Assembly (NCBI GenBank): GCA_964406145.1
Contig: CAYOQP010000003.1
Location: 29,663 to 78,447, forward strand
Source: an uncultured Candidatus Saccharibacteria bacterium
Lineage (GTDB): Bacteria; Patescibacteriota; UBA1384; XYA2-FULL-43-10; 1-14-0-10-43-13
Direction of reading: 5' to 3'
Length of the DNA: 48,785 nt
Part shown: in pieces, positions 1-48,785 of the stretch
Position numbering within the stretch: the first letter of the stretch is position 1
Layout of the letters: each line of letters begins with the position of its first letter
Translations under genes and position numbers: made by a program
The notes under the pieces: model-generated
What the model saw: only the letters and a program-made list of their open reading frames with translations
Told to the model about the DNA's origin: nothing
The model's database searches: none

Positions 1-1071
1 GATAATCTTATTTGTTTCTAGCGAATTACAATTAACACCACCACCGTTTTCTTTGATGAATCTGGCCGGAGAAGAGTAATCCGGCCCATGGAAAAACACT
101 GGGCAGCCAGCGGCAAAGTAGGAAGAAAGCTTGCTAGGAAAACTGGTTCTGGCAATAATCTCAAACTTTTGATCAAACCAGTATGGACAATAACAGACAT
201 CCATTTTTGAGACTAATTTAATTAAACTTTCCTGATCCATGTAGCCATGTTTAATAATGGGCCAACTCTTTGGATATTTAACATGTTTAAAGTTCCCGAT
301 GAGATTGATTTTTAGTTTTCTGCCACCGAATATCCAGCCTTTATCTTGAAAAGCTTTGATGAATGCGTTCCATTCTTCAGTCGCATAAATTTGACCGGCA
401 ATTACTACGTTCAATTCCTTACTATCAAAGTTGCCAGCCGTATTGAGAGCAATCTCTTTTTTAAGACTTGGAACCAAAACAACGGTTCGTGTATTCTTGT
501 AATCTTTATTACAATCAACTTCCATGGCCCAAGACGCAACGGCACAAACCTTGCTACTCAATATCATTTCGTCAAACTTAGCTAATAGTCTTTTCTGAAT
601 TGATTGATCGAATCCTGAATTAATTATTACCCATTTCGGGGCATCCCAAATCTGAGTTACAAGTGGAACCCGCAAACGATCTGCGATTTTTTTTGCTGAA
701 ATGATTGTCGTCTTTCCTTGGATGACCGCCCAAACACAATCGACTTTGTTCTTTTCGCCAAAATCAACTGCGCTTTTTACAACAAAGAGATTTACATAGA
801 TATCCTTGATATACTCTAAAAAATGATTTATCAAACTCGCAAACGGCCAGTCTGTTGGGAAAAGCATTCTTTCTATCGGTCTAAAAACATTCTTGTAAGG
901 AATTTGTTTTAATCTTGAAGAAATATGGATATTGAGGGCGGGATCATTAACTGCAAAACAAAATATTTTATGTTCAGTTTGTTCGCATATTATTTCGCAC
1001 ATCTGTTGCAACATCAAAGTTCCTGAGTGGTTCTCATTCGGAGGAGCAGGTGTATAAAGTAAAATGTTCAT
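1..1071 (-). CDS. Glycosyltransferase, GT-B fold family 1/4-like; C-terminus lies beyond the window edge; absent from the supplied ORF track
   Basis: Hand translation of the minus strand from ATG (revcomp of 1069..1071; AAGGAG 13 nt upstream) gives 357 codons with no stop down to position 1. It starts MNILLYTPAPPNENHSGTLMLQQMCEII. The distal part, CYCPYWFDQKFEIIARTSFPSKLSSYFAAGCPVFFHGPDYSSPARFIKENGGGV, resembles the sugar-nucleotide-binding half of GT1/GT4 enzymes. Track ORFs 18..200 and 346..585 are shadows of it. Confidence 0.6.
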   Translation of the reverse strand, partial: MNILLYTPAPPNENHSGTLMLQQMCEIICEQTEHKIFCFAVNDPALNIHISSRLKQIPYKNVFRPIERMLFPTDWPFASLINHFLEYIKDIYVNLFVVKSAVDFGEKNKVDCVWAVIQGKTTIISAKKIADRLRVPLVTQIWDAPKWVIINSGFDQSIQKRLLAKFDEMILSSKVCAVASWAMEVDCNKDYKNTRTVVLVPSLKKEIALNTAGNFDSKELNVVIAGQIYATEEWNAFIKAFQDKGWIFGGRKLKINLIGNFKHVKYPKSWPIIKHGYMDQESLIKLVSKMDVCYCPYWFDQKFEIIARTSFPSKLSSYFAAGCPVFFHGPDYSSPARFIKENGGGVNCNSLETNKII

Positions 1072-1109
1072 CGTGATTAACAATCTCCTTTTATAGAAAT
1101 TATTCCAGT

Positions 1110-2321
1110 CTAAGACCAAGTGCTAGGGACCCCTATATATCCCGGAGTATTAATCCCATATGTTGCCAACAAAGAATCGTGAGGCTCTTTAAGCTCGAAA
1201 GTTATCCTCTTGGTTGGATCATGGAATATGACTCCTTTGCCAGGCGACACAACGGCCATGTGTATGGAATATCTGCCAGCCGTAAGTAACCTTCTGGGGC
1301 ACTTGCAGTTTAGAGTGATCTCCCCAACCTCAGGCTTATTAAACCTAGTGGAATTAATATCTGAAGTCCAATAGATAACTGAATCAAAAGAATCGAGGAT
1401 ACTAAAAGTTACATAAGCCCCGTCAATTATTTTTCTCGTTTTTACTTTTATTTCCAAGTTTATCTGACAGTTAGAATCTAACTCCTGATTATCTTTGTCA
1501 AATTCAGCAGAAGCTTCCATTATTTGCATCTCTTTATCTGCCTGATCATCAAAAGAAATCTTATAATTATTCTCGCTAGAAATTGTAGCGGAATATTGTT
1601 CGATTACTTCATCTGTTTTACCAAAGGCAACCATTTTGCCATCGGCGAGGAAGACGGTTTTGGCACAAAGGCTTTTTACCGCTGCCATATTATGGCTAAC
1701 AAAGATGACTGTGCGACCATTTTGTCCTACTTCTGACATTTTACCCATGCATTTCTTTTGGAATTGCGAATCGCCAACAGCTAAGACTTCATCAACTATT
1801 AGAATTTCTGGTTCGAGATGGGCAGCAACAGAAAAAGCAAGCCGAACATACATTCCACTTGAATAGCGCTTAACTGGGGTGTCAAGAAATTTCTCAATTT
1901 CAGAGAAGGCAACAATCTCATCAAATTTTCTTGCGATCTCTTTTCTGGTCATGCCAAGTATAGCGCCATTGAGATATATATTTTCTCTACCGGTAAGCTC
2001 AGGATTAAATCCCGTACCAACCTCCAGAAGAGAGGCCGCTCTTCCCCTCATGGTTATCTTGCCTGTTGTTGGTGGCGTAATTTGTGAAAGAATTTTCAAA
2101 AGAGTGCTTTTTCCAGCGCCATTTCTGCCAATAATTCCGACGGTTTCCCCTTTCTCTATTTTGAGACTAACGTCTCTCAAAGCCCAAAATTCTTCCTTTT
2201 TGACTTTGTTTTTAAACGAGAAAATATTTGAGAGTTGATCCCGAAGAGAGAGATACGACTCTTGATGTCCTATTAAATATCTCTTGCTTACATTTTCTAT
2301 ATTGATTATTGGTTCCGTCAT
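1110..2321 (-). CDS. Polysaccharide/teichoic-acid-type ABC exporter ATP-binding protein (Wzt/TagH-like) with ~150-aa C-terminal extension
   Basis: Walker A GRNGAGKST, signature YSSGM, Walker B ILIVDEVL. A beta-rich C-terminal domain follows the NBD, as in Wzt proteins. The start overlaps the upstream permease stop by 1 nt (TAATG on the minus strand). Confidence 0.85.
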   Translation of the reverse strand: MTEPIINIENVSKRYLIGHQESYLSLRDQLSNIFSFKNKVKKEEFWALRDVSLKIEKGETVGIIGRNGAGKSTLLKILSQITPPTTGKITMRGRAASLLEVGTGFNPELTGRENIYLNGAILGMTRKEIARKFDEIVAFSEIEKFLDTPVKRYSSGMYVRLAFSVAAHLEPEILIVDEVLAVGDSQFQKKCMGKMSEVGQNGRTVIFVSHNMAAVKSLCAKTVFLADGKMVAFGKTDEVIEQYSATISSENNYKISFDDQADKEMQIMEASAEFDKDNQELDSNCQINLEIKVKTRKIIDGAYVTFSILDSFDSVIYWTSDINSTRFNKPEVGEITLNCKCPRRLLTAGRYSIHMAVVSPGKGVIFHDPTKRITFELKEPHDSLLATYGINTPGYIGVPSTWS

Positions 2322-3169
2322 TATAATATATCCGCTATATATCTCTCTGTTTTTCTAAAATATGAAACTCCGCCGATAACCAAGAGAATGCTGATACCAA
2401 ATGAAACCAGAAGATGGGTCCAGTTTATTGTTCCATGACCGAGAAGTGCGGTTCTGGCGGTCTCAATCACTCCTGACATCGGATTGAGATAAATAATCCA
2501 CTGATATTTTGCCGGAATTAAGCTGACCGGATAAATAACAGGTGTCACAAAGAGCAAGATCTGGATGAAGAACGGCAGAGCATGACGGACATCACGATAT
2601 TTAACATTTACCGAAGTCAAAAAGATTCCCAATCCCCAAGCGCTTAACATTGATATAGAAACAAGAATCGGGATGAGTGCTAGTCCCAAAAGATTCGGTG
2701 TAAAGTGATAAAAGAACATTAGACCCACAAGAACAATAAGTGCGAGAACAAAGTCGACAATCGGCGTCACGACTGTAGATAGAGGCAAAAGCAATCTCGG
2801 AAAGTAAACTTTTTTGACTATGCTTTCATTTAATATTAGCGAATCGCTAGTATTTACCAAAGCAACAGAGAAATAATTCCAGAGGAGAAGACCGGTATAG
2901 ACAAATATTGGGTATGGGATACCATCTGATGGCATCTGAGCTAGTCTGCCGAAGAAAACAGTAAAGATGAGCATCGTCAAAAGTGGCTGGAATATCGCCC
3001 AGACCACACCAATAGCGGTCTGCTTGTAGCGGACTTTTACGTCGCGCCAAACAAAAATATAAAGAAGATCACGGAAACGCCAAATCTCGGGCAGGTTTAG
3101 GCTGACTAAGCCCTTTGGCGGAGTTATTTCATACTTAATTTTAGTATCAGATGGATCTGAATGCTGCAT
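2321..3169 (-). CDS. ABC-2 type polysaccharide exporter permease (Wzm/TagG-like)
   Basis: 282 aa with about 6 hydrophobic helices. The N-terminal WRFRDLLYIFVWRDVKVRYKQTAIGVVWAI motif is typical of ABC-2 permeases. It is translationally coupled to the ATPase gene. Confidence 0.8.
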   Translation of the reverse strand: MQHSDPSDTKIKYEITPPKGLVSLNLPEIWRFRDLLYIFVWRDVKVRYKQTAIGVVWAIFQPLLTMLIFTVFFGRLAQMPSDGIPYPIFVYTGLLLWNYFSVALVNTSDSLILNESIVKKVYFPRLLLPLSTVVTPIVDFVLALIVLVGLMFFYHFTPNLLGLALIPILVSISMLSAWGLGIFLTSVNVKYRDVRHALPFFIQILLFVTPVIYPVSLIPAKYQWIIYLNPMSGVIETARTALLGHGTINWTHLLVSFGISILLVIGGVSYFRKTERYIADIL

Positions 3170-3265
3170 AAGAAGTTGCTATTTAAAACACAAAAACTTA
3201 AGATTTCTTTTACACGAACATAATACCCCAAAATGAGCGCGAAAAGCAACTAGCGACGAGGGAAA

Positions 3266-3709
3266 CTACTTCTTATAAGTCCAAAATTTGTTCGCAAAAA
3301 AGTTCCAGACTATTGCCGCACCGGAAGCAAGAACAAGTGGCAGGAGATCACGATTAAAAATTTCAATTTGCAGATCTTTGGCTGCGATTGCATAAACTAA
3401 GACATTTAATCCCCAACCAACCAATGAAACAAGGAAGAACTTGCCAAAAACCGTGGATTTGTTTTCTTTGACCTTTTGATATTCTTTCTTGAAAGTCCAA
3501 ATGGTATTCCAGATATAAGAATTAAGCATAGCAACTATAAATGATATTGCCTTGGCGATTGAAGAAAAATCAGACAGAAATGTATTGATCAAGACATAGA
3601 AGACAACCCAGTCTACACCAGTGTTAGCAACTCCAACTATGCCGAACTTCACAAACTGAAAAAGCCCAGGATATTTTTTACTAAATTTTGAAACAATTTC
3701 ACTAAACAC
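3266..3709 (-). CDS. GtrA-family membrane protein
   Basis: 147 aa with 4 helices. FVKFGIVGVANTGVDWVVFYVL at the N-terminus and NFFANKFWTYKK at the C-terminus are typical of the GtrA family. Confidence 0.7.
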   Translation of the reverse strand: MFSEIVSKFSKKYPGLFQFVKFGIVGVANTGVDWVVFYVLINTFLSDFSSIAKAISFIVAMLNSYIWNTIWTFKKEYQKVKENKSTVFGKFFLVSLVGWGLNVLVYAIAAKDLQIEIFNRDLLPLVLASGAAIVWNFFANKFWTYKK

Positions 3710-3758
3710 TTTCCTCCTTTTCTTGTATTATAGAACAATTTTAATTATTGGTCGAGGT

Positions 3759-3787
3759 TTGACGTAAAATTAATTCATAGATAGAAT
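3759..3787 (+). promoter_or_regulatory. Sigma70-like promoter candidate TTGACG-17 nt-TAGAAT
   Basis: TTGACG at 3759..3764, a 17-nt spacer, then TAGAAT at 3782..3787. It lies about 25 nt upstream of the AGGAGG and ATG of the next gene. Confidence 0.35.
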
Positions 3788-3812
3788 GTAGTAGAAAAGA
3801 TAAAATAGGAGG

Positions 3813-4469
3813 ATGATGTTGGACGTTAATATTGAGAAAATTTTGCCAGTGACCGAGGTGCGTGATTCACTGAATAAGATCATCGACGAAGTCGAAAGCA
3901 CAGATGAGCTCTATGTTGTAACAAAAAATGGTAAACCGTCAGCTATTATTGTTGGCGTTCATCATTTAGAAAAATTAACAGGTATTAATCACAAGGAGAT
4001 TATGGCAGACGACAACGCAACAAGCCAAACGGGCGGCATTACTAGCGATACTGCTAGTAGCGTTTCAGATCCAGCGACAACTAGTGTCACTACCCCCGCA
4101 GACACATCAATGGCACCGGCTGACACAACTATGCCTGCAGCTGCTCCAGCTACAGCAGTAGAACCAGCTCCAGCTCAAGACTTGGCGATGCCAGCGCCCA
4201 CGACTCCAGTTATGCCAGAAGCAACAAACGGTAGCTCATTTGCACCGATCGGTCAGGACTCAGCGACGGAAGCACCTGCAGCAGAGACAGCCGGAACTGA
4301 CGCTCCAGTTGATGCCGCCGATGATATCTTCGGTCCAGTCGACGAACCAGAGATTTCTGCTCCAGCCGGAACTGACGCTCCAGCGACACCTCCTCCAGCT
4401 CCAGCAATGCCAGCACCGGAGACGCCTGCAGATGATTCACAAGCAACACCACCAGCGACTCAAGTCTAG
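3813..4469 (+). CDS. Phd/YefM-type antitoxin-fold N-domain (~60 aa) fused to a ~150-aa Pro/Ala/Thr/Asp-rich low-complexity tail
   Basis: The N-terminus ILPVTEVRDSLNKIIDEVESTDELYVVTKNGKPSAIIVGVHHLEKL matches the Phd/YefM pattern. The rest is PAT-rich with repeated AGTDAP. AGGAGG lies at 3807..3812, so the true start may be the second ATG (3816). Confidence 0.6.
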   Translation: MMLDVNIEKILPVTEVRDSLNKIIDEVESTDELYVVTKNGKPSAIIVGVHHLEKLTGINHKEIMADDNATSQTGGITSDTASSVSDPATTSVTTPADTSMAPADTTMPAAAPATAVEPAPAQDLAMPAPTTPVMPEATNGSSFAPIGQDSATEAPAAETAGTDAPVDAADDIFGPVDEPEISAPAGTDAPATPPPAPAMPAPETPADDSQATPPATQV

Positions 4470-4477
4470 TTAAAGAT

Positions 4478-4515
4478 AAAAAAAATCGCCCTGACTTTCT
4501 CGGGGCGATTTTTTA
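4478..4515. terminator. Bidirectional rho-independent terminator between convergent genes
   Basis: An A-tract, the stem AATCGCCC (4484..4491) paired with GGGCGATT (4503..4510), then a T-tract. The shape is usable on both strands. Confidence 0.6.
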
Positions 4516-5133
4516 TTTCTCTTTTGAGTGTTTGATGTGCCGCAAAATATATAGAACTATCAAAATTACGAGAGTTACCAATATCGCCATATCAAAGTTG
4601 TGCAACTTCTCTCTGATCAATTCCCAATTGCCGCCCATTTTCACTCCGAGCCAAGCAAATAAGATACACCAAGGTAAGGCGCCAAGAAAAGTATAGATGC
4701 TAAACTTCTTTAGATCCATCCGAGCAATGCCAGCTGGAAAAGAAATATATGTTCGAACCACAGGCAAAAGTCGGCCAAAGAAAACTATCTCGTCGCCGAA
4801 CTTTGCGAACCACTTGTCAGCCAGATTGAGATCGTGTTTGGAAATAAGGATATAACGACCATATTTCTCAATCAAGGGACGACCACCTTTGGCGCCGATC
4901 CAATAAGCCAACAATGACCCAACCAGATTGCCAAGAGTCGCAATAATAACAACTGGCCAGAAAAGCAGACTGCCATCAGCAATCAGAAAACCAGAAAATG
5001 GCATAATAACCTCTGAAGGCATGGGGATTCCACAGCTTTCGACAAGCATCAGGCCGAAAATACCGCTGTAACCCAAGTGGCGGATAGTCTCAACAACAAA
5101 GTTAGCCAGAATATCAATAATTGAAGTAATCAT
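4513..5133 (-). CDS. DedA/SNARE-associated family membrane protein
   Basis: FGLMLVESCGIPMPSEVIMPFSGFL and the FFGRLLPVVRTYISFPAG motif are typical of DedA proteins. Confidence 0.8.
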   Translation of the reverse strand: MITSIIDILANFVVETIRHLGYSGIFGLMLVESCGIPMPSEVIMPFSGFLIADGSLLFWPVVIIATLGNLVGSLLAYWIGAKGGRPLIEKYGRYILISKHDLNLADKWFAKFGDEIVFFGRLLPVVRTYISFPAGIARMDLKKFSIYTFLGALPWCILFAWLGVKMGGNWELIREKLHNFDMAILVTLVILIVLYILRHIKHSKEK

Positions 5134-5175
5134 ATAATAGAGTAATTATATTAGTTTTTTTTATTTTTTTAAAGG

Positions 5176-6297
5176 TTAGAGAAGTTTCATGTTGGAATCA
5201 ACTTTGACATCTCGCCAGCCAGAAACCTTACCTCTTTTAATATGATAAAACGCGGCCAAACCGATCATCGCCGCGTTATCCCCAGATAGGCCACGACCAG
5301 GAGTCAGAAGTTGTAATTGGCCGTCAATATTTTTGATTTCTTCTTCGACTCTTTGCCCCAGATATTTATTAGCTGAGACGCCACCAACAAAAATTACTCT
5401 TTTGGGATTGAGCTTTTCGACTGCTTTTGCAGTCTTATAAGCCAAAACATCGCCGACTGCCTCTTCGAAAGCGGCGGCGATTTTTTCTTTAGTTTTTTGA
5501 TCAATCTGATCTGTATTTTCTAGATTACCAGTCGCTAAAATGTCTTTAACTTTTTGTAACACTGCAGTTTTGAGGCCAGAAAGGGAAAAATTAAAAGTCT
5601 TGTCCTTGATAATTGGCCTGGGGAAAGAAAAATCGACGTTTTGACCACTATCGCGATATTTTTGTGCCATTTTGGAAATAATCGGACCCCCGGGATAGCC
5701 GAGACCCAATAGACTTGCGACCTTGTCATAGGCCTCACCAACAGCATCATCGAGAGTCTGTCCAATTGTCTCGTATTCGCCATGACTCTTCATTAATATC
5801 AGCGACGTGTGACCACCAGAAACAGTCAAAGCCAGAATTGGAAAGTCGAAACCCTGTTTATCCGAAAAGGCCGAATAAATATGACCTTCAATATGATTGA
5901 TTGGCACAATCGGTTTGTCAAAAGCATAGGCAATAGTCTTGGCCGCATTAAAACCAACCAGTAGAGATCCGATCAACCCGGGACCAGCCGTGACAGCAAC
6001 GTGTGTTACATTGTTTCTTAATATTTCGCGCGCCAAATCGTAATTAACCTCTTTGTTTTCAGCCAAAGAGCTCAAGACAACTGGGACTATTGCCTCCATA
6101 TGAGCTCGAGAGGCTACTTCAGGGACAACACCTCCGGTTATTCTGTGTAGATCTATTTGAGAACTAATAATGTTTGAGATAATTTTAGGCGAATCATTCT
6201 CTTCGACAATCAAAGAAGCGGCTGTCTCGTCACAACTTGTTTCAATAGCTAAAATTTTTATTGGTTTTTTGTCCATGGTCTCGCATTGTTTTACCAT
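5176..6297 (-). CDS. tsaD: tRNA N6-adenosine threonylcarbamoyltransferase TsaD (Kae1/Gcp family)
   Basis: ILAIETSCDETAASL, HMEAIVPV, NHIEGHIYS and GGVSAN motifs. The true start may be the internal Met at 6276 (MDKKPIKILAIETS). Confidence 0.9.
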   Translation of the reverse strand: MVKQCETMDKKPIKILAIETSCDETAASLIVEENDSPKIISNIISSQIDLHRITGGVVPEVASRAHMEAIVPVVLSSLAENKEVNYDLAREILRNNVTHVAVTAGPGLIGSLLVGFNAAKTIAYAFDKPIVPINHIEGHIYSAFSDKQGFDFPILALTVSGGHTSLILMKSHGEYETIGQTLDDAVGEAYDKVASLLGLGYPGGPIISKMAQKYRDSGQNVDFSFPRPIIKDKTFNFSLSGLKTAVLQKVKDILATGNLENTDQIDQKTKEKIAAAFEEAVGDVLAYKTAKAVEKLNPKRVIFVGGVSANKYLGQRVEEEIKNIDGQLQLLTPGRGLSGDNAAMIGLAAFYHIKRGKVSGWRDVKVDSNMKLL

Positions 6298-6347
6298 TTT
6301 TGACCACTTTATTCAATTGGAAAGTTCTCGTAATTTTGATAAAACGA

Positions 6348-6356
6348 TGCTAAAAT
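6348..6356 (+). promoter_or_regulatory. Extended -10 element TGCTAAAAT placed 6 nt before the ATG (leaderless-type arrangement)
   Basis: TGCTAAAAT lies at 6348..6356 and the ATG at 6363. No Shine-Dalgarno sequence lies between them. An identical 9-mer with identical spacing occurs at 10931..10939. Confidence 0.4.
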
Positions 6357-6362
6357 TGTCAT

Positions 6363-7292
6363 ATGAATAATATTTTTCAGTCAAAAGAGTGGGAAGAATT
6401 CAAATTGTCTACCGGTTATAAAAAATCTTACCGTGTAAAAAATATTTTAGTTCTGGAGAAATCTTTACCACTACGACAATCGATGCTTTACTCACCGATG
6501 GTCTCGGCCGATTTGTTGTCTAATATTAAAGAAAAAGGCTTTTTGTCAGAGATTGAAGAAATCGCCCAAAAATCTAATTCAATATTTTATCGCTTGGAGC
6601 TCGATATCTCAACTACTTTCTCTGGAGTTAATCCAAATAAACTTGGCTTTATTAAGGCCTTCGAAGAAATGCAACCGGAGCACACTCTGGTCCTTGATTT
6701 GACTGAAAAAGAAGAAAAAATATTAGCCCAAATGAAACAAAAGGGTCGCTACAATATCAAAATTGCCGAAAGAGAAGGTATATTTTTGGAGAGTTCAGAT
6801 AGCATCGGAGCACAGCTTGATGACTTCTATAGACTTTATTCTGAAACCGGCAAAAGACACAAGATCACCTATCGAGCCAAAAGCTACTTTAATTCCCTAC
6901 TTGAAATCCTATCTAAAAGTGGCTATGCTCGGGTCTACACGGCCTACTTTAAAAATAAAGGCAAAAAAACAGCCCTAGCCTCCGCTATTATCGTCTACTC
7001 TGGCAAGAAAGCTATATATATGTTTGGCTCATCAAGTGATGAATACAAAAACATGATGGCACCATATAAGCTTCATTGGGAGATAATTAAAGAAGCGAAA
7101 GAGGCCGGATTTGAAACTTACGATTTCTTTGGAATCGCTCCAAACGAAGATCAAAATCACCCTTGGGCCGGAGTGACAAGGTTCAAAAAACAATTTGGTG
7201 GCAATCAAGTTGATATATTTGGTGGCTATGATTACATTTTTAATCCAATCAAATTTAAATTATTTAAAATAGCGGAAAAGATACGTAGATGA
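6363..7292 (+). CDS. FemAB-family peptidoglycan aminoacyltransferase (FemX-like)
   Basis: 309 aa. KGRYNIKIAEREGI and AIYMFGSSSDEYKNMMAPYKLHWEIIKEAKEAGFETYDFFGI fit the FemAB fold pattern. An ATGA overlap couples it to murE. Confidence 0.8.
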   Translation: MNNIFQSKEWEEFKLSTGYKKSYRVKNILVLEKSLPLRQSMLYSPMVSADLLSNIKEKGFLSEIEEIAQKSNSIFYRLELDISTTFSGVNPNKLGFIKAFEEMQPEHTLVLDLTEKEEKILAQMKQKGRYNIKIAEREGIFLESSDSIGAQLDDFYRLYSETGKRHKITYRAKSYFNSLLEILSKSGYARVYTAYFKNKGKKTALASAIIVYSGKKAIYMFGSSSDEYKNMMAPYKLHWEIIKEAKEAGFETYDFFGIAPNEDQNHPWAGVTRFKKQFGGNQVDIFGGYDYIFNPIKFKLFKIAEKIRR

Positions 7293-8629
7293 AAAGATTT
7301 ATTTCCAAACTAGTCTCGCAAAAAGCCAAAAACGAGCTTCACAAACTTGAAGCACGTGCTGCCATAATCAAGAATGGCTCACCAGCCAAAAAGATTAAGG
7401 TCATCGGCGTGACTGGCACAAAGGGCAAAACGACAACATGCAATATGATTGCGGCGGTCCTTGATGCGAATGGTATTAAAAATGCCATGGAGACGACAAT
7501 CAATACCAAGATAGGCAAAGAAGTTGTCAATCACACAACAAAATCACGCTGGGTCACGACTCCTCCAGCTCCAGTGATTCAGTCTTTTCTTAAAAAAGCT
7601 GTCAAAGCTGGTTGTGAATATGCTGTTTTGGAAACAAGCTCTCAAGCCATAGATCAAAATAGGATTTTCGGAATCAAATATGACACTGTAGTTTTTACCA
7701 ATCTGACTCAAGAACACCTCGAGTATCACAAGACAAAGGAGAACTATCTCAACGCGAAACTAAAACTCTTTAAGGACAATCCTCAGGCCAAATTTGTTAT
7801 CAATGCCGACGACCCAAACTGGAACAAATTTCACTCTTTGCCATCTAGCGAGAAATTCCTCTACTCTGTTAAGAAACCAGTCGATCACGGGGCAACTGCT
7901 CGCAAGATATTAACTTCTCCAGAAGGCGTAACATTTACTATAGTTCACGACGAAGGACAGGTTACGGCCGAGCTTAATTTGCCAGGAATTTTTAATGTTC
8001 AAAATGCTTTAGCCGCTTTTTCTGTCGGTCTAGCCTTGAATCTTGATCCGGAAAAAATTAAGGCCGGACTAGAAGGAATTACGCTTGTGGCAGGCCGAAT
8101 GGAGCAGATCAGAGTCTCCAAAAAACAGGATTTCACCGTCATAGTTGACTATGCTCACAATCCTGATTCACTTAAGAATGTTTATGAGACCGTACAGGAC
8201 GGTATGAAAAATACCGGCGGTAGACTCATTGCTGTTCTTGGCGCCACTGGCCGCAGAGACAAAACCAAGAGACCGATAATGGGAGCACTGGCCGGACATT
8301 ACGCCGACTTGGTTATCTTTACCAATGAAGATCCTTATGACGAAGATCCAACAGCAATTATGGAAGAAACCGCAGAAGGCATCCATCGCGGTGGCACAGA
8401 GAAACATCAGTGGAGACTAAACCGCAATTATTGGAAAGTTCTTGACCGAACTCAGGCCATTCATAAAGCGATTAAGGAAGCTAAGAAAAACGACGTCGTG
8501 CTTATAACCGGCAAAGGTGCCGAAGAGGTAATGGCAGTTGGTGAGAATAAATTCATTCCATTTTCCGACAGAGAGATAGCCAAAAGTGAGCTTCGAGCCA
8601 AGCTTGGACCCGGCAAGATCGAACAATAA
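7289..8629 (+). CDS. murE: Mur ligase, MurE-type (UDP-MurNAc-L-Ala-D-Glu:diamino-acid ligase)
   Basis: The P-loop VIGVTGTKGKTTT, the motifs VLETSSQA and DYAHNPDSL, and a C-terminal TGKG.E motif. Length and domain order fit MurE. Substrate specificity is not determinable by eye. Confidence 0.8.
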   Translation: MKRFISKLVSQKAKNELHKLEARAAIIKNGSPAKKIKVIGVTGTKGKTTTCNMIAAVLDANGIKNAMETTINTKIGKEVVNHTTKSRWVTTPPAPVIQSFLKKAVKAGCEYAVLETSSQAIDQNRIFGIKYDTVVFTNLTQEHLEYHKTKENYLNAKLKLFKDNPQAKFVINADDPNWNKFHSLPSSEKFLYSVKKPVDHGATARKILTSPEGVTFTIVHDEGQVTAELNLPGIFNVQNALAAFSVGLALNLDPEKIKAGLEGITLVAGRMEQIRVSKKQDFTVIVDYAHNPDSLKNVYETVQDGMKNTGGRLIAVLGATGRRDKTKRPIMGALAGHYADLVIFTNEDPYDEDPTAIMEETAEGIHRGGTEKHQWRLNRNYWKVLDRTQAIHKAIKEAKKNDVVLITGKGAEEVMAVGENKFIPFSDREIAKSELRAKLGPGKIEQ

Positions 8630-8651
8630 AAACATACTATATCTACATACG

Positions 8652-8698
8652 ATACCACGATTAGAAAGCTTTACCTCTTGACAAATCGTGGTATTTTT
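8652..8698 (+). terminator. Hairpin plus T-tract after murE (11-bp perfect stem, 21-nt loop)
   Basis: ATACCACGATT (8652..8662) pairs with AATCGTGGTAT (8684..8694) and is followed by TTTT. The large loop lowers confidence. Confidence 0.45.
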
Positions 8699-8706
8699 GA
8701 TACAAT
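8678..8706 (+). promoter_or_regulatory. Sigma70-like promoter candidate TTGACA-17 nt-TACAAT
   Basis: TTGACA at 8678..8683, a 17-nt spacer, then TACAAT at 8701..8706. It is embedded in the hairpin above and lies 30 nt upstream of the small ORF at 8736. Confidence 0.4.
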
Positions 8707-8735
8707 AACTTAATTTATTAATAATAAATACAAAA

Positions 8736-8906
8736 ATGAAAACAAAAATTCAAGTCAAAAGAATAGAAGACCCTGACACCGAGGTCTCTATTAATTCTCC
8801 TGAGCACCTCATCTCTGAAATCAAAAAAGAAATTAGCGATTGTACTACAATTGAAAAAGAACTAGCTCAAGCCGAAGTCATAGAGATGTGCGGAAATGAT
8901 AGTTAA
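8736..8906 (+). CDS. Small acidic hypothetical protein (56 aa), below the ORF-track cutoff
   Basis: ATG at 8736, TAA at 8904..8906. Translation: MKTKIQVKRIEDPDTEVSINSPEHLISEIKKEISDCTTIEKELAQAEVIEMCGNDS. A promoter candidate lies upstream, but there is no recognisable family and no clear SD. Confidence 0.3.
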   Translation: MKTKIQVKRIEDPDTEVSINSPEHLISEIKKEISDCTTIEKELAQAEVIEMCGNDS

Positions 8907-8914
8907 AAGTTTTA

Positions 8915-8937
8915 AAGTGGAAAGTATTAAAGCTGAT
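8915..8937. repeat. Left arm of an imperfect inverted repeat bracketing the four-helix-bundle gene
   Basis: The plus strand reads AAGTGGAAAGTATTAAAGCTGAT. The partner is the reverse complement of 9305..9333. Confidence 0.6.
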
Positions 8938-9288
8938 TTACTGCTTCAGAGACTTAATAAGACCTGATAGCATTTTCGATATCTCTTCGGACTTGGAATA
9001 GATTGATTCAAACTGTTCTTTTTTTATATATTCCCTGTCAACCGCCAGATATAACATTGACCGCAATTCGCCACACGATCCCTTCGAAATATTAAGAAAA
9101 TTTATCAGTTCTTTATTACTTCTGCGTTCGAATCCCTCGGCGACATTGTTCATAATTGAAATAGCACATCTTTTTATTTGATCACAGAAGCTAAAATCTC
9201 TGCAATTTACAAGCAGATTATATGTTTGATTTACCAGATCACGTGATTTCTGCCAGACTAATAGTTCTTCGAACCTAGTTATCTTCAT
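8938..9288 (-). CDS. Four-helix-bundle protein (23S rRNA intervening-sequence protein family)
   Basis: ITRFEELLVWQKSRDLVNQTYNL, ISIMNNVAEGFERRSNKELINFLNISKGSCGELRSMLYLA is the characteristic pattern of this family. The likely start is MKITRFEEL at 9288; the track ORF extends to 9324. Confidence 0.75.
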   Translation of the reverse strand: MKITRFEELLVWQKSRDLVNQTYNLLVNCRDFSFCDQIKRCAISIMNNVAEGFERRSNKELINFLNISKGSCGELRSMLYLAVDREYIKKEQFESIYSKSEEISKMLSGLIKSLKQ

Positions 9289-10297
9289 CTCTATCGCCTT
9301 CTTTATCAGCTTTCCACTTTCCACTTTCCACTTGTGACTCTTCGCTGTCTAGCGATTTGCCATGGAATTTTTGGTGAATATCTCTCAGATGTTGATCTGT
9401 CACATGAGTGTAAACCTGAGTAGTAGTAATGGAAGAATGTCCCAGCATTGACTGGACACTCCTGATATCAGCGCCGGCGATTAATAAATCGGTTGCAAAC
9501 GAATGTCTCAAAGTATGTGGTGAGACTTTTTTGGTTATTCCTGCTAGATTAGCACACTTCTTAACCATTCTTTCGATCGATCTAGCTGTCAGTCTTCCGC
9601 CGCGATTTGAGACAAAAAGTGGTATGTCTTGATAGTCCTGCAGAGAAGTAAGATTATAGGATCTGCTTTTAAGATATTGTGAGAGTAGTTCTTTAGCTGT
9701 GTCAGAGAGAAATACAACTCTAACTTTCTTGCCTTTGCCCAAAACCGAGATCTCACCGCGATCAAGATTGATTTTAGCAACATTTAGACTCACCAACTCC
9801 GAAACTCTCATGCCAGTTGAAAAAAGTGTCTCAAGTATTGCCTTATCCCTGAGACCCAAAGCACTATCATCTGGAATATCAATAATATTCTTAACTTCAT
9901 CCGATTCCAGAAAATTAATCTCCCTATCTTGTGCTCTGGCAACGGGGATTTTCTCCGGCGATAAACTCGATATACCTCTCCAAGCAAGGTATCTAAGAAA
10001 AGCGCGAAGAGCCAGCATATGGTAATTCTGAGTGACACGCTTCAACTCATTCCCCTCTCTATCCTTGAGACGATTAATATGAAGACGATATTCTCGGACT
10101 ACTTCTGGTGTAATATCTGAGGCCTGAATACTTTCCTTGGTTGTTTCCTCAGATCTATTAGCTTCTTTTTTTTGTTCGTCCAGAAAAACGAAGAAACGAT
10201 CTAGATATCTGCTATATGAATTGATTGTTAAAACCGATTGACCCTTTTCTAGCTCACAGTGTTCTAAAAATTCTCTTTTTAATTTAAAGAGATCCAT
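9275..10297 (-). CDS. Tyrosine recombinase, XerC/XerD family
   Basis: N-terminal SAM-like domain (FLEHCELEKGQSVLTINSYSRYL). The catalytic set is present: GMRVSEL (Arg), HTLRHSFAT (His-x-x-Arg), LGHSS, and VYTHV (Tyr). The C-terminal ~25 aa (SEESQVESGKWKADKEGDRDEDN) run into the inverted repeat and the four-helix-bundle gene. Confidence 0.85.
   Translation of the reverse strand: MDLFKLKREFLEHCELEKGQSVLTINSYSRYLDRFFVFLDEQKKEANRSEETTKESIQASDITPEVVREYRLHINRLKDREGNELKRVTQNYHMLALRAFLRYLAWRGISSLSPEKIPVARAQDREINFLESDEVKNIIDIPDDSALGLRDKAILETLFSTGMRVSELVSLNVAKINLDRGEISVLGKGKKVRVVFLSDTAKELLSQYLKSRSYNLTSLQDYQDIPLFVSNRGGRLTARSIERMVKKCANLAGITKKVSPHTLRHSFATDLLIAGADIRSVQSMLGHSSITTTQVYTHVTDQHLRDIHQKFHGKSLDSEESQVESGKWKADKEGDRDEDN
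9305..9333. repeat. Right arm of the inverted repeat; contains TTTCCAC x3 tandem heptamer
   Basis: The plus strand reads ATCAGCTTTCCACTTTCCACTTTCCACTT. Its reverse complement, AAGTGGAAAGTGGAAAGTGGAAAGCTGAT, matches 8915..8937 at both ends (AAGTGGAAAGT and AAAGCTGAT). Confidence 0.6.
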
Positions 10298-10298
10298 A

Positions 10299-10853
10299 TT
10301 ATTCCCACTTACTCTGTGATTTCGAGACTACTTTATAAGCAATATAGCCGGACAATATACCGATAAATGCTCCGGCGATAGTATCCGATGGATAATGAAG
10401 ACCGGCCCCGATACGGCCAAGGCCGACCAATGTTGCTAGAATAAATAATATGATTCCAAGTTTGCGGTGGCCATAAAGAAAAACCGAGGTAGCAATAGCG
10501 AAAGCAACGTAAGTGTGAACCGAAGGAAAAGATACTCGGCTGACTCTCAAGCCATCGATTATTGGAGTAATGATCTCTTGAGAGTGAGAGACAAATGGAC
10601 GCTGACGTTGCCAGAAAAGCATAATGAAAAAGTCAAAGAAAACAGCGGTGGCCATTGCCGTGGCGGCACAGATCAAAGCATTAATGCGACGCTTCAAAAT
10701 CAGATAAATAGAAGATGAAATAATAAGAATGATGCCATATTTGGCGCAGAACAAATAAAAGCCATTTAAATATGGATGATCATGAATTGCTCCGTGAATC
10801 GCGAGATAAAAGTCAAAATCGTAAAATCTTATTTTGTTTAATAAATTCTCCAT
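10299..10853 (-). CDS. PAP2-family lipid phosphatase (type-2 undecaprenyl-diphosphatase-like)
   Basis: PAP2 motifs: RQRPF, FPSVHT and GRIGAGLHYPSDTIAGA. The protein is a polytopic membrane protein. Confidence 0.75.
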   Translation of the reverse strand: MENLLNKIRFYDFDFYLAIHGAIHDHPYLNGFYLFCAKYGIILIISSSIYLILKRRINALICAATAMATAVFFDFFIMLFWQRQRPFVSHSQEIITPIIDGLRVSRVSFPSVHTYVAFAIATSVFLYGHRKLGIILFILATLVGLGRIGAGLHYPSDTIAGAFIGILSGYIAYKVVSKSQSKWE

Positions 10854-10930
10854 GAATCTATTTTACAACGCAATCATGATTTCTGGAATGGCATCGAGCA
10901 TTAATAATACTAGCTAGATCAGTATTTTCT

Positions 10931-10939
10931 TGCTAAAAT
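10931..10939 (+). promoter_or_regulatory. Extended -10 element TGCTAAAAT placed 6 nt before the uppP ATG (leaderless-type arrangement)
   Basis: TGCTAAAAT lies at 10931..10939 and the ATG at 10946, with no SD. It is identical to the element at 6348..6356. Confidence 0.4.
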
Positions 10940-10945
10940 TTCTTT

Positions 10946-11737
10946 ATGGAAATATTTCAATCAGTTTTTATTGGTCTTGTGCAGGGAATCACTGAATTTT
11001 TGCCCATTTCTTCGTCTGCTCATCTGGTCATAATCCCATACATAATGAATTGGCCCTATCAGGGTCTTACTTTTGATGTTTCACTCCATCTGGGCACAGT
11101 CTTAGCCATTCTTCTTTTTTTCTGGCGAGACTGGATTTCGATTATTAAAAATGGATTAAGCAAGAACACTACTCAGAGCGATTACCCAAAAAACTTTCTC
11201 TGGCAGATTGTTTTGGCCAGCATACCAGCGGCGATAGTTGGATTTTTGATCCAGGATAAAGTTGAAGAGTATTTTCACGAACCCCTTTTGATCGCAGTTA
11301 ATATGGCTATCTTTGGTTTGATTCTTTTCTTGGTTGACAAATATTCCAAAAATACCTTGATGATACAAGAGGCCGGCATTGGCAGAACCCTCATTGTTGG
11401 TCTGGCTCAATGTCTCGCTTTGATCCCAGGTGTTTCCAGATCTGGCATCACCATTATTGCTTCACGCGGAATTGGGCTTAATCGTGAAAATGCTGCTCGA
11501 TTCTCCTTCCTTTTAGGAACTCCGGCAATGGTTGGGGCTTTTGTGCTAAAAATAAAAGACGTTGATCCAACCACCCTCGATTTCACATTTTGGATAGGCG
11601 TGCTTGTTTCTGCTATATCTGGCTATCTTGCAATCAAATTTCTCATCTCTTTCTTACAGAAAAGCAATTTCTCTTTGTTTGTCGGCTATAGAATGTTATT
11701 CGCTATAATAGTAATTTTTGTTTATCTACTGAGATGA
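10946..11737 (+). CDS. uppP: Undecaprenyl-diphosphate phosphatase UppP (BacA)
   Basis: GLVQGITEFLPISSSAHL and IPGVSRSGITIIA are the two signature BacA motifs. 263 aa, polytopic. Confidence 0.9.
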   Translation: MEIFQSVFIGLVQGITEFLPISSSAHLVIIPYIMNWPYQGLTFDVSLHLGTVLAILLFFWRDWISIIKNGLSKNTTQSDYPKNFLWQIVLASIPAAIVGFLIQDKVEEYFHEPLLIAVNMAIFGLILFLVDKYSKNTLMIQEAGIGRTLIVGLAQCLALIPGVSRSGITIIASRGIGLNRENAARFSFLLGTPAMVGAFVLKIKDVDPTTLDFTFWIGVLVSAISGYLAIKFLISFLQKSNFSLFVGYRMLFAIIVIFVYLLR

Positions 11738-12387
11738 TGAAGGATTATAAGAACGCGTCGGCCAAATCAAAAGCTCCCTCCGGAAACTCTTGGATTGTTT
11801 TGATCAAATATCTTTTAGTAATTATCTTGACTATTTTGATTATTGATTTATTACTAAAGCCGCTTCGAAGTAATTGGTCTGATGACTATCTTGCGAAGGG
11901 AGATATTTATCTTGAACAGAAGAAATATCTCAGCGCCGAAATTCAATATAGGAAAGCACTTTTGCTTAAAAAGCAAAATGCCAGCGCAAAAAAACACTTA
12001 GATCTGGCTCAAAAAGCCCAAAGTAACGTTTGGGTTTTGAAGGATTTTTTTACCGAAAGAAAGATTGATTCGGAGATATTAAAATTTGAAAAAGCTGGAC
12101 AAGATTTTAAGACACCGTTTGAAGCAACTAAAACATCAAGAGATCTACTTCAACTCGGCGAATATCAATTAGCCGAGATTCCAGCCGAATCCGCAACAGA
12201 AATTAATAGCGAATACAAAGATGGCTGGATTTATTTGGGTCTAAGCAGATATTTATCCTCGAAAAACATTGAGGCGACAGATGAGGTCAAAAAAACAGAG
12301 TTATCTGAAGCTAAGACTGCTTTTGAAAAAGCCTTGGCAATAGATCCTGATGATGAAACCGCCAAAAAGTACTTGGACGAATTATAG
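11734..12387 (+). CDS. Membrane-anchored TPR-like hypothetical protein
   Basis: One N-terminal TM helix (WIVLIKYLLVIILTILIIDLLL). The helical repeats YLEQKKYLSAEIQYRKALLL and AKTAFEKALAIDPDDETAKKYL are TPR-like. Its start overlaps the uppP stop. Confidence 0.55.
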   Translation: MMKDYKNASAKSKAPSGNSWIVLIKYLLVIILTILIIDLLLKPLRSNWSDDYLAKGDIYLEQKKYLSAEIQYRKALLLKKQNASAKKHLDLAQKAQSNVWVLKDFFTERKIDSEILKFEKAGQDFKTPFEATKTSRDLLQLGEYQLAEIPAESATEINSEYKDGWIYLGLSRYLSSKNIEATDEVKKTELSEAKTAFEKALAIDPDDETAKKYLDEL

Positions 12388-12391
12388 ATTT

Positions 12392-12419
12392 TTGATTTTT
12401 TCTGGTTTTGATATACAAT
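12392..12419 (+). promoter_or_regulatory. Promoter candidate TTGATT-16 nt-TACAAT ahead of the T4SS-like block
   Basis: TTGATT lies at 12392..12397 and TACAAT at 12414..12419. They are followed by GGAGGGG (12450..12456) and the ATG at 12458. Confidence 0.3.
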
Positions 12420-12457
12420 TGTTTTAAGTAGAGTTTCTCAAATTTCTATGGAGGGGT

Positions 12458-14398
12458 ATGAAAAAATATATAACTTGGCTCCTACTCTTTGGGCTATTTT
12501 TAACTTTTTTCCCGACTGAAAAGATAATGTCGGCAGAGCTTCCAACTCCCGTAAATGTAGGTGTTGATGCGGAAAATGGAACTTGGGAGTGGCAATTCAA
12601 CGATACGAATGGTGAATGGCAGGTCGAGAATATTGTCAAATACAAAGATAGTGCTGGCAAAATAAGTACTATAAAGGCTATCTGGTCTCAAGACACCACT
12701 CCAACATATTCAATCTATCTAAGAGATGAAACTGTCGACAAAAGAGGTGAAGGTGGAAGATATTTTCTACACCTCGATAAAATTTATGTCGACGGCACGG
12801 AACAGGCTGAGAAGCCTGATGGGATTTATGTTTTTATAAATCCTGGAGCAAATCCTAAGGGTCAGTATTTTACTGATTCGTTTAATTATGTCACTTTTGC
12901 GGCAAACGGCGAAAATAAAACAATAGGCGGCGTCTACAAATTATTAGCGATGGGATCGATATCAAGATTCCAAACAACAGACCCAAATGACACTGATGAT
13001 ACTGGCAGTAAGTACTATTGCCCGACCTCAACTGATGCTTCAAAACAACAGATACAATTGGGGTACGACACAAAAATAGTTGCTGTTCCTGATACTGGCG
13101 GATCCTACAAAATCAATGCAAGGGTTGCAGACATGTGGAATAACTTCTGGGGCAATAGCGAGGCCTTGTATACTAACACTGCGGGAGCAATGTGTTTCGA
13201 TGATATTGCCGGAGGTAGTGGCGATATAATGGACGGAGATAGAAATGTCTCTGGAACTATGGCTGGACTCTATGTGCGAGGTACCGGAGGAAAGCTCGGA
13301 GGCATTGCCAAAAACGGGAGTCCAAAAAGAGTTACGGTTCCTGTTATAACGGACGCCGCAAAGGCAGCTTGTGCTAGCAAATACATAGACCCAATTAGCG
13401 CGGCGAGTCAATTTGAAACCAAATTACCAGAGTTACTTGTCGACGTAATCAATGAGGTTGATCCGACAACCGTAGCAAAAAAAGCAGAAAACATTGCAAC
13501 ACTTGCTGATTATTACAAGAAAATGTTTAACGGTGATCCCGATGGAACATTCACGGCCGGACCAGATAAAGTTGGCCTACACTCACACTATTTTGGTGAC
13601 CTCGGCGCACAAAAATACTCCAGCGCTGTTTTGACAGATAAGATGACGGCAAACATAAGGAATGAGATGACGATGGCCAAAATAAACGACTGGTCAGATG
13701 TTCCACCCAATTTTTTTGAAAAAATGTTCTCGGCTCTTGGCAAAAAAGCAGGCGAAAATCCTGGCGCAACCGTAGTAAGTCTGGTGATTTTAGGTCAGGT
13801 TGCCTCAAGATATGGCCTACAGTTATTAAAAGTTGTTGGACAGGCCGCAATTGCCAATCCTATAGGTGCTTTGGCGTTCCTGGTTTTGGCTTCTTCTATA
13901 GTAATCGCTTGGAATGGTGTTCAAGCCTTTCAAAGCTATTGGAACGATCAGTATCGTTCATTTGCCCTATATTCACTCTTCGTCTGGTATCTGAGTAGTC
14001 TTAATGCAGAGTACAAGGGCTGTATCGTCGAAAAAGGCGGCCTAGAAGCAAATCTAGCGGCCAAGACTGGGTTTTCCCAAAAAGCCCTTGATCTTCAGCT
14101 CAAAAATACCCACTTAGTTAAGCATGTCGCCGGAGAAGCAAACAACGACATTGTCAACAGTATGCCGGACCTAGACGAATGCGGCTGTCCCAAAAATAGC
14201 CTGTCAATTGCGGGCTTTAATATAGTCGGTTTATTCACCTGCGTTATTTGTTCTGTCTTTAAACTCCTATATGAAGGAGTCGAAAAAGCTACAGACTTTT
14301 TTCAAAAACAAGCGATGAAAGTAGTACGGCTTGTTCCTTCTCGGATCTCGAGTCGGAATATCGATATCGGTCCACCATATTTAATTAGAGCGGGTTAA
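12458..14398 (+). CDS. Secreted/membrane-anchored hypothetical protein: signal peptide, ~440-aa ectodomain, C-terminal multi-TM region; first gene of the T4SS-like block
   Basis: Strong SD. Signal-like MKKYITWLLLFGLFLTFFPTEKIMSA. C-terminal hydrophobic helices include IANPIGALAFLVLASSIVIAW, FALYSLFVWYLSSL and IAGFNIVGLFTCVICSVFKLL. The stop overlaps the next start (TAATG at 14396..14400). Confidence 0.65.
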   Translation: MKKYITWLLLFGLFLTFFPTEKIMSAELPTPVNVGVDAENGTWEWQFNDTNGEWQVENIVKYKDSAGKISTIKAIWSQDTTPTYSIYLRDETVDKRGEGGRYFLHLDKIYVDGTEQAEKPDGIYVFINPGANPKGQYFTDSFNYVTFAANGENKTIGGVYKLLAMGSISRFQTTDPNDTDDTGSKYYCPTSTDASKQQIQLGYDTKIVAVPDTGGSYKINARVADMWNNFWGNSEALYTNTAGAMCFDDIAGGSGDIMDGDRNVSGTMAGLYVRGTGGKLGGIAKNGSPKRVTVPVITDAAKAACASKYIDPISAASQFETKLPELLVDVINEVDPTTVAKKAENIATLADYYKKMFNGDPDGTFTAGPDKVGLHSHYFGDLGAQKYSSAVLTDKMTANIRNEMTMAKINDWSDVPPNFFEKMFSALGKKAGENPGATVVSLVILGQVASRYGLQLLKVVGQAAIANPIGALAFLVLASSIVIAWNGVQAFQSYWNDQYRSFALYSLFVWYLSSLNAEYKGCIVEKGGLEANLAAKTGFSQKALDLQLKNTHLVKHVAGEANNDIVNSMPDLDECGCPKNSLSIAGFNIVGLFTCVICSVFKLLYEGVEKATDFFQKQAMKVVRLVPSRISSRNIDIGPPYLIRAG

Positions 14399-17391
14399 TG
14401 GCAAAAAAAAGTCGTTTAAAAAATATGCGCTTTTGGGCGGTATCAGCCATTTCGCTGATGGTTTTTTGTTTTCTTTTCCTGACTTTTGCTCCATCAGCTA
14501 GTGCCGGTAGTTTCCTCGGTGCCAGACCATTAACAGAGGAACTAAAGGTCTCGAGCTCATTGCACGACCTCTGGAAGTTCTTCATGACAACGGTCAACAG
14601 TCTTATTATTGTTCTTTTAATAGTTGTGGCCTTTGCCGAAATATTAAGAATTAATATCAATACTTACGGGGTCAAAAAGATCCTGCCAACACTGGTACTA
14701 GCTGTCATCGCCGCTAACTTCAGCTGGATCATCTGTCGTCTGATCGTTGATATTTCCTATGTTGCCAGAACTATGTTCACCGATAATGGCGGCCTTTTTG
14801 CTAATGTTTTTCAGGGCGCCAGATGGACTGATAGCCAGGGCTGGACAACTGCAGTGCCAAGATTTATATCAGCAATCATACGACTTATCTACGACATATT
14901 GGTCCTTGTCGCCATTGTCCTGCTTTGGTTGCTGTTCTGGGTCAGGAACTGGGTCATCATGACTCTGGCTATTCTCTCGCCTATTGCCTTCATGGCCATG
15001 GTCTTGCCACAAACAAAATCTCTTTTTACTCGTTGGTGGACAGAGATGCTACGCTGGACATTCATGCCTGTCGTTTCTTATTTTTTCATCTGGCTTGGAG
15101 CGAGATTTCTTCAGTCGCTTTCACCTGATCCTCTTTATGCCATGCTTGTCGCTGGAGTCTGTCTATATGGCGCAATCATTACCCCATTCAAGCTTGGTGG
15201 TGTCGTCATGGCGCCGATCGGTAAGCTAGCCAATATGGGTCTCAAGAAAGGCCAATCAAAGTGGGTAGATCCAGCCATCAAGGAAATGAAGGACGCCTTT
15301 ATGGAAAAATACCTCGGGACTCAGGACGAGGAGGGCGGCTTCAGAGGAGGATGGAAAAAAGGTGGTCTGGGAGGTGCTATAAAAGGAGCGGCTGGCTATA
15401 TGGTCAGACGCGCTGAGAGAGTTAAGTTTCGAAGAAGCGAACAAGCTCGTGCTGTTGAGGGAAAATTGGATTCAGCAGTCCGTGCCGCTTTCGGCGGCAA
15501 ATATGGCCAATTCAACAAAGAGCTAGAGGGTTGGGTCAACAAGTCTGTACCAAAAAGCAAGCGAACCGCTAGCTATGTCGGAGAAGATGGTCAAATACAC
15601 GAAGAGTTATTAACCGGCGCCAAAGCAATCGCTTATCGCACTGATAGCATCAATGGTGACTTTGGCGAAAAAGATTGGATACACAAGAAAAATTTGGGCG
15701 ACTTCTTTGAGGAGACAGAATCCGGCAAACAAGCGATGGATCGTAGCGTCCAATACGCTTTCCGTGTCGGCGCCGAAGATGCTCGTATGAAGGCGCTGAG
15801 AATGGAATCGGAGTTGCTAGCATATCACTATACTCCGGACATGCCCAATCGTTATCATGACAATACCATGTATGGCTATGGCGAGGATGATGATCCAAGA
15901 CGCCATCACTTCTCTCTGATGCAGGCTAGGAAACAGGAGTGGGATGGCAGACTTTTATGGATGGATATGATGAGACAAAAAACCGAGGGAGACGCTCTTA
16001 CAGCAGACATGCAAAACGCCATACCTCTGAATAGATTTGCCAGTAATTTCCAATACTTGAGACAAATGTTGACAGACGATGATGCTCTTCCTGTTGGACA
16101 TGCCGACAAATTAACCGCCGAAGAAAGAGCAGATGCGGCCGAAGCAATGGAACTTCTCAGAGAAGCATACCGCAATATGGCCTCTCATGAGGTTATTACT
16201 GACAATGTCAGAGATGGACGCCTTGTTGGTGGTAATCTGCCAACAGTCCGGGCGATGACAGCCAGAGCAGACGGCACTTTTAGTGATGATATTGAGGACT
16301 GCCAATTGATGCAAACTCTTGCTCACGTTCAAGACGAGAACCTGTATATGTTTGAGGGCAGAGAAGCAAAACGTTGGACTGCTCGAGCCAAGGAAGAGAT
16401 CAGTTCAGAGCAAGGCAAGAGAACTTCAATCCAATCTGGTCAAAAAGGCTGGGATCATAAAAAATATTCTGATACCGCTACAGATGCAACCGCAACAGAA
16501 GAAGACAGAAGGCGCGCCGAAGAAAGACTTCGACAAAATGCCGCTATTTTGAATGGCGATCTAACAGCCATACCCGCTGGCCACCCCCTTGAGGTTGCTA
16601 TTGCTCAGTGGCGCAATCTCTCGACTGCCGCGACTCGACCTGGTGATACTGATTATCGACCAGCTCTTACTCAGTACTTTATTCCAAATGTTGCTTATGC
16701 GGCGCAACAAGCCAATGGCCAGCTAACAAGAGAAATGATGGCTCAAGCCATTAAGATCGGGGTCGAACAAGGGCTCAGTAACTCTAATTTTTCTGGGACC
16801 ATAAAATCTGCTTTTGTTGAGGAAGCTGTAAAAACAAGAAGAGCAGCGGCGGAAGCCAGATCTGCCTTGCCGGCCGGAGCAAGTGAAGATGACAAGAAGG
16901 CACACAAAAAAGAGCTTGACGACCAAGATGAAGCATACAGAAAAGAAATAGCCGCACTGGATGCCAGGGCGCTTCACGAAAGGGTATCGACCGACACAGG
17001 AGGAACATTATCGTTATTGCAGCAGTATCAGAATAAAATGGCAACTGATCTAGGAGCACATATTGATGCTCTTGGCAGTCACGCACAACTTGGTTTTACT
17101 GATGCCGGCCAAGTCACGATAAAAATCAATCAAGAAGGTGCCACGACAGAAGCAGAAAGATCGGCTCTTGTTGGCGCGATGGAGTCAGTCTGGCTTTCTC
17201 TTGCTTCACAAGACCCAAGTGATCGAAACAGAGGAGCATTTTCACGAGGACAGGCAGCAGGCGCCAGCCAAAAGAATGTTCTGGTTAACAATGAACCAGG
17301 AGTCAGAATTATTGAGGGTGCTGATGCGGTTGGGAAAAAAGGAATAGTAGCGAAAGCGAGGAAGCGTGCCAGAGCAGAAGGCGGAGACTAA
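14398..17391 (+). CDS. Polytopic VirB6/TrbL/ConG-like membrane protein with a ~700-aa hydrophilic C-terminal extension
   Basis: Signal-like MRFWAVSAISLMVFCFLFLTFAPSASA. At least 5 helices fall in the first ~290 aa: LIIVLLIVVAFAEIL, LVLAVIAANFSWIICRLIV, ILVLVAIVLLWLLFWVRNWVIMTLAILSPIAFMAMVL, WTFMPVVSYFFIWLGARFL and LYAMLVAGVCLYGAII. A charged, helical region follows. The family call rests on architecture and context only. Confidence 0.5.
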   Translation: MAKKSRLKNMRFWAVSAISLMVFCFLFLTFAPSASAGSFLGARPLTEELKVSSSLHDLWKFFMTTVNSLIIVLLIVVAFAEILRININTYGVKKILPTLVLAVIAANFSWIICRLIVDISYVARTMFTDNGGLFANVFQGARWTDSQGWTTAVPRFISAIIRLIYDILVLVAIVLLWLLFWVRNWVIMTLAILSPIAFMAMVLPQTKSLFTRWWTEMLRWTFMPVVSYFFIWLGARFLQSLSPDPLYAMLVAGVCLYGAIITPFKLGGVVMAPIGKLANMGLKKGQSKWVDPAIKEMKDAFMEKYLGTQDEEGGFRGGWKKGGLGGAIKGAAGYMVRRAERVKFRRSEQARAVEGKLDSAVRAAFGGKYGQFNKELEGWVNKSVPKSKRTASYVGEDGQIHEELLTGAKAIAYRTDSINGDFGEKDWIHKKNLGDFFEETESGKQAMDRSVQYAFRVGAEDARMKALRMESELLAYHYTPDMPNRYHDNTMYGYGEDDDPRRHHFSLMQARKQEWDGRLLWMDMMRQKTEGDALTADMQNAIPLNRFASNFQYLRQMLTDDDALPVGHADKLTAEERADAAEAMELLREAYRNMASHEVITDNVRDGRLVGGNLPTVRAMTARADGTFSDDIEDCQLMQTLAHVQDENLYMFEGREAKRWTARAKEEISSEQGKRTSIQSGQKGWDHKKYSDTATDATATEEDRRRAEERLRQNAAILNGDLTAIPAGHPLEVAIAQWRNLSTAATRPGDTDYRPALTQYFIPNVAYAAQQANGQLTREMMAQAIKIGVEQGLSNSNFSGTIKSAFVEEAVKTRRAAAEARSALPAGASEDDKKAHKKELDDQDEAYRKEIAALDARALHERVSTDTGGTLSLLQQYQNKMATDLGAHIDALGSHAQLGFTDAGQVTIKINQEGATTEAERSALVGAMESVWLSLASQDPSDRNRGAFSRGQAAGASQKNVLVNNEPGVRIIEGADAVGKKGIVAKARKRARAEGGD

Positions 17392-18283
17392 CAATTTAGA
17401 CAGGAGCCTAGATCCAAGTACTTTGGCTTATATTTTTGAGCTGAAGAAATTTTTTGAGATTAGCGATTTTATCGAAACTCTGAAAAAGAAGAGGCCCGAT
17501 AGATATATACAAGCCCTTTACCACATTATGGAAGGTGATGTCTTGGGCGAGATTTATTGGCATAAAATAAGATTAGCCAAGTTTTTTGCCAAGGCAAGCA
17601 AAGTTGCGGCCGAGCCAGAGGACTATATGAGAATCCTCTTTTTACTGGCCAAGCACGCTGACTCTAGTATCGGCGATACTAACGCCGCCTTCTCAAAAGA
17701 ATTTGGTCCCAATTTTCATGTCTATGAAAGCTATAAGATCGATGGCGGTGCGACCAAAAGTTGGCGCGATCTAGCTATCAGGGCTAGGGAGATTAAAAAT
17801 GGCATGCTTAATCACTCTTATCTCATAGTCAAACCTCTTGTTGAAGAGATTATTAGCACATATAAAAGAAATACGGACACCGATCTGGAGAAAATTGATA
17901 AAATTTACGCTCTAGCAAATGAGATCGTTGGCCAAACCGGGGTTATGATTATGGACAATCCAAATGCTCCAGAAAATGCCGAGATCAAAAAAAAGGTAAT
18001 TGAATTCTATAAATTGACCAATCGGCTCAATATGGACATTGAGAGATTGGACGATGAGTATAATTTCGACAAGATAACAGCATATGTCAACAAAATGAGG
18101 TCGGTTTATGCAATTAAATTGCATATGATTAGCAAAGATATGCCTTTCGATAATCTGGAGGAAGCAGAGAAGTTTTTAATGAAATTATTGGGACAACAGG
18201 AATTTGCTCAATATATTGATATAGAAGAACTTCAAAGAGCTGGCGTTAAATTGCCACAGTTGAAAGTAACGACATCAAAATAA
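17366..18283 (+). CDS. Hypothetical soluble protein of the T4SS-like block
   Basis: A 305-aa ORF with no TM helix and no nucleotide-binding motif. The start is uncertain: GTG at 17366 overlaps the upstream gene by 26 nt, and an in-frame TTG lies at 17423. Confidence 0.55.
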   Translation: MPEQKAETNNLDRSLDPSTLAYIFELKKFFEISDFIETLKKKRPDRYIQALYHIMEGDVLGEIYWHKIRLAKFFAKASKVAAEPEDYMRILFLLAKHADSSIGDTNAAFSKEFGPNFHVYESYKIDGGATKSWRDLAIRAREIKNGMLNHSYLIVKPLVEEIISTYKRNTDTDLEKIDKIYALANEIVGQTGVMIMDNPNAPENAEIKKKVIEFYKLTNRLNMDIERLDDEYNFDKITAYVNKMRSVYAIKLHMISKDMPFDNLEEAEKFLMKLLGQQEFAQYIDIEELQRAGVKLPQLKVTTSK

Positions 18284-18304
18284 ATAATTAGGGCTAGGAG
18301 AAAA

Positions 18305-19357
18305 ATGCCAAAGAAAGAAACAGACGATGGGGGCATTGCTTTTGACGACCAACCAGATGGTGCCGAAATAAGGAATTACTATAATTTGCCGAGTGATGAG
18401 GAGATGCAAGATCAATATCAGGAAAGACTGAGTCTAAGCGGACAAAGAATAGCTGACGCAAACGAAACAGTAGAGGGTAAAAGATCGGCCGAAGAGTCTC
18501 TTGCCATAATTGAAAGAGATGAAGACGATTTAGACGGAAACACGACAAAGGAAGCAAACGCGCCAACTCCAGAAACAGAAGGAACGGAATTTTTGGAACA
18601 AAAAGTTGGTGATGTAATGCAATATGTTCATTGGCTTAATCCAGATATGAAACTTGGCGACATAGATATATTAGATCTGATTTCGATCCCCTGTTACCTC
18701 AGAATTACGATGGAACAGTTTGAACAATGGAGTTGCAAAGGTATAGCAAAAGAAATAAAAGAAGACATTAAGGTTTTTAATCGCATCTTGCAATACAAGA
18801 TACCCAATGCAGAAGAAATGGGCATGACAGTAAAGCTCGATGATGATGAAAACAAAGAAGATAAAACCACAGATTCAACAAATGATAGCAGTGACTCTCA
18901 GGACAAGATCGCCAAGAGAGATCGTCTCTATAAAGCGCTTTTCGCCAAAATATCAGAAGCCGAGAACATGCTTGATCTTGGAGAACGCGACCAAGCGATA
19001 GATTGCTTGACCCGTGTAGATGAAATGAGAATGACACTCGAATTGGAAGAAGACGACAGAAGCGTTATGGTATTAGGCAGAACAGCAGTCGGCCTCTATA
19101 AAAGCGGAGAGGAAGATTATTCCATTAGATATCTAGAAGAAGCCACTGAAATTGCCAGAAAATCTGAGAATTCGGCATATCTACTGCTATTTTTGGCCGC
19201 TTGTTACACATTCGTGAAAAAAACCGAGGACGCAACCGCCATTTTAAAAGATCTGCCAGACGCAGAAAAAAGCAAGGAAATAATAAAGAGATTAGTCGAC
19301 ACAGAAGAAGAAAGTGGTGATACGGACAACAGATCGAATCTCCCTCTCGCAGCTTAA
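18305..19357 (+). CDS. Acidic hypothetical protein with TPR-like C-terminal region
   Basis: An AGGAG SD lies before the ATG at 18305. The protein is very acidic (DEEMQDQYQE, DDDENKEDKTTDSTNDSSDSQD). The C-terminal helical repeats DQAIDCLTRVDEM, RYLEEATEIARKS and AACYTFVKKTEDATAILKDL are TPR-like. Confidence 0.55.
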   Translation: MPKKETDDGGIAFDDQPDGAEIRNYYNLPSDEEMQDQYQERLSLSGQRIADANETVEGKRSAEESLAIIERDEDDLDGNTTKEANAPTPETEGTEFLEQKVGDVMQYVHWLNPDMKLGDIDILDLISIPCYLRITMEQFEQWSCKGIAKEIKEDIKVFNRILQYKIPNAEEMGMTVKLDDDENKEDKTTDSTNDSSDSQDKIAKRDRLYKALFAKISEAENMLDLGERDQAIDCLTRVDEMRMTLELEEDDRSVMVLGRTAVGLYKSGEEDYSIRYLEEATEIARKSENSAYLLLFLAACYTFVKKTEDATAILKDLPDAEKSKEIIKRLVDTEEESGDTDNRSNLPLAA

Positions 19358-19360
19358 ACA

Positions 19361-19390
19361 TTGTATCAATATTGTTTGACATGCTATAAT
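19361..19390 (+). promoter_or_regulatory. Internal promoter candidate: TTGTAT-18 nt-TATAAT with extended -10 (TGCTATAAT)
   Basis: TTGTAT lies at 19361..19366 and TGCTATAAT at 19382..19390, in the only sizeable intergenic gap (58 nt) of the first half of the block. Confidence 0.4.
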
Positions 19391-19415
19391 AAAGCCAAGA
19401 CACATTGGAGGGGTT

Positions 19416-19832
19416 TTGAAGTTTAAAGTACCGCAAAATATTGATATCCAAGATCGCATTCTAGGCCCCTTGACCATGGTTCAATTTATTTATGCCGTGG
19501 TCGGTTTTGGTGTGTCATATATTATTTTCAACGCAATTCCAAAGCCATTCTCGTATTTCTTGATTGCCCCGATAGTCATCTTTGTTATCTTATTGGACTT
19601 TGTAAAAATAAATGAGCGACCATTTCTTGATTTTCTAACCTCTGCAATTACTTTCTTTATGTCACCGAAACAACGTTTCTGGCACCAAGGCGACGATTCT
19701 GATTTTAATATAGAAATATATAAAGTCGCCAAACAAGGACCAACAATACAACATAAAAATATTACGAGTGAAGAGATTCAAAAATTTGCAAATCGCACCG
19801 ATAGTGGAAAAACACAATTAATCAAAAACTAA
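19416..19832 (+). CDS. PrgI-family / VirB3-like small membrane protein
   Basis: TTG start after GGAGGGG. The KVPQNIDIQDRILGPLTMVQFIYAVVGFGVSYIIF motif, a second helix and ERPFLDFLTSAITFFMSPKQRFW follow the PrgI family pattern. It lies two genes upstream of VirB4, with only ORF 19834..20799 between. Confidence 0.6.
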   Translation: MKFKVPQNIDIQDRILGPLTMVQFIYAVVGFGVSYIIFNAIPKPFSYFLIAPIVIFVILLDFVKINERPFLDFLTSAITFFMSPKQRFWHQGDDSDFNIEIYKVAKQGPTIQHKNITSEEIQKFANRTDSGKTQLIKN

Positions 19833-19833
19833 T

Positions 19834-20799
19834 ATGGTTGATTCAACACAACAAGCAATAGATATTGCCGGAATCAAAGACGGCATCATGGTAATGAAGG
19901 ACGGCAGTTATCGCCTCGTTTTTCAAGTTTCTGCGACAAACTTTGCCCTAAAATCAGAACAGGAACAAAATTCTATCATTTTTCAATACCAGAGTTTCTT
20001 GAATTCGCTCCACTTCCCAATACAAATTGTTATTCGTTCTCGTCAGCTAGATTTAACACAGTACATAGCAAAAATCGAAAAAATGTCTGAGACTCAAAGT
20101 AATGATTTGATCAAAGTTCAGACGCTTGATTATGTGGATTTTTTAAAAAAGCTTATCGAAATGGCCAACATCATGAAGAAAATCTTCTACGTGGTCATAA
20201 GCTACAATCCGATTACCATAAAAAAATCTGGCCTTTTTGATAAGTTTTTCGCCAAAAAGTCAGTTTTTGAACACATCAAAATATCTGAAGACGAGTTTAA
20301 AAATTATACAAACAAGCTCTCCGAAAGAGCAAATATTGTTGCCGGTGGACTAGGGCAGATGGGTCTACATTGTTTTCAGTTATCAACTGAAGATCTGATC
20401 GAGTTATATTATCAAATATATAATCCTGACGACGCCACAAAGGAAAGAGTTAAAGACATAACTATGCTCTCTTCACAAGTGGTCATGAGCGAAGAAGAGT
20501 TTGACAACAAAGAGGAAATTAAAAAACAAAGCCAAAAAGAAGCTGGCATGATCGATAATACGGCAATTGTAGAGGAACAGCGCAAAAGAGATGCCAAACA
20601 ACTTCAAGATGACGAAGCCGCACAACAAACGCAGACTACTACTGAAACTAATGTAAAAAAAGAGGAGCCTTCAGCCCAACAACCAGCCGCAGAAGCAACG
20701 ACCGGCAGTACTGATGGTGCTACGAGCACAATACCGGTAAATCAAGACGCTACGACCGCAGAAGCAGGAACAAACAATAATCAAACTAATCAACAATAA
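19834..20799 (+). CDS. Hypothetical protein resembling the non-ATPase N-terminal domain of Gram-positive VirB4 proteins, with a Q/T/A-rich tail
   Basis: IAGIKDGIMVMKDGSYRLVFQVSATNFALKSEQEQNSIIFQYQSFLNSLHFPIQIVIRSRQLDL and SERANIVAGGLGQMGLHCFQLSTEDLIELYYQIYNP parallel the layout of the N-terminal third of the next ORF. There is no Walker motif. Confidence 0.45.
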   Translation: MVDSTQQAIDIAGIKDGIMVMKDGSYRLVFQVSATNFALKSEQEQNSIIFQYQSFLNSLHFPIQIVIRSRQLDLTQYIAKIEKMSETQSNDLIKVQTLDYVDFLKKLIEMANIMKKIFYVVISYNPITIKKSGLFDKFFAKKSVFEHIKISEDEFKNYTNKLSERANIVAGGLGQMGLHCFQLSTEDLIELYYQIYNPDDATKERVKDITMLSSQVVMSEEEFDNKEEIKKQSQKEAGMIDNTAIVEEQRKRDAKQLQDDEAAQQTQTTTETNVKKEEPSAQQPAAEATTGSTDGATSTIPVNQDATTAEAGTNNNQTNQQ

Positions 20800-20802
20800 A
20801 CT

Positions 20803-22665
20803 ATGGCAGACGTAGAACAAAAAAATACACCAGCAGCATCTCCAAATCCGGTAGTTCCGCCCGCGGATGCTAGAGCCGTCGCTCAGGAGAATATTGCCAA
20901 AAGAGAAAAGACTGTAAATCCAGCTGAATTCTGGCAAAAAGCTCAAGCAAATAAGGCCATGCTAAAACAAGGCTCAACCTCTGTTAGAGATATCATAGCC
21001 CCAGCCTCTTTTGTTGTTACACCAAATTATGTTCAGTTGGGCGGATATTATGTCAAAACCCTTTTTGTTTTTACTTATCCGAGATACATCGAAACAAACT
21101 GGCTTTCACCTATCATCAATTATGATCTGACCATGGATATGAGCCTGTACATCCATCCTCTAGAGTCAAAAGATGTCATGAATGAATTAAAAACTCAGGT
21201 GGGTAAAATCGAATCGACCATGTCGATTGATCAGGAAAAGGGTAAGCCGAGAGACCCCGAGCTTGAAACAGCTTTGGGTGATGTTGAGGCCTTAAGAGAT
21301 GTTCTTCAAAGAGGAGAAGTGAGATTATTTCAATTTGGTCTTTATTTTACGCTTTATGCCAGAACACCAGAAGAGCTTAAGACCGTTACTGATCAGCTCG
21401 AGTCAACTTTGGGCGGCCTATTGATCTATACCAAAGAGACCCTTTTTCAGATGGAGCAGGGCTTCAACGCAACCATTCCTTTAATGACCGACAACATCAG
21501 TGTCTTGCGCAATCTCGATACTAGTTCTCTTTCCTCGACCTTCCCTTTTACCTCCAGCGAATTAACTCAGGATGAGGGAATTTTGTATGGTATTAATAGA
21601 CACAATAATTCACTTATTATTTTTGATCGCTTTTCTCTGGAAAATGCCAACTCTATCGTCTTGGCCAAGTCTGGCTCCGGTAAATCTTACTTTGTTAAGC
21701 TCGAGGCCTTGCGATATTTGATGATGGGGACAGATGTCATCGTTATAGACCCAGAAAACGAATACAAGACCCTCTGCGAGGCTGTCAGCGGTAGTTATTT
21801 GGAGATATCTTTAAACTCTGATAAACGTATTAACCCTTTTGATTTGCCTGTCTCAACAGAAGAAACTGGCGAAGATGTACTTAGATCTAATATTGCCTCA
21901 ATACATGGATTGATTAATTTAATGGTCGGTGGACTTAACCCAGAAGAAGATGCTGTTGTTGATAAGGCTCTTTACGAAACTTACGCTCTCAAAGATATCA
22001 CGACCGATCCAGAGAGTCAGAAAAATGAACCACCATTATTGCAGGACTTCTACAATATTTTATCCAATATGCAAGGAACAGAGTCTTTACGAGCGAGATT
22101 GTCAAAATATGTCGAAGGCTCATTCTCAAATCTCTACAATCAGAGAACTAATTTCGAGCTCAAACCTGGCTTTGTTGTCTTCTCTGTTAGAGATCTAGAG
22201 GAGCAGCTTCGTCCAATCGCCATCTATACCGTGCTTGACTATATTTGGACCAAAGTACGCATGTCCATGAAAAGACGTTTAATGATTGTTGACGAAGCTT
22301 GGTGGATGATGCAGTACGAAGACTCAGCTAAATTCCTTTATGGTCTAGCCAAGAGAGCTAGAAAATATTATTTGGGACTAACAATCATTAGCCAAGACGT
22401 CGAAGACTTCCTTGGAAGTCGTTATGGTAAGGCTGTCGTTGCCAACTCTTCGATGCAAATTCTAATGAAGCAATCGACAGCTTCAGTTGATGTCGTCGCA
22501 GAAATCTTTAACCTTACAGAGGGTGAAAAATATATGCTTCTTGAGTCTGATGTTGGCGAAGGCCTTTTCTTTGCGGGACTTAATCACGTAGCTTTTAAAG
22601 CCGTGGCCTCTTACACAGAGGACCAGATCATCACAACAGATCCCCGACAACTTACAGGAAAATAA
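20803..22665 (+). CDS. virB4: VirB4/TrbE/ConE-type T4SS ATPase
   Basis: The N-domain DIIAPASFVVTPNYVQLGGYYVKTLFVFTYPRYIETNWLSPIINYDLTMDMSLYIHP is the typical Gram-positive VirB4 pattern. Walker A is LAKSGSGKSYFVK (nt ~21663..21701), Walker B is LMIVDEAWWMM, and ARKYYLGLTIISQ is also present. Confidence 0.85.
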   Translation: MADVEQKNTPAASPNPVVPPADARAVAQENIAKREKTVNPAEFWQKAQANKAMLKQGSTSVRDIIAPASFVVTPNYVQLGGYYVKTLFVFTYPRYIETNWLSPIINYDLTMDMSLYIHPLESKDVMNELKTQVGKIESTMSIDQEKGKPRDPELETALGDVEALRDVLQRGEVRLFQFGLYFTLYARTPEELKTVTDQLESTLGGLLIYTKETLFQMEQGFNATIPLMTDNISVLRNLDTSSLSSTFPFTSSELTQDEGILYGINRHNNSLIIFDRFSLENANSIVLAKSGSGKSYFVKLEALRYLMMGTDVIVIDPENEYKTLCEAVSGSYLEISLNSDKRINPFDLPVSTEETGEDVLRSNIASIHGLINLMVGGLNPEEDAVVDKALYETYALKDITTDPESQKNEPPLLQDFYNILSNMQGTESLRARLSKYVEGSFSNLYNQRTNFELKPGFVVFSVRDLEEQLRPIAIYTVLDYIWTKVRMSMKRRLMIVDEAWWMMQYEDSAKFLYGLAKRARKYYLGLTIISQDVEDFLGSRYGKAVVANSSMQILMKQSTASVDVVAEIFNLTEGEKYMLLESDVGEGLFFAGLNHVAFKAVASYTEDQIITTDPRQLTGK

Positions 22666-24768
22666 ATGGAAGCAGGGGGCAAAAAAATCAAGACGAAAAA
22701 AGGTTTTGCCATTGTTCCGTTGGTGATGCAGTTTTTGTTGACGGAGGGCTTGCCCATTATTATTGCTATTGCCATTATTGGTTTGGCTTTTTTTATTTTT
22801 GCGAGCATGAAAGGAGACGCTAATACGGCCACCACGAATTCCGACACTGTTACTTGTGGCAAATGGGCGGACGTTGGTGAACAAGAACAAACACTCATGA
22901 AACAGGCAGCGACTGAAGCGGGTATTCATCCGGCGTTGTTGGCGGCAATATACTGGCAAGAAAATGGCAAGACATGGAAGCCAATGACAGCTGATTTTCC
23001 CTGCGGAACAAATGGCTGTGGACCATTTCAATTAAACTCTGATAATCGCGAAGCATACGGGCTAAGCGAGGCCGAGGCCAAAGACTTTACTAAGTCAGTC
23101 GGTCCAGCCGCAAAGATACTAAAATCAGCAGTGACTAATCTTGGCGTCGACGGATTATCCGAAAACGAAGACTCCACTCGAGCAGTCGCCTTGGCTTATA
23201 ATCGCGGCCCGTGCGTCGCTAAAAAATGGGTAGAGGATGGCCGCCCACTTAGTGCTGAAAAAATAAAAACCTATCAAGATGCTTGCAATTATGCCACGAG
23301 CGTTTATCCAAGATCTGGCTTTACTCCGATGGAGCTGGCTCAAATTGGTCTTGATTACCTAATGTCAGCCGGCACAATGTTCAAAGATTTGGCCAAAGGT
23401 TGTGATAGATTAAATATTATCGCCGGCGGGAGCTACTCCGGTGAAAGCTTTATTAGCACTTGCCAAGGAGTCTCAACAAACATTACAACTGGGGGTAAAG
23501 TAATTGTTCTAGATCCAGGACATGATACCCCAAATAACAATGCTGGAGCAACGGGTGAAGGAGCGGCAAATTTAGAGGTAGCGCTACAAGCTAGAACAAA
23601 ATTAATCGCAAGTGGATATACTGTCTATCTGACCAGAGGAGACCCCAATGGTGGTGGAATTGATTTAACAAAAATTGCCGGAGCACCAAGTGATGCTAGT
23701 AATGATGAGGATAACAAAAGAAGGGCGGTGTTTGGTAATTCTAAAAACGCAGCATTAGTATTTCGAATTCATGGTGATGCCGGCGGATCACCTGGGTACT
23801 ATTTTATCTATCCTCGCTCCATGACCGCAGATAGAACCGGTCACGTCGGACCACCAGCAACAATTGCAGCTCAAAGCAAGGACATTACCGAAAAAATATC
23901 TCGGTCTTTGGCGACTCAAGGCCTAACAAAACAAAAAGATCCTGGTGATGATGTCAATTACACAAGCTACAAAGCCAATCTTGTCGGTTCATCATGGAGC
24001 ACGGTTCCGGTAACACTAATAGAAATGTTTGGCATGACCTCTGCGAATGCTAAAAGTGCTGAATATAAAACAAAAATGGCAAATGGAATTGCAAAAGCAA
24101 TATCTGATAATGTTCCGATCACACCAACAGGATCAACTACCGTTGTAACTCAGACGAAGGCTTGTTCTATCGCAAATTATGCTCTTCAGACAGTGGAAGA
24201 TGTTACAGAAAACGATGGCTGTAAAGATGGTAATGGCTTTCCAAATGGTTGCGCTGCTTCAAGCAAAAGCGCAGGGGCAAGCAATTATGCAAGCAATCCC
24301 AAGAAATCAGCCTTTTCTCAAACACCGAAGACACGAAGCTGGTATGCTGGAAGCGGATCTTGGCCATGGTATGCCGACTGTGGGTCTTTCGTTGGGTATA
24401 TTGTCAGATCTATAGCCGATCCAGCTTTTCCACTAAACGGCTCTTCCGCCCAGTTCTCTTATGTCAAAGCTCATCCAGAAAAATATGAAATGTTGTCGAA
24501 TAATGGCAACAATCTTAAACCTGGAGATATCCTATTTAGAGGAAGTTGTAACGCTGACCAAAACAAAAACAATGATGATTCTGACAGTATTAGATACGAA
24601 TGTAGTTATGGCACAAGTAAGGGTTTTGGACATATAGAAATTTATGTGGGTGATAATTCCAAATATCCAGGATATGCTGTTGCCTCAGCCTCTTATGGTA
24701 GCTATGGGCCAAAGGTTAGAAAATCCTTTGGCGGAACAATGGGAGTAATCGCTAGAATTAAAAATTAA
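22666..24768 (+). CDS. Membrane-anchored three-domain peptidoglycan hydrolase: SLT-like lytic transglycosylase + Amidase_3-like + NlpC/P60(CHAP)-like (VirB1/CwlT/PrgK analogue)
   Basis: TM helix at aa 25-46. SLT motifs are YWQENG, GPFQL and ALAYNRG (nt ~22888..23235). Amidase_3-like motifs are VLDPGHD, NLEVALQ..YLTRGD, LVFRIHGDA and LIEMFG (nt ~23497..24105). The NlpC/P60-like domain has DCGSFVGY (Cys) and GHIEIYVGD (His) (nt ~24343..24765). Confidence 0.7.
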   Translation: MEAGGKKIKTKKGFAIVPLVMQFLLTEGLPIIIAIAIIGLAFFIFASMKGDANTATTNSDTVTCGKWADVGEQEQTLMKQAATEAGIHPALLAAIYWQENGKTWKPMTADFPCGTNGCGPFQLNSDNREAYGLSEAEAKDFTKSVGPAAKILKSAVTNLGVDGLSENEDSTRAVALAYNRGPCVAKKWVEDGRPLSAEKIKTYQDACNYATSVYPRSGFTPMELAQIGLDYLMSAGTMFKDLAKGCDRLNIIAGGSYSGESFISTCQGVSTNITTGGKVIVLDPGHDTPNNNAGATGEGAANLEVALQARTKLIASGYTVYLTRGDPNGGGIDLTKIAGAPSDASNDEDNKRRAVFGNSKNAALVFRIHGDAGGSPGYYFIYPRSMTADRTGHVGPPATIAAQSKDITEKISRSLATQGLTKQKDPGDDVNYTSYKANLVGSSWSTVPVTLIEMFGMTSANAKSAEYKTKMANGIAKAISDNVPITPTGSTTVVTQTKACSIANYALQTVEDVTENDGCKDGNGFPNGCAASSKSAGASNYASNPKKSAFSQTPKTRSWYAGSGSWPWYADCGSFVGYIVRSIADPAFPLNGSSAQFSYVKAHPEKYEMLSNNGNNLKPGDILFRGSCNADQNKNNDDSDSIRYECSYGTSKGFGHIEIYVGDNSKYPGYAVASASYGSYGPKVRKSFGGTMGVIARIKN

Positions 24769-24792
24769 TAAATTTGCGGTATAATTAATCGA

Positions 24793-26055
24793 ATGAACAC
24801 AGAATTAAAGAAAATCAAAAGAACTGTTTACTTGGTTGGTCTCGTAGTCATTGCCTCTATCGGCATGCTACTGTGGTTCATGATGCACTCATTTGCAAAA
24901 ATAGTTATTGAACCGAGAAATGCGACTGTGACTGTGGACGACAAAAAAATAAGAGTCTCAGCCGGAAAGGCCAATATAAATACCTCGACAGGCGAACATG
25001 AAGTCAAAGTAGAGGCTGATGGCTATATCGGCTATAACCAAACTCTGAATTTTGACAGAGGATTTAATAAAACAATAAATATTACTCTTCAAGAGGTTCC
25101 TAAACCAATTGAAATAAGTTCCAGCGCTAGTTTACTAGCAAAAGGAAGTGATTTTAGTGATGGTTATTATTTGTCTAAAAGTGCAATTTATAAAACCAAG
25201 ATTGGTCTTGACGAGAATAGCAATATTTCTATCTTGGAAAATAGGGCCATAACAGAAGCAAAGATCACAGACTTAAAAGAAATAATATGGTCCCCAAGCA
25301 AAGAACTGGCCTTATTCAGAAAATCAAATTCTGTCACCTTATTTGATTTTATGAAGTACGACTTTATAAATCAGACCGAAACGCCTTGGGCCAATGGAGA
25401 CGTTGGAAATATCGCTTGGGCACCAGACAAATCAAAAATCGCCTACTATTACTTCCCCTCTACCGGAGAAAAATCTTTAATATTCGCCAATACAACAAAC
25501 ACCGAGATAGAAAGAGTTCTGAATTTTGTTGAATTAGGCATAGAGCATCCCTTGCTTCGTTGGTCGCCGAATTCCGAGTGGCTTTTGATTATTCCCCGCA
25601 ACTCAGATAAGGATAAAAACAAAATTTATTTGTTCAATGCTTACTCTCGAAGAATTAAGGAATTGACTGATGTCGGTGGACAGACAGACGCTAATTTTTC
25701 GCCAGACAGCAACAAGATTCTTTATTCGACATATTCTAAGGAAGATGGCAGCTCTATCTTAAATAAATTGTTTATCATGGATATTTCTGGCAACAACAAG
25801 AGAGACCTCGATTTAAGAGCAGACTTGAGCAAAACAGCCTGGAGTAAAGATGCAAGAAATATCGTTGTTGCATCTTCCAACTCAGACAATGGAGATCAAT
25901 CAATCTTCAAGTTCGACACAGAAAAAAAGGAGCGCTCTGGCTTTTCTATTAACAATTTGGGTAAAATTAGTATAGATACACTCGCCTTTTCTGATGATGG
26001 CAAATTGCTTTTTTACGAGGCAGGTAATCAGATTTTTGCCTTGAAGGTAAATTGA
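24793..26055 (+). CDS. Membrane-anchored PEGA-domain plus TolB-like beta-propeller protein
   Basis: N-terminal TM helix (VYLVGLVVIASIGMLLWFMM). PEGA-like segment IVIEPRNATVTVDDKKI..GEHEVKVEADGYIGYNQTLNF. Six spaced WSP/FSP blade motifs follow: WSPSKELALF, WAPDKSKIAYY, WSPNSEWLLI, FSPDSNKILYS, WSKDARNIVV and FSDDGKLLFY. Confidence 0.6.
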   Translation: MNTELKKIKRTVYLVGLVVIASIGMLLWFMMHSFAKIVIEPRNATVTVDDKKIRVSAGKANINTSTGEHEVKVEADGYIGYNQTLNFDRGFNKTINITLQEVPKPIEISSSASLLAKGSDFSDGYYLSKSAIYKTKIGLDENSNISILENRAITEAKITDLKEIIWSPSKELALFRKSNSVTLFDFMKYDFINQTETPWANGDVGNIAWAPDKSKIAYYYFPSTGEKSLIFANTTNTEIERVLNFVELGIEHPLLRWSPNSEWLLIIPRNSDKDKNKIYLFNAYSRRIKELTDVGGQTDANFSPDSNKILYSTYSKEDGSSILNKLFIMDISGNNKRDLDLRADLSKTAWSKDARNIVVASSNSDNGDQSIFKFDTEKKERSGFSINNLGKISIDTLAFSDDGKLLFYEAGNQIFALKVN

Positions 26056-26115
26056 TTATCTTTTTGAAGTTTTAAATAACAATTTTATTCAACTAGAGCT
26101 AATGACGGAGGGGTT

Positions 26116-28431
26116 TTGGCTCATAAAAAATATTCAATAATTCTTGAAGCAGGAAATCTGGCCAAAGCAGGCCAAAAAGAAGCGGCCGCAAGATTGCTAA
26201 GAGATAATCAGATCAGTTCTCCGGATGCTAATGCCGAGCTTATTCGCAACCAACTTTTTGACGAGGCAATGGCTCTTACGAATGCCGTTGAAGAGGCTAG
26301 CCTTGCCGAAATACACAATGAAACAGTCGGTGGCGATCAAGCTCCCGCAGACACAACTGTCAACAACAATAGCGACACTCCATCAACGGTCTCGGAAGAA
26401 AAAGTAACGAGTGATAGCGGATCAGGGGAAGGAGATGGGGAGATAGATCTCGCTCCAGTGACTACTGATGACATCGAAGAAGCAGAAGCGGGAAAAACAG
26501 ATACGAAAGACAAGCCAGTAATAGAAGAGAATGGAGAAACAATCAACTCTGGTGGATCCGACGCTGATCTAGAACCAGACGACAATAGCGCTGTTAGAGA
26601 GGAGGTAATATCCGAGACTCCAACAGACCCTTCTCAAACGAGACGACCAAATTTTAATGGTTTAGATGGAGTATTCAGACCATACTCTGGACCAAGCCGG
26701 GAAACAGACGAAGCAATCGGGGTCGAGCCCGACCAAGAAGAAAATGAGGACGACGACAAAAATCCCAAAATAAAGGTCTCTGGCCCAACTAGTGTATATC
26801 CTGATCAAAAAGCCTCGTATACAGCCTCTACTTCTCAATTTGAAGAGGAAGAGACTTATTTCTGGGCAATTGAGGGCAGAAGAATTGGTGGAGTTGGCTT
26901 TGAATATTCTGGCAAAGAAAGTGACGGTTCGGCAAAAGGATTAATAATCAAAACTGCCGAAAAATGCGGCGCCGGAACTATCACCGTAATGGCCAAGGGC
27001 GTAAAAAGTGGCGTTATATCGGGATTGAATGTTTTTATTAAAAAAAATAAAAACGACCTAAAGCCAAAAGTTGAAATTGATGGACCAAATTCGGTCAACG
27101 CTGGCTCGAGCATTACTCTAAGCGCTAAAACAACAAATTTTGACGAGGAAGAAACTTATATCTGGAGCCACGAAGGAAGTGTTGCTGGAGTCACACTTAA
27201 TCCATCTGGGGGTAATTATGTAATTACAGCCGCACCAGAATGTGGCAAGGGAGCCATAACTGTTTTAGCCAGAGGAGAAAAAAGCGGCGCCAGCTCCGGT
27301 GGATTCAATGTCATCGTCATCAATAAGAAGAAAGAGGACGAAAAAGAAGAAGAGAGCGAGGAAGAGAAGAAAAAAAGAGAAGACCAGGAGGCCAAGGAGA
27401 AGGCTGAGAAAGAGGCCAAGGAGAAGGCTGAGAAAGAGGCCAAGGAGAAGGCTGAGAAAGAGGCGGCTGAGAAAACTGCTGCAAAAAATGGCGGCAAGGG
27501 AGGCATAGGCAAAGCACTTGCGGCCCTCGCTGAAAATCCTTGGTTTTGGGTTGCAGTGATTGTCATCATCATAGCTTTAGCAATCTTCGCTTGGTTTATT
27601 AGCGTGGCGCAATCAGGCGCAAATGGCAAAACTCCGACTATCCAGGTGAATGCGGCCACAAACAAGGACTCGTTACAAAAATTAAATTTGCTTATGGGCG
27701 ACAAGGACTCACAACAGCAAATTTCACAACAAACTTTTCAAGAAGCTCAAAAAAATTTACTTGCCCTAAAAGAACAGGTAGCCGATCCAGCAATAAAAAC
27801 CAAGATCGATGAAGCTTTGGCCAAAATTGAACTTTATTTAACTAACTTTGATACAGAAACAGGCAAAGCCGCCATTGAACTTATAAGACAAGCTCTAGCC
27901 ATGTTAGACGCCATGGTGCCAGCAATCCAAGGTCGCTACCCGATCAATCCAGGTGATGTCATTGCCTACAATAACGAACTCCATCTTGCGACACCCATGA
28001 GACCAGAACCACTCAGCTACGACAAAGGACACGGAACTTACATATATCCTGGCGAGAACAGGTGCGATGCAGTTGATATATTTACTATTCCGGAAGCCGC
28101 AGTTTACTCTGCCATCACCGGAGACATTGTTGATGTTTCTGATGATGGAACAGGTCATAAAAAGGTGGTTATAAAACAGGGAGACTACGAGCTTCTTTAT
28201 GCTAATTTTGACCCTACTGTTGTAGTCGGAGACAAAATTACGAATTTAGAAACACCTATTGGCAAAACTGTTGATATAAATGGTGCCCACCAATTACATG
28301 TAGAGCTTTCTTACTGTGGAATCTGTCTGGTTACAACGCCACTAGACAGGATAATTAAAGAAGAAAGAAATCAATCTTCTTGGGGAGAATTACTTTGGAC
28401 ACATTATAAGGAGACATTAAGATTGCCGTGA
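26116..28431 (+). CDS. Bitopic protein: acidic disordered N-region, two duplicated Ig-like domains, EAKEKAEK repeat, TM helix, C-terminal degenerate LytM/M23-like domain
   Basis: TTG start after GGAGGGG. The duplicated ~90-aa segments are at nt 26767..27039 and 27064..27321. The TM helix is WFWVAVIVIIIALAIFAWFI (nt ~27538..27603). The M23-like segment is DAVDIFTIPEAAVYSAITGDIVDV..VVVGDKITNLETPIGKT..GAHQLHVEL (nt ~27928..28320). Confidence 0.6.
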   Translation: MAHKKYSIILEAGNLAKAGQKEAAARLLRDNQISSPDANAELIRNQLFDEAMALTNAVEEASLAEIHNETVGGDQAPADTTVNNNSDTPSTVSEEKVTSDSGSGEGDGEIDLAPVTTDDIEEAEAGKTDTKDKPVIEENGETINSGGSDADLEPDDNSAVREEVISETPTDPSQTRRPNFNGLDGVFRPYSGPSRETDEAIGVEPDQEENEDDDKNPKIKVSGPTSVYPDQKASYTASTSQFEEEETYFWAIEGRRIGGVGFEYSGKESDGSAKGLIIKTAEKCGAGTITVMAKGVKSGVISGLNVFIKKNKNDLKPKVEIDGPNSVNAGSSITLSAKTTNFDEEETYIWSHEGSVAGVTLNPSGGNYVITAAPECGKGAITVLARGEKSGASSGGFNVIVINKKKEDEKEEESEEEKKKREDQEAKEKAEKEAKEKAEKEAKEKAEKEAAEKTAAKNGGKGGIGKALAALAENPWFWVAVIVIIIALAIFAWFISVAQSGANGKTPTIQVNAATNKDSLQKLNLLMGDKDSQQQISQQTFQEAQKNLLALKEQVADPAIKTKIDEALAKIELYLTNFDTETGKAAIELIRQALAMLDAMVPAIQGRYPINPGDVIAYNNELHLATPMRPEPLSYDKGHGTYIYPGENRCDAVDIFTIPEAAVYSAITGDIVDVSDDGTGHKKVVIKQGDYELLYANFDPTVVVGDKITNLETPIGKTVDINGAHQLHVELSYCGICLVTTPLDRIIKEERNQSSWGELLWTHYKETLRLP
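27388..27474 (+). repeat. Perfect 24-nt tandem repeat x3 plus a partial fourth copy, in-frame (EAKEKAEK)n
   Basis: GAGGCCAAGGAGAAGGCTGAGAAA occurs at 27388..27411, 27412..27435 and 27436..27459. A diverged partial copy follows. Confidence 0.9.
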
Positions 28432-31400
28432 TACAAATCTGTAAAAATTTCATCATTTATCTAGTGGGGATATCGCTATCTTTGAATCCTCTTGTCGTGC
28501 TCGTTCCAGAAAAAGTCTCTGCGGCTACAACAACGCCGGCAGCAAATGTCGCAACACCGCTAATTGGAATAAGAGACCAGGAAAGCTTCGGCTATGCTCC
28601 CAAAGCCGCTGGGGCGCAATGTGATGCTATCAGAAAGACTCGACCAGAAGCATACAATTCTCTAGTATCAATGCTACAAAATTTTTCTGGTGTCGGTAGC
28701 AGTGCTTTGGCCTTTAATGACATATTGACCGCTCCAGGAGAAGCAAGAATCCTTTTGCCACTTAAGGATCGCAAGGCGGTTAAATCTTTACTTTGTCTAT
28801 CGCAAGTAATACCAAATTATGCCGAAGACACAAAAGCACTATACGACGCCCTCCCGGCATCAGAAAAATCAAATATTGATGGGGCTGTCTCTTTAGAAGC
28901 GAATAATCCATTCCCTATTTACAGGACTCGAGATGAATATTTTCTCTTTTTAAGATATGGCTATGAAGGCCAAGATCCCAATGAAAAGCTAGCCAATTTT
29001 GATTACGTTACTGGTCTTGTAAAAACCGCTGAGAAAAATTTCAGCGAAAAAGAATTAAAACGAATCTGGTCAGAACAAGCTGATCGAATTGCCAAAGGAT
29101 TAGACACCACCATTGAGGCCAACACTTTGTCTTGTGTTACCGGCCTAGACAGAAATGAACTAAGAGCAAGAATTGGAACAACCACAGGCGGCCAATATAT
29201 TGCCGAAAGAATAAACGATGCTGTAAATTCTTTAATTATAGATATTCGTGTCGTAAATACCCTTATTTACTTGGTTACGCCGAAAGATAAAGGTGGAGCT
29301 GGACACTGGCGGGTTTCTGTAGCAAGGATATTACAAGGCAGTGAAAAATCCAGAGAATCAGATGCCGCAATAGAAGAAAATGCTAGGATGGAAACCCCGA
29401 CACTAAGAAGCGCTTCTGAAGGTTCGGCGACTCAGATTGAGTGTGATGAGAATATGACCGCCGCAGAATGCGGAGCACAACAAAATCAAGGACAGGCCGT
29501 TGTTGAAGATAAAGACGGAACTCAATATGAAGCATTTTTTGAGAACATGGATAACGAGCTAGACGATGAAAGAAACGTTTCTGCTCACTTCACCGGCCAA
29601 GCTGTTGATATCAAACAAATTGATGATATTCGCTGTACTCTGGTCAAAAAAAGACGAATTGGCGGAAGCTCTAAGCAAAAACAACCGATTAGACCTATTA
29701 AACTCGTCTGGCAGACTACTGATGGTTGGAGTCAAGCTCGGGGTGAAAATGACTTTGACACCATGAGCATGATGAGAGATCTTGCCAAGCAAAGTATTAT
29801 AGACCTTCTAAGTTCAATGAACGAAGATATTACCGACTATGATGGCGATCTGTCTCGAGCCAGTTTTGATGACCTAATTGGGATACTTGGTCAATCGCTT
29901 CTCGCTCAAATTGTTGATTCCCCGTCTCACAATCTTAAGGGCTACAGCGTCACCAACACAATAGAACAACTTGGAGCAATGTATTTTGCAGACTATCTCG
30001 AGCTTCCACGCGAAATATTTAAAAACGAGGATCTAAAAGATTTAGAAAAAATTAAATACATTATCGGTCGGGCCGCAATAGAAAAACGACTTGGACTTCC
30101 CTTTGGCTCTCTGGATAGTCTTAATTTGATTGAAACAACACGAAACGGACTCGAGAAACCTATCTACAATTTAGAAGGATTGGTTTTGAATATCGGACAA
30201 CGCAAGATCGAATATGAGATGGGCTTTGAAGCTCATGATCTTGATCCATATTTTAAGATTAATACCGTTCAAGGAGAATACTTACTAGATTACAAGTCAA
30301 TCGGGCGTATCGTAATTGAGAATGAATTAAATTTACCCAAAGGCTCCTGGCCCAAAACTGCAATCAGTTTTGCCACACTTAAGGACTATATTTCAGAAGT
30401 TCGAGCAAATGTCCTAAAAGTTGACCCCGGATATATAGACTCTATCCTCCATATCGACCCAGGAACAACGCAATCATTCATCCTTGGGCGGATTACAAGC
30501 GAACAACTTGCCGAAAAAGTTGGAACGGTCCGATACAACAACACAACGGCAGGATTGAAGTATTTTGCTATGAATAATGTTGCCTATCAATTACCAGGCC
30601 CAACAGTAGAAGATCCCGATGTTCCCGACACATGGAAAGAAGCACTGAAAGGCAATCCCGAATATATTAAGGTTATCGGCATTTATACCTTGGCTCGTCT
30701 ACTTGGAGAGAATTCTCTAGATATTGATCTGAGTTACGTTGACGGTGGAACTCTTAAAAAATATGTTCCGGACGATGCTACATTGGGCAAAGTTGTTGTC
30801 TCAACAAAATTCAATGAGGAAAAAGAAATTGTTTATGATAGAAAAGAGTACGGGTTTTTCGTTTTTCGAGAATGGATAAGAAGAAATCTTGATGAAAGAC
30901 TAAAGGCGGCCGATGGTTGTTCCGAGGGAAGAACCACTGGTGGTATAAATGTTTCTGCAACCTATCAAGGCCAGACCGTCTACAATGGACCAGTTGATTT
31001 GAACAATCCAACACGAGAAGACATACAGAATACCATCGATAGTGTGTGCAAATTAAAACAAACAATAATTGTTAATGAAATAAATTATACCGACAAAGAC
31101 GGCAACGATCATCAGATAAAAAACGTTGTGGCTGATGCCTATATATCCGACGCCAAGGCAATCGAGATTGGTCTAGAAAAAATGGATCTTTATTCCATAA
31201 TGGGCTTTCGAGAAGCAGACGCTAGACCTGTTTTCAAAAGAATTGGCGCTAAACTACTCTACTATGGAATCGCCAACAAGGTCCTTAACGAAGAAGAGCG
31301 TTTGAAAATAAATTTAATGGATGTTAATCCAACCATTAATGTTGATGAAAACTCAAATGACGTAACAGCTTTCTATATACCTAGGATTTTAAAAGTTCAA

Positions 31401-34400
31401 GAATTAACAAGAAAACTCAAAACAGATTGGGAAGCAGTCAGAACGAATGATGCCGAAACTCAAGATATAACCGATAGAATCAGCAAGATCTTTGCTCGAC
31501 TTGAATCAATTTATTCTGAAAGCGACGTAAACCTTTTGAAGATACAACGTGTTGCTCAAGCAATTAAAGAAATCATGGTTGACATAAACGCAATCAAAGA
31601 AGAGCTTGAAATCCTTAGAGAGAGATATAACACTAGAACTGGAACAGAGGTCGTCAATAAAATTGCTCAAATTAATGCCTTAATTTATAACACTAACGAA
31701 CTCATTAGGATCGTTGCAGAGATTTTTTCTGGCAAACAAATTAATAGTTCTGATCTTTTGAACATTAAACAAATTAGTCTAGGCGCGGATTCTAGTGGAG
31801 TGAGTGACGCTGATGGCAGAAGGACAAGATCCGGTCTCTCGAGGTGGGAGATGATTATATTGTTGTTTTCTTTCTTAAGTGGAGAAATTAGTGTTCAAGA
31901 ATTCATCATTCGCCTTGGGGCTAATACCGCTGAGGCCAAGCTTGGTCTTCCGGCAAACTCTCTTATATATTTGGTTCAGAATTTTGACAAAATGGGCATT
32001 CACGGTGTTGACGCCTTTTATCAAGCAATCGGCCAGGCCAGAATTGAAGAAGAATTTGCGATGCCAATGTACTATTTTCAAGGCTATGATTACAATAAAA
32101 AATTACCAAAATTTGACAAACTAAATGATAAAGACGAATTTGCCGATCTGATTCAGTGGGCAGTGAACGAAAAGGGAGAAAGCGTAATAAAACCCGAGTA
32201 TGATCTCCACGTAGCGGAGCTTAGAGAGGCATGGATCACAGACGAAGTGACAATGACCAAGTTTATATTTGGCCAAAAATGGGTTAACTGGGAAAAGTTT
32301 GATAGCTGGGTTGAGCTGGCCAAAACACGCTGGCTTGAGAAAAATAAGGTCAAAGCAAGAGACATGGCTGTTTTTGAAAAAACTATCGACGACGTTGTCA
32401 CCAACATAGGTAACAAAGGATACGGTGACGGTTTCCGCTCGCCCGAAGATGATTTATTGTTCAGAATGGGTTTGCCAACGGGTAAATATTCAGCTTTAAA
32501 GGACGCCTCTCCGCTCGCTTGGCAGGTAGCAAACAGTCGAAGCCAGACCATCGATGCCGCCTTTGACGTCCCGGTAAATTCAACGAAAATGTTATTTACA
32601 GGAAGCGAAGAAATAACATCAAAAAGCTTAAGCAACAAAGAAAAAAATCTTCTTGAGGCATCTGACTTAAAAATATCCAAAAACGAAATAGAAAAATATA
32701 TTCAGATGCTAAACGGTGATTTATTACCAGGCGAAAACAATGAATACAATAATGGGCTAGACCCTGATTACGTCAGCAATAATCCCTATGCTGATCCGGC
32801 CATAACTGGACCTATTTGTCCTATTGATTTCACTTCTGAAGACGGTTTCATGGTTAATAATACAACGCTTCCGGCAAATTCATTCTGCTACTACGACAAG
32901 ACAGGCAGACATTGTTTCCAGAGCTGGGAAGAGGCACAACTATACGCCAACGAACATCCAGATGCAAAAATTACCGACATACTTGAAGATTTGGCCGTAA
33001 AAATAACAACCGCCTATAACCAATCGCTGATTGCAGCTGATGGCAGCTCAACTGGCACCAGAATAAGCTATATTGATGTTTTCTCTGGCCTGACAGACTT
33101 TGTTAATGACAAAAAGAAAGTCTCGGCATTTAACGATACTGCGCTAAACACAATAGCCAGAAATGATGGCGGAGAAGTGTCCGGACAAAACAACGCCTCA
33201 AGACTTGAGTTATCCAAGATTGCCTTTGAAAACATCTCCAAAAATAGCACCGTTCCTGTTGACATATTCATGAATATTTTCACAAGAGAGAGCATCGAAG
33301 CTCCTTTGTCGGCCTACAAAACAAAAGTTGGAACAACAGAAGCTCAAAAAATATTAACAACCAAAATATTCGATAGCTTAAACCTAGAGATCGATCCAGA
33401 AATGTTTGACGGCTCTGATCTTTACGATATTTTAACCGGTGATTATAGCTCGCTCTACAGACTTGGAACTTCATACATGGATCGTGCGCTCGACCTCAAA
33501 CAGGGCACGATAAATTTGATTTGGACGGCTAGAACTCCCGAAGCCAGGAAATGCGCCCTTGATAAAGCAGGAGGGGTACTTCTGGGCGAAGTTTTTGGCC
33601 TTGATTATCTTCCCTTGGACAGACTAACCACCGATATGGGCGATTTTATGACATCCTTGGGTCAGGAAAAAATAGAAGAAGCTCTCAGTCTGCCGAGAGG
33701 AACATTTCGAGTCGATGACCAAACAACAAAAAATAACCTAGATAACCTCATAAAAAATGTGGGAATTATCAATTTTGTTTCGGTTTTTAAATTGCCGATA
33801 AACCTTATTGACGAAGGCGACAGAGCAACTTTTGAAGACAGTGTCTATAACATCCTAGGACAGGACGGGTTTAATAGAGTTTCAAATACTTCTCCTCAAT
33901 ATCAGCTTCAGAAGGTTAAAGAGTTTTTAAGTTCGACTCTAGTCTTGACCAATAACGCCAATGTCGGCCGCCGAAGCCTAGAGGCTTTGCTGGCGGAACT
34001 CATGCAAGGACCGGGAGGCATTTTGGCCCTCATCGCTTCAACCGATCCAGCCGCAAGCCTAATTAAAACAAAACCCGAGAATATCAACAGTGAAACTTCT
34101 CTTGCTTATAGTTTATACAATCTTCAGGTTCAAAATTTTTATGCACAACTAAATTATATTGACGGACTTTTGGGTCTTAGCCATTACTCCACTTACTTAA
34201 TGCTTGGAGGGAAAACCGCGCCTGTGGCTTATATAAATAAAGTCGGTGACTCTCTTGGAATTAAAATTGCTGGATTAAAACTCGCCGAAATGCTCGGTCT
34301 CGATGCCATGGAATCAGAAGCGGCCCTAGCAATTGCCACAAATATTAGACAGATTTTCGTCTGCGAGGGCAATGGCAGAAGACTAGTAAACATAAACGGC

Positions 34401-37400
34401 AGACAAGTCTGCTTAACCGGGACTGGCATGAGCCCAGAGTCAGACGGTTGGTATCATAACTGGGGACTTATTTATGACAATCTTGATAAGATCTTTCACT
34501 TTAAGCTTGATGAAAAAGCCGGTCTACCAATAGGAACAATTCAGAAATTAATCGATGATCCAAAAGCTACTTTTCCGGTACTTCTTGAAATTGGAGCCCA
34601 AAAACTTGATGCTAAGATGTTCCCTGACGACCCAGAAAGGTCTAGCAAAACTGCCTCCTTTTCTGGTTTGTATCGAGCACTATTCCCAGAGACACTTGCA
34701 CCAATACAAGCTGAATGTCATGCAGAAGCATTCCCTGGCGGAGTAGATATGGAGCTTGACAATAAGATGGCTCTTGCCAATGAGCAACTCAAAACGATTG
34801 AGCGTGAATATGAAACATTGGGCCTTCCGGCTGGTGACAACAATTCTACTGATTGGCTTAACAGTTTAAGTGCTACCGATCGAGCAAAATACGATGCATG
34901 GAAAGCCAGAAAAGATGCCAAGTTGGCCGAGATAAGAACAATACAAAACGAATATAATACTAGAGCAAAAGCCGAGCAAGATTGTCTACGAACAAGACAG
35001 GAAACGAGTGCGGCTCTAGGCAGTCTTGGCGAAGTACCTAGAGATCAGTGGGATGTCTACGGTGCCAGAGCTTGGGAGTGGGCTCAAGCCGCAATAGCTG
35101 AAATAATTCACGACAAGCTTTTAAATATTTATGTTTCTCTTCCTGGTTGTGATAGCACTGTTCATTCGCCAATGGGCGATTATCAAAATCCTGAAGCATG
35201 TAAGGTCAATGTCGGCATCGATATGCCTACAAGCGATATTCGCAAAATGATGGGCGGCGATCTGCGCTATCTTATGGCGGTCACTCTCGCTATGGGAGCT
35301 AACCTTGCATATATTTTGATCGATAATATTTCATCGACCAATTGCAATCCGGACGAACGAGATTCTGAGGGCTGTAGAGCTCCAGTCCCAGCCGAAATGA
35401 GAATAAGCTACGCCGACATCATGCTGGCCCTCTTTGGCCTACCTCAGAACGAACTTAATGCTTTGGCAGCCTGGAGAGAAGTAACCAATCAATCAGGTAA
35501 TGTCTATGAGGAAGATCCGGATAATCATTCTTGGAACGGAGAAAGCTGTCAGCCAGGGGAAGTTTTTGATGGGATTATGTGTGTTGCCTCTGCTGGCACC
35601 AATACTGACTCGGCTGGTGGAGTTCGCCAAGAAACAGCCAACAATTATGGTTATAGTCCTGAAAATGTTGAAGCAGAAAAAGCCAGAATAGAGGCTTCTA
35701 TCGCTGAAAATCATCAAGCGGCTATCGATGCTTGTAATGAATTAGGCTATGAAGATCCCGAGGCGTATGATAATTGCGTCAATAATATTGATGGTTATTT
35801 GAACGAGAGCAATCTTCAGAACCTTGACATGTTAAATCATCCGGAAAAATATAATTTTGATCCTAATAATAATGCGGCAGCAAAGGAAATCAACGACAGC
35901 GCTAAGGAGATAGCCAGAACAAGACTTCAATACAAGCTTATGGATACTGCTCTTTGGAAATTGGACGAGAATATTTTTCCTGGATTTTCTCGGGCGATAA
36001 TGAAGGGCAATACTGGTGAAAAGTGGGCGGCCTTAGCTCGATATGTTAAGAATGGTCTTATTAATGGACACCTATTTGGTATCAGGTTTGATAGTATAGA
36101 TCCAGAGATTATCGATGCCGGTTTGGCTGTGGCTGCCTATCTGACTGCCCGAACACAGGAACAAAGAGATATAGCTATTGAGAATTTCACCAACCAAAAA
36201 TTCAATACTTTAGTTCAATTTATTTCAAATAATTCAGAGAAATGGCTTGGGATTAGACTTGATCTTGATATTACCGAGGGACTTCTCACAAGTATATTTA
36301 CTGGAAACTGGGGGGCAAATTCATTCTCTTTAGACGGAATAATGGGTGATACTGGCGCCAGAGAAACATTTGCTGGCCAAGAAAGGTGGACACTTGGCGG
36401 CGCAGTCGTAAATTGGGGACTTGGTAGGATCTTTAGCTGGGCAGATAAAGCTCTTGGCTTAGAAGCCGGACAGTCTTTACAAATATTTAATCTTGCTAAA
36501 AATGCTTACAAGGCTTACAAGGCTTATCAAGCAGCAAGCGCAACTTTGGAGGCAGCGAATAAATTAGCGGCAGCCACAAAACAACTAGTAGAACTAACAA
36601 AAGGAACTATTTTTGAAGGAACGGCGATTGCATTAAATGACACCGCCCAAGCCGCCCAAAAGGCAGCCGAAGCACAAAAAGCCGCTAAACTAGCTGGTTA
36701 TGGAGCCGCTGTCGGCGCTGTAATTCAATTCGCTATTGGCTTATTGGTGGACAAATTACTCGGGAAACAGATTGGGCAATGGGAAGAGGCGCTCGGATTG
36801 GTACCCGGTACACTTGCTCCTGTCATATCGGCTGGTATTTATACCCTGGCCCTGCCAGCTATGAATGCAGCTATTTACGCCGCAGCACCTTCGCTTGGGT
36901 CAAGCTTCTTGCCTGCACTCGGACCATGGGGCTGGGCGGCGATTATTGGCATATTTATTATTATGAATTTGTTTGGAGTTTATAGAGTTGAATATTGGTG
37001 TACCGCTGATGGTTATTTCCCCAAACTTGGTCAGCCAAATTATTTAGAAAACGACATTTCTCCTTATGGTGTTTGGGGTGGCAGAGTCAATGGCAGTCTT
37101 AATGACATAATTAAAAACATGTCGATTAAGGTAGCACAATACAAAGCCCAGCGACTAATTGGCGACATGCTAGAGATGCAATATAATTCAGATTTTAACG
37201 ATTATAATGGCATGCCAACCGTACCAACACAAATAATGACCGGCCGAGAAGAGGATGTTGAGTATTGGAAAAATGTCGTTGAGACAAACGTTTGTCAACA
37301 AAGACTAGGAGACAGGGCTCATCTTATATTCGATGGTAAGAACGCTGTCTGCGATGCCGGCATGAGAAGAATGGGACTCTGGTTCAACCCACAAACAACA

Positions 37401-37424
37401 GCTTGGACACATATTGGCTTCTAA
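28428..37424 (+). CDS. Giant (2998 aa) surface protein: N-terminal signal/anchor, ~2700-aa mostly helical ectodomain, three C-terminal TM helices and a Cys-containing tail
   Basis: An uninterrupted 8997-nt ORF. Its GTG start overlaps the upstream TGA (GTGA at 28428..28431). The N-terminus is FIIYLVGISLSLNPLVVLVPEKVSAATT. The C-terminal helices are AAVGAVIQFAIGLLV, LAPVISAGIYTLALPAMNAAIYAAAP and WGWAAIIGIFIIMNLFGVY (nt ~36696..36985). No family is recognisable by eye apart from a short LAS-peptidase-like motif. Confidence 0.8.
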   Translation: MIQICKNFIIYLVGISLSLNPLVVLVPEKVSAATTTPAANVATPLIGIRDQESFGYAPKAAGAQCDAIRKTRPEAYNSLVSMLQNFSGVGSSALAFNDILTAPGEARILLPLKDRKAVKSLLCLSQVIPNYAEDTKALYDALPASEKSNIDGAVSLEANNPFPIYRTRDEYFLFLRYGYEGQDPNEKLANFDYVTGLVKTAEKNFSEKELKRIWSEQADRIAKGLDTTIEANTLSCVTGLDRNELRARIGTTTGGQYIAERINDAVNSLIIDIRVVNTLIYLVTPKDKGGAGHWRVSVARILQGSEKSRESDAAIEENARMETPTLRSASEGSATQIECDENMTAAECGAQQNQGQAVVEDKDGTQYEAFFENMDNELDDERNVSAHFTGQAVDIKQIDDIRCTLVKKRRIGGSSKQKQPIRPIKLVWQTTDGWSQARGENDFDTMSMMRDLAKQSIIDLLSSMNEDITDYDGDLSRASFDDLIGILGQSLLAQIVDSPSHNLKGYSVTNTIEQLGAMYFADYLELPREIFKNEDLKDLEKIKYIIGRAAIEKRLGLPFGSLDSLNLIETTRNGLEKPIYNLEGLVLNIGQRKIEYEMGFEAHDLDPYFKINTVQGEYLLDYKSIGRIVIENELNLPKGSWPKTAISFATLKDYISEVRANVLKVDPGYIDSILHIDPGTTQSFILGRITSEQLAEKVGTVRYNNTTAGLKYFAMNNVAYQLPGPTVEDPDVPDTWKEALKGNPEYIKVIGIYTLARLLGENSLDIDLSYVDGGTLKKYVPDDATLGKVVVSTKFNEEKEIVYDRKEYGFFVFREWIRRNLDERLKAADGCSEGRTTGGINVSATYQGQTVYNGPVDLNNPTREDIQNTIDSVCKLKQTIIVNEINYTDKDGNDHQIKNVVADAYISDAKAIEIGLEKMDLYSIMGFREADARPVFKRIGAKLLYYGIANKVLNEEERLKINLMDVNPTINVDENSNDVTAFYIPRILKVQELTRKLKTDWEAVRTNDAETQDITDRISKIFARLESIYSESDVNLLKIQRVAQAIKEIMVDINAIKEELEILRERYNTRTGTEVVNKIAQINALIYNTNELIRIVAEIFSGKQINSSDLLNIKQISLGADSSGVSDADGRRTRSGLSRWEMIILLFSFLSGEISVQEFIIRLGANTAEAKLGLPANSLIYLVQNFDKMGIHGVDAFYQAIGQARIEEEFAMPMYYFQGYDYNKKLPKFDKLNDKDEFADLIQWAVNEKGESVIKPEYDLHVAELREAWITDEVTMTKFIFGQKWVNWEKFDSWVELAKTRWLEKNKVKARDMAVFEKTIDDVVTNIGNKGYGDGFRSPEDDLLFRMGLPTGKYSALKDASPLAWQVANSRSQTIDAAFDVPVNSTKMLFTGSEEITSKSLSNKEKNLLEASDLKISKNEIEKYIQMLNGDLLPGENNEYNNGLDPDYVSNNPYADPAITGPICPIDFTSEDGFMVNNTTLPANSFCYYDKTGRHCFQSWEEAQLYANEHPDAKITDILEDLAVKITTAYNQSLIAADGSSTGTRISYIDVFSGLTDFVNDKKKVSAFNDTALNTIARNDGGEVSGQNNASRLELSKIAFENISKNSTVPVDIFMNIFTRESIEAPLSAYKTKVGTTEAQKILTTKIFDSLNLEIDPEMFDGSDLYDILTGDYSSLYRLGTSYMDRALDLKQGTINLIWTARTPEARKCALDKAGGVLLGEVFGLDYLPLDRLTTDMGDFMTSLGQEKIEEALSLPRGTFRVDDQTTKNNLDNLIKNVGIINFVSVFKLPINLIDEGDRATFEDSVYNILGQDGFNRVSNTSPQYQLQKVKEFLSSTLVLTNNANVGRRSLEALLAELMQGPGGILALIASTDPAASLIKTKPENINSETSLAYSLYNLQVQNFYAQLNYIDGLLGLSHYSTYLMLGGKTAPVAYINKVGDSLGIKIAGLKLAEMLGLDAMESEAALAIATNIRQIFVCEGNGRRLVNINGRQVCLTGTGMSPESDGWYHNWGLIYDNLDKIFHFKLDEKAGLPIGTIQKLIDDPKATFPVLLEIGAQKLDAKMFPDDPERSSKTASFSGLYRALFPETLAPIQAECHAEAFPGGVDMELDNKMALANEQLKTIEREYETLGLPAGDNNSTDWLNSLSATDRAKYDAWKARKDAKLAEIRTIQNEYNTRAKAEQDCLRTRQETSAALGSLGEVPRDQWDVYGARAWEWAQAAIAEIIHDKLLNIYVSLPGCDSTVHSPMGDYQNPEACKVNVGIDMPTSDIRKMMGGDLRYLMAVTLAMGANLAYILIDNISSTNCNPDERDSEGCRAPVPAEMRISYADIMLALFGLPQNELNALAAWREVTNQSGNVYEEDPDNHSWNGESCQPGEVFDGIMCVASAGTNTDSAGGVRQETANNYGYSPENVEAEKARIEASIAENHQAAIDACNELGYEDPEAYDNCVNNIDGYLNESNLQNLDMLNHPEKYNFDPNNNAAAKEINDSAKEIARTRLQYKLMDTALWKLDENIFPGFSRAIMKGNTGEKWAALARYVKNGLINGHLFGIRFDSIDPEIIDAGLAVAAYLTARTQEQRDIAIENFTNQKFNTLVQFISNNSEKWLGIRLDLDITEGLLTSIFTGNWGANSFSLDGIMGDTGARETFAGQERWTLGGAVVNWGLGRIFSWADKALGLEAGQSLQIFNLAKNAYKAYKAYQAASATLEAANKLAAATKQLVELTKGTIFEGTAIALNDTAQAAQKAAEAQKAAKLAGYGAAVGAVIQFAIGLLVDKLLGKQIGQWEEALGLVPGTLAPVISAGIYTLALPAMNAAIYAAAPSLGSSFLPALGPWGWAAIIGIFIIMNLFGVYRVEYWCTADGYFPKLGQPNYLENDISPYGVWGGRVNGSLNDIIKNMSIKVAQYKAQRLIGDMLEMQYNSDFNDYNGMPTVPTQIMTGREEDVEYWKNVVETNVCQQRLGDRAHLIFDGKNAVCDAGMRRMGLWFNPQTTAWTHIGF

Positions 37425-37454
37425 CTTTTTTGCCTAGCAAAATTATTAATAGCG

Positions 37455-37727
37455 CTACCACTTAATAGAGATCTTAACGAGACGAACCGAATTGCGGCCT
37501 AGTTTTTCGTTGATAAAAGAAATTAAATCCTCCTTTTGTATTTCAAGTTCCGAGGCCGCAGGAGAAGAATCGACAGAAACCCGCAGAATGCCCTTTGTGA
37601 AAGAAATGGCTTGACATGGGGTCTTTCCCCATTGGGAAACATAAAAACAAATCTGGGCGGCCTGGAGGGTCCCAGAGAGCTTCTTTTTTGTTAAACGCGA
37701 ATGTAATATTTGATCAATTTTTTCCAT
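37455..37727 (-). CDS. DUF721-family protein (DciA-like putative helicase-loading factor)
   Basis: A 90-aa protein directly after recF with a 14-nt overlap. GILRVSVDSSPAASELEIQKEDLISFINEKLG fits the DUF721 pattern (a strand followed by AxEL and a helix). Confidence 0.55.
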   Translation of the reverse strand: MEKIDQILHSRLTKKKLSGTLQAAQICFYVSQWGKTPCQAISFTKGILRVSVDSSPAASELEIQKEDLISFINEKLGRNSVRLVKISIKW

Positions 37728-38763
37728 TTATTTTTTCTAATTCTATAATAAAGGCGCTGTTTAAAAGTTCACTCGCAAAATGTTCTTTGTCCGTCGTTGT
37801 AATAACAGATTGGTATTCAGCAATTAATTCACAAAGATGCTCTCTTCTTTTTTGGTCAAACTCCGAAAAAACGTCATCAAGAAGTAAGATCGGCTCCATC
37901 TCGGAGTCAATCGAGAGATATCTAAGCTCACAAATCTTCAAAGCCAGAATTGCGCTTCTTATTTCTCCCCTCGAGGCGAAGTTTGCCATATTAATAAAGT
38001 TCAAATTAAAAATAAGGTCATCTCTGTGTGGACCAATTAATGTCCGACCTGCTGCAATTTCACGGCGATGGTTCGCCTTTAGAGCATCCTTAAAAGAGTC
38101 GCCCGCATTGTTAATATAAACAACAGAAAGCTGATCCCCTCTCCCGGATATTTGACCATATATCTTTGAAATTTCCCTATTTATATAATCCAGTGTTTCT
38201 TTTCTTTTTTTGATTATAGATTCGCCATGTGCGATTAATTCGCTATTCCAAAAATCTAATTCCCCTTCTTTGGCGACATTTTGAGATATTCTTGTGAGTA
38301 AAGAATTTCTCTCTTTGCGAACTTTTTCATAATCAATAAGAGATTGAAGATATACTCTGTCCTTCTGACTAATCATAATATCTAAAAATTTTCGACGAGA
38401 AGAGGGAGATCCAGTTATAATCGATATTGTCTCTGGGGAGAAAACAACGCTTCTTAGGCGCCCAATGAATTCGGCTTGTTTTTTCAACACTCCCCTGTCT
38501 TTGGCTCTAAAAATGAAGTTGGGATTTTTCTGTATAAAGACTTCGAGGTCATCTCCCGTAATTTTGGTGTAGTCACATTCGAAATGAACAAGATTCTTTT
38601 TGTCGTCGTTTCGGAAAGAACGACAAAAAGACAGGAGTGAAATAGCTTCTAAAATATTGCTCTTACCTATGCCATTGGCACCAATGAGAATAGTGGTTCT
38701 TTTGAGGTCTATCTCTAAGCTCTTGTGGTTGCGAAAATTCTGTAATTTTATTTTCTTAAGCAT
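37714..38763 (-). CDS. recF: DNA replication and repair protein RecF
   Basis: LQNFRNHKSLEIDL, Walker A GANGIGKSNILEAI, the signature SRGE and Walker B LLLDDVFSEFD. Its position after dnaN also fits. Confidence 0.9.
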   Translation of the reverse strand: MLKKIKLQNFRNHKSLEIDLKRTTILIGANGIGKSNILEAISLLSFCRSFRNDDKKNLVHFECDYTKITGDDLEVFIQKNPNFIFRAKDRGVLKKQAEFIGRLRSVVFSPETISIITGSPSSRRKFLDIMISQKDRVYLQSLIDYEKVRKERNSLLTRISQNVAKEGELDFWNSELIAHGESIIKKRKETLDYINREISKIYGQISGRGDQLSVVYINNAGDSFKDALKANHRREIAAGRTLIGPHRDDLIFNLNFINMANFASRGEIRSAILALKICELRYLSIDSEMEPILLLDDVFSEFDQKRREHLCELIAEYQSVITTTDKEHFASELLNSAFIIELEKINGKN

Positions 38764-38785
38764 TAGAGATTAAAATTTATTTAAT

Positions 38786-39892
38786 TCAACTTTCCAATTT
38801 CAACGGCATAATAATATAAACATAGTTCTCGTCTTTCTCTGATTTGATAGTGCCAGCAGAAGAGCTGTCGTTAAAACCAATAGTGATATCGTCGTCAGAC
38901 ATAACATTCAAAACATCTAACAGATATCTGGCATTAAAAGCAACCTCTAGGGCCTCCCCGGTGGTTTTGGCCTCAACCTCAGATTTAGAACTGCCGGACT
39001 CTGAAGCAATTGAGGAAACAGTCGCCATATTCTTGCCAATTGAAATTTTAATATTGTTATTAGCAGAATCTTTAGCAAACAAAGAAGACATTTTAACAGC
39101 AGACAGAAGCTCTGGTAGTTTTACTTTGGCAGTTGTTTTGGTTGAGGACGGAATAATCTGAGCATAATTAGGATATGAGCCCTCAATTAATCTGGAAACA
39201 ATATATGTTGTGCCAGACTGAAAAGAAATTTGATTTTCTTTTGCTGATATTGATATATCTTCGCTATTATCGGCAGAAATTACTCTCAAAACTTCTGCCA
39301 TGGTTCTAATCGGCACGATTAATTTCTGATCAGTTGCCGCAGAATCTAATTCGACCTTTTTCTCAGCCAGACGATAAGAATCAGTTGCCGCCAAAACTAG
39401 TTCTTTACCATTAAATTGTAAGTAAATACCGGCAAGAACAGGCCTTGTCTCATCTGTAGCAGGAGCGATATTAACTTTCTTCAAAGCATCAATCATTTTA
39501 GTCCTGGAGATTGTAGCAATAGCGTCAGCTGGCGGCTCAGGAACTGTTGGGAATTCTTCGGCCGAGATACCCTGAATTTGGGCTTCGAATCTAGTTGATT
39601 TTAAAACTGCTAATGAATTTTTAGTGGATAATTCAATAGATTCATCTCTGTTATTCAAAACAAAATCGGAAAGAAGTCTGGAGGGGATGGTTATTTCTCC
39701 CTCTTCTTCGATCTTGCCTATGCTCTGTGACGTAATTCCCACCTCAAGATCGGTAGCGGAAAATTTGATTTTGCCTTTGCTGGCAGAAATCAAAACATTA
39801 CTAAGGACCGGGAGCGTTGTTCTTGACCCGACAATGCGCGATATCTGGCCCAAAGCTTTAGCAAAGTTTGATTGCAACAATACGATTTTCAT
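38786..39892 (-). CDS. dnaN: DNA polymerase III beta sliding clamp DnaN
   Basis: Three-domain clamp pattern (LPVLSNVLI, NARYLLDVL, IIMPLKL). The start is taken at MKIVLLQSNF (39892), preceded by GAAAGGAAACA. The track ORF extends to 39925, over a DnaA box. Confidence 0.9.
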   Translation of the reverse strand: MKIVLLQSNFAKALGQISRIVGSRTTLPVLSNVLISASKGKIKFSATDLEVGITSQSIGKIEEEGEITIPSRLLSDFVLNNRDESIELSTKNSLAVLKSTRFEAQIQGISAEEFPTVPEPPADAIATISRTKMIDALKKVNIAPATDETRPVLAGIYLQFNGKELVLAATDSYRLAEKKVELDSAATDQKLIVPIRTMAEVLRVISADNSEDISISAKENQISFQSGTTYIVSRLIEGSYPNYAQIIPSSTKTTAKVKLPELLSAVKMSSLFAKDSANNNIKISIGKNMATVSSIASESGSSKSEVEAKTTGEALEVAFNARYLLDVLNVMSDDDITIGFNDSSSAGTIKSEKDENYVYIIMPLKLES

Positions 39893-40262
39893 TGTTTCCT
39901 TTCTCTTATTACTACTTTTTTCCACAATATTTTTTAGTCATGTGTATAATTTTTATTTATTTATAATCTTTTATAAAGTCCTGGACGCACTTTTTGTTTA
40001 AGACTATTTTATCTGTGGATAAGGCGTTGGTAGATGATGATTGTTTGCGGATAATGTGTGTCTTGTCCCCTTATTTGTCTTTTCAGGGATTGGTTAGTTT
40101 AGTTATAAACCGTCTATTCACCTACTATTAACAGTTTTTTCCACAATATTTTTTGGAGTTTTATTTACTGTCAGACTGCCTATTTTTATCTTAAACACAG
40201 TTTCCACAACCCTTATTACTACTACTGTTCTAAAAAGCTATTTAAATATATCCCGCCCTGGC
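39893..40262. other. dnaA-dnaN intergenic region: oriC-type DnaA-box cluster with an AT-rich stretch
   Basis: One perfect box, TGTGGATAA, lies at 40014..40022. One-mismatch boxes are TTTTCCACA at 39918..39926 and 40137..40145, and TGCGGATAA at 40046..40054. A weaker GTTTCCACA lies at 40200..40208. The AT-rich tract is at ~39936..39980. Confidence 0.65.
39916..39935. repeat. 20-nt perfect direct repeat TTTTTTCCACAATATTTTTT (copy 1; copy 2 at 40135..40154), each containing a DnaA-box-like core
   Basis: The two identical 20-mers were read directly at 39916..39935 and 40135..40154. Confidence 0.85.
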
Positions 40263-41651
40263 TCAATTGAAAGTGGAAAATATTCTATCTTTTAAAACAG
40301 TAAGATCTTCCTTAACTTTGACATCCTTAGAGACATTAGACTCTATCTTCTCGCAACCATGCATTATAGTCGAGTGGTCTTTGCCTCCCATCTTCCTACC
40401 GATTTCAGGGAACGAGAGATTACATTCGTGTCTCAACAAATACATGGTTATCTGTCTGGGTAAAACAAGCTCTTTAGTTCTTTTCGGCCCAAGAAGGTCT
40501 TCGATCTGGATATGGTAATACTTGTGCACTTCGCGTATGACTAAATCTGCCGTTAAGGTTTGCTGTTTTTCCTCTATAATATTGGATAATACTTCGGCTG
40601 CTTTCTCTTTGCTTGGGGTGACATTTGTTAGCTCGCAAATAGCTATTACTTTATTCAGGGCGCCTTCCAATTCTCTTATGGACGACTTAACATTGCTAGC
40701 TATAAATGTGATGACCTCATTGTCTATCACCTTTTTGAGTCTCAGCGCCTTATATCTAAGTATCGCTTCTCTTGTTTCCAAGTCTGGTTGGCCGATATCG
40801 CAAACCATCCCACCTTCGAATCTTGTTTTTAATCTTAGTTCCAGTCCTTTTATGTCCTTCGGGGATCTGTCTGAGGTTAATATGACTTGCTTCTTATTCT
40901 GATGCAAATGGTTGAAGGTGTGGAAAAATTCGTCTTGGGTCTGCTCTTTTGTTGAGAGAAACTGGATGTCATCGATTAAAAGAAGATCGACATTGCGATA
41001 TCTGTTTTTGAAATCTTTGGCCTTGCCGAAACCAGACCCGACGGCCTGGATAAAATCATTAATAAATGTTTCAGTCGAAACATAAAGAACTTTTTTGTCA
41101 GGATTATTTTTGAGAAGCTCGTGCCCAACTGCTTGCATGAGGTGCGTTTTGCCTAGCCCAGACTCTCCATAAATAAAGAGAGGATTATATTGAGTGCCGA
41201 GATTACCAACAACGGCCTGTGCTGCGGCAAAGGCTAATTGGTTAGATGGCCCGACAACGAAGTTTGGGAAAGTGTAGTTGTCGTTCAATGTTGTATTTTG
41301 TGGCAGTTGTCGGACTACTTCCTCCTTCTTAATCTCTGCTGGTTTATCCACAGCCTTGTGTATAAGTCTGTCCTTTTCGAAAGAAATAACCTGCTCTGGT
41401 TTCGGCGCAGCGATTTTGAATTTTATAACAGTACCATTTTCTTTGGTTTGATTTTGAAGTGCTTTTTGGATGTCTTTCAGATACTTTTTTTTGAGCCAAT
41501 CCTCAACGAAAAAAGTCGGCACTCCGATCGTAAAAACACCTTTTTTGTACTCAAAAATAAAAGTGTTTTTAAACCATGTTTCAAAGTTGGCCTTTGACAA
41601 TGTAATTTGAAGTTCGCCTAGAATGTTGCGCCACAATTCATTCAGATCCAT
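40263..41651 (-). CDS. dnaA: Chromosomal replication initiator DnaA
   Basis: AAA+ Walker A GESGLGKTHL and Walker B LLLIDDIQF. The domain IV DNA-binding helix is LPRQITMYLLRHECNLSFPEIGRKMGGKDHSTIMHG. Confidence 0.95.
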   Translation of the reverse strand: MDLNELWRNILGELQITLSKANFETWFKNTFIFEYKKGVFTIGVPTFFVEDWLKKKYLKDIQKALQNQTKENGTVIKFKIAAPKPEQVISFEKDRLIHKAVDKPAEIKKEEVVRQLPQNTTLNDNYTFPNFVVGPSNQLAFAAAQAVVGNLGTQYNPLFIYGESGLGKTHLMQAVGHELLKNNPDKKVLYVSTETFINDFIQAVGSGFGKAKDFKNRYRNVDLLLIDDIQFLSTKEQTQDEFFHTFNHLHQNKKQVILTSDRSPKDIKGLELRLKTRFEGGMVCDIGQPDLETREAILRYKALRLKKVIDNEVITFIASNVKSSIRELEGALNKVIAICELTNVTPSKEKAAEVLSNIIEEKQQTLTADLVIREVHKYYHIQIEDLLGPKRTKELVLPRQITMYLLRHECNLSFPEIGRKMGGKDHSTIMHGCEKIESNVSKDVKVKEDLTVLKDRIFSTFN

Positions 41652-41881
41652 GAGATAGCCTTTGGATTAAATTTGTCTAATCGAAAATATAACAAGTTAT
41701 CCACAAACGATGCAATACAGCGTAATTCGAAGCATTGTTTAGCCAAAACGGAAGCGATTAATTATTATTAATAAAATATATTTATTTTTTGTCTTTTTTA
41801 AAATTAAAACAGGTTCCGGCAAAAATAGTCACTCCGTAAGGAGTTGATTTATTCGCAAAATCGTGTTAAAGTCCTTATGTT
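41652..41881. other. rpmH-dnaA divergent intergenic region with a perfect DnaA box and a strongly AT-rich tract (second oriC/DUE candidate)
   Basis: TTATCCACA lies at 41697..41705. The AT-rich run is at ~41758..41810 (ATTAATTATTATTAATAAAATATATTTATTTTTTGTCTTTTTTAAAATTAAAAC). Confidence 0.55.
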
Positions 41882-42016
41882 ATGAAACCTACCTACAATC
41901 CAAACAAAAGAAGAAGACAGCGAGTCCACGGTTTTTTAAAGAGAATGGCGACCTTAAATGGACGTCTTGTTTTGAAAAGACGTAGAACAAAAAAAAGAAA
42001 AATTCTCGCAGTATAA
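41882..42016 (+). CDS. rpmH: 50S ribosomal protein L34 (below ORF-track cutoff)
   Basis: Translation: [44 protein letters not shown]. This is the canonical L34 sequence pattern, and the gene sits in the canonical position before rnpA. Confidence 0.9.
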
Positions 42017-42029
42017 GCAAAAAACAATT

Positions 42030-42054
42030 AAAATGAGCGCGAGCTCATTTTTTG
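42030..42054 (+). terminator. Rho-independent terminator-like hairpin after rpmH
   Basis: AAATGAGC (42031..42038) pairs with GCTCATTT (43-50 of the same line, i.e. 42043..42050). The loop is 4 nt and a T-tract follows. Confidence 0.55.
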
Positions 42055-42097
42055 GATTCTGCTTGGTTTTGACTATTAATCATGATAATCTAAATTC

Positions 42098-42496
42098 ATG
42101 CTTAGCAAAATAAATAGAATCAGGAAAGATAGTGATTTCAGAAAAGTCTTCAAACTGAGCAGGCCAGTTTATGGCGAAAAAATCATGGTCAGAATTGTGC
42201 CCTCTAAAGACAGGGGCGAGACCAGATTCGGCTTTGTTCTGAGTAATAAAATTGAAAAACGTGCCACAAGAAGAAACTCGCTAAAAAGAAGGCTCAGAGC
42301 AATTGTGCGCAATCAAATGATGTTCATCTCTCCTTCTATTGATGTGATTATAACCGTGAAGCAAAATTTTAATTATCCTTACAGAACAAAAGATATAGAA
42401 AATGAACTGATTTCTGTTCTGAAAAAGGCAAACATATATAATGAAAAAAATTATCAAGACAATCATAAGGCTATATCAAAAAACCCTGTCTCCTGA
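42098..42496 (+). CDS. rnpA: Ribonuclease P protein component
   Basis: A basic 132-aa protein. INRIRKDSDFRKVFK and the RNR-like motif KRATRRNSLKRRLR are present. Its position between rpmH and yidD also fits. Confidence 0.85.
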   Translation: MLSKINRIRKDSDFRKVFKLSRPVYGEKIMVRIVPSKDRGETRFGFVLSNKIEKRATRRNSLKRRLRAIVRNQMMFISPSIDVIITVKQNFNYPYRTKDIENELISVLKKANIYNEKNYQDNHKAISKNPVS

Positions 42497-42674
42497 TTAT
42501 GGTTGGTTCAAGCATCTTTATCCGACTGGCTATTGCAAATTTCATCCAACTTGTTCAGAATATTGTCTCCAAGCTGTAGAGAAGTACGGCCCAATAAAAG
42601 GACTTATTCTTGGAGCTTATAGAGTGTTGCGCTGTAATCCTTGGAGTAAAGGTGGTCCTGACCCAGTTAAGTAA
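42441..42674 (+). CDS. yidD: Membrane protein insertion efficiency factor YidD
   Basis: IRLYQKTLSP..CKFHPTCSEYCLQAVEKYGPIKGLILGAYRVLRCNPWSKGGPDPV is the YidD signature. Confidence 0.9.
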   Translation: MKKIIKTIIRLYQKTLSPDYGWFKHLYPTGYCKFHPTCSEYCLQAVEKYGPIKGLILGAYRVLRCNPWSKGGPDPVK

Positions 42675-42733
42675 TTGGTTTTTAGCTGCTCTAGCTAGGG
42701 CGGCTGAAATAACATTTATTAAAATGGACCAAA

Positions 42734-43633
42734 ATGAAAGAATTCTTTTTCACAATCCTCTATCAGCCGCTTTATAATTTTCTTATTTTGATAGCGTGGC
42801 TTCTGCCTGGCCATTCTATAGCTTTGTCAATCATTATTCTGACAATCATTATCAGGCTTATTCTTTTGCCAAGCTCGTTTAAAGCAGCTAAATTGCAAGT
42901 TAAAAATCTAGAGATTCAGCCCAAAATAAATAAAATTAGAGCTGAGATCAAAGATCAGAAAGAACAGTCTCAGGCCCTGATGGATTTATACAAGAATGAA
43001 GGCGTCTCGCCTTTCGGCTCTTGTTTGCCACTTTTAATCCAGCTTCCCATTCTTATCGTTCTTTATCAGGTTTTTAGAAGCGGTCTGACTGTTGATAGCT
43101 TTTCTGATCTTTACTCCTTTATGCCGAGACCAGAAACATTAAACACTCTATTTTTTGGCTTGGACATGACGAAGTCTGATCCGTGGATCTTGCCTATAAT
43201 TGCGGGTCTTTTGCAACTTGGTCTGTCGTTCTTAACAATGCCGCCAAAGCCAAAGACCGAAGAGACTAAATCTGATCCAATGGCGATGATGAGTCGTCAA
43301 ATGTTGTTTCTATTGCCAATAACAACGGTACTCTTCGGCCGTGCAATGCCATCAGCCCTTGTTATTTATTGGATAGTCACGACTGCTTTTAGTCTTGTCC
43401 AGCAATGGTATGTAAACAGAATGATAAAAGAGGAGAAGGAAAGATTGGCCGAAAAGGAGCCAGCAACATCGACTATTTCGACCAAAGAGGAAAAAGCCCT
43501 GATAGCTGATAGTACTTCGGCCAAAGAAGACAAGAAAAAAAATCTTATGTTTAACATAATGAACAAGCGTCTCGAAAAACAAGAAAAGAAGTCGGGAGTT
43601 AACGTAACGGTACGAACAAAAAAGAGGTCTTAG
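42734..43633 (+). CDS. yidC: Membrane protein insertase YidC (short, Gram-positive/CPR type)
   Basis: The motifs are ILTIIIRLILLP, KLQVKNLEIQPKINKIR, LYKNEGVSPFGSCLPLLIQLPILIVLYQ and LVIYWIVTTAFSLVQQ. The C-terminal tail is basic. Confidence 0.9.
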   Translation: MKEFFFTILYQPLYNFLILIAWLLPGHSIALSIIILTIIIRLILLPSSFKAAKLQVKNLEIQPKINKIRAEIKDQKEQSQALMDLYKNEGVSPFGSCLPLLIQLPILIVLYQVFRSGLTVDSFSDLYSFMPRPETLNTLFFGLDMTKSDPWILPIIAGLLQLGLSFLTMPPKPKTEETKSDPMAMMSRQMLFLLPITTVLFGRAMPSALVIYWIVTTAFSLVQQWYVNRMIKEEKERLAEKEPATSTISTKEEKALIADSTSAKEDKKKNLMFNIMNKRLEKQEKKSGVNVTVRTKKRS

Positions 43634-43645
43634 ACCTCTTTTTTA
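43621..43645. terminator. Bidirectional terminator hairpin shared by yidC and the convergent tRNA-Ser
   Basis: AAGAGGTC (43622..43629) pairs with GACCTCTT (43633..43640). The loop is 3 nt and includes part of the yidC TAG. T-tracts lie on both strands. Confidence 0.6.
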
Positions 43646-43660
43646 AATCATTCATTTTTT

Positions 43661-43750
43661 TGGCGGAAGGTAGAGGATTTGAACCTCTGAGGATATTGCT
43701 ACCCAACTGGTGTTCGAGACCAGCGCCATAAACCACTCGGCCAACCTTCC
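43661..43750 (-). tRNA. tRNA-Ser (anticodon CGA), long variable arm, CCA encoded
   Basis: The minus strand reads GGAAGGTTGGCCGAGTGGTTTATGGCGCTGGTCTCGAACACCAGTTGGGTAGCAATATCCTCAGAGGTTCAAATCCTCTACCTTCCGCCA. The acceptor stem is GGAAGGT/ACCTTCC. The anticodon stem is CTGGT/ACCAG with loop CTCGAAC. The T arm is AGAGG-TTCAAAT-CCTCT, and the variable arm has a 5-bp stem. Confidence 0.9.
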
Positions 43751-43838
43751 TTTGTTGTTCGATATAGTCATATTATTTAACAAGACTAATCGCAATGGAA
43801 ATCATAGCACAGTTGATCTCAAATTTCCATATTTTTAT

Positions 43839-43867
43839 TAGACAATAAACTGACTTTGTTTTATAAT
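43839..43867 (+). promoter_or_regulatory. Promoter candidate TAGACA-17 nt-TATAAT ending 7 nt before the pilB-like ATG (leaderless-type)
   Basis: TAGACA lies at 43839..43844, TATAAT at 43862..43867 and the ATG at 43875. No SD lies between them. Confidence 0.45.
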
Positions 43868-43874
43868 TTAGTCT

Positions 43875-45521
43875 ATGGTAGACGTCAACAGAACAATTTT
43901 TTTCCTGAATCGCCAACAAGAGGAACAGCACGCTAAGGATCGAGCTGCTAGATTGGGTATATCCTATATCGATCTAGCTGGATATCCTTTGGTCAAAGAG
44001 GTGCTTGATTTTATTCCCCAAGAGAAAGCAATGCAGTTTCAAGTGATACCATACCTAAAAGTGGGCAATGATATAAAAATTGGTGTTGTAGATCCACAGA
44101 ATACAGAAACAGCCACATATTTAAAGCAACTAGAGGCGTCAACGAAAAGACACTTTATTGTGACTCTTATCTCTAGGTCCAGTCTTTATTATGGCGTTTC
44201 TTTCTACCAAAAATTTATTGCTGAAGCTGAAGCTAAAAAGGAAGCAGCTATACCGAAAAACGACGGCCCATCTTTTAATATAACTGATCTCAAATCGGCT
44301 GCTGAGGCGGCCAAAAAAGTTAACACAACAAAGTTGCTTGACACGATAATTTTGGCGGCAATCAAACTGAATTCTTCTGATATACATTTTGAGCCATATG
44401 AAGATGCTTTTTTGACAAGATACCGTGTCGATGGGGTCTTGCAAGATGTTGTGAAATTGCCTCTGCAACAATACAAACAGCTTGTTTCACGAATTAAATT
44501 CATGGCCAAGTTAAGAATGGATATTATCGACAAACCACAAGATGGTCGATTTTCATTTTCTGTTCCCCCGGACATTAATATAGACCTGAGGGTTTCGATC
44601 ATGCCCTCATCTTCAGGCGAGTCGATTGTTTTAAGACTTCTTGGACAGGAAAAATCGATTTTACAGCTTGATAAGCTTGGTTTTAGGCCTGATGCTCAAG
44701 TGGCAATCAAGGAAGCAATCTCCAAGCCTCATGGTATGATTTTGACATCTGGTCCAACTGGATCTGGAAAATCTTCAACTCTCTACGCTCTTTTGATGGA
44801 ATTAAAAAAACCAGGTATTAAGATTATAACTTTGGAAGATCCGGTTGAATATAAGATTCCTGGAATCGAGCAAAGCCAGGTCCAGCCAGACAAGGGATAC
44901 ACTTTTGCTGATGGTCTCAGAGCCTCTCTACGCCAAGATCCTGACATTTTAATGGTCGGAGAGATACGTGACTTAGAAACTGCCGAAATAGCTGTCCAGG
45001 CGGCCTTAACGGGTCATTTGCTTTTATCGACGATTCATGCCAATACAGCACCGGCGGTTTATGCTCGACTTTTGGAGATTGGCGTTAAGCCATTCTTACT
45101 TTCTGGCTCCATAAACTTAATTATGGCTCAGAGGTTGGTGCGAAAAGTTTGTCCGTATTGTGCTCAAAAATATCAACCGACACCAGAAATTTGGCAAAAT
45201 GTTGTGACAACGCTCGCTCCAATAAAAGCACAATTGCCACCAGAATTAATAAATAAGCTTAATTCTGTATCCCCAGAGTTAGTTCATGGAGCTGGGTGCG
45301 ACAAATGTAATAAATCTGGCTTTATTGGCAGACAGGTAATTGTAGAAATATTAGTTCCAAACGATACGGTGGAAACCTTGATAGCAAAGAGTGCTTCAAT
45401 CTCTGAATTCGAAAAAGCTGCTGCTGCAATGGGTATGATTACTATGGAACAAGATGGTCTAACCAAAGCTCTGGCCGGAGAAACAACGCTTGAGGAGGTC
45501 TGGAGGGTTACGAGGGGCTAG
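43875..45521 (+). CDS. GspE/PilB-family type II secretion / type IV pilus assembly ATPase
   Basis: An N-terminal T2SSE_N-like domain is followed by Walker A SGPTGSGKSST, the Asp box, Walker B PDILMVGEIRD and the His box GHLLLSTIHAN. The tetracysteine motif is CPYC..CDKC. Confidence 0.85.
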   Translation: MVDVNRTIFFLNRQQEEQHAKDRAARLGISYIDLAGYPLVKEVLDFIPQEKAMQFQVIPYLKVGNDIKIGVVDPQNTETATYLKQLEASTKRHFIVTLISRSSLYYGVSFYQKFIAEAEAKKEAAIPKNDGPSFNITDLKSAAEAAKKVNTTKLLDTIILAAIKLNSSDIHFEPYEDAFLTRYRVDGVLQDVVKLPLQQYKQLVSRIKFMAKLRMDIIDKPQDGRFSFSVPPDINIDLRVSIMPSSSGESIVLRLLGQEKSILQLDKLGFRPDAQVAIKEAISKPHGMILTSGPTGSGKSSTLYALLMELKKPGIKIITLEDPVEYKIPGIEQSQVQPDKGYTFADGLRASLRQDPDILMVGEIRDLETAEIAVQAALTGHLLLSTIHANTAPAVYARLLEIGVKPFLLSGSINLIMAQRLVRKVCPYCAQKYQPTPEIWQNVVTTLAPIKAQLPPELINKLNSVSPELVHGAGCDKCNKSGFIGRQVIVEILVPNDTVETLIAKSASISEFEKAAAAMGMITMEQDGLTKALAGETTLEEVWRVTRG

Positions 45522-47027
45522 TTATTTCTTTCTAAACAACACAGATATTTCGTCTCTGTACACTTCTTCCCAATTTTCAGAATTTTCTAAATATAAAAGC
45601 AGATAATTTTTGTTCATGTCGTTTTCTGTCAATTTTTTTTGCTTTAATATCCAAATATTTAAGAAATCAAACTTGTGGAGAGATCGTCGTCGCGTATCAA
45701 CCATTGCGCAAGAGATGTTATATCTTATTATGTTTTCCTCTATTATTTTAGGGTTGTGTGATTCAAAATCGTTCCTGATTTCTAAAATAGATTTATTTGT
45801 GCTTTCTGGCGCTATTGTTTGTGGTCCTCTACCATCAATAAATACTTTTTGTTTTTGATTTGCCCAGACTAAATATCCGCCCCAATCGTATGGATTTAAA
45901 AAATTTCCAGAGTTTTGACAAGTTTGATTCTCAATCATAAAGGCAACTGCTTTTTTGGGATAAGAGTCATTGTTAAATGGCTCTGACCAAGCGTCTCTGC
46001 TTATCCTCAAATTTATCAATATTGCAGATATTATAAAAAACAAGGGAATAAAGACAAAAAGAGACTGTGTTTTTTTGGTTATTCTTGTTGTTATAAAAAA
46101 ATTGTCTATAGATCTCACAAAAGCTGGCAGAACTACAATTACCGCAATAGGAAAATAACGACTAAAAATTATTCCCAATAAAGAAAAAAAACAAATAAGT
46201 AATAGCTCATTTCTCGGTATTTTTTTAAAGTAAGAGTCAATTGTTAAAAAGAAGATGATCAAGCCCATGATTGTCAGATACCAAATATTTATAGGAAAAC
46301 TAAATATGGGCAACCATTCCTCAATATTAAAAAGATAGTAACTGTTGGTGGCGTAACTATCGATTAATTGCCAATAACTAATATTGTTTGGATTAATCAT
46401 TAGCGCCAAAACCAATGTGATTACAAGTATAAATATTTTAACGATTATTTTTTTGTAATCCTTCCTTAAAAAAGAAAGATCAAGCTCTAGCAAAAAAGGA
46501 ACTGGCAATAAGGTTATAATGCCGCCATGAAGATTATTGCCTACTGCTACTAAGAGAAAATATAAAAGTAGACGCATTCGAAATTGTTTTATGACGTTTT
46601 TTACCAAAATAAATATTGCCACCGCCAAAAACAAAAGATACTGGACGCGAATACCATCAAAAGTAAAAAATAAAGCAGTTGCTACAGTTAAACAGCCAAT
46701 CATCCGAGATGTTGCTAGTCGAGCATTTGTTTTGACTATTTTGATTATCAATAAGCCCAGAATTAAGCAACCGAGCAGAGTGATTAATATTAAAGACCAG
46801 TATCCAAATTTCTCGTAGAGCTGATATAGTATTAGGTCGGACAACCATTCATGATCTGGAATTGAAAGATCCTGGAAATAATTGTATCCAATTGCTTTTG
46901 TAATAAGAGCATGACTCTCAGACATTTTTTGACCAAGAAAGAGATGCCATCCAAAATCTGGATCAAGTGACAATGTGGCTTTTATTCCGATAAATGCAAA
47001 AATTGGCAAAACAAGCAAATAAATCAT
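45522..47027 (-). CDS. Polytopic membrane protein (>=10 helices) with a ~130-aa C-terminal soluble domain; possible GT-C-fold glycosyltransferase
   Basis: 501 aa. The first loop carries an acidic motif (DLSIPDHEWLSD). The C-terminal region reads NPYDWGGYLVWANQKQKVFIDGRG. It appears AT-rich relative to its neighbours. Its stop abuts the stop of the convergent ATPase gene with 0 nt between. The function is inferred from architecture only. Confidence 0.3.
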   Translation of the reverse strand: MIYLLVLPIFAFIGIKATLSLDPDFGWHLFLGQKMSESHALITKAIGYNYFQDLSIPDHEWLSDLILYQLYEKFGYWSLILITLLGCLILGLLIIKIVKTNARLATSRMIGCLTVATALFFTFDGIRVQYLLFLAVAIFILVKNVIKQFRMRLLLYFLLVAVGNNLHGGIITLLPVPFLLELDLSFLRKDYKKIIVKIFILVITLVLALMINPNNISYWQLIDSYATNSYYLFNIEEWLPIFSFPINIWYLTIMGLIIFFLTIDSYFKKIPRNELLLICFFSLLGIIFSRYFPIAVIVVLPAFVRSIDNFFITTRITKKTQSLFVFIPLFFIISAILINLRISRDAWSEPFNNDSYPKKAVAFMIENQTCQNSGNFLNPYDWGGYLVWANQKQKVFIDGRGPQTIAPESTNKSILEIRNDFESHNPKIIEENIIRYNISCAMVDTRRRSLHKFDFLNIWILKQKKLTENDMNKNYLLLYLENSENWEEVYRDEISVLFRKK

Positions 47028-47070
47028 ACTAATAACGTATCATAGTGGGTTTTTTTGTAAAAGTAATACT

Positions 47071-47104
47071 AAAAAAGCCTCAAAATTATAGAAGAGGCTT
47101 TTTT
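47071..47104. terminator. Rho-independent terminator after the pilin gene cluster (symmetrical A/T tracts)
   Basis: AAGCCTC (47075..47081) pairs with GAGGCTT (47094..47100). It is flanked by AAAAA and TTTT. Confidence 0.6.
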
Positions 47105-47132
47105 AGCTGCGTTCAGTATCTATTGAATCGAT

Positions 47133-47447
47133 TTAAGAAATGCCGCCTTTAAGTGCGGTAACTAGACCCCATGCGAGAGCAATGATAATTATACCGATAA
47201 TGGCGTTAATAATTCCCTGTCCACCCTTCTTGGCTTGATCTGGGTTGCCAGCTGCAGTGATGTAAAGAAAGCCAGAATAAATTAGATAGAAGAAAGCGAC
47301 GATACCAGCAATGATTGCGATCCAGTTGGTTAAAGTTCCAAGAATCTGATTTAAATTCTGTGATCCTCCAATATCAATTTTGAGTTCACTAGCGTTCCTG
47401 TTAGCGGTCGTGTTACCCAGAGCAAGGGTTTTTTGAATTAGATCCAT
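47133..47447 (-). CDS. VirB2/TrbC-type T4SS pilin-like protein (paralogue 1)
   Basis: 104 aa. Helix 1 is WIAIIAGIVAFFYLIYSGFLYITAAGNPDQAKKG and helix 2 is INAIIGIIIIALAWGLV. This is the two-helix hairpin with the AGxxP-x-KAKK loop typical of T4SS pilins of monoderms/CPR. A GGAGG SD precedes the start. Confidence 0.6.
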   Translation of the reverse strand: MDLIQKTLALGNTTANRNASELKIDIGGSQNLNQILGTLTNWIAIIAGIVAFFYLIYSGFLYITAAGNPDQAKKGGQGIINAIIGIIIIALAWGLVTALKGGIS

Positions 47448-47469
47448 AATCCTCCTGTTATATTTTTTA

Positions 47470-47790
47470 TTAGTTTATGATCTGTTTTTTTATAATATAG
47501 ACTAGTGTATTGGCTAGAGCCAAGAAAACTACGCCGATTATCGCCCAAAAGATTGTTTTTTTGGCTGTTTCGGCCTTTGAGTCATCTCCATAAGCCGTAA
47601 CATACAAAAAGGCGCCGTACAGAATAATTATAACAGCGAGCATGCCGACAATGTCAAGGGCTATGGCAAAAATTTGCTGGATAAAACTAATAACACTGCC
47701 GAGATCTTTGCTTGGATCAGCACCATTGAAATTATTTAGGATGTCGCCCAAAGTTTTCAGAGCATAAGATTTTTCAACTAAAGAAATCAT
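47470..47790 (-). CDS. VirB2/TrbC-type T4SS pilin-like protein (paralogue 2)
   Basis: 106 aa with the same architecture: LDIVGMLAVIIILYGAFLYVTAYGDDSKAETAKKTIFWAIIGVVFLALANTLV. An ATGA overlap couples it to the upstream gene. Confidence 0.6.
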   Translation of the reverse strand: MISLVEKSYALKTLGDILNNFNGADPSKDLGSVISFIQQIFAIALDIVGMLAVIIILYGAFLYVTAYGDDSKAETAKKTIFWAIIGVVFLALANTLVYIIKKQIIN

Positions 47791-48785
47791 GCCAAACCTG
47801 CCTTTTTCAACTCCGCTATCACCAAAGTAATTATAATATAAGAGAATATTGCCACAAAAATTCCGATAATGCCATATAGTATTGCTTTTTTACCCTTTGC
47901 TGCTTTAGTCGGATCCCCAGCTGAGGACATTATTTCTATCCCCCCTACCGATATAGATATAAAAGCTAGAATTCCAATCAAAACCGGAAAGATATTTGCA
48001 AGTAAAAAGTCGAATATTCCTTCAACGGTTTTAAGGTCTGGCTTAAGTCCAGACAAAGCAAGCAGTCTGTTGCCGCTAACAGTCGGATTGAATGTCTCTG
48101 TTGGTATTGTTGGGGTATTTGGGTCTACTGGATCGTTGGGGTCTGTGGGTTGATTCGGTGCTGTACAAGTTGAAGCGTTGGCTGCACAAACCCTGACGTA
48201 GCGAATCGCTGATTTTGGTTCAGCACTGGGATTGCCAAATGATTGTCCGGCGTCTTGAATATTAGCGATAAAGCCGTGGCTGTTGACGCTACTGCCAGAA
48301 TAGTCCCACTGAAAAGAACAAGTTGTTAGGCTTTTTCTTGTTTTCAAAATCCAGCCACCAGCTCCATCTCCAATGTAAATGTAACATTCCTTGCCTGATA
48401 GGGTTGGACTAGTTGGATTTGATACTGTGGCGCTTATATTTACAGGGGTGATACTTCCTCCTGCGGCCGGAAGCTTGACAGCGGCTGGATTAACAGAGAG
48501 TCCAATTGCGGGTACAGGACTGCATGTTCCGGTGCAAACATTAACAACTTCCGAAACAAAAGGTGAGGGCAGTGATGCTGGATTTGTTGCTGTTCCAATA
48601 ATAGTAGAGCCAACATCGGTAAGGGTCACGCCGACAGTGTGCCAGCCGATGAGAGTGCTCGAAGCTGATTGCCACTTTAAAACACAACTTGTGTTGTGGT
48701 CTTGTTTATAATAAGTTCCTTCGCCATTCCCAACATAAAGAAAACATTCTTGAGTGGTAGTTTTGTTTTGGAGAGAAGCGGTTAC
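47787..48785 (-). CDS. Large pilin-domain protein: repeated Cys-containing beta-rich N-modules, Pro-rich linker, C-terminal VirB2-type pilin hairpin; N-terminus beyond the window
   Basis: The track starts it at GTG 48629. Hand translation shows the frame stays open to 48785: VTASLQNKTTTQECFLYVGNGEGTYYKQDHNTSCVLKWQSASSTLIGWHTVGVTLTD. The upstream segment ECFLYVGNGEG..C..KWQ repeats the internal ECYIYIGDGAGG..C.FQW. The C-terminus is VLIGILAFISISVGGIEIMSSAGDPTKAAKGKKAILYGIIGIFVAIFSYII. Confidence 0.6.
   Translation of the reverse strand, partial: VTASLQNKTTTQECFLYVGNGEGTYYKQDHNTSCVLKWQSASSTLIGWHTVGVTLTDVGSTIIGTATNPASLPSPFVSEVVNVCTGTCSPVPAIGLSVNPAAVKLPAAGGSITPVNISATVSNPTSPTLSGKECYIYIGDGAGGWILKTRKSLTTCSFQWDYSGSSVNSHGFIANIQDAGQSFGNPSAEPKSAIRYVRVCAANASTCTAPNQPTDPNDPVDPNTPTIPTETFNPTVSGNRLLALSGLKPDLKTVEGIFDFLLANIFPVLIGILAFISISVGGIEIMSSAGDPTKAAKGKKAILYGIIGIFVAIFSYIIITLVIAELKKAGLA

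Follow-up and report, generated by a model that had tools for sequence, protein, structure and literature searches.

The block at positions 12458-37424 of the 48.8-kb stretch of DNA analysed here (the window, 48,785 nucleotides in full) is a Gram-positive-type T4SS core. It is very probably a chromosomal, vertically inherited 'Patescibacteria-clade' T4SS that descends from the monoderm (MPF-FATA) conjugation machines and has lost the link to DNA processing. The block matches the published T4SS of that clade (PMC10633639; PMC12102498; PMC12857230). This kind of T4SS is already known from descriptions of 2023-2025 and the present block is a further member, a real feature but not a new one.

A first-pass annotation of the window had proposed a domesticated, non-conjugative Gram-positive-type T4SS in an episymbiotic bacterium with a reduced genome. 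The proposal is supported by the housekeeping flanks and by the lack of T4CP and relaxase in the window. It is right but not new, because the literature on the phylum reports exactly such a system (PMC10633639; PMC12102498; PMC12857230). VirB4 occurs in 2417 of 3035 Patescibacteria genomes as a monophyletic clade nested in MPF-FATA, and the T4SS lies near dnaA with pilin arrays, a seldom adjacent T4CP and no relaxase (PMC12102498). VirD4 homologues are present in most of these genomes, usually distant from virB4 (PMC12102498).

The secretion core

Eleven co-directional ORFs (O1 to O11 in gene order) occupy the plus strand at 12458-37424 in tight coupling, and the coordinates first assigned to them were all confirmed. 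So was each of the six junctions listed before, by direct reading: a TAATG stop/start overlap at 14396-14400 (O1/O2), a 26-nt overlap at 17366-17391 (O2/O3), gaps of 1 nt at 19832/19834 (O5/O6), 3 nt at 20799/20803 (O6/O7) and 0 nt at 22665/22666 (O7/O8), and a GTGA overlap at 28428-28431 (O10/O11). The ATG start of O1 (12458) and the TTG starts of O5 (19416) and O10 (26116) each have a strong GGAGGGG Shine-Dalgarno site in front. The cytoplasmic-membrane core is encoded as an extended VirB6, a PrgI/VirB3 and a VirB4 split into a TrsD-like N-domain protein and an ATPase body:

14398..17391, + strand: O2, putative 'extended' VirB6 (997 aa)
19416..19832, + strand: O5, PrgI/VirB3 (138 aa)
19834..20799, + strand: O6, TrsD-like, the N-terminal VirB4 domain as a separate gene (321 aa)
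20803..22665, + strand: O7, VirB4 ATPase body (620 aa)

O7 carries AKSGSGKS at residue 288, the only [AG]x4GK[ST] match in the 11 proteins, and the VirB4 Walker A is thus the sole one in the block, as first reported. The VirB4 call is borne out by NCBIfam conju_CD1110, passed with 373.8 bits against a cutoff of 325 over model positions 173-735. Pfam gives P-loop_TraG (9e-30), AAA_10 and DUF87, and the best PDB match is the Thermoanaerobacter VirB4 4ag5 (E 1.7e-45), with TrwK at 1.8e-5. Hundreds of Patescibacteria/Berkelbacteria-like proteins share 70-92% identity with O7, which has 579 relatives in GTDB genomes. By proxy of the identity and the CD1110 (MPF-FATA) cutoff, it probably belongs near the Patescibacteria VirB4s.

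O6 had been taken for an acidic soluble protein without family, which proved wrong. It matches the N-terminal regions of the NCBIfam VirB4 models NF045975 (positions 114-282, E 2.6e-8) and CD1110 (positions 2-124, E 2.8e-6) as well as TrsD NF041427 (E 8e-4), and its precomputed Pfam family is PF26593, TraC-like. Of 72 related loci, three (L035, L037, L040) encode the TrsD-like part and VirB4 as one in-frame fusion, in which amino acids 16-236 are colinear with 4-222 of O6. O6 supplies the N-terminal VirB4/TrsD region missing from O7. The order PrgI-TrsD-VirB4 is kept in 66 of 67 related loci.

O5 exceeds the gathering score of Pfam PrgI PF12666 (42.7 vs 27 bits, E 8.5e-11), in agreement with the first call. 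With two TM helices by hydropathy, it reads as a membrane adaptor for VirB4.

O2 has an N-terminal polytopic domain with 5 TM helices (aa ~10-290), conserved upstream of PrgI in 33 loci, and a variable hydrophilic C-terminal part of ~700 aa. The VirB6 call stands by family only: O2 itself has no direct match in Pfam and NCBIfam including their VirB6 models, but when 34 homologues were combined into a profile (A1), the one PDB match was 7o3v_F, the R388 VirB6 protein TrwI (E 6e-7), and 23 of the 34 match Pfam TrbL/VirB6 PF04610 (best 7e-10). At that level, VirB6 identity is supported. Together with the wall hydrolase below, the VirB1/B3/B4/B6 analogues claimed as the core set of monoderm conjugation machines hold in the profile tests. 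No VirB8-like (NTF2) component was matched in the block by the Pfam and NCBIfam profiles.

Such a core might instead work in reverse as a DNA-uptake machine, importing host DNA or nucleotides like Helicobacter ComB or archaeal Ced, which we consider improbable. ComB-type systems likewise have no relaxase and no T4CP, and Patescibacteria, to our knowledge, have no nucleotide synthesis. O7 weakly matches the CedB DNA-import ATPase model (E 1.3e-12, 47 bits vs a cutoff of 700), but this similarity is only that of the generic VirB4 ATPase fold, and no competence genes were found in the 48.8-kb window. The ABY1-class T4SS genes co-localise with comF, recG and radA (PMC12102498). However, Southlakia competence needs ComEC and type IV pili, and comEC deletion ends transformation while the cells stay viable, whereas the T4SS is essential (PMC10633639; PMC12857230).

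Chromosomal setting and pilins

The Patescibacteria-clade T4SS, our preferred reading, is set in the following surroundings:

9275-10297, - strand: Xer-type tyrosine recombinase, 2 kb upstream of the block
11734..12387, + strand: membrane-anchored TPR protein (217 aa; Pfam TPR_2/TPR_14)
37455-37727: DciA, downstream of the block
39918..41705, no strand: oriC DnaA-box cluster around dnaA and the dnaN-dnaA spacer
41882-42016: rpmH, downstream of the block
43875-45521: PilB-type ATPase (VirB11 superfamily)
47133..47447, - strand: VirB2-like T4SS pilin (104 aa, two TM helices; Pfam T4SS_pilin PF18895, E 1.3e-16)
47470..47790, - strand: VirB2-like T4SS pilin (106 aa; PF18895, E 7.8e-13; TrbC/VirB2 PF04956, 3e-3)
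47787..48629, - strand: pilin-domain protein (280 aa; PF18895, E 4.1e-8 on residues 211-269)

The three VirB2-like pilins (47133-48629) and the oriC ~2.5 kb from the block end had been missed before. The pilins lie ~10 kb past the block end across oriC, ~14-16 CDS downstream of virB4 and so inside the ~20 CDS expected for this clade. Among NCBIfam models, the 104-aa pilin comes closest to the Mbov_0395 pilin-like family of Mycoplasma ICEs (37.4 bits vs a cutoff of 40). The 280-aa protein has its VirB2-like pilin domain at the C-terminus behind an extension of ~200 aa. The origin is marked by TTWTNCACA, with eight of its ten window matches within 39918..41705 and four of them inside 230 bp.

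Pfam places recF, dnaN, dnaA, rnpA and yidC downstream of the block, and a tRNA-Ser lies 6 kb downstream. The T4SS gene order adjoins recF-dnaN(-dnaA) in seven further related loci of differently labelled Patescibacteria groups. Upstream, the synteny of uppP and the TPR gene extends to L004, L005 and L007, whose TPR homologues likewise lie between uppP and the T4SS genes. The TPR protein has one N-terminal TM helix and its gene start overlaps the uppP stop just upstream of the block; by position, it is a possible accessory of the T4SS. The earlier statement that VirB11 is missing needs the correction that the PilB-type ATPase outside the block belongs to the VirB11 superfamily.

The core genes have homologues in monoderm conjugation systems, and a tyrosine recombinase and a tRNA-Ser are nearby, as they might be in an ordinary ICE or its decaying remnant with T4CP, relaxase and integrase beyond the window or recently lost. 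We hold this to be highly improbable. The recombinase (XerC 254 bits, XerD 252 bits, XerA 232.8 bits vs a cutoff of 220) is of the housekeeping Xer kind, and PAP2, uppP and TPR genes stand between it and the block, the latter two in the synteny described above. No att-like or direct repeats bracketing the block were found, and GC is 0.38-0.46 inside and 0.34-0.45 outside with no sharp break at the borders.

Moreover, all 11 ORFs are intact and VirB4 keeps its 70-92% identity across many species, and therefore the block is incompatible with decay. The shared position at recF-dnaN(-dnaA) in the seven loci also argues against an ICE, as do the relaxases in just 103 of 3035 Patescibacteria genomes (PMC12102498). 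By family profiles, no T4CP, relaxase, replication/partition gene or mobile-element integrase is present in the substantial ORFs of the 48.8-kb window. The first-pass annotation had found likewise for coupling protein, relaxase and replication/partition genes, and this holds for the window as distinct from the rest of the genome. Its claim of no integrase or att boundary stands for mobile-element integrases and flanking repeats and is to be qualified by the Xer-type recombinase. Of the T4CP, relaxase and att site that an ordinary ICE would have, none occurs within the 48.8 kb.

Wall hydrolase, accessory proteins and the giant

Besides the core, the block encodes an envelope accessory set: the secreted/membrane protein O1, O9 with PEGA and propeller, O10 with its degenerate LytM domain, and the giant O11 (2998 aa). 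These genes, the wall hydrolase and two soluble proteins are:

12458..14398, + strand: O1, 646 aa; by hydropathy, a signal peptide, then ~430 aa outside the cytoplasm and TM helices at the C-terminus
17366..18283, + strand: O3, soluble, cytoplasmic, 305 aa from the first possible start (GTG 17366), the true start perhaps further downstream
18305..19357, + strand: O4, 350 aa, soluble, very acidic (pI 4.3)
22666..24768, + strand: O8, membrane-anchored three-domain peptidoglycan hydrolase (700 aa)
24793..26055, + strand: O9, membrane-anchored, a PEGA domain followed by a TolB-like beta-propeller (420 aa)
26116..28431, + strand: O10, bitopic (771 aa)
28428..37424, + strand: O11, giant (2998 aa); signal peptide, then TM helices near the C-terminus (aa ~2756-2845)

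O8 has one N-terminal TM helix and significant Pfam matches to SLT (8.7e-7) and Amidase_3 (2.5e-16). Its C-terminal motifs DCGSF...GDILF...GHIEIYVG were read directly, with NLPC_P60 of Pfam only at E 0.026. O8 combines an SLT transglycosylase, an Amidase_3 and an NlpC/P60-like Cys peptidase and is the VirB1 analogue, and the call of a multi-domain wall hydrolase is upheld, in its third domain by motifs. The PEGA/propeller call for O9 is likewise upheld by a PEGA match above the gathering score (1.2e-7, Pfam) and an NCBIfam TolB propeller (4e-13). O9 homologues are found downstream of virB4 in 26 loci.

O1 has no Pfam or NCBIfam match and no sequence homologue among 80 related loci, and its sequence is lineage-specific. 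Its slot upstream of VirB6 is filled by a signal-peptide protein of 348-606 aa in L004, L005, L007, L010 and L035. O1 is unrelated to the VirB6 profile. O3 has no TM helix and no significant Pfam or NCBIfam match, and in L002 and L004 its homologues likewise come immediately behind VirB6. O4 is weakly TPR-like in its C-terminal region (TPR_19, E 4e-4, under the cutoff) and has no homologue in the related loci; it is specific to the present organism.

O10 begins with an acidic region that contains two Ig-like repeats. An (EKEAK)n linker, a TM helix (479-497) and a coiled coil come next, and the C-terminal domain is a degenerate LytM/M23-like one. The gene is translationally coupled to O11 through the GTGA overlap. 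The Ig/LytM call is kept for the Ig-like repeats, while Peptidase_M23 PF01551 (E 5.5e-5) scores 23.7 bits, under the gathering score of 28.7. O10 lacks the canonical HxxxD and HxH motifs and has CDAVDI and HQLHVE in their place. A canonical M23 (LytM) peptidase was rejected on this score and the absent zinc motifs. A bitopic LAS-peptidase-like protein stands directly before the giant gene in L002, L004, L005, L007, L010, L035 and L040, with M15-like motifs in L004 and L040. O10 looks like a degenerate LytM because the L005 and L010 proteins in this slot keep the canonical M23 motifs.

O11 has no Pfam match and a conserved core at aa ~270-570. Among 1.84 billion proteins, its family is represented by 166 clusters whose median length is 2438 aa. 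In 15 of 49 loci, its gene has the orientation of virB4 and lies downstream of that gene. The conserved residues are GGAGH, S-x-H-x4-A-x-D-I (88-92% of 143 homologues) and an invariant W-Q where LAS/M15 has the canonical downstream E-x-x-H. No known fold was matched by this core, GGAGH ... SxHxxGxAxDI ... WQ.

Pfam VanY, M15_4, M15_2 and Extensin-like_C match the core only below threshold (E >= 0.067). PDB profile searches gave no LAS or meaningful match, with none at E<=10 for profile A2 and chance matches at E 0.18-1.4 for A4 and A5. The structure check suggested for this ORF yielded an AF2 core model (pLDDT 71) with no PDB fold match (best E 0.57, TM ~0.1). A LAS/M15 zinc peptidase (VanY, Hedgehog/DD-peptidase) was rejected on W-Q in place of E-x-x-H and the absent fold match. 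The earlier estimate that ~60% of the block has no nameable family fails for O6, but O1, O3, O4, the N-terminal part of O10 and O11, together ~60% of the coding length, carry no functional assignment.

The O10-O11 pair, LAS-peptidase-like protein and giant, conserved downstream of virB4, is the new part of the block, and the 2025 phylum-wide survey makes no mention of such a module (PMC12102498). Tentatively, the coupled genes may form an undescribed T4SS module of a bitopic LAS-peptidase-like protein (M23, M15-like or degenerate) and a Sec-exported, C-terminally anchored giant of 1,400-3,300 aa. With the PEGA-propeller protein, it could be a wall-spanning, host-contacting part of the apparatus, or a substrate. 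If true, the module and the PEGA-propeller protein stand in for the adhesins and the outer-membrane core of other T4SSs.

The same genes bear on a reading as a dedicated protein-secretion system, which delivers the giant and/or the wall hydrolases as effectors into or onto the host to breach its wall; we regard it as conceivable if rather unlikely. It is favoured by the unusual number of wall-active domains (SLT, Amidase_3, NlpC/P60-like, LytM-like) and by the conserved coupled pair. Wang et al. propose protein export as an alternative role (PMC10633639) and T4CP-less effector T4SSs such as Bordetella Ptl and Brucella VirB are known (PMC12102498). However, every protein from O8 to O11 has a Sec-type signal peptide or a TM anchor and therefore can reach the surface without the T4SS, the LytM domain of O10 has no canonical zinc ligands, and we know of no effector or secretion signal. 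Effector delivery also overlaps the best explanation and does not exclude it.

Proposed function and known systems

For the non-conjugative Patescibacteria-clade T4SS, homology to the studied T4SSs and to the Southlakia cluster suggests that a VirB4 hexamer would dock on VirB3/VirB6. Driven by ATP, it would pull pilin subunits from the membrane so that a pilus or conduit is polymerised through the cell's own wall, which the wall hydrolase may open locally. The accessory proteins, Sec-exported and membrane-anchored, could build the section of the apparatus that spans the wall and contacts the host. The machine would serve host-dependent (epibiotic) growth via attachment and/or protein transfer rather than conjugation, a role that we infer from one cultivated Saccharimonadia strain, Southlakia. 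We know of no Patescibacteria T4SS for which a pilus has been demonstrated.

Bordetella Ptl, Brucella VirB and Helicobacter ComB resemble the present system in being driven by VirB4 for a non-conjugative role with neither coupling protein nor relaxase. Unlike it, these diderm systems are of the MPF-T type and possess an outer-membrane core of VirB7/9/10, and all but ComB also have VirB11. We know of none among them that is essential for its bearer's growth.

The conjugative MPF-FATA systems (pCF10 Prg/Pcf, ICEBs1, pCW3 Tcp, the C. difficile CTn CD1110 family and Mycoplasma ICE Mbov_0395/0397) include the family of O7 by the CD1110 cutoff. Shared are PrgI, a VirB6-type polytopic protein and a bi-/trifunctional hydrolase like CwlT, PrgK and TcpG. 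TrsD is a separate N-terminal-VirB4-like protein also in pGO1, and the Mbov_0395 family is the nearest curated model of the pilin-like proteins. The present system differs by having, in the 48.8-kb window, no T4CP (PcfC, ConQ, TcpA), relaxase/oriT, integrase/att or LPXTG adhesin, by its VirB2-like pilins, by its fixed chromosomal place at oriC and by its conservation across the phylum.

In Southlakia, the T4SS cluster is essential by Tn-seq for host-dependent (epibiotic) growth and comprises dnaA-dnaN-recF, the PEGA protein SEML1_0005, hydrolase, large DD-peptidase protein, VirB4, TrsD-like protein, PrgI, VirB6 and pilins (PMC10633639). The lineage here is Berkelbacteria-like and Southlakia belongs to the Saccharimonadia. 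Southlakia has six pilins and two VirB6-like proteins, against three pilins beyond oriC and one VirB6 here, and an NTF2/VirB8-like protein not found here by sequence profile. The PEGA protein has an added beta-propeller here. Downstream of virB4, where Southlakia has a protein of 1113 aa that ends in a DD-peptidase domain, the present block has the degenerate LytM protein followed by the giant.

Nevertheless, the two systems share VirB6, PrgI/VirB3, TrsD-like protein, VirB4, multidomain wall hydrolase, PEGA protein and PF18895 VirB2-like pilins. Neither has an adjacent T4CP or relaxase, and both have a large protein tied to a LAS/DD-peptidase domain. Like SEML1_0004-0019 of Southlakia epibionticum ML1, the present block is chromosomal and adjoins dnaA-dnaN-recF (PMC10633639; PMC12102498).

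The block and its split VirB4

The eleven co-directional ORFs reported at 12458-37424 (+) in the first-pass annotation are all present with exact coordinates. Its junctions also re-read as listed: TAATG at 14396-14400, an overlap of 26 nt at 17366-17391, gaps of 1 nt at 19832/19834 and 3 nt at 20799/20803, direct abutment at 22665/22666 and GTGA at 28428-28431. A GGAGGGG Shine-Dalgarno sequence stands ahead of the TTG starts at 19416 and 26116 and the ATG start at 12458. The GC content is 0.38-0.46 within the block vs 0.34-0.45 outside, with no sharp break.

A promoter scan gave 39 promoter-like sites, not above the shuffled controls (32.5 ± 5.8), and the terminator-like sites were in modest excess of about 2 SD (24 vs 14.8 ± 4.1). 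Since these counts are modestly or not above the controls, they were left out of the operon definition. The sole match of an Rfam scan was a tRNA-Ser. The 5′ end of virB4 (20808-20825) and the rpmH gene (41978-41995) have an identical stretch of 18 nt; this repeat was rejected as a meaningful element and judged chance, because its copies lie in different reading frames and its sequence is A-rich.

The PrgI/VirB3 call at 19416-19832 stands, with 42.7 bits against the Pfam PF12666 gathering score of 27. The VirB4 call at 20803-22665 is borne out by matches to P-loop_TraG (9e-30), AAA_10 and DUF87, and among solved structures it comes closest to the Thermoanaerobacter VirB4 C-terminal domain 4ag5 (1.7e-45) and then to TrwK. 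Its AKSGSGKS at residue 288 is, as claimed, the only Walker A motif among the eleven proteins. With the NCBIfam CD1110 family of VirB4-like conjugal ATPases it scores 373.8 bits, above the curated cutoff of 325, and the match covers model positions 173-735 only.

The preceding gene (O6, 19834-20799) had been described as encoding an acidic protein of no nameable family and is reassigned here as the TrsD-like N-terminal part of VirB4. By NCBIfam, it matches the N-terminal portions of VirB4 models (NF045975 positions 114-282, 2.6e-8; CD1110 positions 2-124) and the TrsD model (8e-4). Searched alone against the PDB, it gave no VirB4 match, and the assignment is based on NCBIfam, a precomputed Pfam match (PF26593, TraC-like) and fusion evidence.

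The equivalents of O6 and VirB4 (O7) are separate in 69 related loci and fused in three Saccharimonadales-like ones (L035, L037 and L040), where they make one ORF of 873-895 aa. The mapping is colinear, O6 residues 4-222 onto residues 16-236 of the fused protein and O7 residues 1-617 onto 254-882. VirB4 is thus a split gene in the window, because O6 supplies the missing N-terminus and the relatives carry colinear fused ORFs. The fused relatives show both halves to be one protein and, on this direct gene-fission/fusion evidence from sequence, 'TrsD' is the VirB4 N-terminal domain.

The VirB6 call at 14398-17391 (O2) finds no direct support in Pfam or NCBIfam and holds at the family level. In 33 loci its five-TM N-terminal domain is conserved ahead of PrgI. 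A profile built from 34 of these domains matches one PDB entry only, TrwI (VirB6 of plasmid R388; 6e-7), and 23 of the 34 family members individually match Pfam TrbL/VirB6. The C-terminal ~700 residues are variable, like those of 'extended' VirB6 proteins. A second VirB6 was sought by hhalign against the VirB6 profile in the secreted/TM protein O1 and in the C-terminal TM module of the giant protein O11, and both were rejected at a probability below 1%.

The wall hydrolase at 22666-24768 (O8) is multi-domain as proposed, with SLT and Amidase_3 domains; in its C-terminal region NlpC/P60-like Cys and His motifs were read by eye (Pfam weak, E 0.026). Sequence-profile searches found no VirB8-like component in the block.

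A fixed locus beside the likely origin

No family of T4CP, relaxase, replication or partition protein occurs in any substantial ORF of the 48.8-kb window, in agreement with the earlier reading. The gene at 9275-10297 (-) encodes a tyrosine recombinase of the Xer type, which scores 254 bits as XerC and 252 bits as XerD and also passes the XerA cutoff. At its 3′ (stop-codon) end it is overlapped by 50 nt by a 23S_rRNA_IVP four-helix-bundle gene (8938-9324, -). PAP2, uppP and TPR genes separate the recombinase from the block, and uppP with a TPR gene also adjoins the T4SS genes in L004, L005 and L007. No direct repeats flank the block, so the claimed lack of an att-like boundary is upheld, and recF-dnaN(-dnaA) lies downstream of the T4SS genes in seven further loci.

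VirB4 shares 70-92% identity with over 100 cluster representatives, the named ones labelled Patescibacteria or Berkelbacteria. The GTDB species genomes hold 579 relatives, the nearest in Berkelbacteria-like and other Patescibacteria MAGs, and the order PrgI-TrsD-VirB4 is kept in 66 of 67 loci. O1 and O4 (a soluble protein) have no sequence homologue among the related loci, the O1 slot is filled by a secreted protein in several of them, and homologues of O3 (also soluble) occur in the closest relatives only (L002 and L004).

From the lack of mobility genes in the window, the Xer-type recombinase, the syntenic flanks and the lack of flanking repeats, we conclude that the block is fixed in the chromosome and is not an ICE. 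An ordinary ICE, or the remnant of one, is disfavoured because the synteny speaks against it, as do the integrity of the genes and their conservation.

Eight of the ten DnaA-box matches (TTWTNCACA) in the window cluster at 39918-41705, four of them inside the dnaN-dnaA spacer. The cluster contains a duplicated 29-nt element (39907 and 40126). It is likely oriC; the giant gene therefore ends ~2.5 kb away from it, and three VirB2-like pilin genes lie beyond it. The pilins, which are outside the block coordinates and across oriC, were overlooked in the first-pass annotation.

Genes on the far side of oriC
43875-45521, +, orphan PilB/GspE-type ATPase (T2SSE; VirB11 superfamily), between tRNA-Ser and the T4SS pilins
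45522-47027, -, 501-aa protein with ~9 TM helices, no Pfam/NCBIfam family, between the pilB and pilin genes
47133-47447, -, VirB2-like pilin (Pfam T4SS_pilin PF18895, 1.3e-16)
47470-47790, -, VirB2-like pilin (PF18895, 7.8e-13)
47787-48629, -, VirB2-like pilin of 280 aa with a ~200-aa N-terminal extension before the pilin domain (PF18895, 4.1e-8)

The block and the pilins are separated by DciA, recF, dnaN, dnaA, rpmH, rnpA, yidC, tRNA-Ser, the PilB-type ATPase and the 9-TM protein. The pilin genes can be located across oriC from the remaining system. In NCBIfam the pilins come closest to the Mycoplasma-ICE Mbov_0395 pilin-like family, with a score slightly below the cutoff. This likeness suggests that pilin-like proteins are not entirely missing from monoderm conjugation systems. 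The ATPase at 43875-45521 scores 474 bits as PilB vs 42 bits as VirB11 and is for that reason not counted as a T4SS part; no pilC, pilM or pilT is beside it.

Two further genes stand toward the left end of the window.

Genes near the left end
1-1110, -, partial ORF (370 aa) cut off by the left edge of the window, upstream of an exporter pair and a GtrA-like gene
3813-4469, +, 218-aa protein with a Phd/YefM antitoxin domain at its N-terminus and, C-terminal to it, a long extension

The neighbours of the partial ORF are a Wzt/ABC-2 polysaccharide exporter pair and the GtrA-like gene, and the region may be a surface-glycan locus. Within the stretch that encodes the extension of the 218-aa protein, 21 nt are repeated directly and without mismatch (4288 and 4363). 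The gene has no evident toxin gene next to it.

The giant protein and its LAS-type partner

The giant O11 (2998 aa) has a signal peptide, C-terminal TM helices and no Pfam domain, and eight shorter members of its family have none either. Single-sequence searches and those with the homologue profile A2 found one partial protein only. Exhaustive HMMER with the first 1200 residues, run against 1.84 billion proteins, found only 166 representative clusters, with a median length of 2438 aa. The shared core is at O11 residues ~375-570, or ~270-570 including a conserved upstream block. No internal repeats are detectable by BLAST, and a loose element, 'IGxxxIExxLxLPxGSL', recurs in ~6 copies.

Among the 49 loci with at least 7 kb of sequence downstream of virB4, 15 have a giant-core ORF there on the same strand; these are the window's own lineage and some Saccharimonadales-like genomes. 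In each of the seven relatives examined (L002, L004, L005, L007, L010, L035 and L040), the gene before the giant encodes a bitopic protein of 380-530 aa whose C-terminal domain is LAS-type, and this gene abuts the giant gene or sits a few bases away. In the window the genes of the LytM-like protein (O10) and the giant overlap by 4 nt. Across loci, the protein in the giant slot varies from 1,400 to 3,300 aa.

The LAS-type proteins of L005 and L010 keep canonical M23 motifs, those of L004 and L040 have M15-like H-x6-D...H-x-H motifs, and O10 and the L002 protein are a degenerate version with the first His missing. A 24-nt tandem repeat in O10 (27328-27453) encodes a charged linker, (EKEAKEKA)n, just ahead of its single TM helix. 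Downstream of virB4, the PEGA and TolB-like propeller protein O9 recurs in 26 loci. The 2025 phylum-wide survey (PMC12102498) makes no mention of the PEGA protein or of the giant.

The giant core carries S-x-H-x-x-G-x-A-x-D-I in 88-92% of 143 homologues, with a GGAGH motif upstream. Together they resemble the zinc site (H-x6-D) found in LAS/M15 peptidases, and an invariant W-Q occupies the usual position of the third His. Pfam scans of 17 and 43 homologues gave sub-threshold matches to four LAS-clan families only, and PDB profile searches with the core gave nothing. A first AF2 model was unusable (pLDDT 58); a second, from 43 sequences, reached 71, with conserved blocks at 80-91, and had no Foldseek match in the PDB (best E 0.57, TM ~0.1). 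The LAS/M15 fold was rejected as a fold assignment and is kept as a motif resemblance only. As a recurrent partner of virB4, the pair of the LAS-peptidase-like protein and the giant is a concrete candidate for the host-contact part.

A proposed machine and the published systems

We show here which genes the locus contains, how they are coupled, that it is fixed in the chromosome at oriC and that it is conserved. From the studied T4SSs and the Southlakia genetics, we infer how such a machine may work. The split VirB4 would assemble in the membrane on PrgI/VirB3 and VirB6 and would power the extraction and polymerisation of the VirB2-like pilins, the export of proteins, or both, while O8 may open the cell's own wall. 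The PEGA-propeller, LytM-like and giant proteins are all Sec-exported or membrane-anchored, and might form or decorate a wall-spanning, host-facing part. The whole would support host-dependent growth.

Dedicated effector secretion is compatible with these data. DNA import is a disfavoured reading, as Southlakia epibionticum relies for its competence on ComEC together with type IV pili and can do without it (PMC10633639; PMC12857230).

Patescibacteria account for much of bacterial diversity. Their T4SS is one of a small number of machines with a demonstrated essential role in life on hosts, and the window offers a clean and complete example from a Berkelbacteria-like lineage.

The 'apparent T4SS' of S. 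epibionticum (SEML1_0006-0019) lies beside dnaA-dnaN-recF and is similar to the conjugative systems of Gram-positive bacteria (PMC10633639). It includes an array of pilins, no coupling protein or relaxase could be recognised in it, and it is essential in Tn-seq, as are nearly all genes of the tabulated cluster (PMC10633639). Its order begins with dnaA, dnaN, recF, SEML1_0004 and 0005 (PEGA), followed by 0006 (two lysozyme-like domains and a Cys peptidase), 0007 (1113 aa, Hedgehog/DD-peptidase domain), 0008 (VirB4), 0009, 0010 (PrgI), 0011, 0012 (NTF2-like), 0013 (VirB6) and 0014-0019 (pilins) (PMC10633639).

In the phylum-wide survey, VirB4 occurs in 2417 of 3035 Patescibacteria genomes as a monophyletic clade nested in MPF-FATA, its commonest neighbour is TrsD, and PrgI, VirB6 and arrays of VirB2-like pilins are found as well (PMC12102498). 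The loci are often near dnaA, dnaN and rnpA, relaxases occur in 103 genomes only and T4CPs are seldom adjacent (PMC12102498). A 2025 review regards these systems as a new, essential and possibly pilus-forming monoderm T4SS (PMC12857230).

The non-conjugative T4SS proposed in the first-pass annotation was reached independently and is correct; it is not new, because the literature already describes the system. The feature is real and biologically important, and the T4SS at this locus matches the one already described for the phylum.

What the first reader, a model, noticed from the sequence alone, without database searches (positions are those of the whole stretch)
28428..37424. 2998-aa membrane-anchored giant protein as terminal gene of the T4SS-like block
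A single uninterrupted 9-kb ORF (18% of the window) is translationally coupled (GTGA) to the preceding gene. It has a signal/anchor-like N-terminus and ~2700 aa with no composition bias extreme enough to be a simple repeat protein. An Ala/Lys-rich helical stretch (AYKAYKAYQAASATLEAANKLAAATKQL..AQKAAEAQKAAKLAG) follows, then three TM helices (nt ~36696..36985) and a 146-aa Cys-containing tail.

I recognise no adhesin repeats (no Ig, cadherin, RTX or YadA patterns). Its size and position as the last gene of the secretion-like operon suggest a machine-associated surface structure or a contact/adhesion factor rather than a soluble effector.
Basis: partly seen in the sequence, partly recalled or inferred. 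Interest (0 to 1): 0.8.

Follow-up and report, generated by a model that had tools for sequence, protein, structure and literature searches.

The report
Giant orphan protein ending a T4SS operon
This real 2,998-residue exported, membrane-anchored, mostly helical protein belongs to an undescribed family of large proteins encoded next to the type IV secretion genes of ultra-small (Patescibacteria) bacteria, and may be that machine's missing outer part.

Summary
ORF 28428..37424 (+) is intact. Its GTG start overlaps the upstream stop (GTGA). It has a Sec-type signal peptide, a ~2,700-aa ectodomain, three C-terminal hydrophobic helices and a 144-aa Cys-containing tail.

It is not an assembly artefact. 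The same protein occurs in NCBI, JGI and Logan records, and 56 colinear homologues of 1.8-3.1 kaa (nearly all 2.4-3.1) exist, all from Patescibacteria (Berkelbacteria-like MAGs).

The T4SS link is real. In 30 of 32 related loci with enough upstream sequence, VirB4 lies upstream on the same strand. The gene usually ends the operon, convergent with DciA-recF-dnaN-dnaA near the origin.

A profile of its most conserved N-terminal domain finds 193 cluster representatives, mostly 1.3-3.3 kaa. They share one plan: signal peptide, N-domain, C-terminal helices, and a tail with an invariant His four residues from an aromatic C-terminus.

Pfam, NCBIfam, PHROGs, PDB sequences and Foldseek on two AlphaFold segments gave no significant match. 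The only functional hint is an invariant SxHxxGxAxD motif, the LAS/M15 zinc-peptidase signature, with sub-threshold hits only.

Best reading, untested: an extracytoplasmic scaffold or host-contact subunit of the epibiont T4SS, evolving much faster than VirB4. No paper I could search describes it.

The parts
28428..37424 (+). Giant ORF, 2998 aa. The GTG start overlaps the stop of the upstream gene (GTGA at 28428-28431).
   Evidence: An identical protein is present in NCBI, JGI and Logan records.
28410..28413 (+). GGAG Shine-Dalgarno-like element, 14 nt before the GTG start
   Evidence: read directly from the sequence
28428..28523 (+). Predicted Sec signal peptide (aa 1-32; K6, hydrophobic core aa 8-26, VSA|AT)
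   Evidence: Hydropathy. M1 and A32 are at least 90% conserved. 140 of 160 large superfamily members have an N-terminal hydrophobic segment.
28524..29207 (+). N-terminal helical region (aa 33-260). This is the best-predicted part of the N-terminal model, with pLDDT 80-92 for aa ~110-250.
29220..29726 (+). Conserved N-domain (aa 265-433). Block A is IDIRVxKTLVYLVTPKxQGGAGHWR. A variable low-complexity loop follows. Block B is NISAHxxGQAVDIxxIDDIRCT...RPIKLxWQTxxG. This domain is the hallmark of the superfamily.
   Evidence: Invariant residues D272, R274, Y281, H293, E310, H387, D394, D399, C403, W428 and Q429. A profile of this domain finds 193 cluster representatives. The AF2 model is low-confidence here.
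29580..29609 (+). SxHxxGxAxD motif (aa 385-394), the zinc-binding H-x6-D signature of LAS/M15 (Peptidase_MD) peptidases
   Evidence: Invariant or near-invariant in the family. hhalign places it on the same motif of a genuine M15_4 protein, but not significantly. Sub-threshold Pfam hits to Extensin-like_C, Peptidase_M15_4 and HH_signal; the four hits whose coordinates were listed fall on this stretch.
30036..30536 (+). Cluster of four copies of the ~45-aa motif IGxxxIExxLGLPxG[ST] (aa 537-703)
30732..31142 (+). Variable region with the only sizeable beta modules (aa 769-905). Occupancy in the family is low.
31902..34607 (+). Central helical ectodomain holding further motif copies (aa 1159-1206, 1370-1406, 1666-1718, 1736-1783, 2009-2060). 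Conserved blocks alternate with variable ones.
36471..36758 (+). Two very long predicted helices (aa 2682-2723 and 2730-2777). They include the Ala/Lys-rich stretch and run into the first hydrophobic segment.
36693..36989 (+). Three hydrophobic helices (aa 2756-2778, 2791-2817, 2827-2854). The loop between the first two carries a tenth copy of the LGLxPG[ST] motif.
   Evidence: The number of such helices varies from 1 to 5 across the superfamily by a crude estimate.
36990..37421 (+). Conserved C-terminal tail domain (aa 2855-2998), predicted alpha/beta with pLDDT ~80 for aa 2889-2998. Invariant C2858, D2861, Q2935, T2938, R2940, D2943 and H2995. It ends ...THIGF-COOH.
12458..28431 (+). Upstream T4SS operon. 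In order: 646-aa exported protein; 997-aa polytopic protein placed like the VirB6-type (TrbL_3) protein of related loci, its own homology not tested; 305-aa protein; 350-aa TPR protein; PrgI/VirB3-like; TrsD/TraC-like; VirB4; SLT+Amidase_3 hydrolase; PEGA+beta-propeller protein; 771-aa protein with an M23-like C-terminus. Gaps between genes are at most 60 nt, or the genes overlap.
   Evidence: The same order is seen in related loci.
37455..41651 (-). Convergent DciA-like, recF, dnaN and dnaA genes. DnaA-box-like sites cluster at 39918-40145 and one lies at 41697, so the replication origin is about 2.5-4.3 kb past the giant's stop codon.
   Evidence: Conserved in 26 of 32 related loci.

Best explanation
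The protein is a lineage-specific extracytoplasmic subunit of the chromosomal, origin-proximal type IV secretion system of a Patescibacteria (Berkelbacteria-like) bacterium.

Proposed mechanism:
- It is translated last, coupled to the upstream wall-hydrolase-like gene, and exported by Sec through a cleavable signal peptide.
- It stays tethered to the cell's own membrane by C-terminal hydrophobic helices and a conserved tail, next to the VirB3/VirB4/VirB6-like translocon.
- Its ~2,700-residue, mostly alpha-helical ectodomain, built from conserved blocks and a recurring ~45-aa helical motif, acts as a scaffold or stalk. It reaches through the cell's own wall toward the host cell.
- This places the most conserved part, the N-terminal domain with a zinc-peptidase-like signature, furthest from the anchor. 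There it could bind or cut peptidoglycan, alongside the separately encoded hydrolases and the VirB2-like pilins.

Shown: the gene, its conservation, its synteny and its fast evolution. Predicted from sequence: export, anchoring and helical architecture. Inferred and untested: scaffold or contact function and any peptidase activity.
For: The gene is real and conserved. There are 56 colinear homologues of 1.8-3.1 kaa, nearly all 2.4-3.1, and the same protein occurs in three sources.

Operon membership. The start overlaps the upstream stop. VirB4 lies upstream on the same strand in 30 of 32 loci with at least 7 kb of upstream sequence. The order PrgI - TrsD/TraC-like - VirB4 - hydrolase - PEGA/propeller - (peptidase-like) - giant recurs in independent MAGs.

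Wider family. 193 cluster representatives share the N-domain, and the architecture is shared. Four of six distant members examined sit directly in VirB4 loci. A fifth lies next to PrgI, PEGA and lysozyme genes.

Predicted location. There is a signal peptide and there are C-terminal hydrophobic helices. The neighbouring genes encode extracytoplasmic wall-remodelling proteins.

Architecture. The two modelled segments are 50% and 64% helix, with many helices of 25-48 residues.

Evolutionary rate. Median identity to the window's copy is 28% for the giant, against 75.5% for VirB4 and 67% for DnaA in the same loci. This fits a surface- or host-facing protein.

Literature. The Patescibacteria T4SS is essential for epibiotic growth and lacks relaxase and coupling functions. 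No adhesin was detected in it, and its extracellular part is unknown (PMC10633639; PMC12102498; PMC12857230).
Against: - There is no homology or structural similarity to any characterised T4SS subunit, adhesin or scaffold.
- Physical association with the machine rests only on gene neighbourhood.
- One distant member (P0152) has no recognisable T4SS gene within 10 kb.
- The number of C-terminal helices is uncertain (2 or 3 in most members). It is therefore unknown whether the conserved tail is cytoplasmic or external.
- Positive charges lie before, not after, the first hydrophobic helix.
- AF2 confidence is only moderate (pLDDT 66 and 73, pTM about 0.5), and aa 1233-1798 were not modelled.
- Fast divergence could also reflect weak constraint rather than host-facing adaptation.
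Confidence: 0.5

Rival explanations
1. It is primarily an enzyme: a giant LAS-type (Hedgehog/DD-peptidase fold, M15-like) zinc peptidase. In this view it cuts peptidoglycan peptide stems of the host, or of the cell's own wall, to open a path for the T4SS. It would be a functional analogue of VirB1-type hydrolases, and the rest of the protein would be a tether.
For: The family has an invariant S385-x-H387-x-x-G390-x-A392-x-D394 motif. By my estimate an exact match would arise by chance about 5e-4 times in a protein of this size.

hhalign places the motif on the same motif of a genuine Peptidase_M15_4 protein from a related T4SS locus.

Six of 29 N-domain sequences give sub-threshold Pfam hits to Extensin-like_C, Peptidase_M15_4 or HH_signal. 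The four hits whose coordinates were listed lie on this stretch. Peptidase_M15_4 and HH_signal belong to the Peptidase_MD clan. Membership of Extensin-like_C is from my memory.

In Southlakia epibionticum, the essential 1113-aa SEML1_0007, encoded directly after VirB4, carries a Hedgehog/DD-peptidase domain.
Against: - All matches are short (19-43 residues) and non-significant: E 0.04-0.2, hhalign probability 1.7%.
- No second His ligand follows the motif.
- H387 is not conserved in the 'HVRW' subfamily.
- Ten N-domains from the wider superfamily gave no such hit.
- The AF2 model is below pLDDT 50 here, and Foldseek found no LAS structure.
- The locus already encodes dedicated hydrolases: SLT+Amidase_3 and an M23-like protein.
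Confidence: 0.15
2. It is a delivered component rather than a resident one. In this view it resembles a phage tape-measure protein or an internal virion protein. The long helical protein would be extruded toward the host, and its C-terminal hydrophobic helices would insert into the host membrane to form or extend the conduit. Its length would set the distance bridged.
For: The protein is all-alpha, with hydrophobic helices near the C-terminus and lytic enzymes encoded alongside.

The top BFVD Foldseek matches of the C-terminal model are an internal virion protein, tape-measure proteins and minor tail proteins.

Superfamily length varies from 1.3 to 3.3 kaa on one conserved plan.
Against: - The Foldseek matches are not significant (E at least 5e-3, TM about 0.08, rmsd about 40 A). 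They probably reflect generic long helices.
- A Sec signal peptide argues for ordinary export rather than passage through the T4SS.
- No coupling protein is encoded in the locus.
- The tail directly after the last helix is the most conserved part, which fits a fixed docking role.
Confidence: 0.13
3. It is a general cell-surface or envelope protein, for example a wall- or S-layer-associated fibre or a cell-envelope organiser. In this view its position beside the T4SS genes reflects shared origin-proximal, high-dosage expression rather than a role in secretion.
For: Large membrane proteins are common on CPR surfaces; Vampirococcus has ten of 1.4-4.2 kaa (PMC8080830).

The whole neighbourhood is vertically inherited core chromosome next to dnaA.

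One superfamily member lies away from any recognisable T4SS gene, next to sortase, LytR and glycosyltransferase genes.
Against: - Same-strand, tightly packed operon structure with a start/stop overlap.
- The link to VirB4 persists where the link to dnaA is lost (L050, L053).
- The link to VirB4 also persists across subfamilies sharing under 25% identity.
Confidence: 0.12
4. It is a contact-dependent polymorphic toxin or a T4SS effector.
For: Its size is similar to CdiA and Rhs-type toxins, it lies in a secretion locus, and its sequence diverges quickly.
Against: - The C-terminus is the most conserved region, not a variable toxin module.
- There is no immunity-like gene downstream; the next gene is a convergent DciA-like gene.
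- No FHA, Rhs, PT-TG or toxin domains were found.
- It is membrane-anchored and present as a single syntenic copy.
Confidence: 0.03

Closest known systems
Patescibacteria (CPR) chromosomal T4SS, MPF_FATA-related, as described in Saccharibacteria (Wang et al. 2023, PMC10633639) and across the phylum (Quinonero-Coronel et al. 2025, PMC12102498)
   Same: The machine and setting are the same. The locus has PrgI/VirB3, TrsD/TraC-like, VirB4, a polytopic protein placed like VirB6, and cell-wall hydrolases. A PEGA protein sits in the locus. VirB2-like pilins and a PilB-like ATPase lie nearby. There is no relaxase or coupling protein in the locus. The locus lies next to dnaA/dnaN/recF.
   Different: Neither those papers nor the 2025 T4SS review describes a 1.3-3.3-kaa terminal protein. 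The 2025 survey states that no adhesins were detected. In S. epibionticum the post-VirB4 genes are a 1113-aa protein with a C-terminal DD-peptidase-fold domain, a lysozyme/CHAP protein and a PEGA protein. Whether SEML1_0007 is a member of this superfamily could not be tested here.
Extended VirB6 proteins (Rickettsiales, MPF_FA systems)
   Same: These are very large membrane-embedded T4SS subunits with big hydrophilic domains of unknown role.
   Different: Extended VirB6 proteins have at least 5 N-proximal TM helices and a VirB6/TrbL core. The giant has a signal peptide and only about 3 C-terminal helices, and it has no TrbL match. A separate polytopic 997-aa protein in the same operon sits where related loci encode a TrbL_3 protein.
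Surface adhesins of Gram-positive conjugation systems (PrgB/Asc10, antigen I/II family)
   Same: They are large exported proteins encoded with a monoderm T4SS, and they make contact with the partner cell.
   Different: The giant has no LPXTG sorting signal and no Ig-like or polymer-adhesin domains. It is predicted to be alpha-helical rather than beta-rich, and it is anchored by TM helices.
LAS / Peptidase_MD (M15, VanY, Hedgehog N-terminal domain) zinc peptidases
   Same: The giant carries an exact, family-invariant SxHxxGxAxD (H-x6-D) zinc-site signature, and it sits in a peptidoglycan-hydrolase gene neighbourhood.
   Different: There is no significant profile or fold match. The downstream His ligand is absent. 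The motif sits in a domain split by a long variable loop. His387 is not universal in the superfamily.
Phage tape-measure and internal virion proteins
   Same: They are long all-alpha proteins with hydrophobic segments and associated wall-lytic functions, and they were the top (non-significant) Foldseek hits in the viral library.
   Different: There is no significant similarity. The giant has a Sec signal peptide and is a chromosomal core gene with no phage context.
Giant genes of Omnitrophota (West-Roberts et al. 2023 preprint)
   Same: They are very large proteins of ultra-small, host-dependent bacteria, with TM regions and proposed roles in attachment and wall degradation.
   Different: Those proteins exceed 10,000-85,000 aa, have many TM regions and SecA-like domains, and are not T4SS-linked. 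No sequence relationship to them was seen.

Membership tests
Component of the Patescibacteria T4SS locus | Encoded in the same operon as VirB4, PrgI and the VirB6-position protein | tested here: met
   Same strand, 4-nt overlap with the upstream gene, and gaps of at most 60 nt through the block. VirB4 is upstream in 30 of 32 informative loci.
Component of the Patescibacteria T4SS locus | Homology to a named T4SS subunit (VirB1-11, PrgA-L, Tcp, Con, Trs) | tested here: not met
   No Pfam, NCBIfam, PHROGs or PDB match.
Component of the Patescibacteria T4SS locus | Physical presence in the machine, or requirement for its function | not testable with these tools
   This needs genetics, pull-downs or cryo-ET.
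Extended VirB6 / TrbL | At least 5 hydrophobic helices forming a VirB6/TrbL core | tested here: not met
   The giant has only a signal peptide plus about 3 C-terminal helices and no TrbL Pfam hit. The 997-aa gene at 14398-17391 has six N-proximal hydrophobic segments. It occupies the position of the TrbL_3 protein of related loci.
LPXTG-anchored conjugation adhesins (PrgB type) | C-terminal LPXTG sorting signal | tested here: not met
   No LPx[TSA]G motif anywhere in the protein.
LPXTG-anchored conjugation adhesins (PrgB type) | Adhesin or Ig-like beta-rich domains | tested here: not met
   No Pfam hit. The models are 50-64% helix and 4-6% strand.
LAS / Peptidase_MD (M15-like) metallopeptidase | H-x6-D zinc-binding motif within SxHxxGxAxD | tested here: met
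   aa 385-394. H387, G390 and D394 are invariant; S385 and A392 are at least 90% conserved.
LAS / Peptidase_MD (M15-like) metallopeptidase | Second His ligand (ExxH / WHxxY type) downstream in the same domain | tested here: not met
   No conserved His between aa 395 and 560. The only other invariant His residues are H293, upstream, and H2995, at the C-terminus.
LAS / Peptidase_MD (M15-like) metallopeptidase | Significant profile or fold match to the Hedgehog/DD-peptidase fold | tested here: inconclusive
   Only sub-threshold, motif-length matches. There was no PDB profile hit. The AF2 model is below pLDDT 50 in this region, so Foldseek is uninformative here.
Polymorphic toxins (CdiA, Rhs and similar) | Variable C-terminal toxin module followed by an immunity gene | tested here: not met
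   The C-terminal tail is among the most conserved regions. The downstream gene is a convergent DciA-like gene.
Phage tape-measure / internal virion proteins | Significant sequence or structural similarity | tested here: not met
   No PHROGs hit. The best BFVD match has E 5.5e-3, TM 0.08 and rmsd 48 A.
Omnitrophota-type giant genes | More than 10,000 aa, many TM regions, SecA DEAD-like domain | tested here: not met
   2998 aa, few TM helices and no SecA domain. Features of that class are taken from the preprint.

The most novel reading that the evidence does not exclude
The superfamily may be the missing extracellular conduit or stalk of the Patescibacteria T4SS. It has one conserved plan: signal peptide, N-terminal wall-binding or wall-cutting domain, helical rod of variable length, membrane helices, and a tail ending in His-x-x-aromatic. 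In this reading it is a Sec-exported 'molecular ruler', and its length (1.3-3.3 kaa in different lineages) sets the distance bridged between the epibiont membrane and the host envelope. It would then be the key determinant of how these ultra-small bacteria plug into their hosts.
Probability: 0.15. Interest if true: 0.85.

Novelty: new variant of a known kind. Interest (0 to 1): 0.62.

Why it matters
The T4SS of Patescibacteria is the first T4SS reported as essential for growth of the bacterium that carries it. It is thought to mediate exchange with the host cell. What crosses the epibiont's wall and touches the host is unknown, and a phylum-wide survey found no adhesin.

A Pfam-less family of exported, membrane-anchored proteins of 1.3-3.3 kaa stays glued to the VirB4 block across very divergent lineages. 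It evolves much faster than the ATPase. That makes it an obvious candidate for the missing part. It gives concrete targets, namely two conserved orphan domains and a zinc-site-like motif, for genetics in cultivable Saccharibacteria, for cryo-ET and for biochemistry. It also offers a family definition that would replace 'hypothetical protein' for one of the largest genes of these very small genomes.

Tried and rejected
Searches that found nothing significant:
- Whole-protein and family-profile searches of Pfam, NCBIfam, PHROGs and PDB sequences.
- Foldseek of both 1200-aa AF2 models against PDB gave only helical-bundle noise. A weak hit to 'CgsiGP' turned out to be cyclic glucan synthase and is irrelevant.
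- Foldseek against BFVD gave tape-measure and internal-virion proteins at non-significant scores. I do not count this as evidence.

Ideas considered and dropped:
- Split LAS site. The idea was that the SxHxxGxAxD motif of the N-domain and the invariant C-terminal His (THIGF, reminiscent of the M15 'WHxxY' ending) form one zinc site. I dropped it for three reasons. The C-terminal His stays conserved in the subfamily that has lost H387. Topology is unresolved. The tail shows no relation to an M15_4 protein.
- Tail as a complete DD-peptidase domain, by analogy with SEML1_0007. Neither sequence profiles nor weak Pfam hits support it.

Steps that failed or were limited:
- A third word-indexed homology search, using the tail alignment, returned only fragments.
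- The first AF2 submission was too large. Alignments were cut to 28 rows, which probably limited model quality.
- A crude hydropathy and positive-inside analysis could not fix the number of C-terminal TM helices.

Other negative checks:
- The cryptic motif HMM found no significant copy in other window proteins; the only hit had E 0.59.
- There is no terminator-like site after the gene.


Full report
**1. The observation**

The window holds a single ORF at 28428..37424 (+) of 2998 codons with a GTG start. The sequence around the start reads ...AAGGAGACATTAAGATTGCCGTGATAC.... The GTG at 28428 therefore overlaps the TGA stop (28429-31) of the preceding ORF 26116..28431, and a GGAG lies 14 nt upstream.

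At the ORF's base composition, a stop-free run of this length has a probability of about 1e-86.

The hydropathy profile shows four things:
- an N-terminal signal-like segment (K6, core aa 8-26, then VSA|AT);
- no strong hydrophobic stretch in the next ~2,700 residues that looks like more than a buried helix;
- three C-terminal hydrophobic segments (aa 2756-2778, 2791-2817, 2827-2854, which is nt 36693-36989);
- a 144-aa tail with three cysteines.

Composition is ordinary and TRF finds no DNA repeat. One qualification applies: the protein contains at least 10 copies of a degenerate ~45-aa motif, IGxxxIExxLGLPxG[ST].

**2. It is a real, conserved gene**

The identical protein is on record from NCBI, JGI/IMG and Logan assemblies. 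The records differ only in the called start.

A search of 5.8 billion clustered proteins found 56 homologues of 1.8-3.1 kaa. Nearly all are 2.4-3.1 kaa, and the shortest (1762 aa) is annotated as partial. Every one is unnamed or 'hypothetical', without Pfam domains, and those with a name come from Patescibacteria or Berkelbacteria MAGs.

BLAST shows them colinear over the full length, with conserved blocks separated by variable ones. The 54-sequence alignment has 60 invariant columns. The start Met, the KK of the n-region and Ala32 at the predicted cleavage site are conserved, which supports the long start.

**3. Genomic setting**

The window is core chromosome of a Patescibacteria-type genome. 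It carries TsaD, FemAB, a Mur ligase, BacA, XerC/D-like integrase, DnaA, DnaN, RecF, RnpA, YidC and a PilB-like ATPase. It also carries PF18895 'T4SS pilin' genes.

The giant is the eleventh and last gene of a tightly packed + strand block, 12458-37424:
- a 646-aa exported protein;
- a 997-aa polytopic protein, in the position of the TrbL_3/VirB6 protein of related loci;
- a 305-aa protein;
- a 350-aa TPR protein;
- PrgI/VirB3;
- a TrsD/TraC-like protein;
- VirB4;
- an SLT+Amidase_3 hydrolase;
- a PEGA+beta-propeller protein;
- a 771-aa protein with an M23-like end;
- the giant.

The next genes are convergent: DciA-like, recF, dnaN and dnaA. DnaA-box-like sites cluster at 39.9-40.15 kb and one lies at 41.7 kb.

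**4. Is the T4SS association coincidental?**

No. Five homologues at 25-36% identity, looked up on their contigs, have the same order: PrgI - TraC-like - VirB4 - hydrolase - PEGA/propeller - one or two more genes - giant. In the four whose downstream genes are on record, DciA-recF-dnaN-dnaA follows.

A scan of one genome per GTDB species returned 43 loci.
- of 32 with at least 7 kb of upstream sequence, 30 have VirB4 upstream on the same strand;
- of 32 with at least 3 kb downstream, 26 have recF/dnaN/dnaA.

The hydrolase genes in between vary by lineage: SLT+amidase, M15_4, CHAP, M23, NlpC/P60 or C39-like. The giant stays.

Median identity to the window's proteins across these loci is:

| Protein | Median identity |
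|---|---|
| VirB4 | 75.5% |
| DnaA | 67% |
| DnaN | 55% |
| RecF | 51.5% |
| PEGA/propeller protein | 41% |
| Giant | 28% |

The giant is by far the fastest-evolving gene of the neighbourhood.

**5. A wider family**

The most conserved part of the ectodomain is aa ~265-560. I ran a 29-sequence profile of aa 236-470 against 1.84 billion cluster representatives with full HMMER. It found 193 proteins at E<=1e-3 and 152 at E<=1e-10. Apart from evident fragments, they are 1.3-3.3 kaa.

They share one plan:
- an N-terminal hydrophobic segment;
- the N-domain within the first ~550 residues;
- one to a few hydrophobic helices about 150-250 residues before the end;
- a conserved ~145-aa tail with an invariant His four residues from an aromatic C-terminus.

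The tail ending defines subfamilies: ...THIGF, ...IHVRW, and ...VHVSFGGLF, the last with a short extension.

I looked up six distant members:
- Four lie directly behind VirB4 and a hydrolase (L050, L052, L053, L054).
- One is in a rearranged locus with PrgI, PEGA and lysozyme/amidase genes next to dnaN/dnaA (L051).
- One has no recognisable T4SS gene within 10 kb (L055).

None of nine shorter or fragmentary members scanned has a Pfam domain.

**6. What the protein looks like**

AlphaFold2 with 28-row family alignments gave these results:

| Segment | pLDDT | pTM | Helix | Strand |
|---|---|---|---|---|
| aa 33-1232 | 66 | 0.54 | 50% | 6% |
| aa 1799-2998 | 73 | 0.46 | 64% | 4% |

Many helices are 25-48 residues long. 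The only sizeable beta modules fall in the variable region aa 769-905. The Ala/Lys-rich stretch belongs to two long helices that run into the first hydrophobic segment. The tail (aa 2889-2998) is a small alpha/beta unit at pLDDT ~80.

The conserved N-domain core (aa 304-478) is below pLDDT 50, partly because a variable low-complexity loop splits it.

Foldseek against PDB found nothing at E<=1e-3 for either model. Against BFVD the top hits are an internal virion protein and tape-measure proteins, but at E at least 5e-3 and TM ~0.08. I read that as generic long-helix resemblance.

**7. The one functional hint**

Block B of the N-domain reads N-I-S-A-H-x-x-G-Q-A-V-D-I. This is the SxHxxGxAxD (H-x6-D) zinc-site signature of LAS/M15 peptidases, as I know them from VanX/VanY-type enzymes. 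Within the giant family it is invariant.

Three results bear on it:
- hhalign aligns it with the same motif (NSSSHAFGLAIDI) of a genuine Peptidase_M15_4 protein encoded in a related T4SS locus. Only 19 columns align, at 1.7% probability.
- Scanning the 29 N-domains singly at a permissive threshold, the most recurrent Pfam families are Extensin-like_C (3 members) and Peptidase_M15_4 (2). HH_signal appears once. All have E 0.04-0.2. The four hits whose coordinates were listed map to the motif stretch.
- Peptidase_M15_4 and HH_signal belong to clan Peptidase_MD (CL0170, Hedgehog/DD-peptidase fold). That Extensin-like_C also belongs there is from my memory.

Against a working enzyme:
- no downstream His ligand;
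- His387 is lost in the HVRW subfamily;
- no such hits in ten wider-superfamily N-domains;
- no PDB profile hit.

The hint gains some weight from Southlakia epibionticum. There the essential gene directly after virB4 (SEML1_0007, 1113 aa) carries a Hedgehog/DD-peptidase-fold domain, though at its C-terminus. I could not obtain that sequence to test homology.

**8. Mechanism**

The evidence best fits a resident, extracytoplasmic T4SS subunit. It would be exported by Sec and tethered by its C-terminal helices and tail beside the translocon. A long helical ectodomain would carry the conserved, peptidoglycan-directed N-domain at its far end. It would work with the operon's hydrolases, the PEGA/propeller protein and the pilins encoded across the origin.

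This matches what the literature says is missing. The Patescibacteria T4SS is essential for epibiotic growth and lacks relaxase and coupling protein. It may build a pilus, and no adhesin has been detected.

I put this at about 0.5. Rivals are a mainly enzymatic role (0.15), a delivered tape-measure-like conduit (0.13), a general envelope protein co-located for dosage (0.12) and a toxin or effector (0.03).

The steps from 'encoded with' to 'part of', and from 'helical ectodomain' to 'scaffold or contact', are inferences. The side of the membrane on which the tail lies is unresolved.

**9. Novelty**

The T4SS itself and its origin-proximal position are published (PMC12102498, PMC10633639). Giant surface proteins in CPR and Omnitrophota are also known in general terms.

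I found no description of this family in the searchable literature, and no library holds a model for it. I therefore rate it a new variant of a known kind: a known secretion system with an unrecognised, conserved, very large component built from two orphan domains.

**10. Verdict**

Interest is 0.62. It is not a new category of system, but it is a concrete and testable candidate for an open question in CPR biology.

Noticed in passing
window 12458-37424 (+) versus 37455-41651 (-), with DnaA-box-like sites at 39918-40145 and 41697: The whole 25-kb T4SS operon is transcribed toward the presumed replication origin, that is, head-on to the fork that would leave it. dnaA, dnaN and recF point away from the origin. 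The convergent arrangement is conserved in most related loci. GC and AT skews of the block follow the coding strand, not the expected leading strand.
   Followed up: partly
window 26116-28431 (+); L006, L050, L052, L053: The gene just before the giant is often a peptidase-type protein, but of a different family in different lineages: M23-like in the window, then C39_2, NlpC/P60, NlpC/P60 and C39_2 in the four loci named. It has no Pfam hit in other loci (for example L001, L002, L004). This suggests repeated replacement of a wall-cutting partner.
   Followed up: partly
window 43875-45521 (+) and 47133-48629 (-): A PilB/T2SSE-type ATPase and three small proteins lie on the other side of the origin. 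At least one of the small proteins carries the PF18895 'T4SS pilin' domain. The same arrangement recurs in L001, L004 and L054.
   Followed up: partly
L006 2222-2578 and 5934-6317; the contig of P0046 (5141-5509); L002 27436-27479: Small genes of the '23S rRNA intervening sequence protein' family (PF05635) are inserted between T4SS genes in some related loci.
   Followed up: no
L052 455-3085: [quoted passage not shown]
   Followed up: no
window 14000-17000: G+C rises to 0.46-0.48 over the 997-aa polytopic (VirB6-position) gene, against 0.38-0.40 for most of the window.
   Followed up: no
window 3813-4469 (+): A 218-aa protein has only an N-terminal Phd/YefM antitoxin domain (aa 8-57). The remaining ~160 residues are unassigned, and no toxin gene was identified next to it.
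   Followed up: no
window 29328-29570 (aa ~301-381 of the giant): The loop that splits the conserved N-domain is low-complexity (S/T/N/A-rich) and highly variable in length and sequence. In many members it keeps a Cys...TAAECG element (C339, C348).
   Followed up: no
window 43661-43750 (-): tRNA-Ser(CGA) is the only tRNA gene in the window.
   Followed up: no
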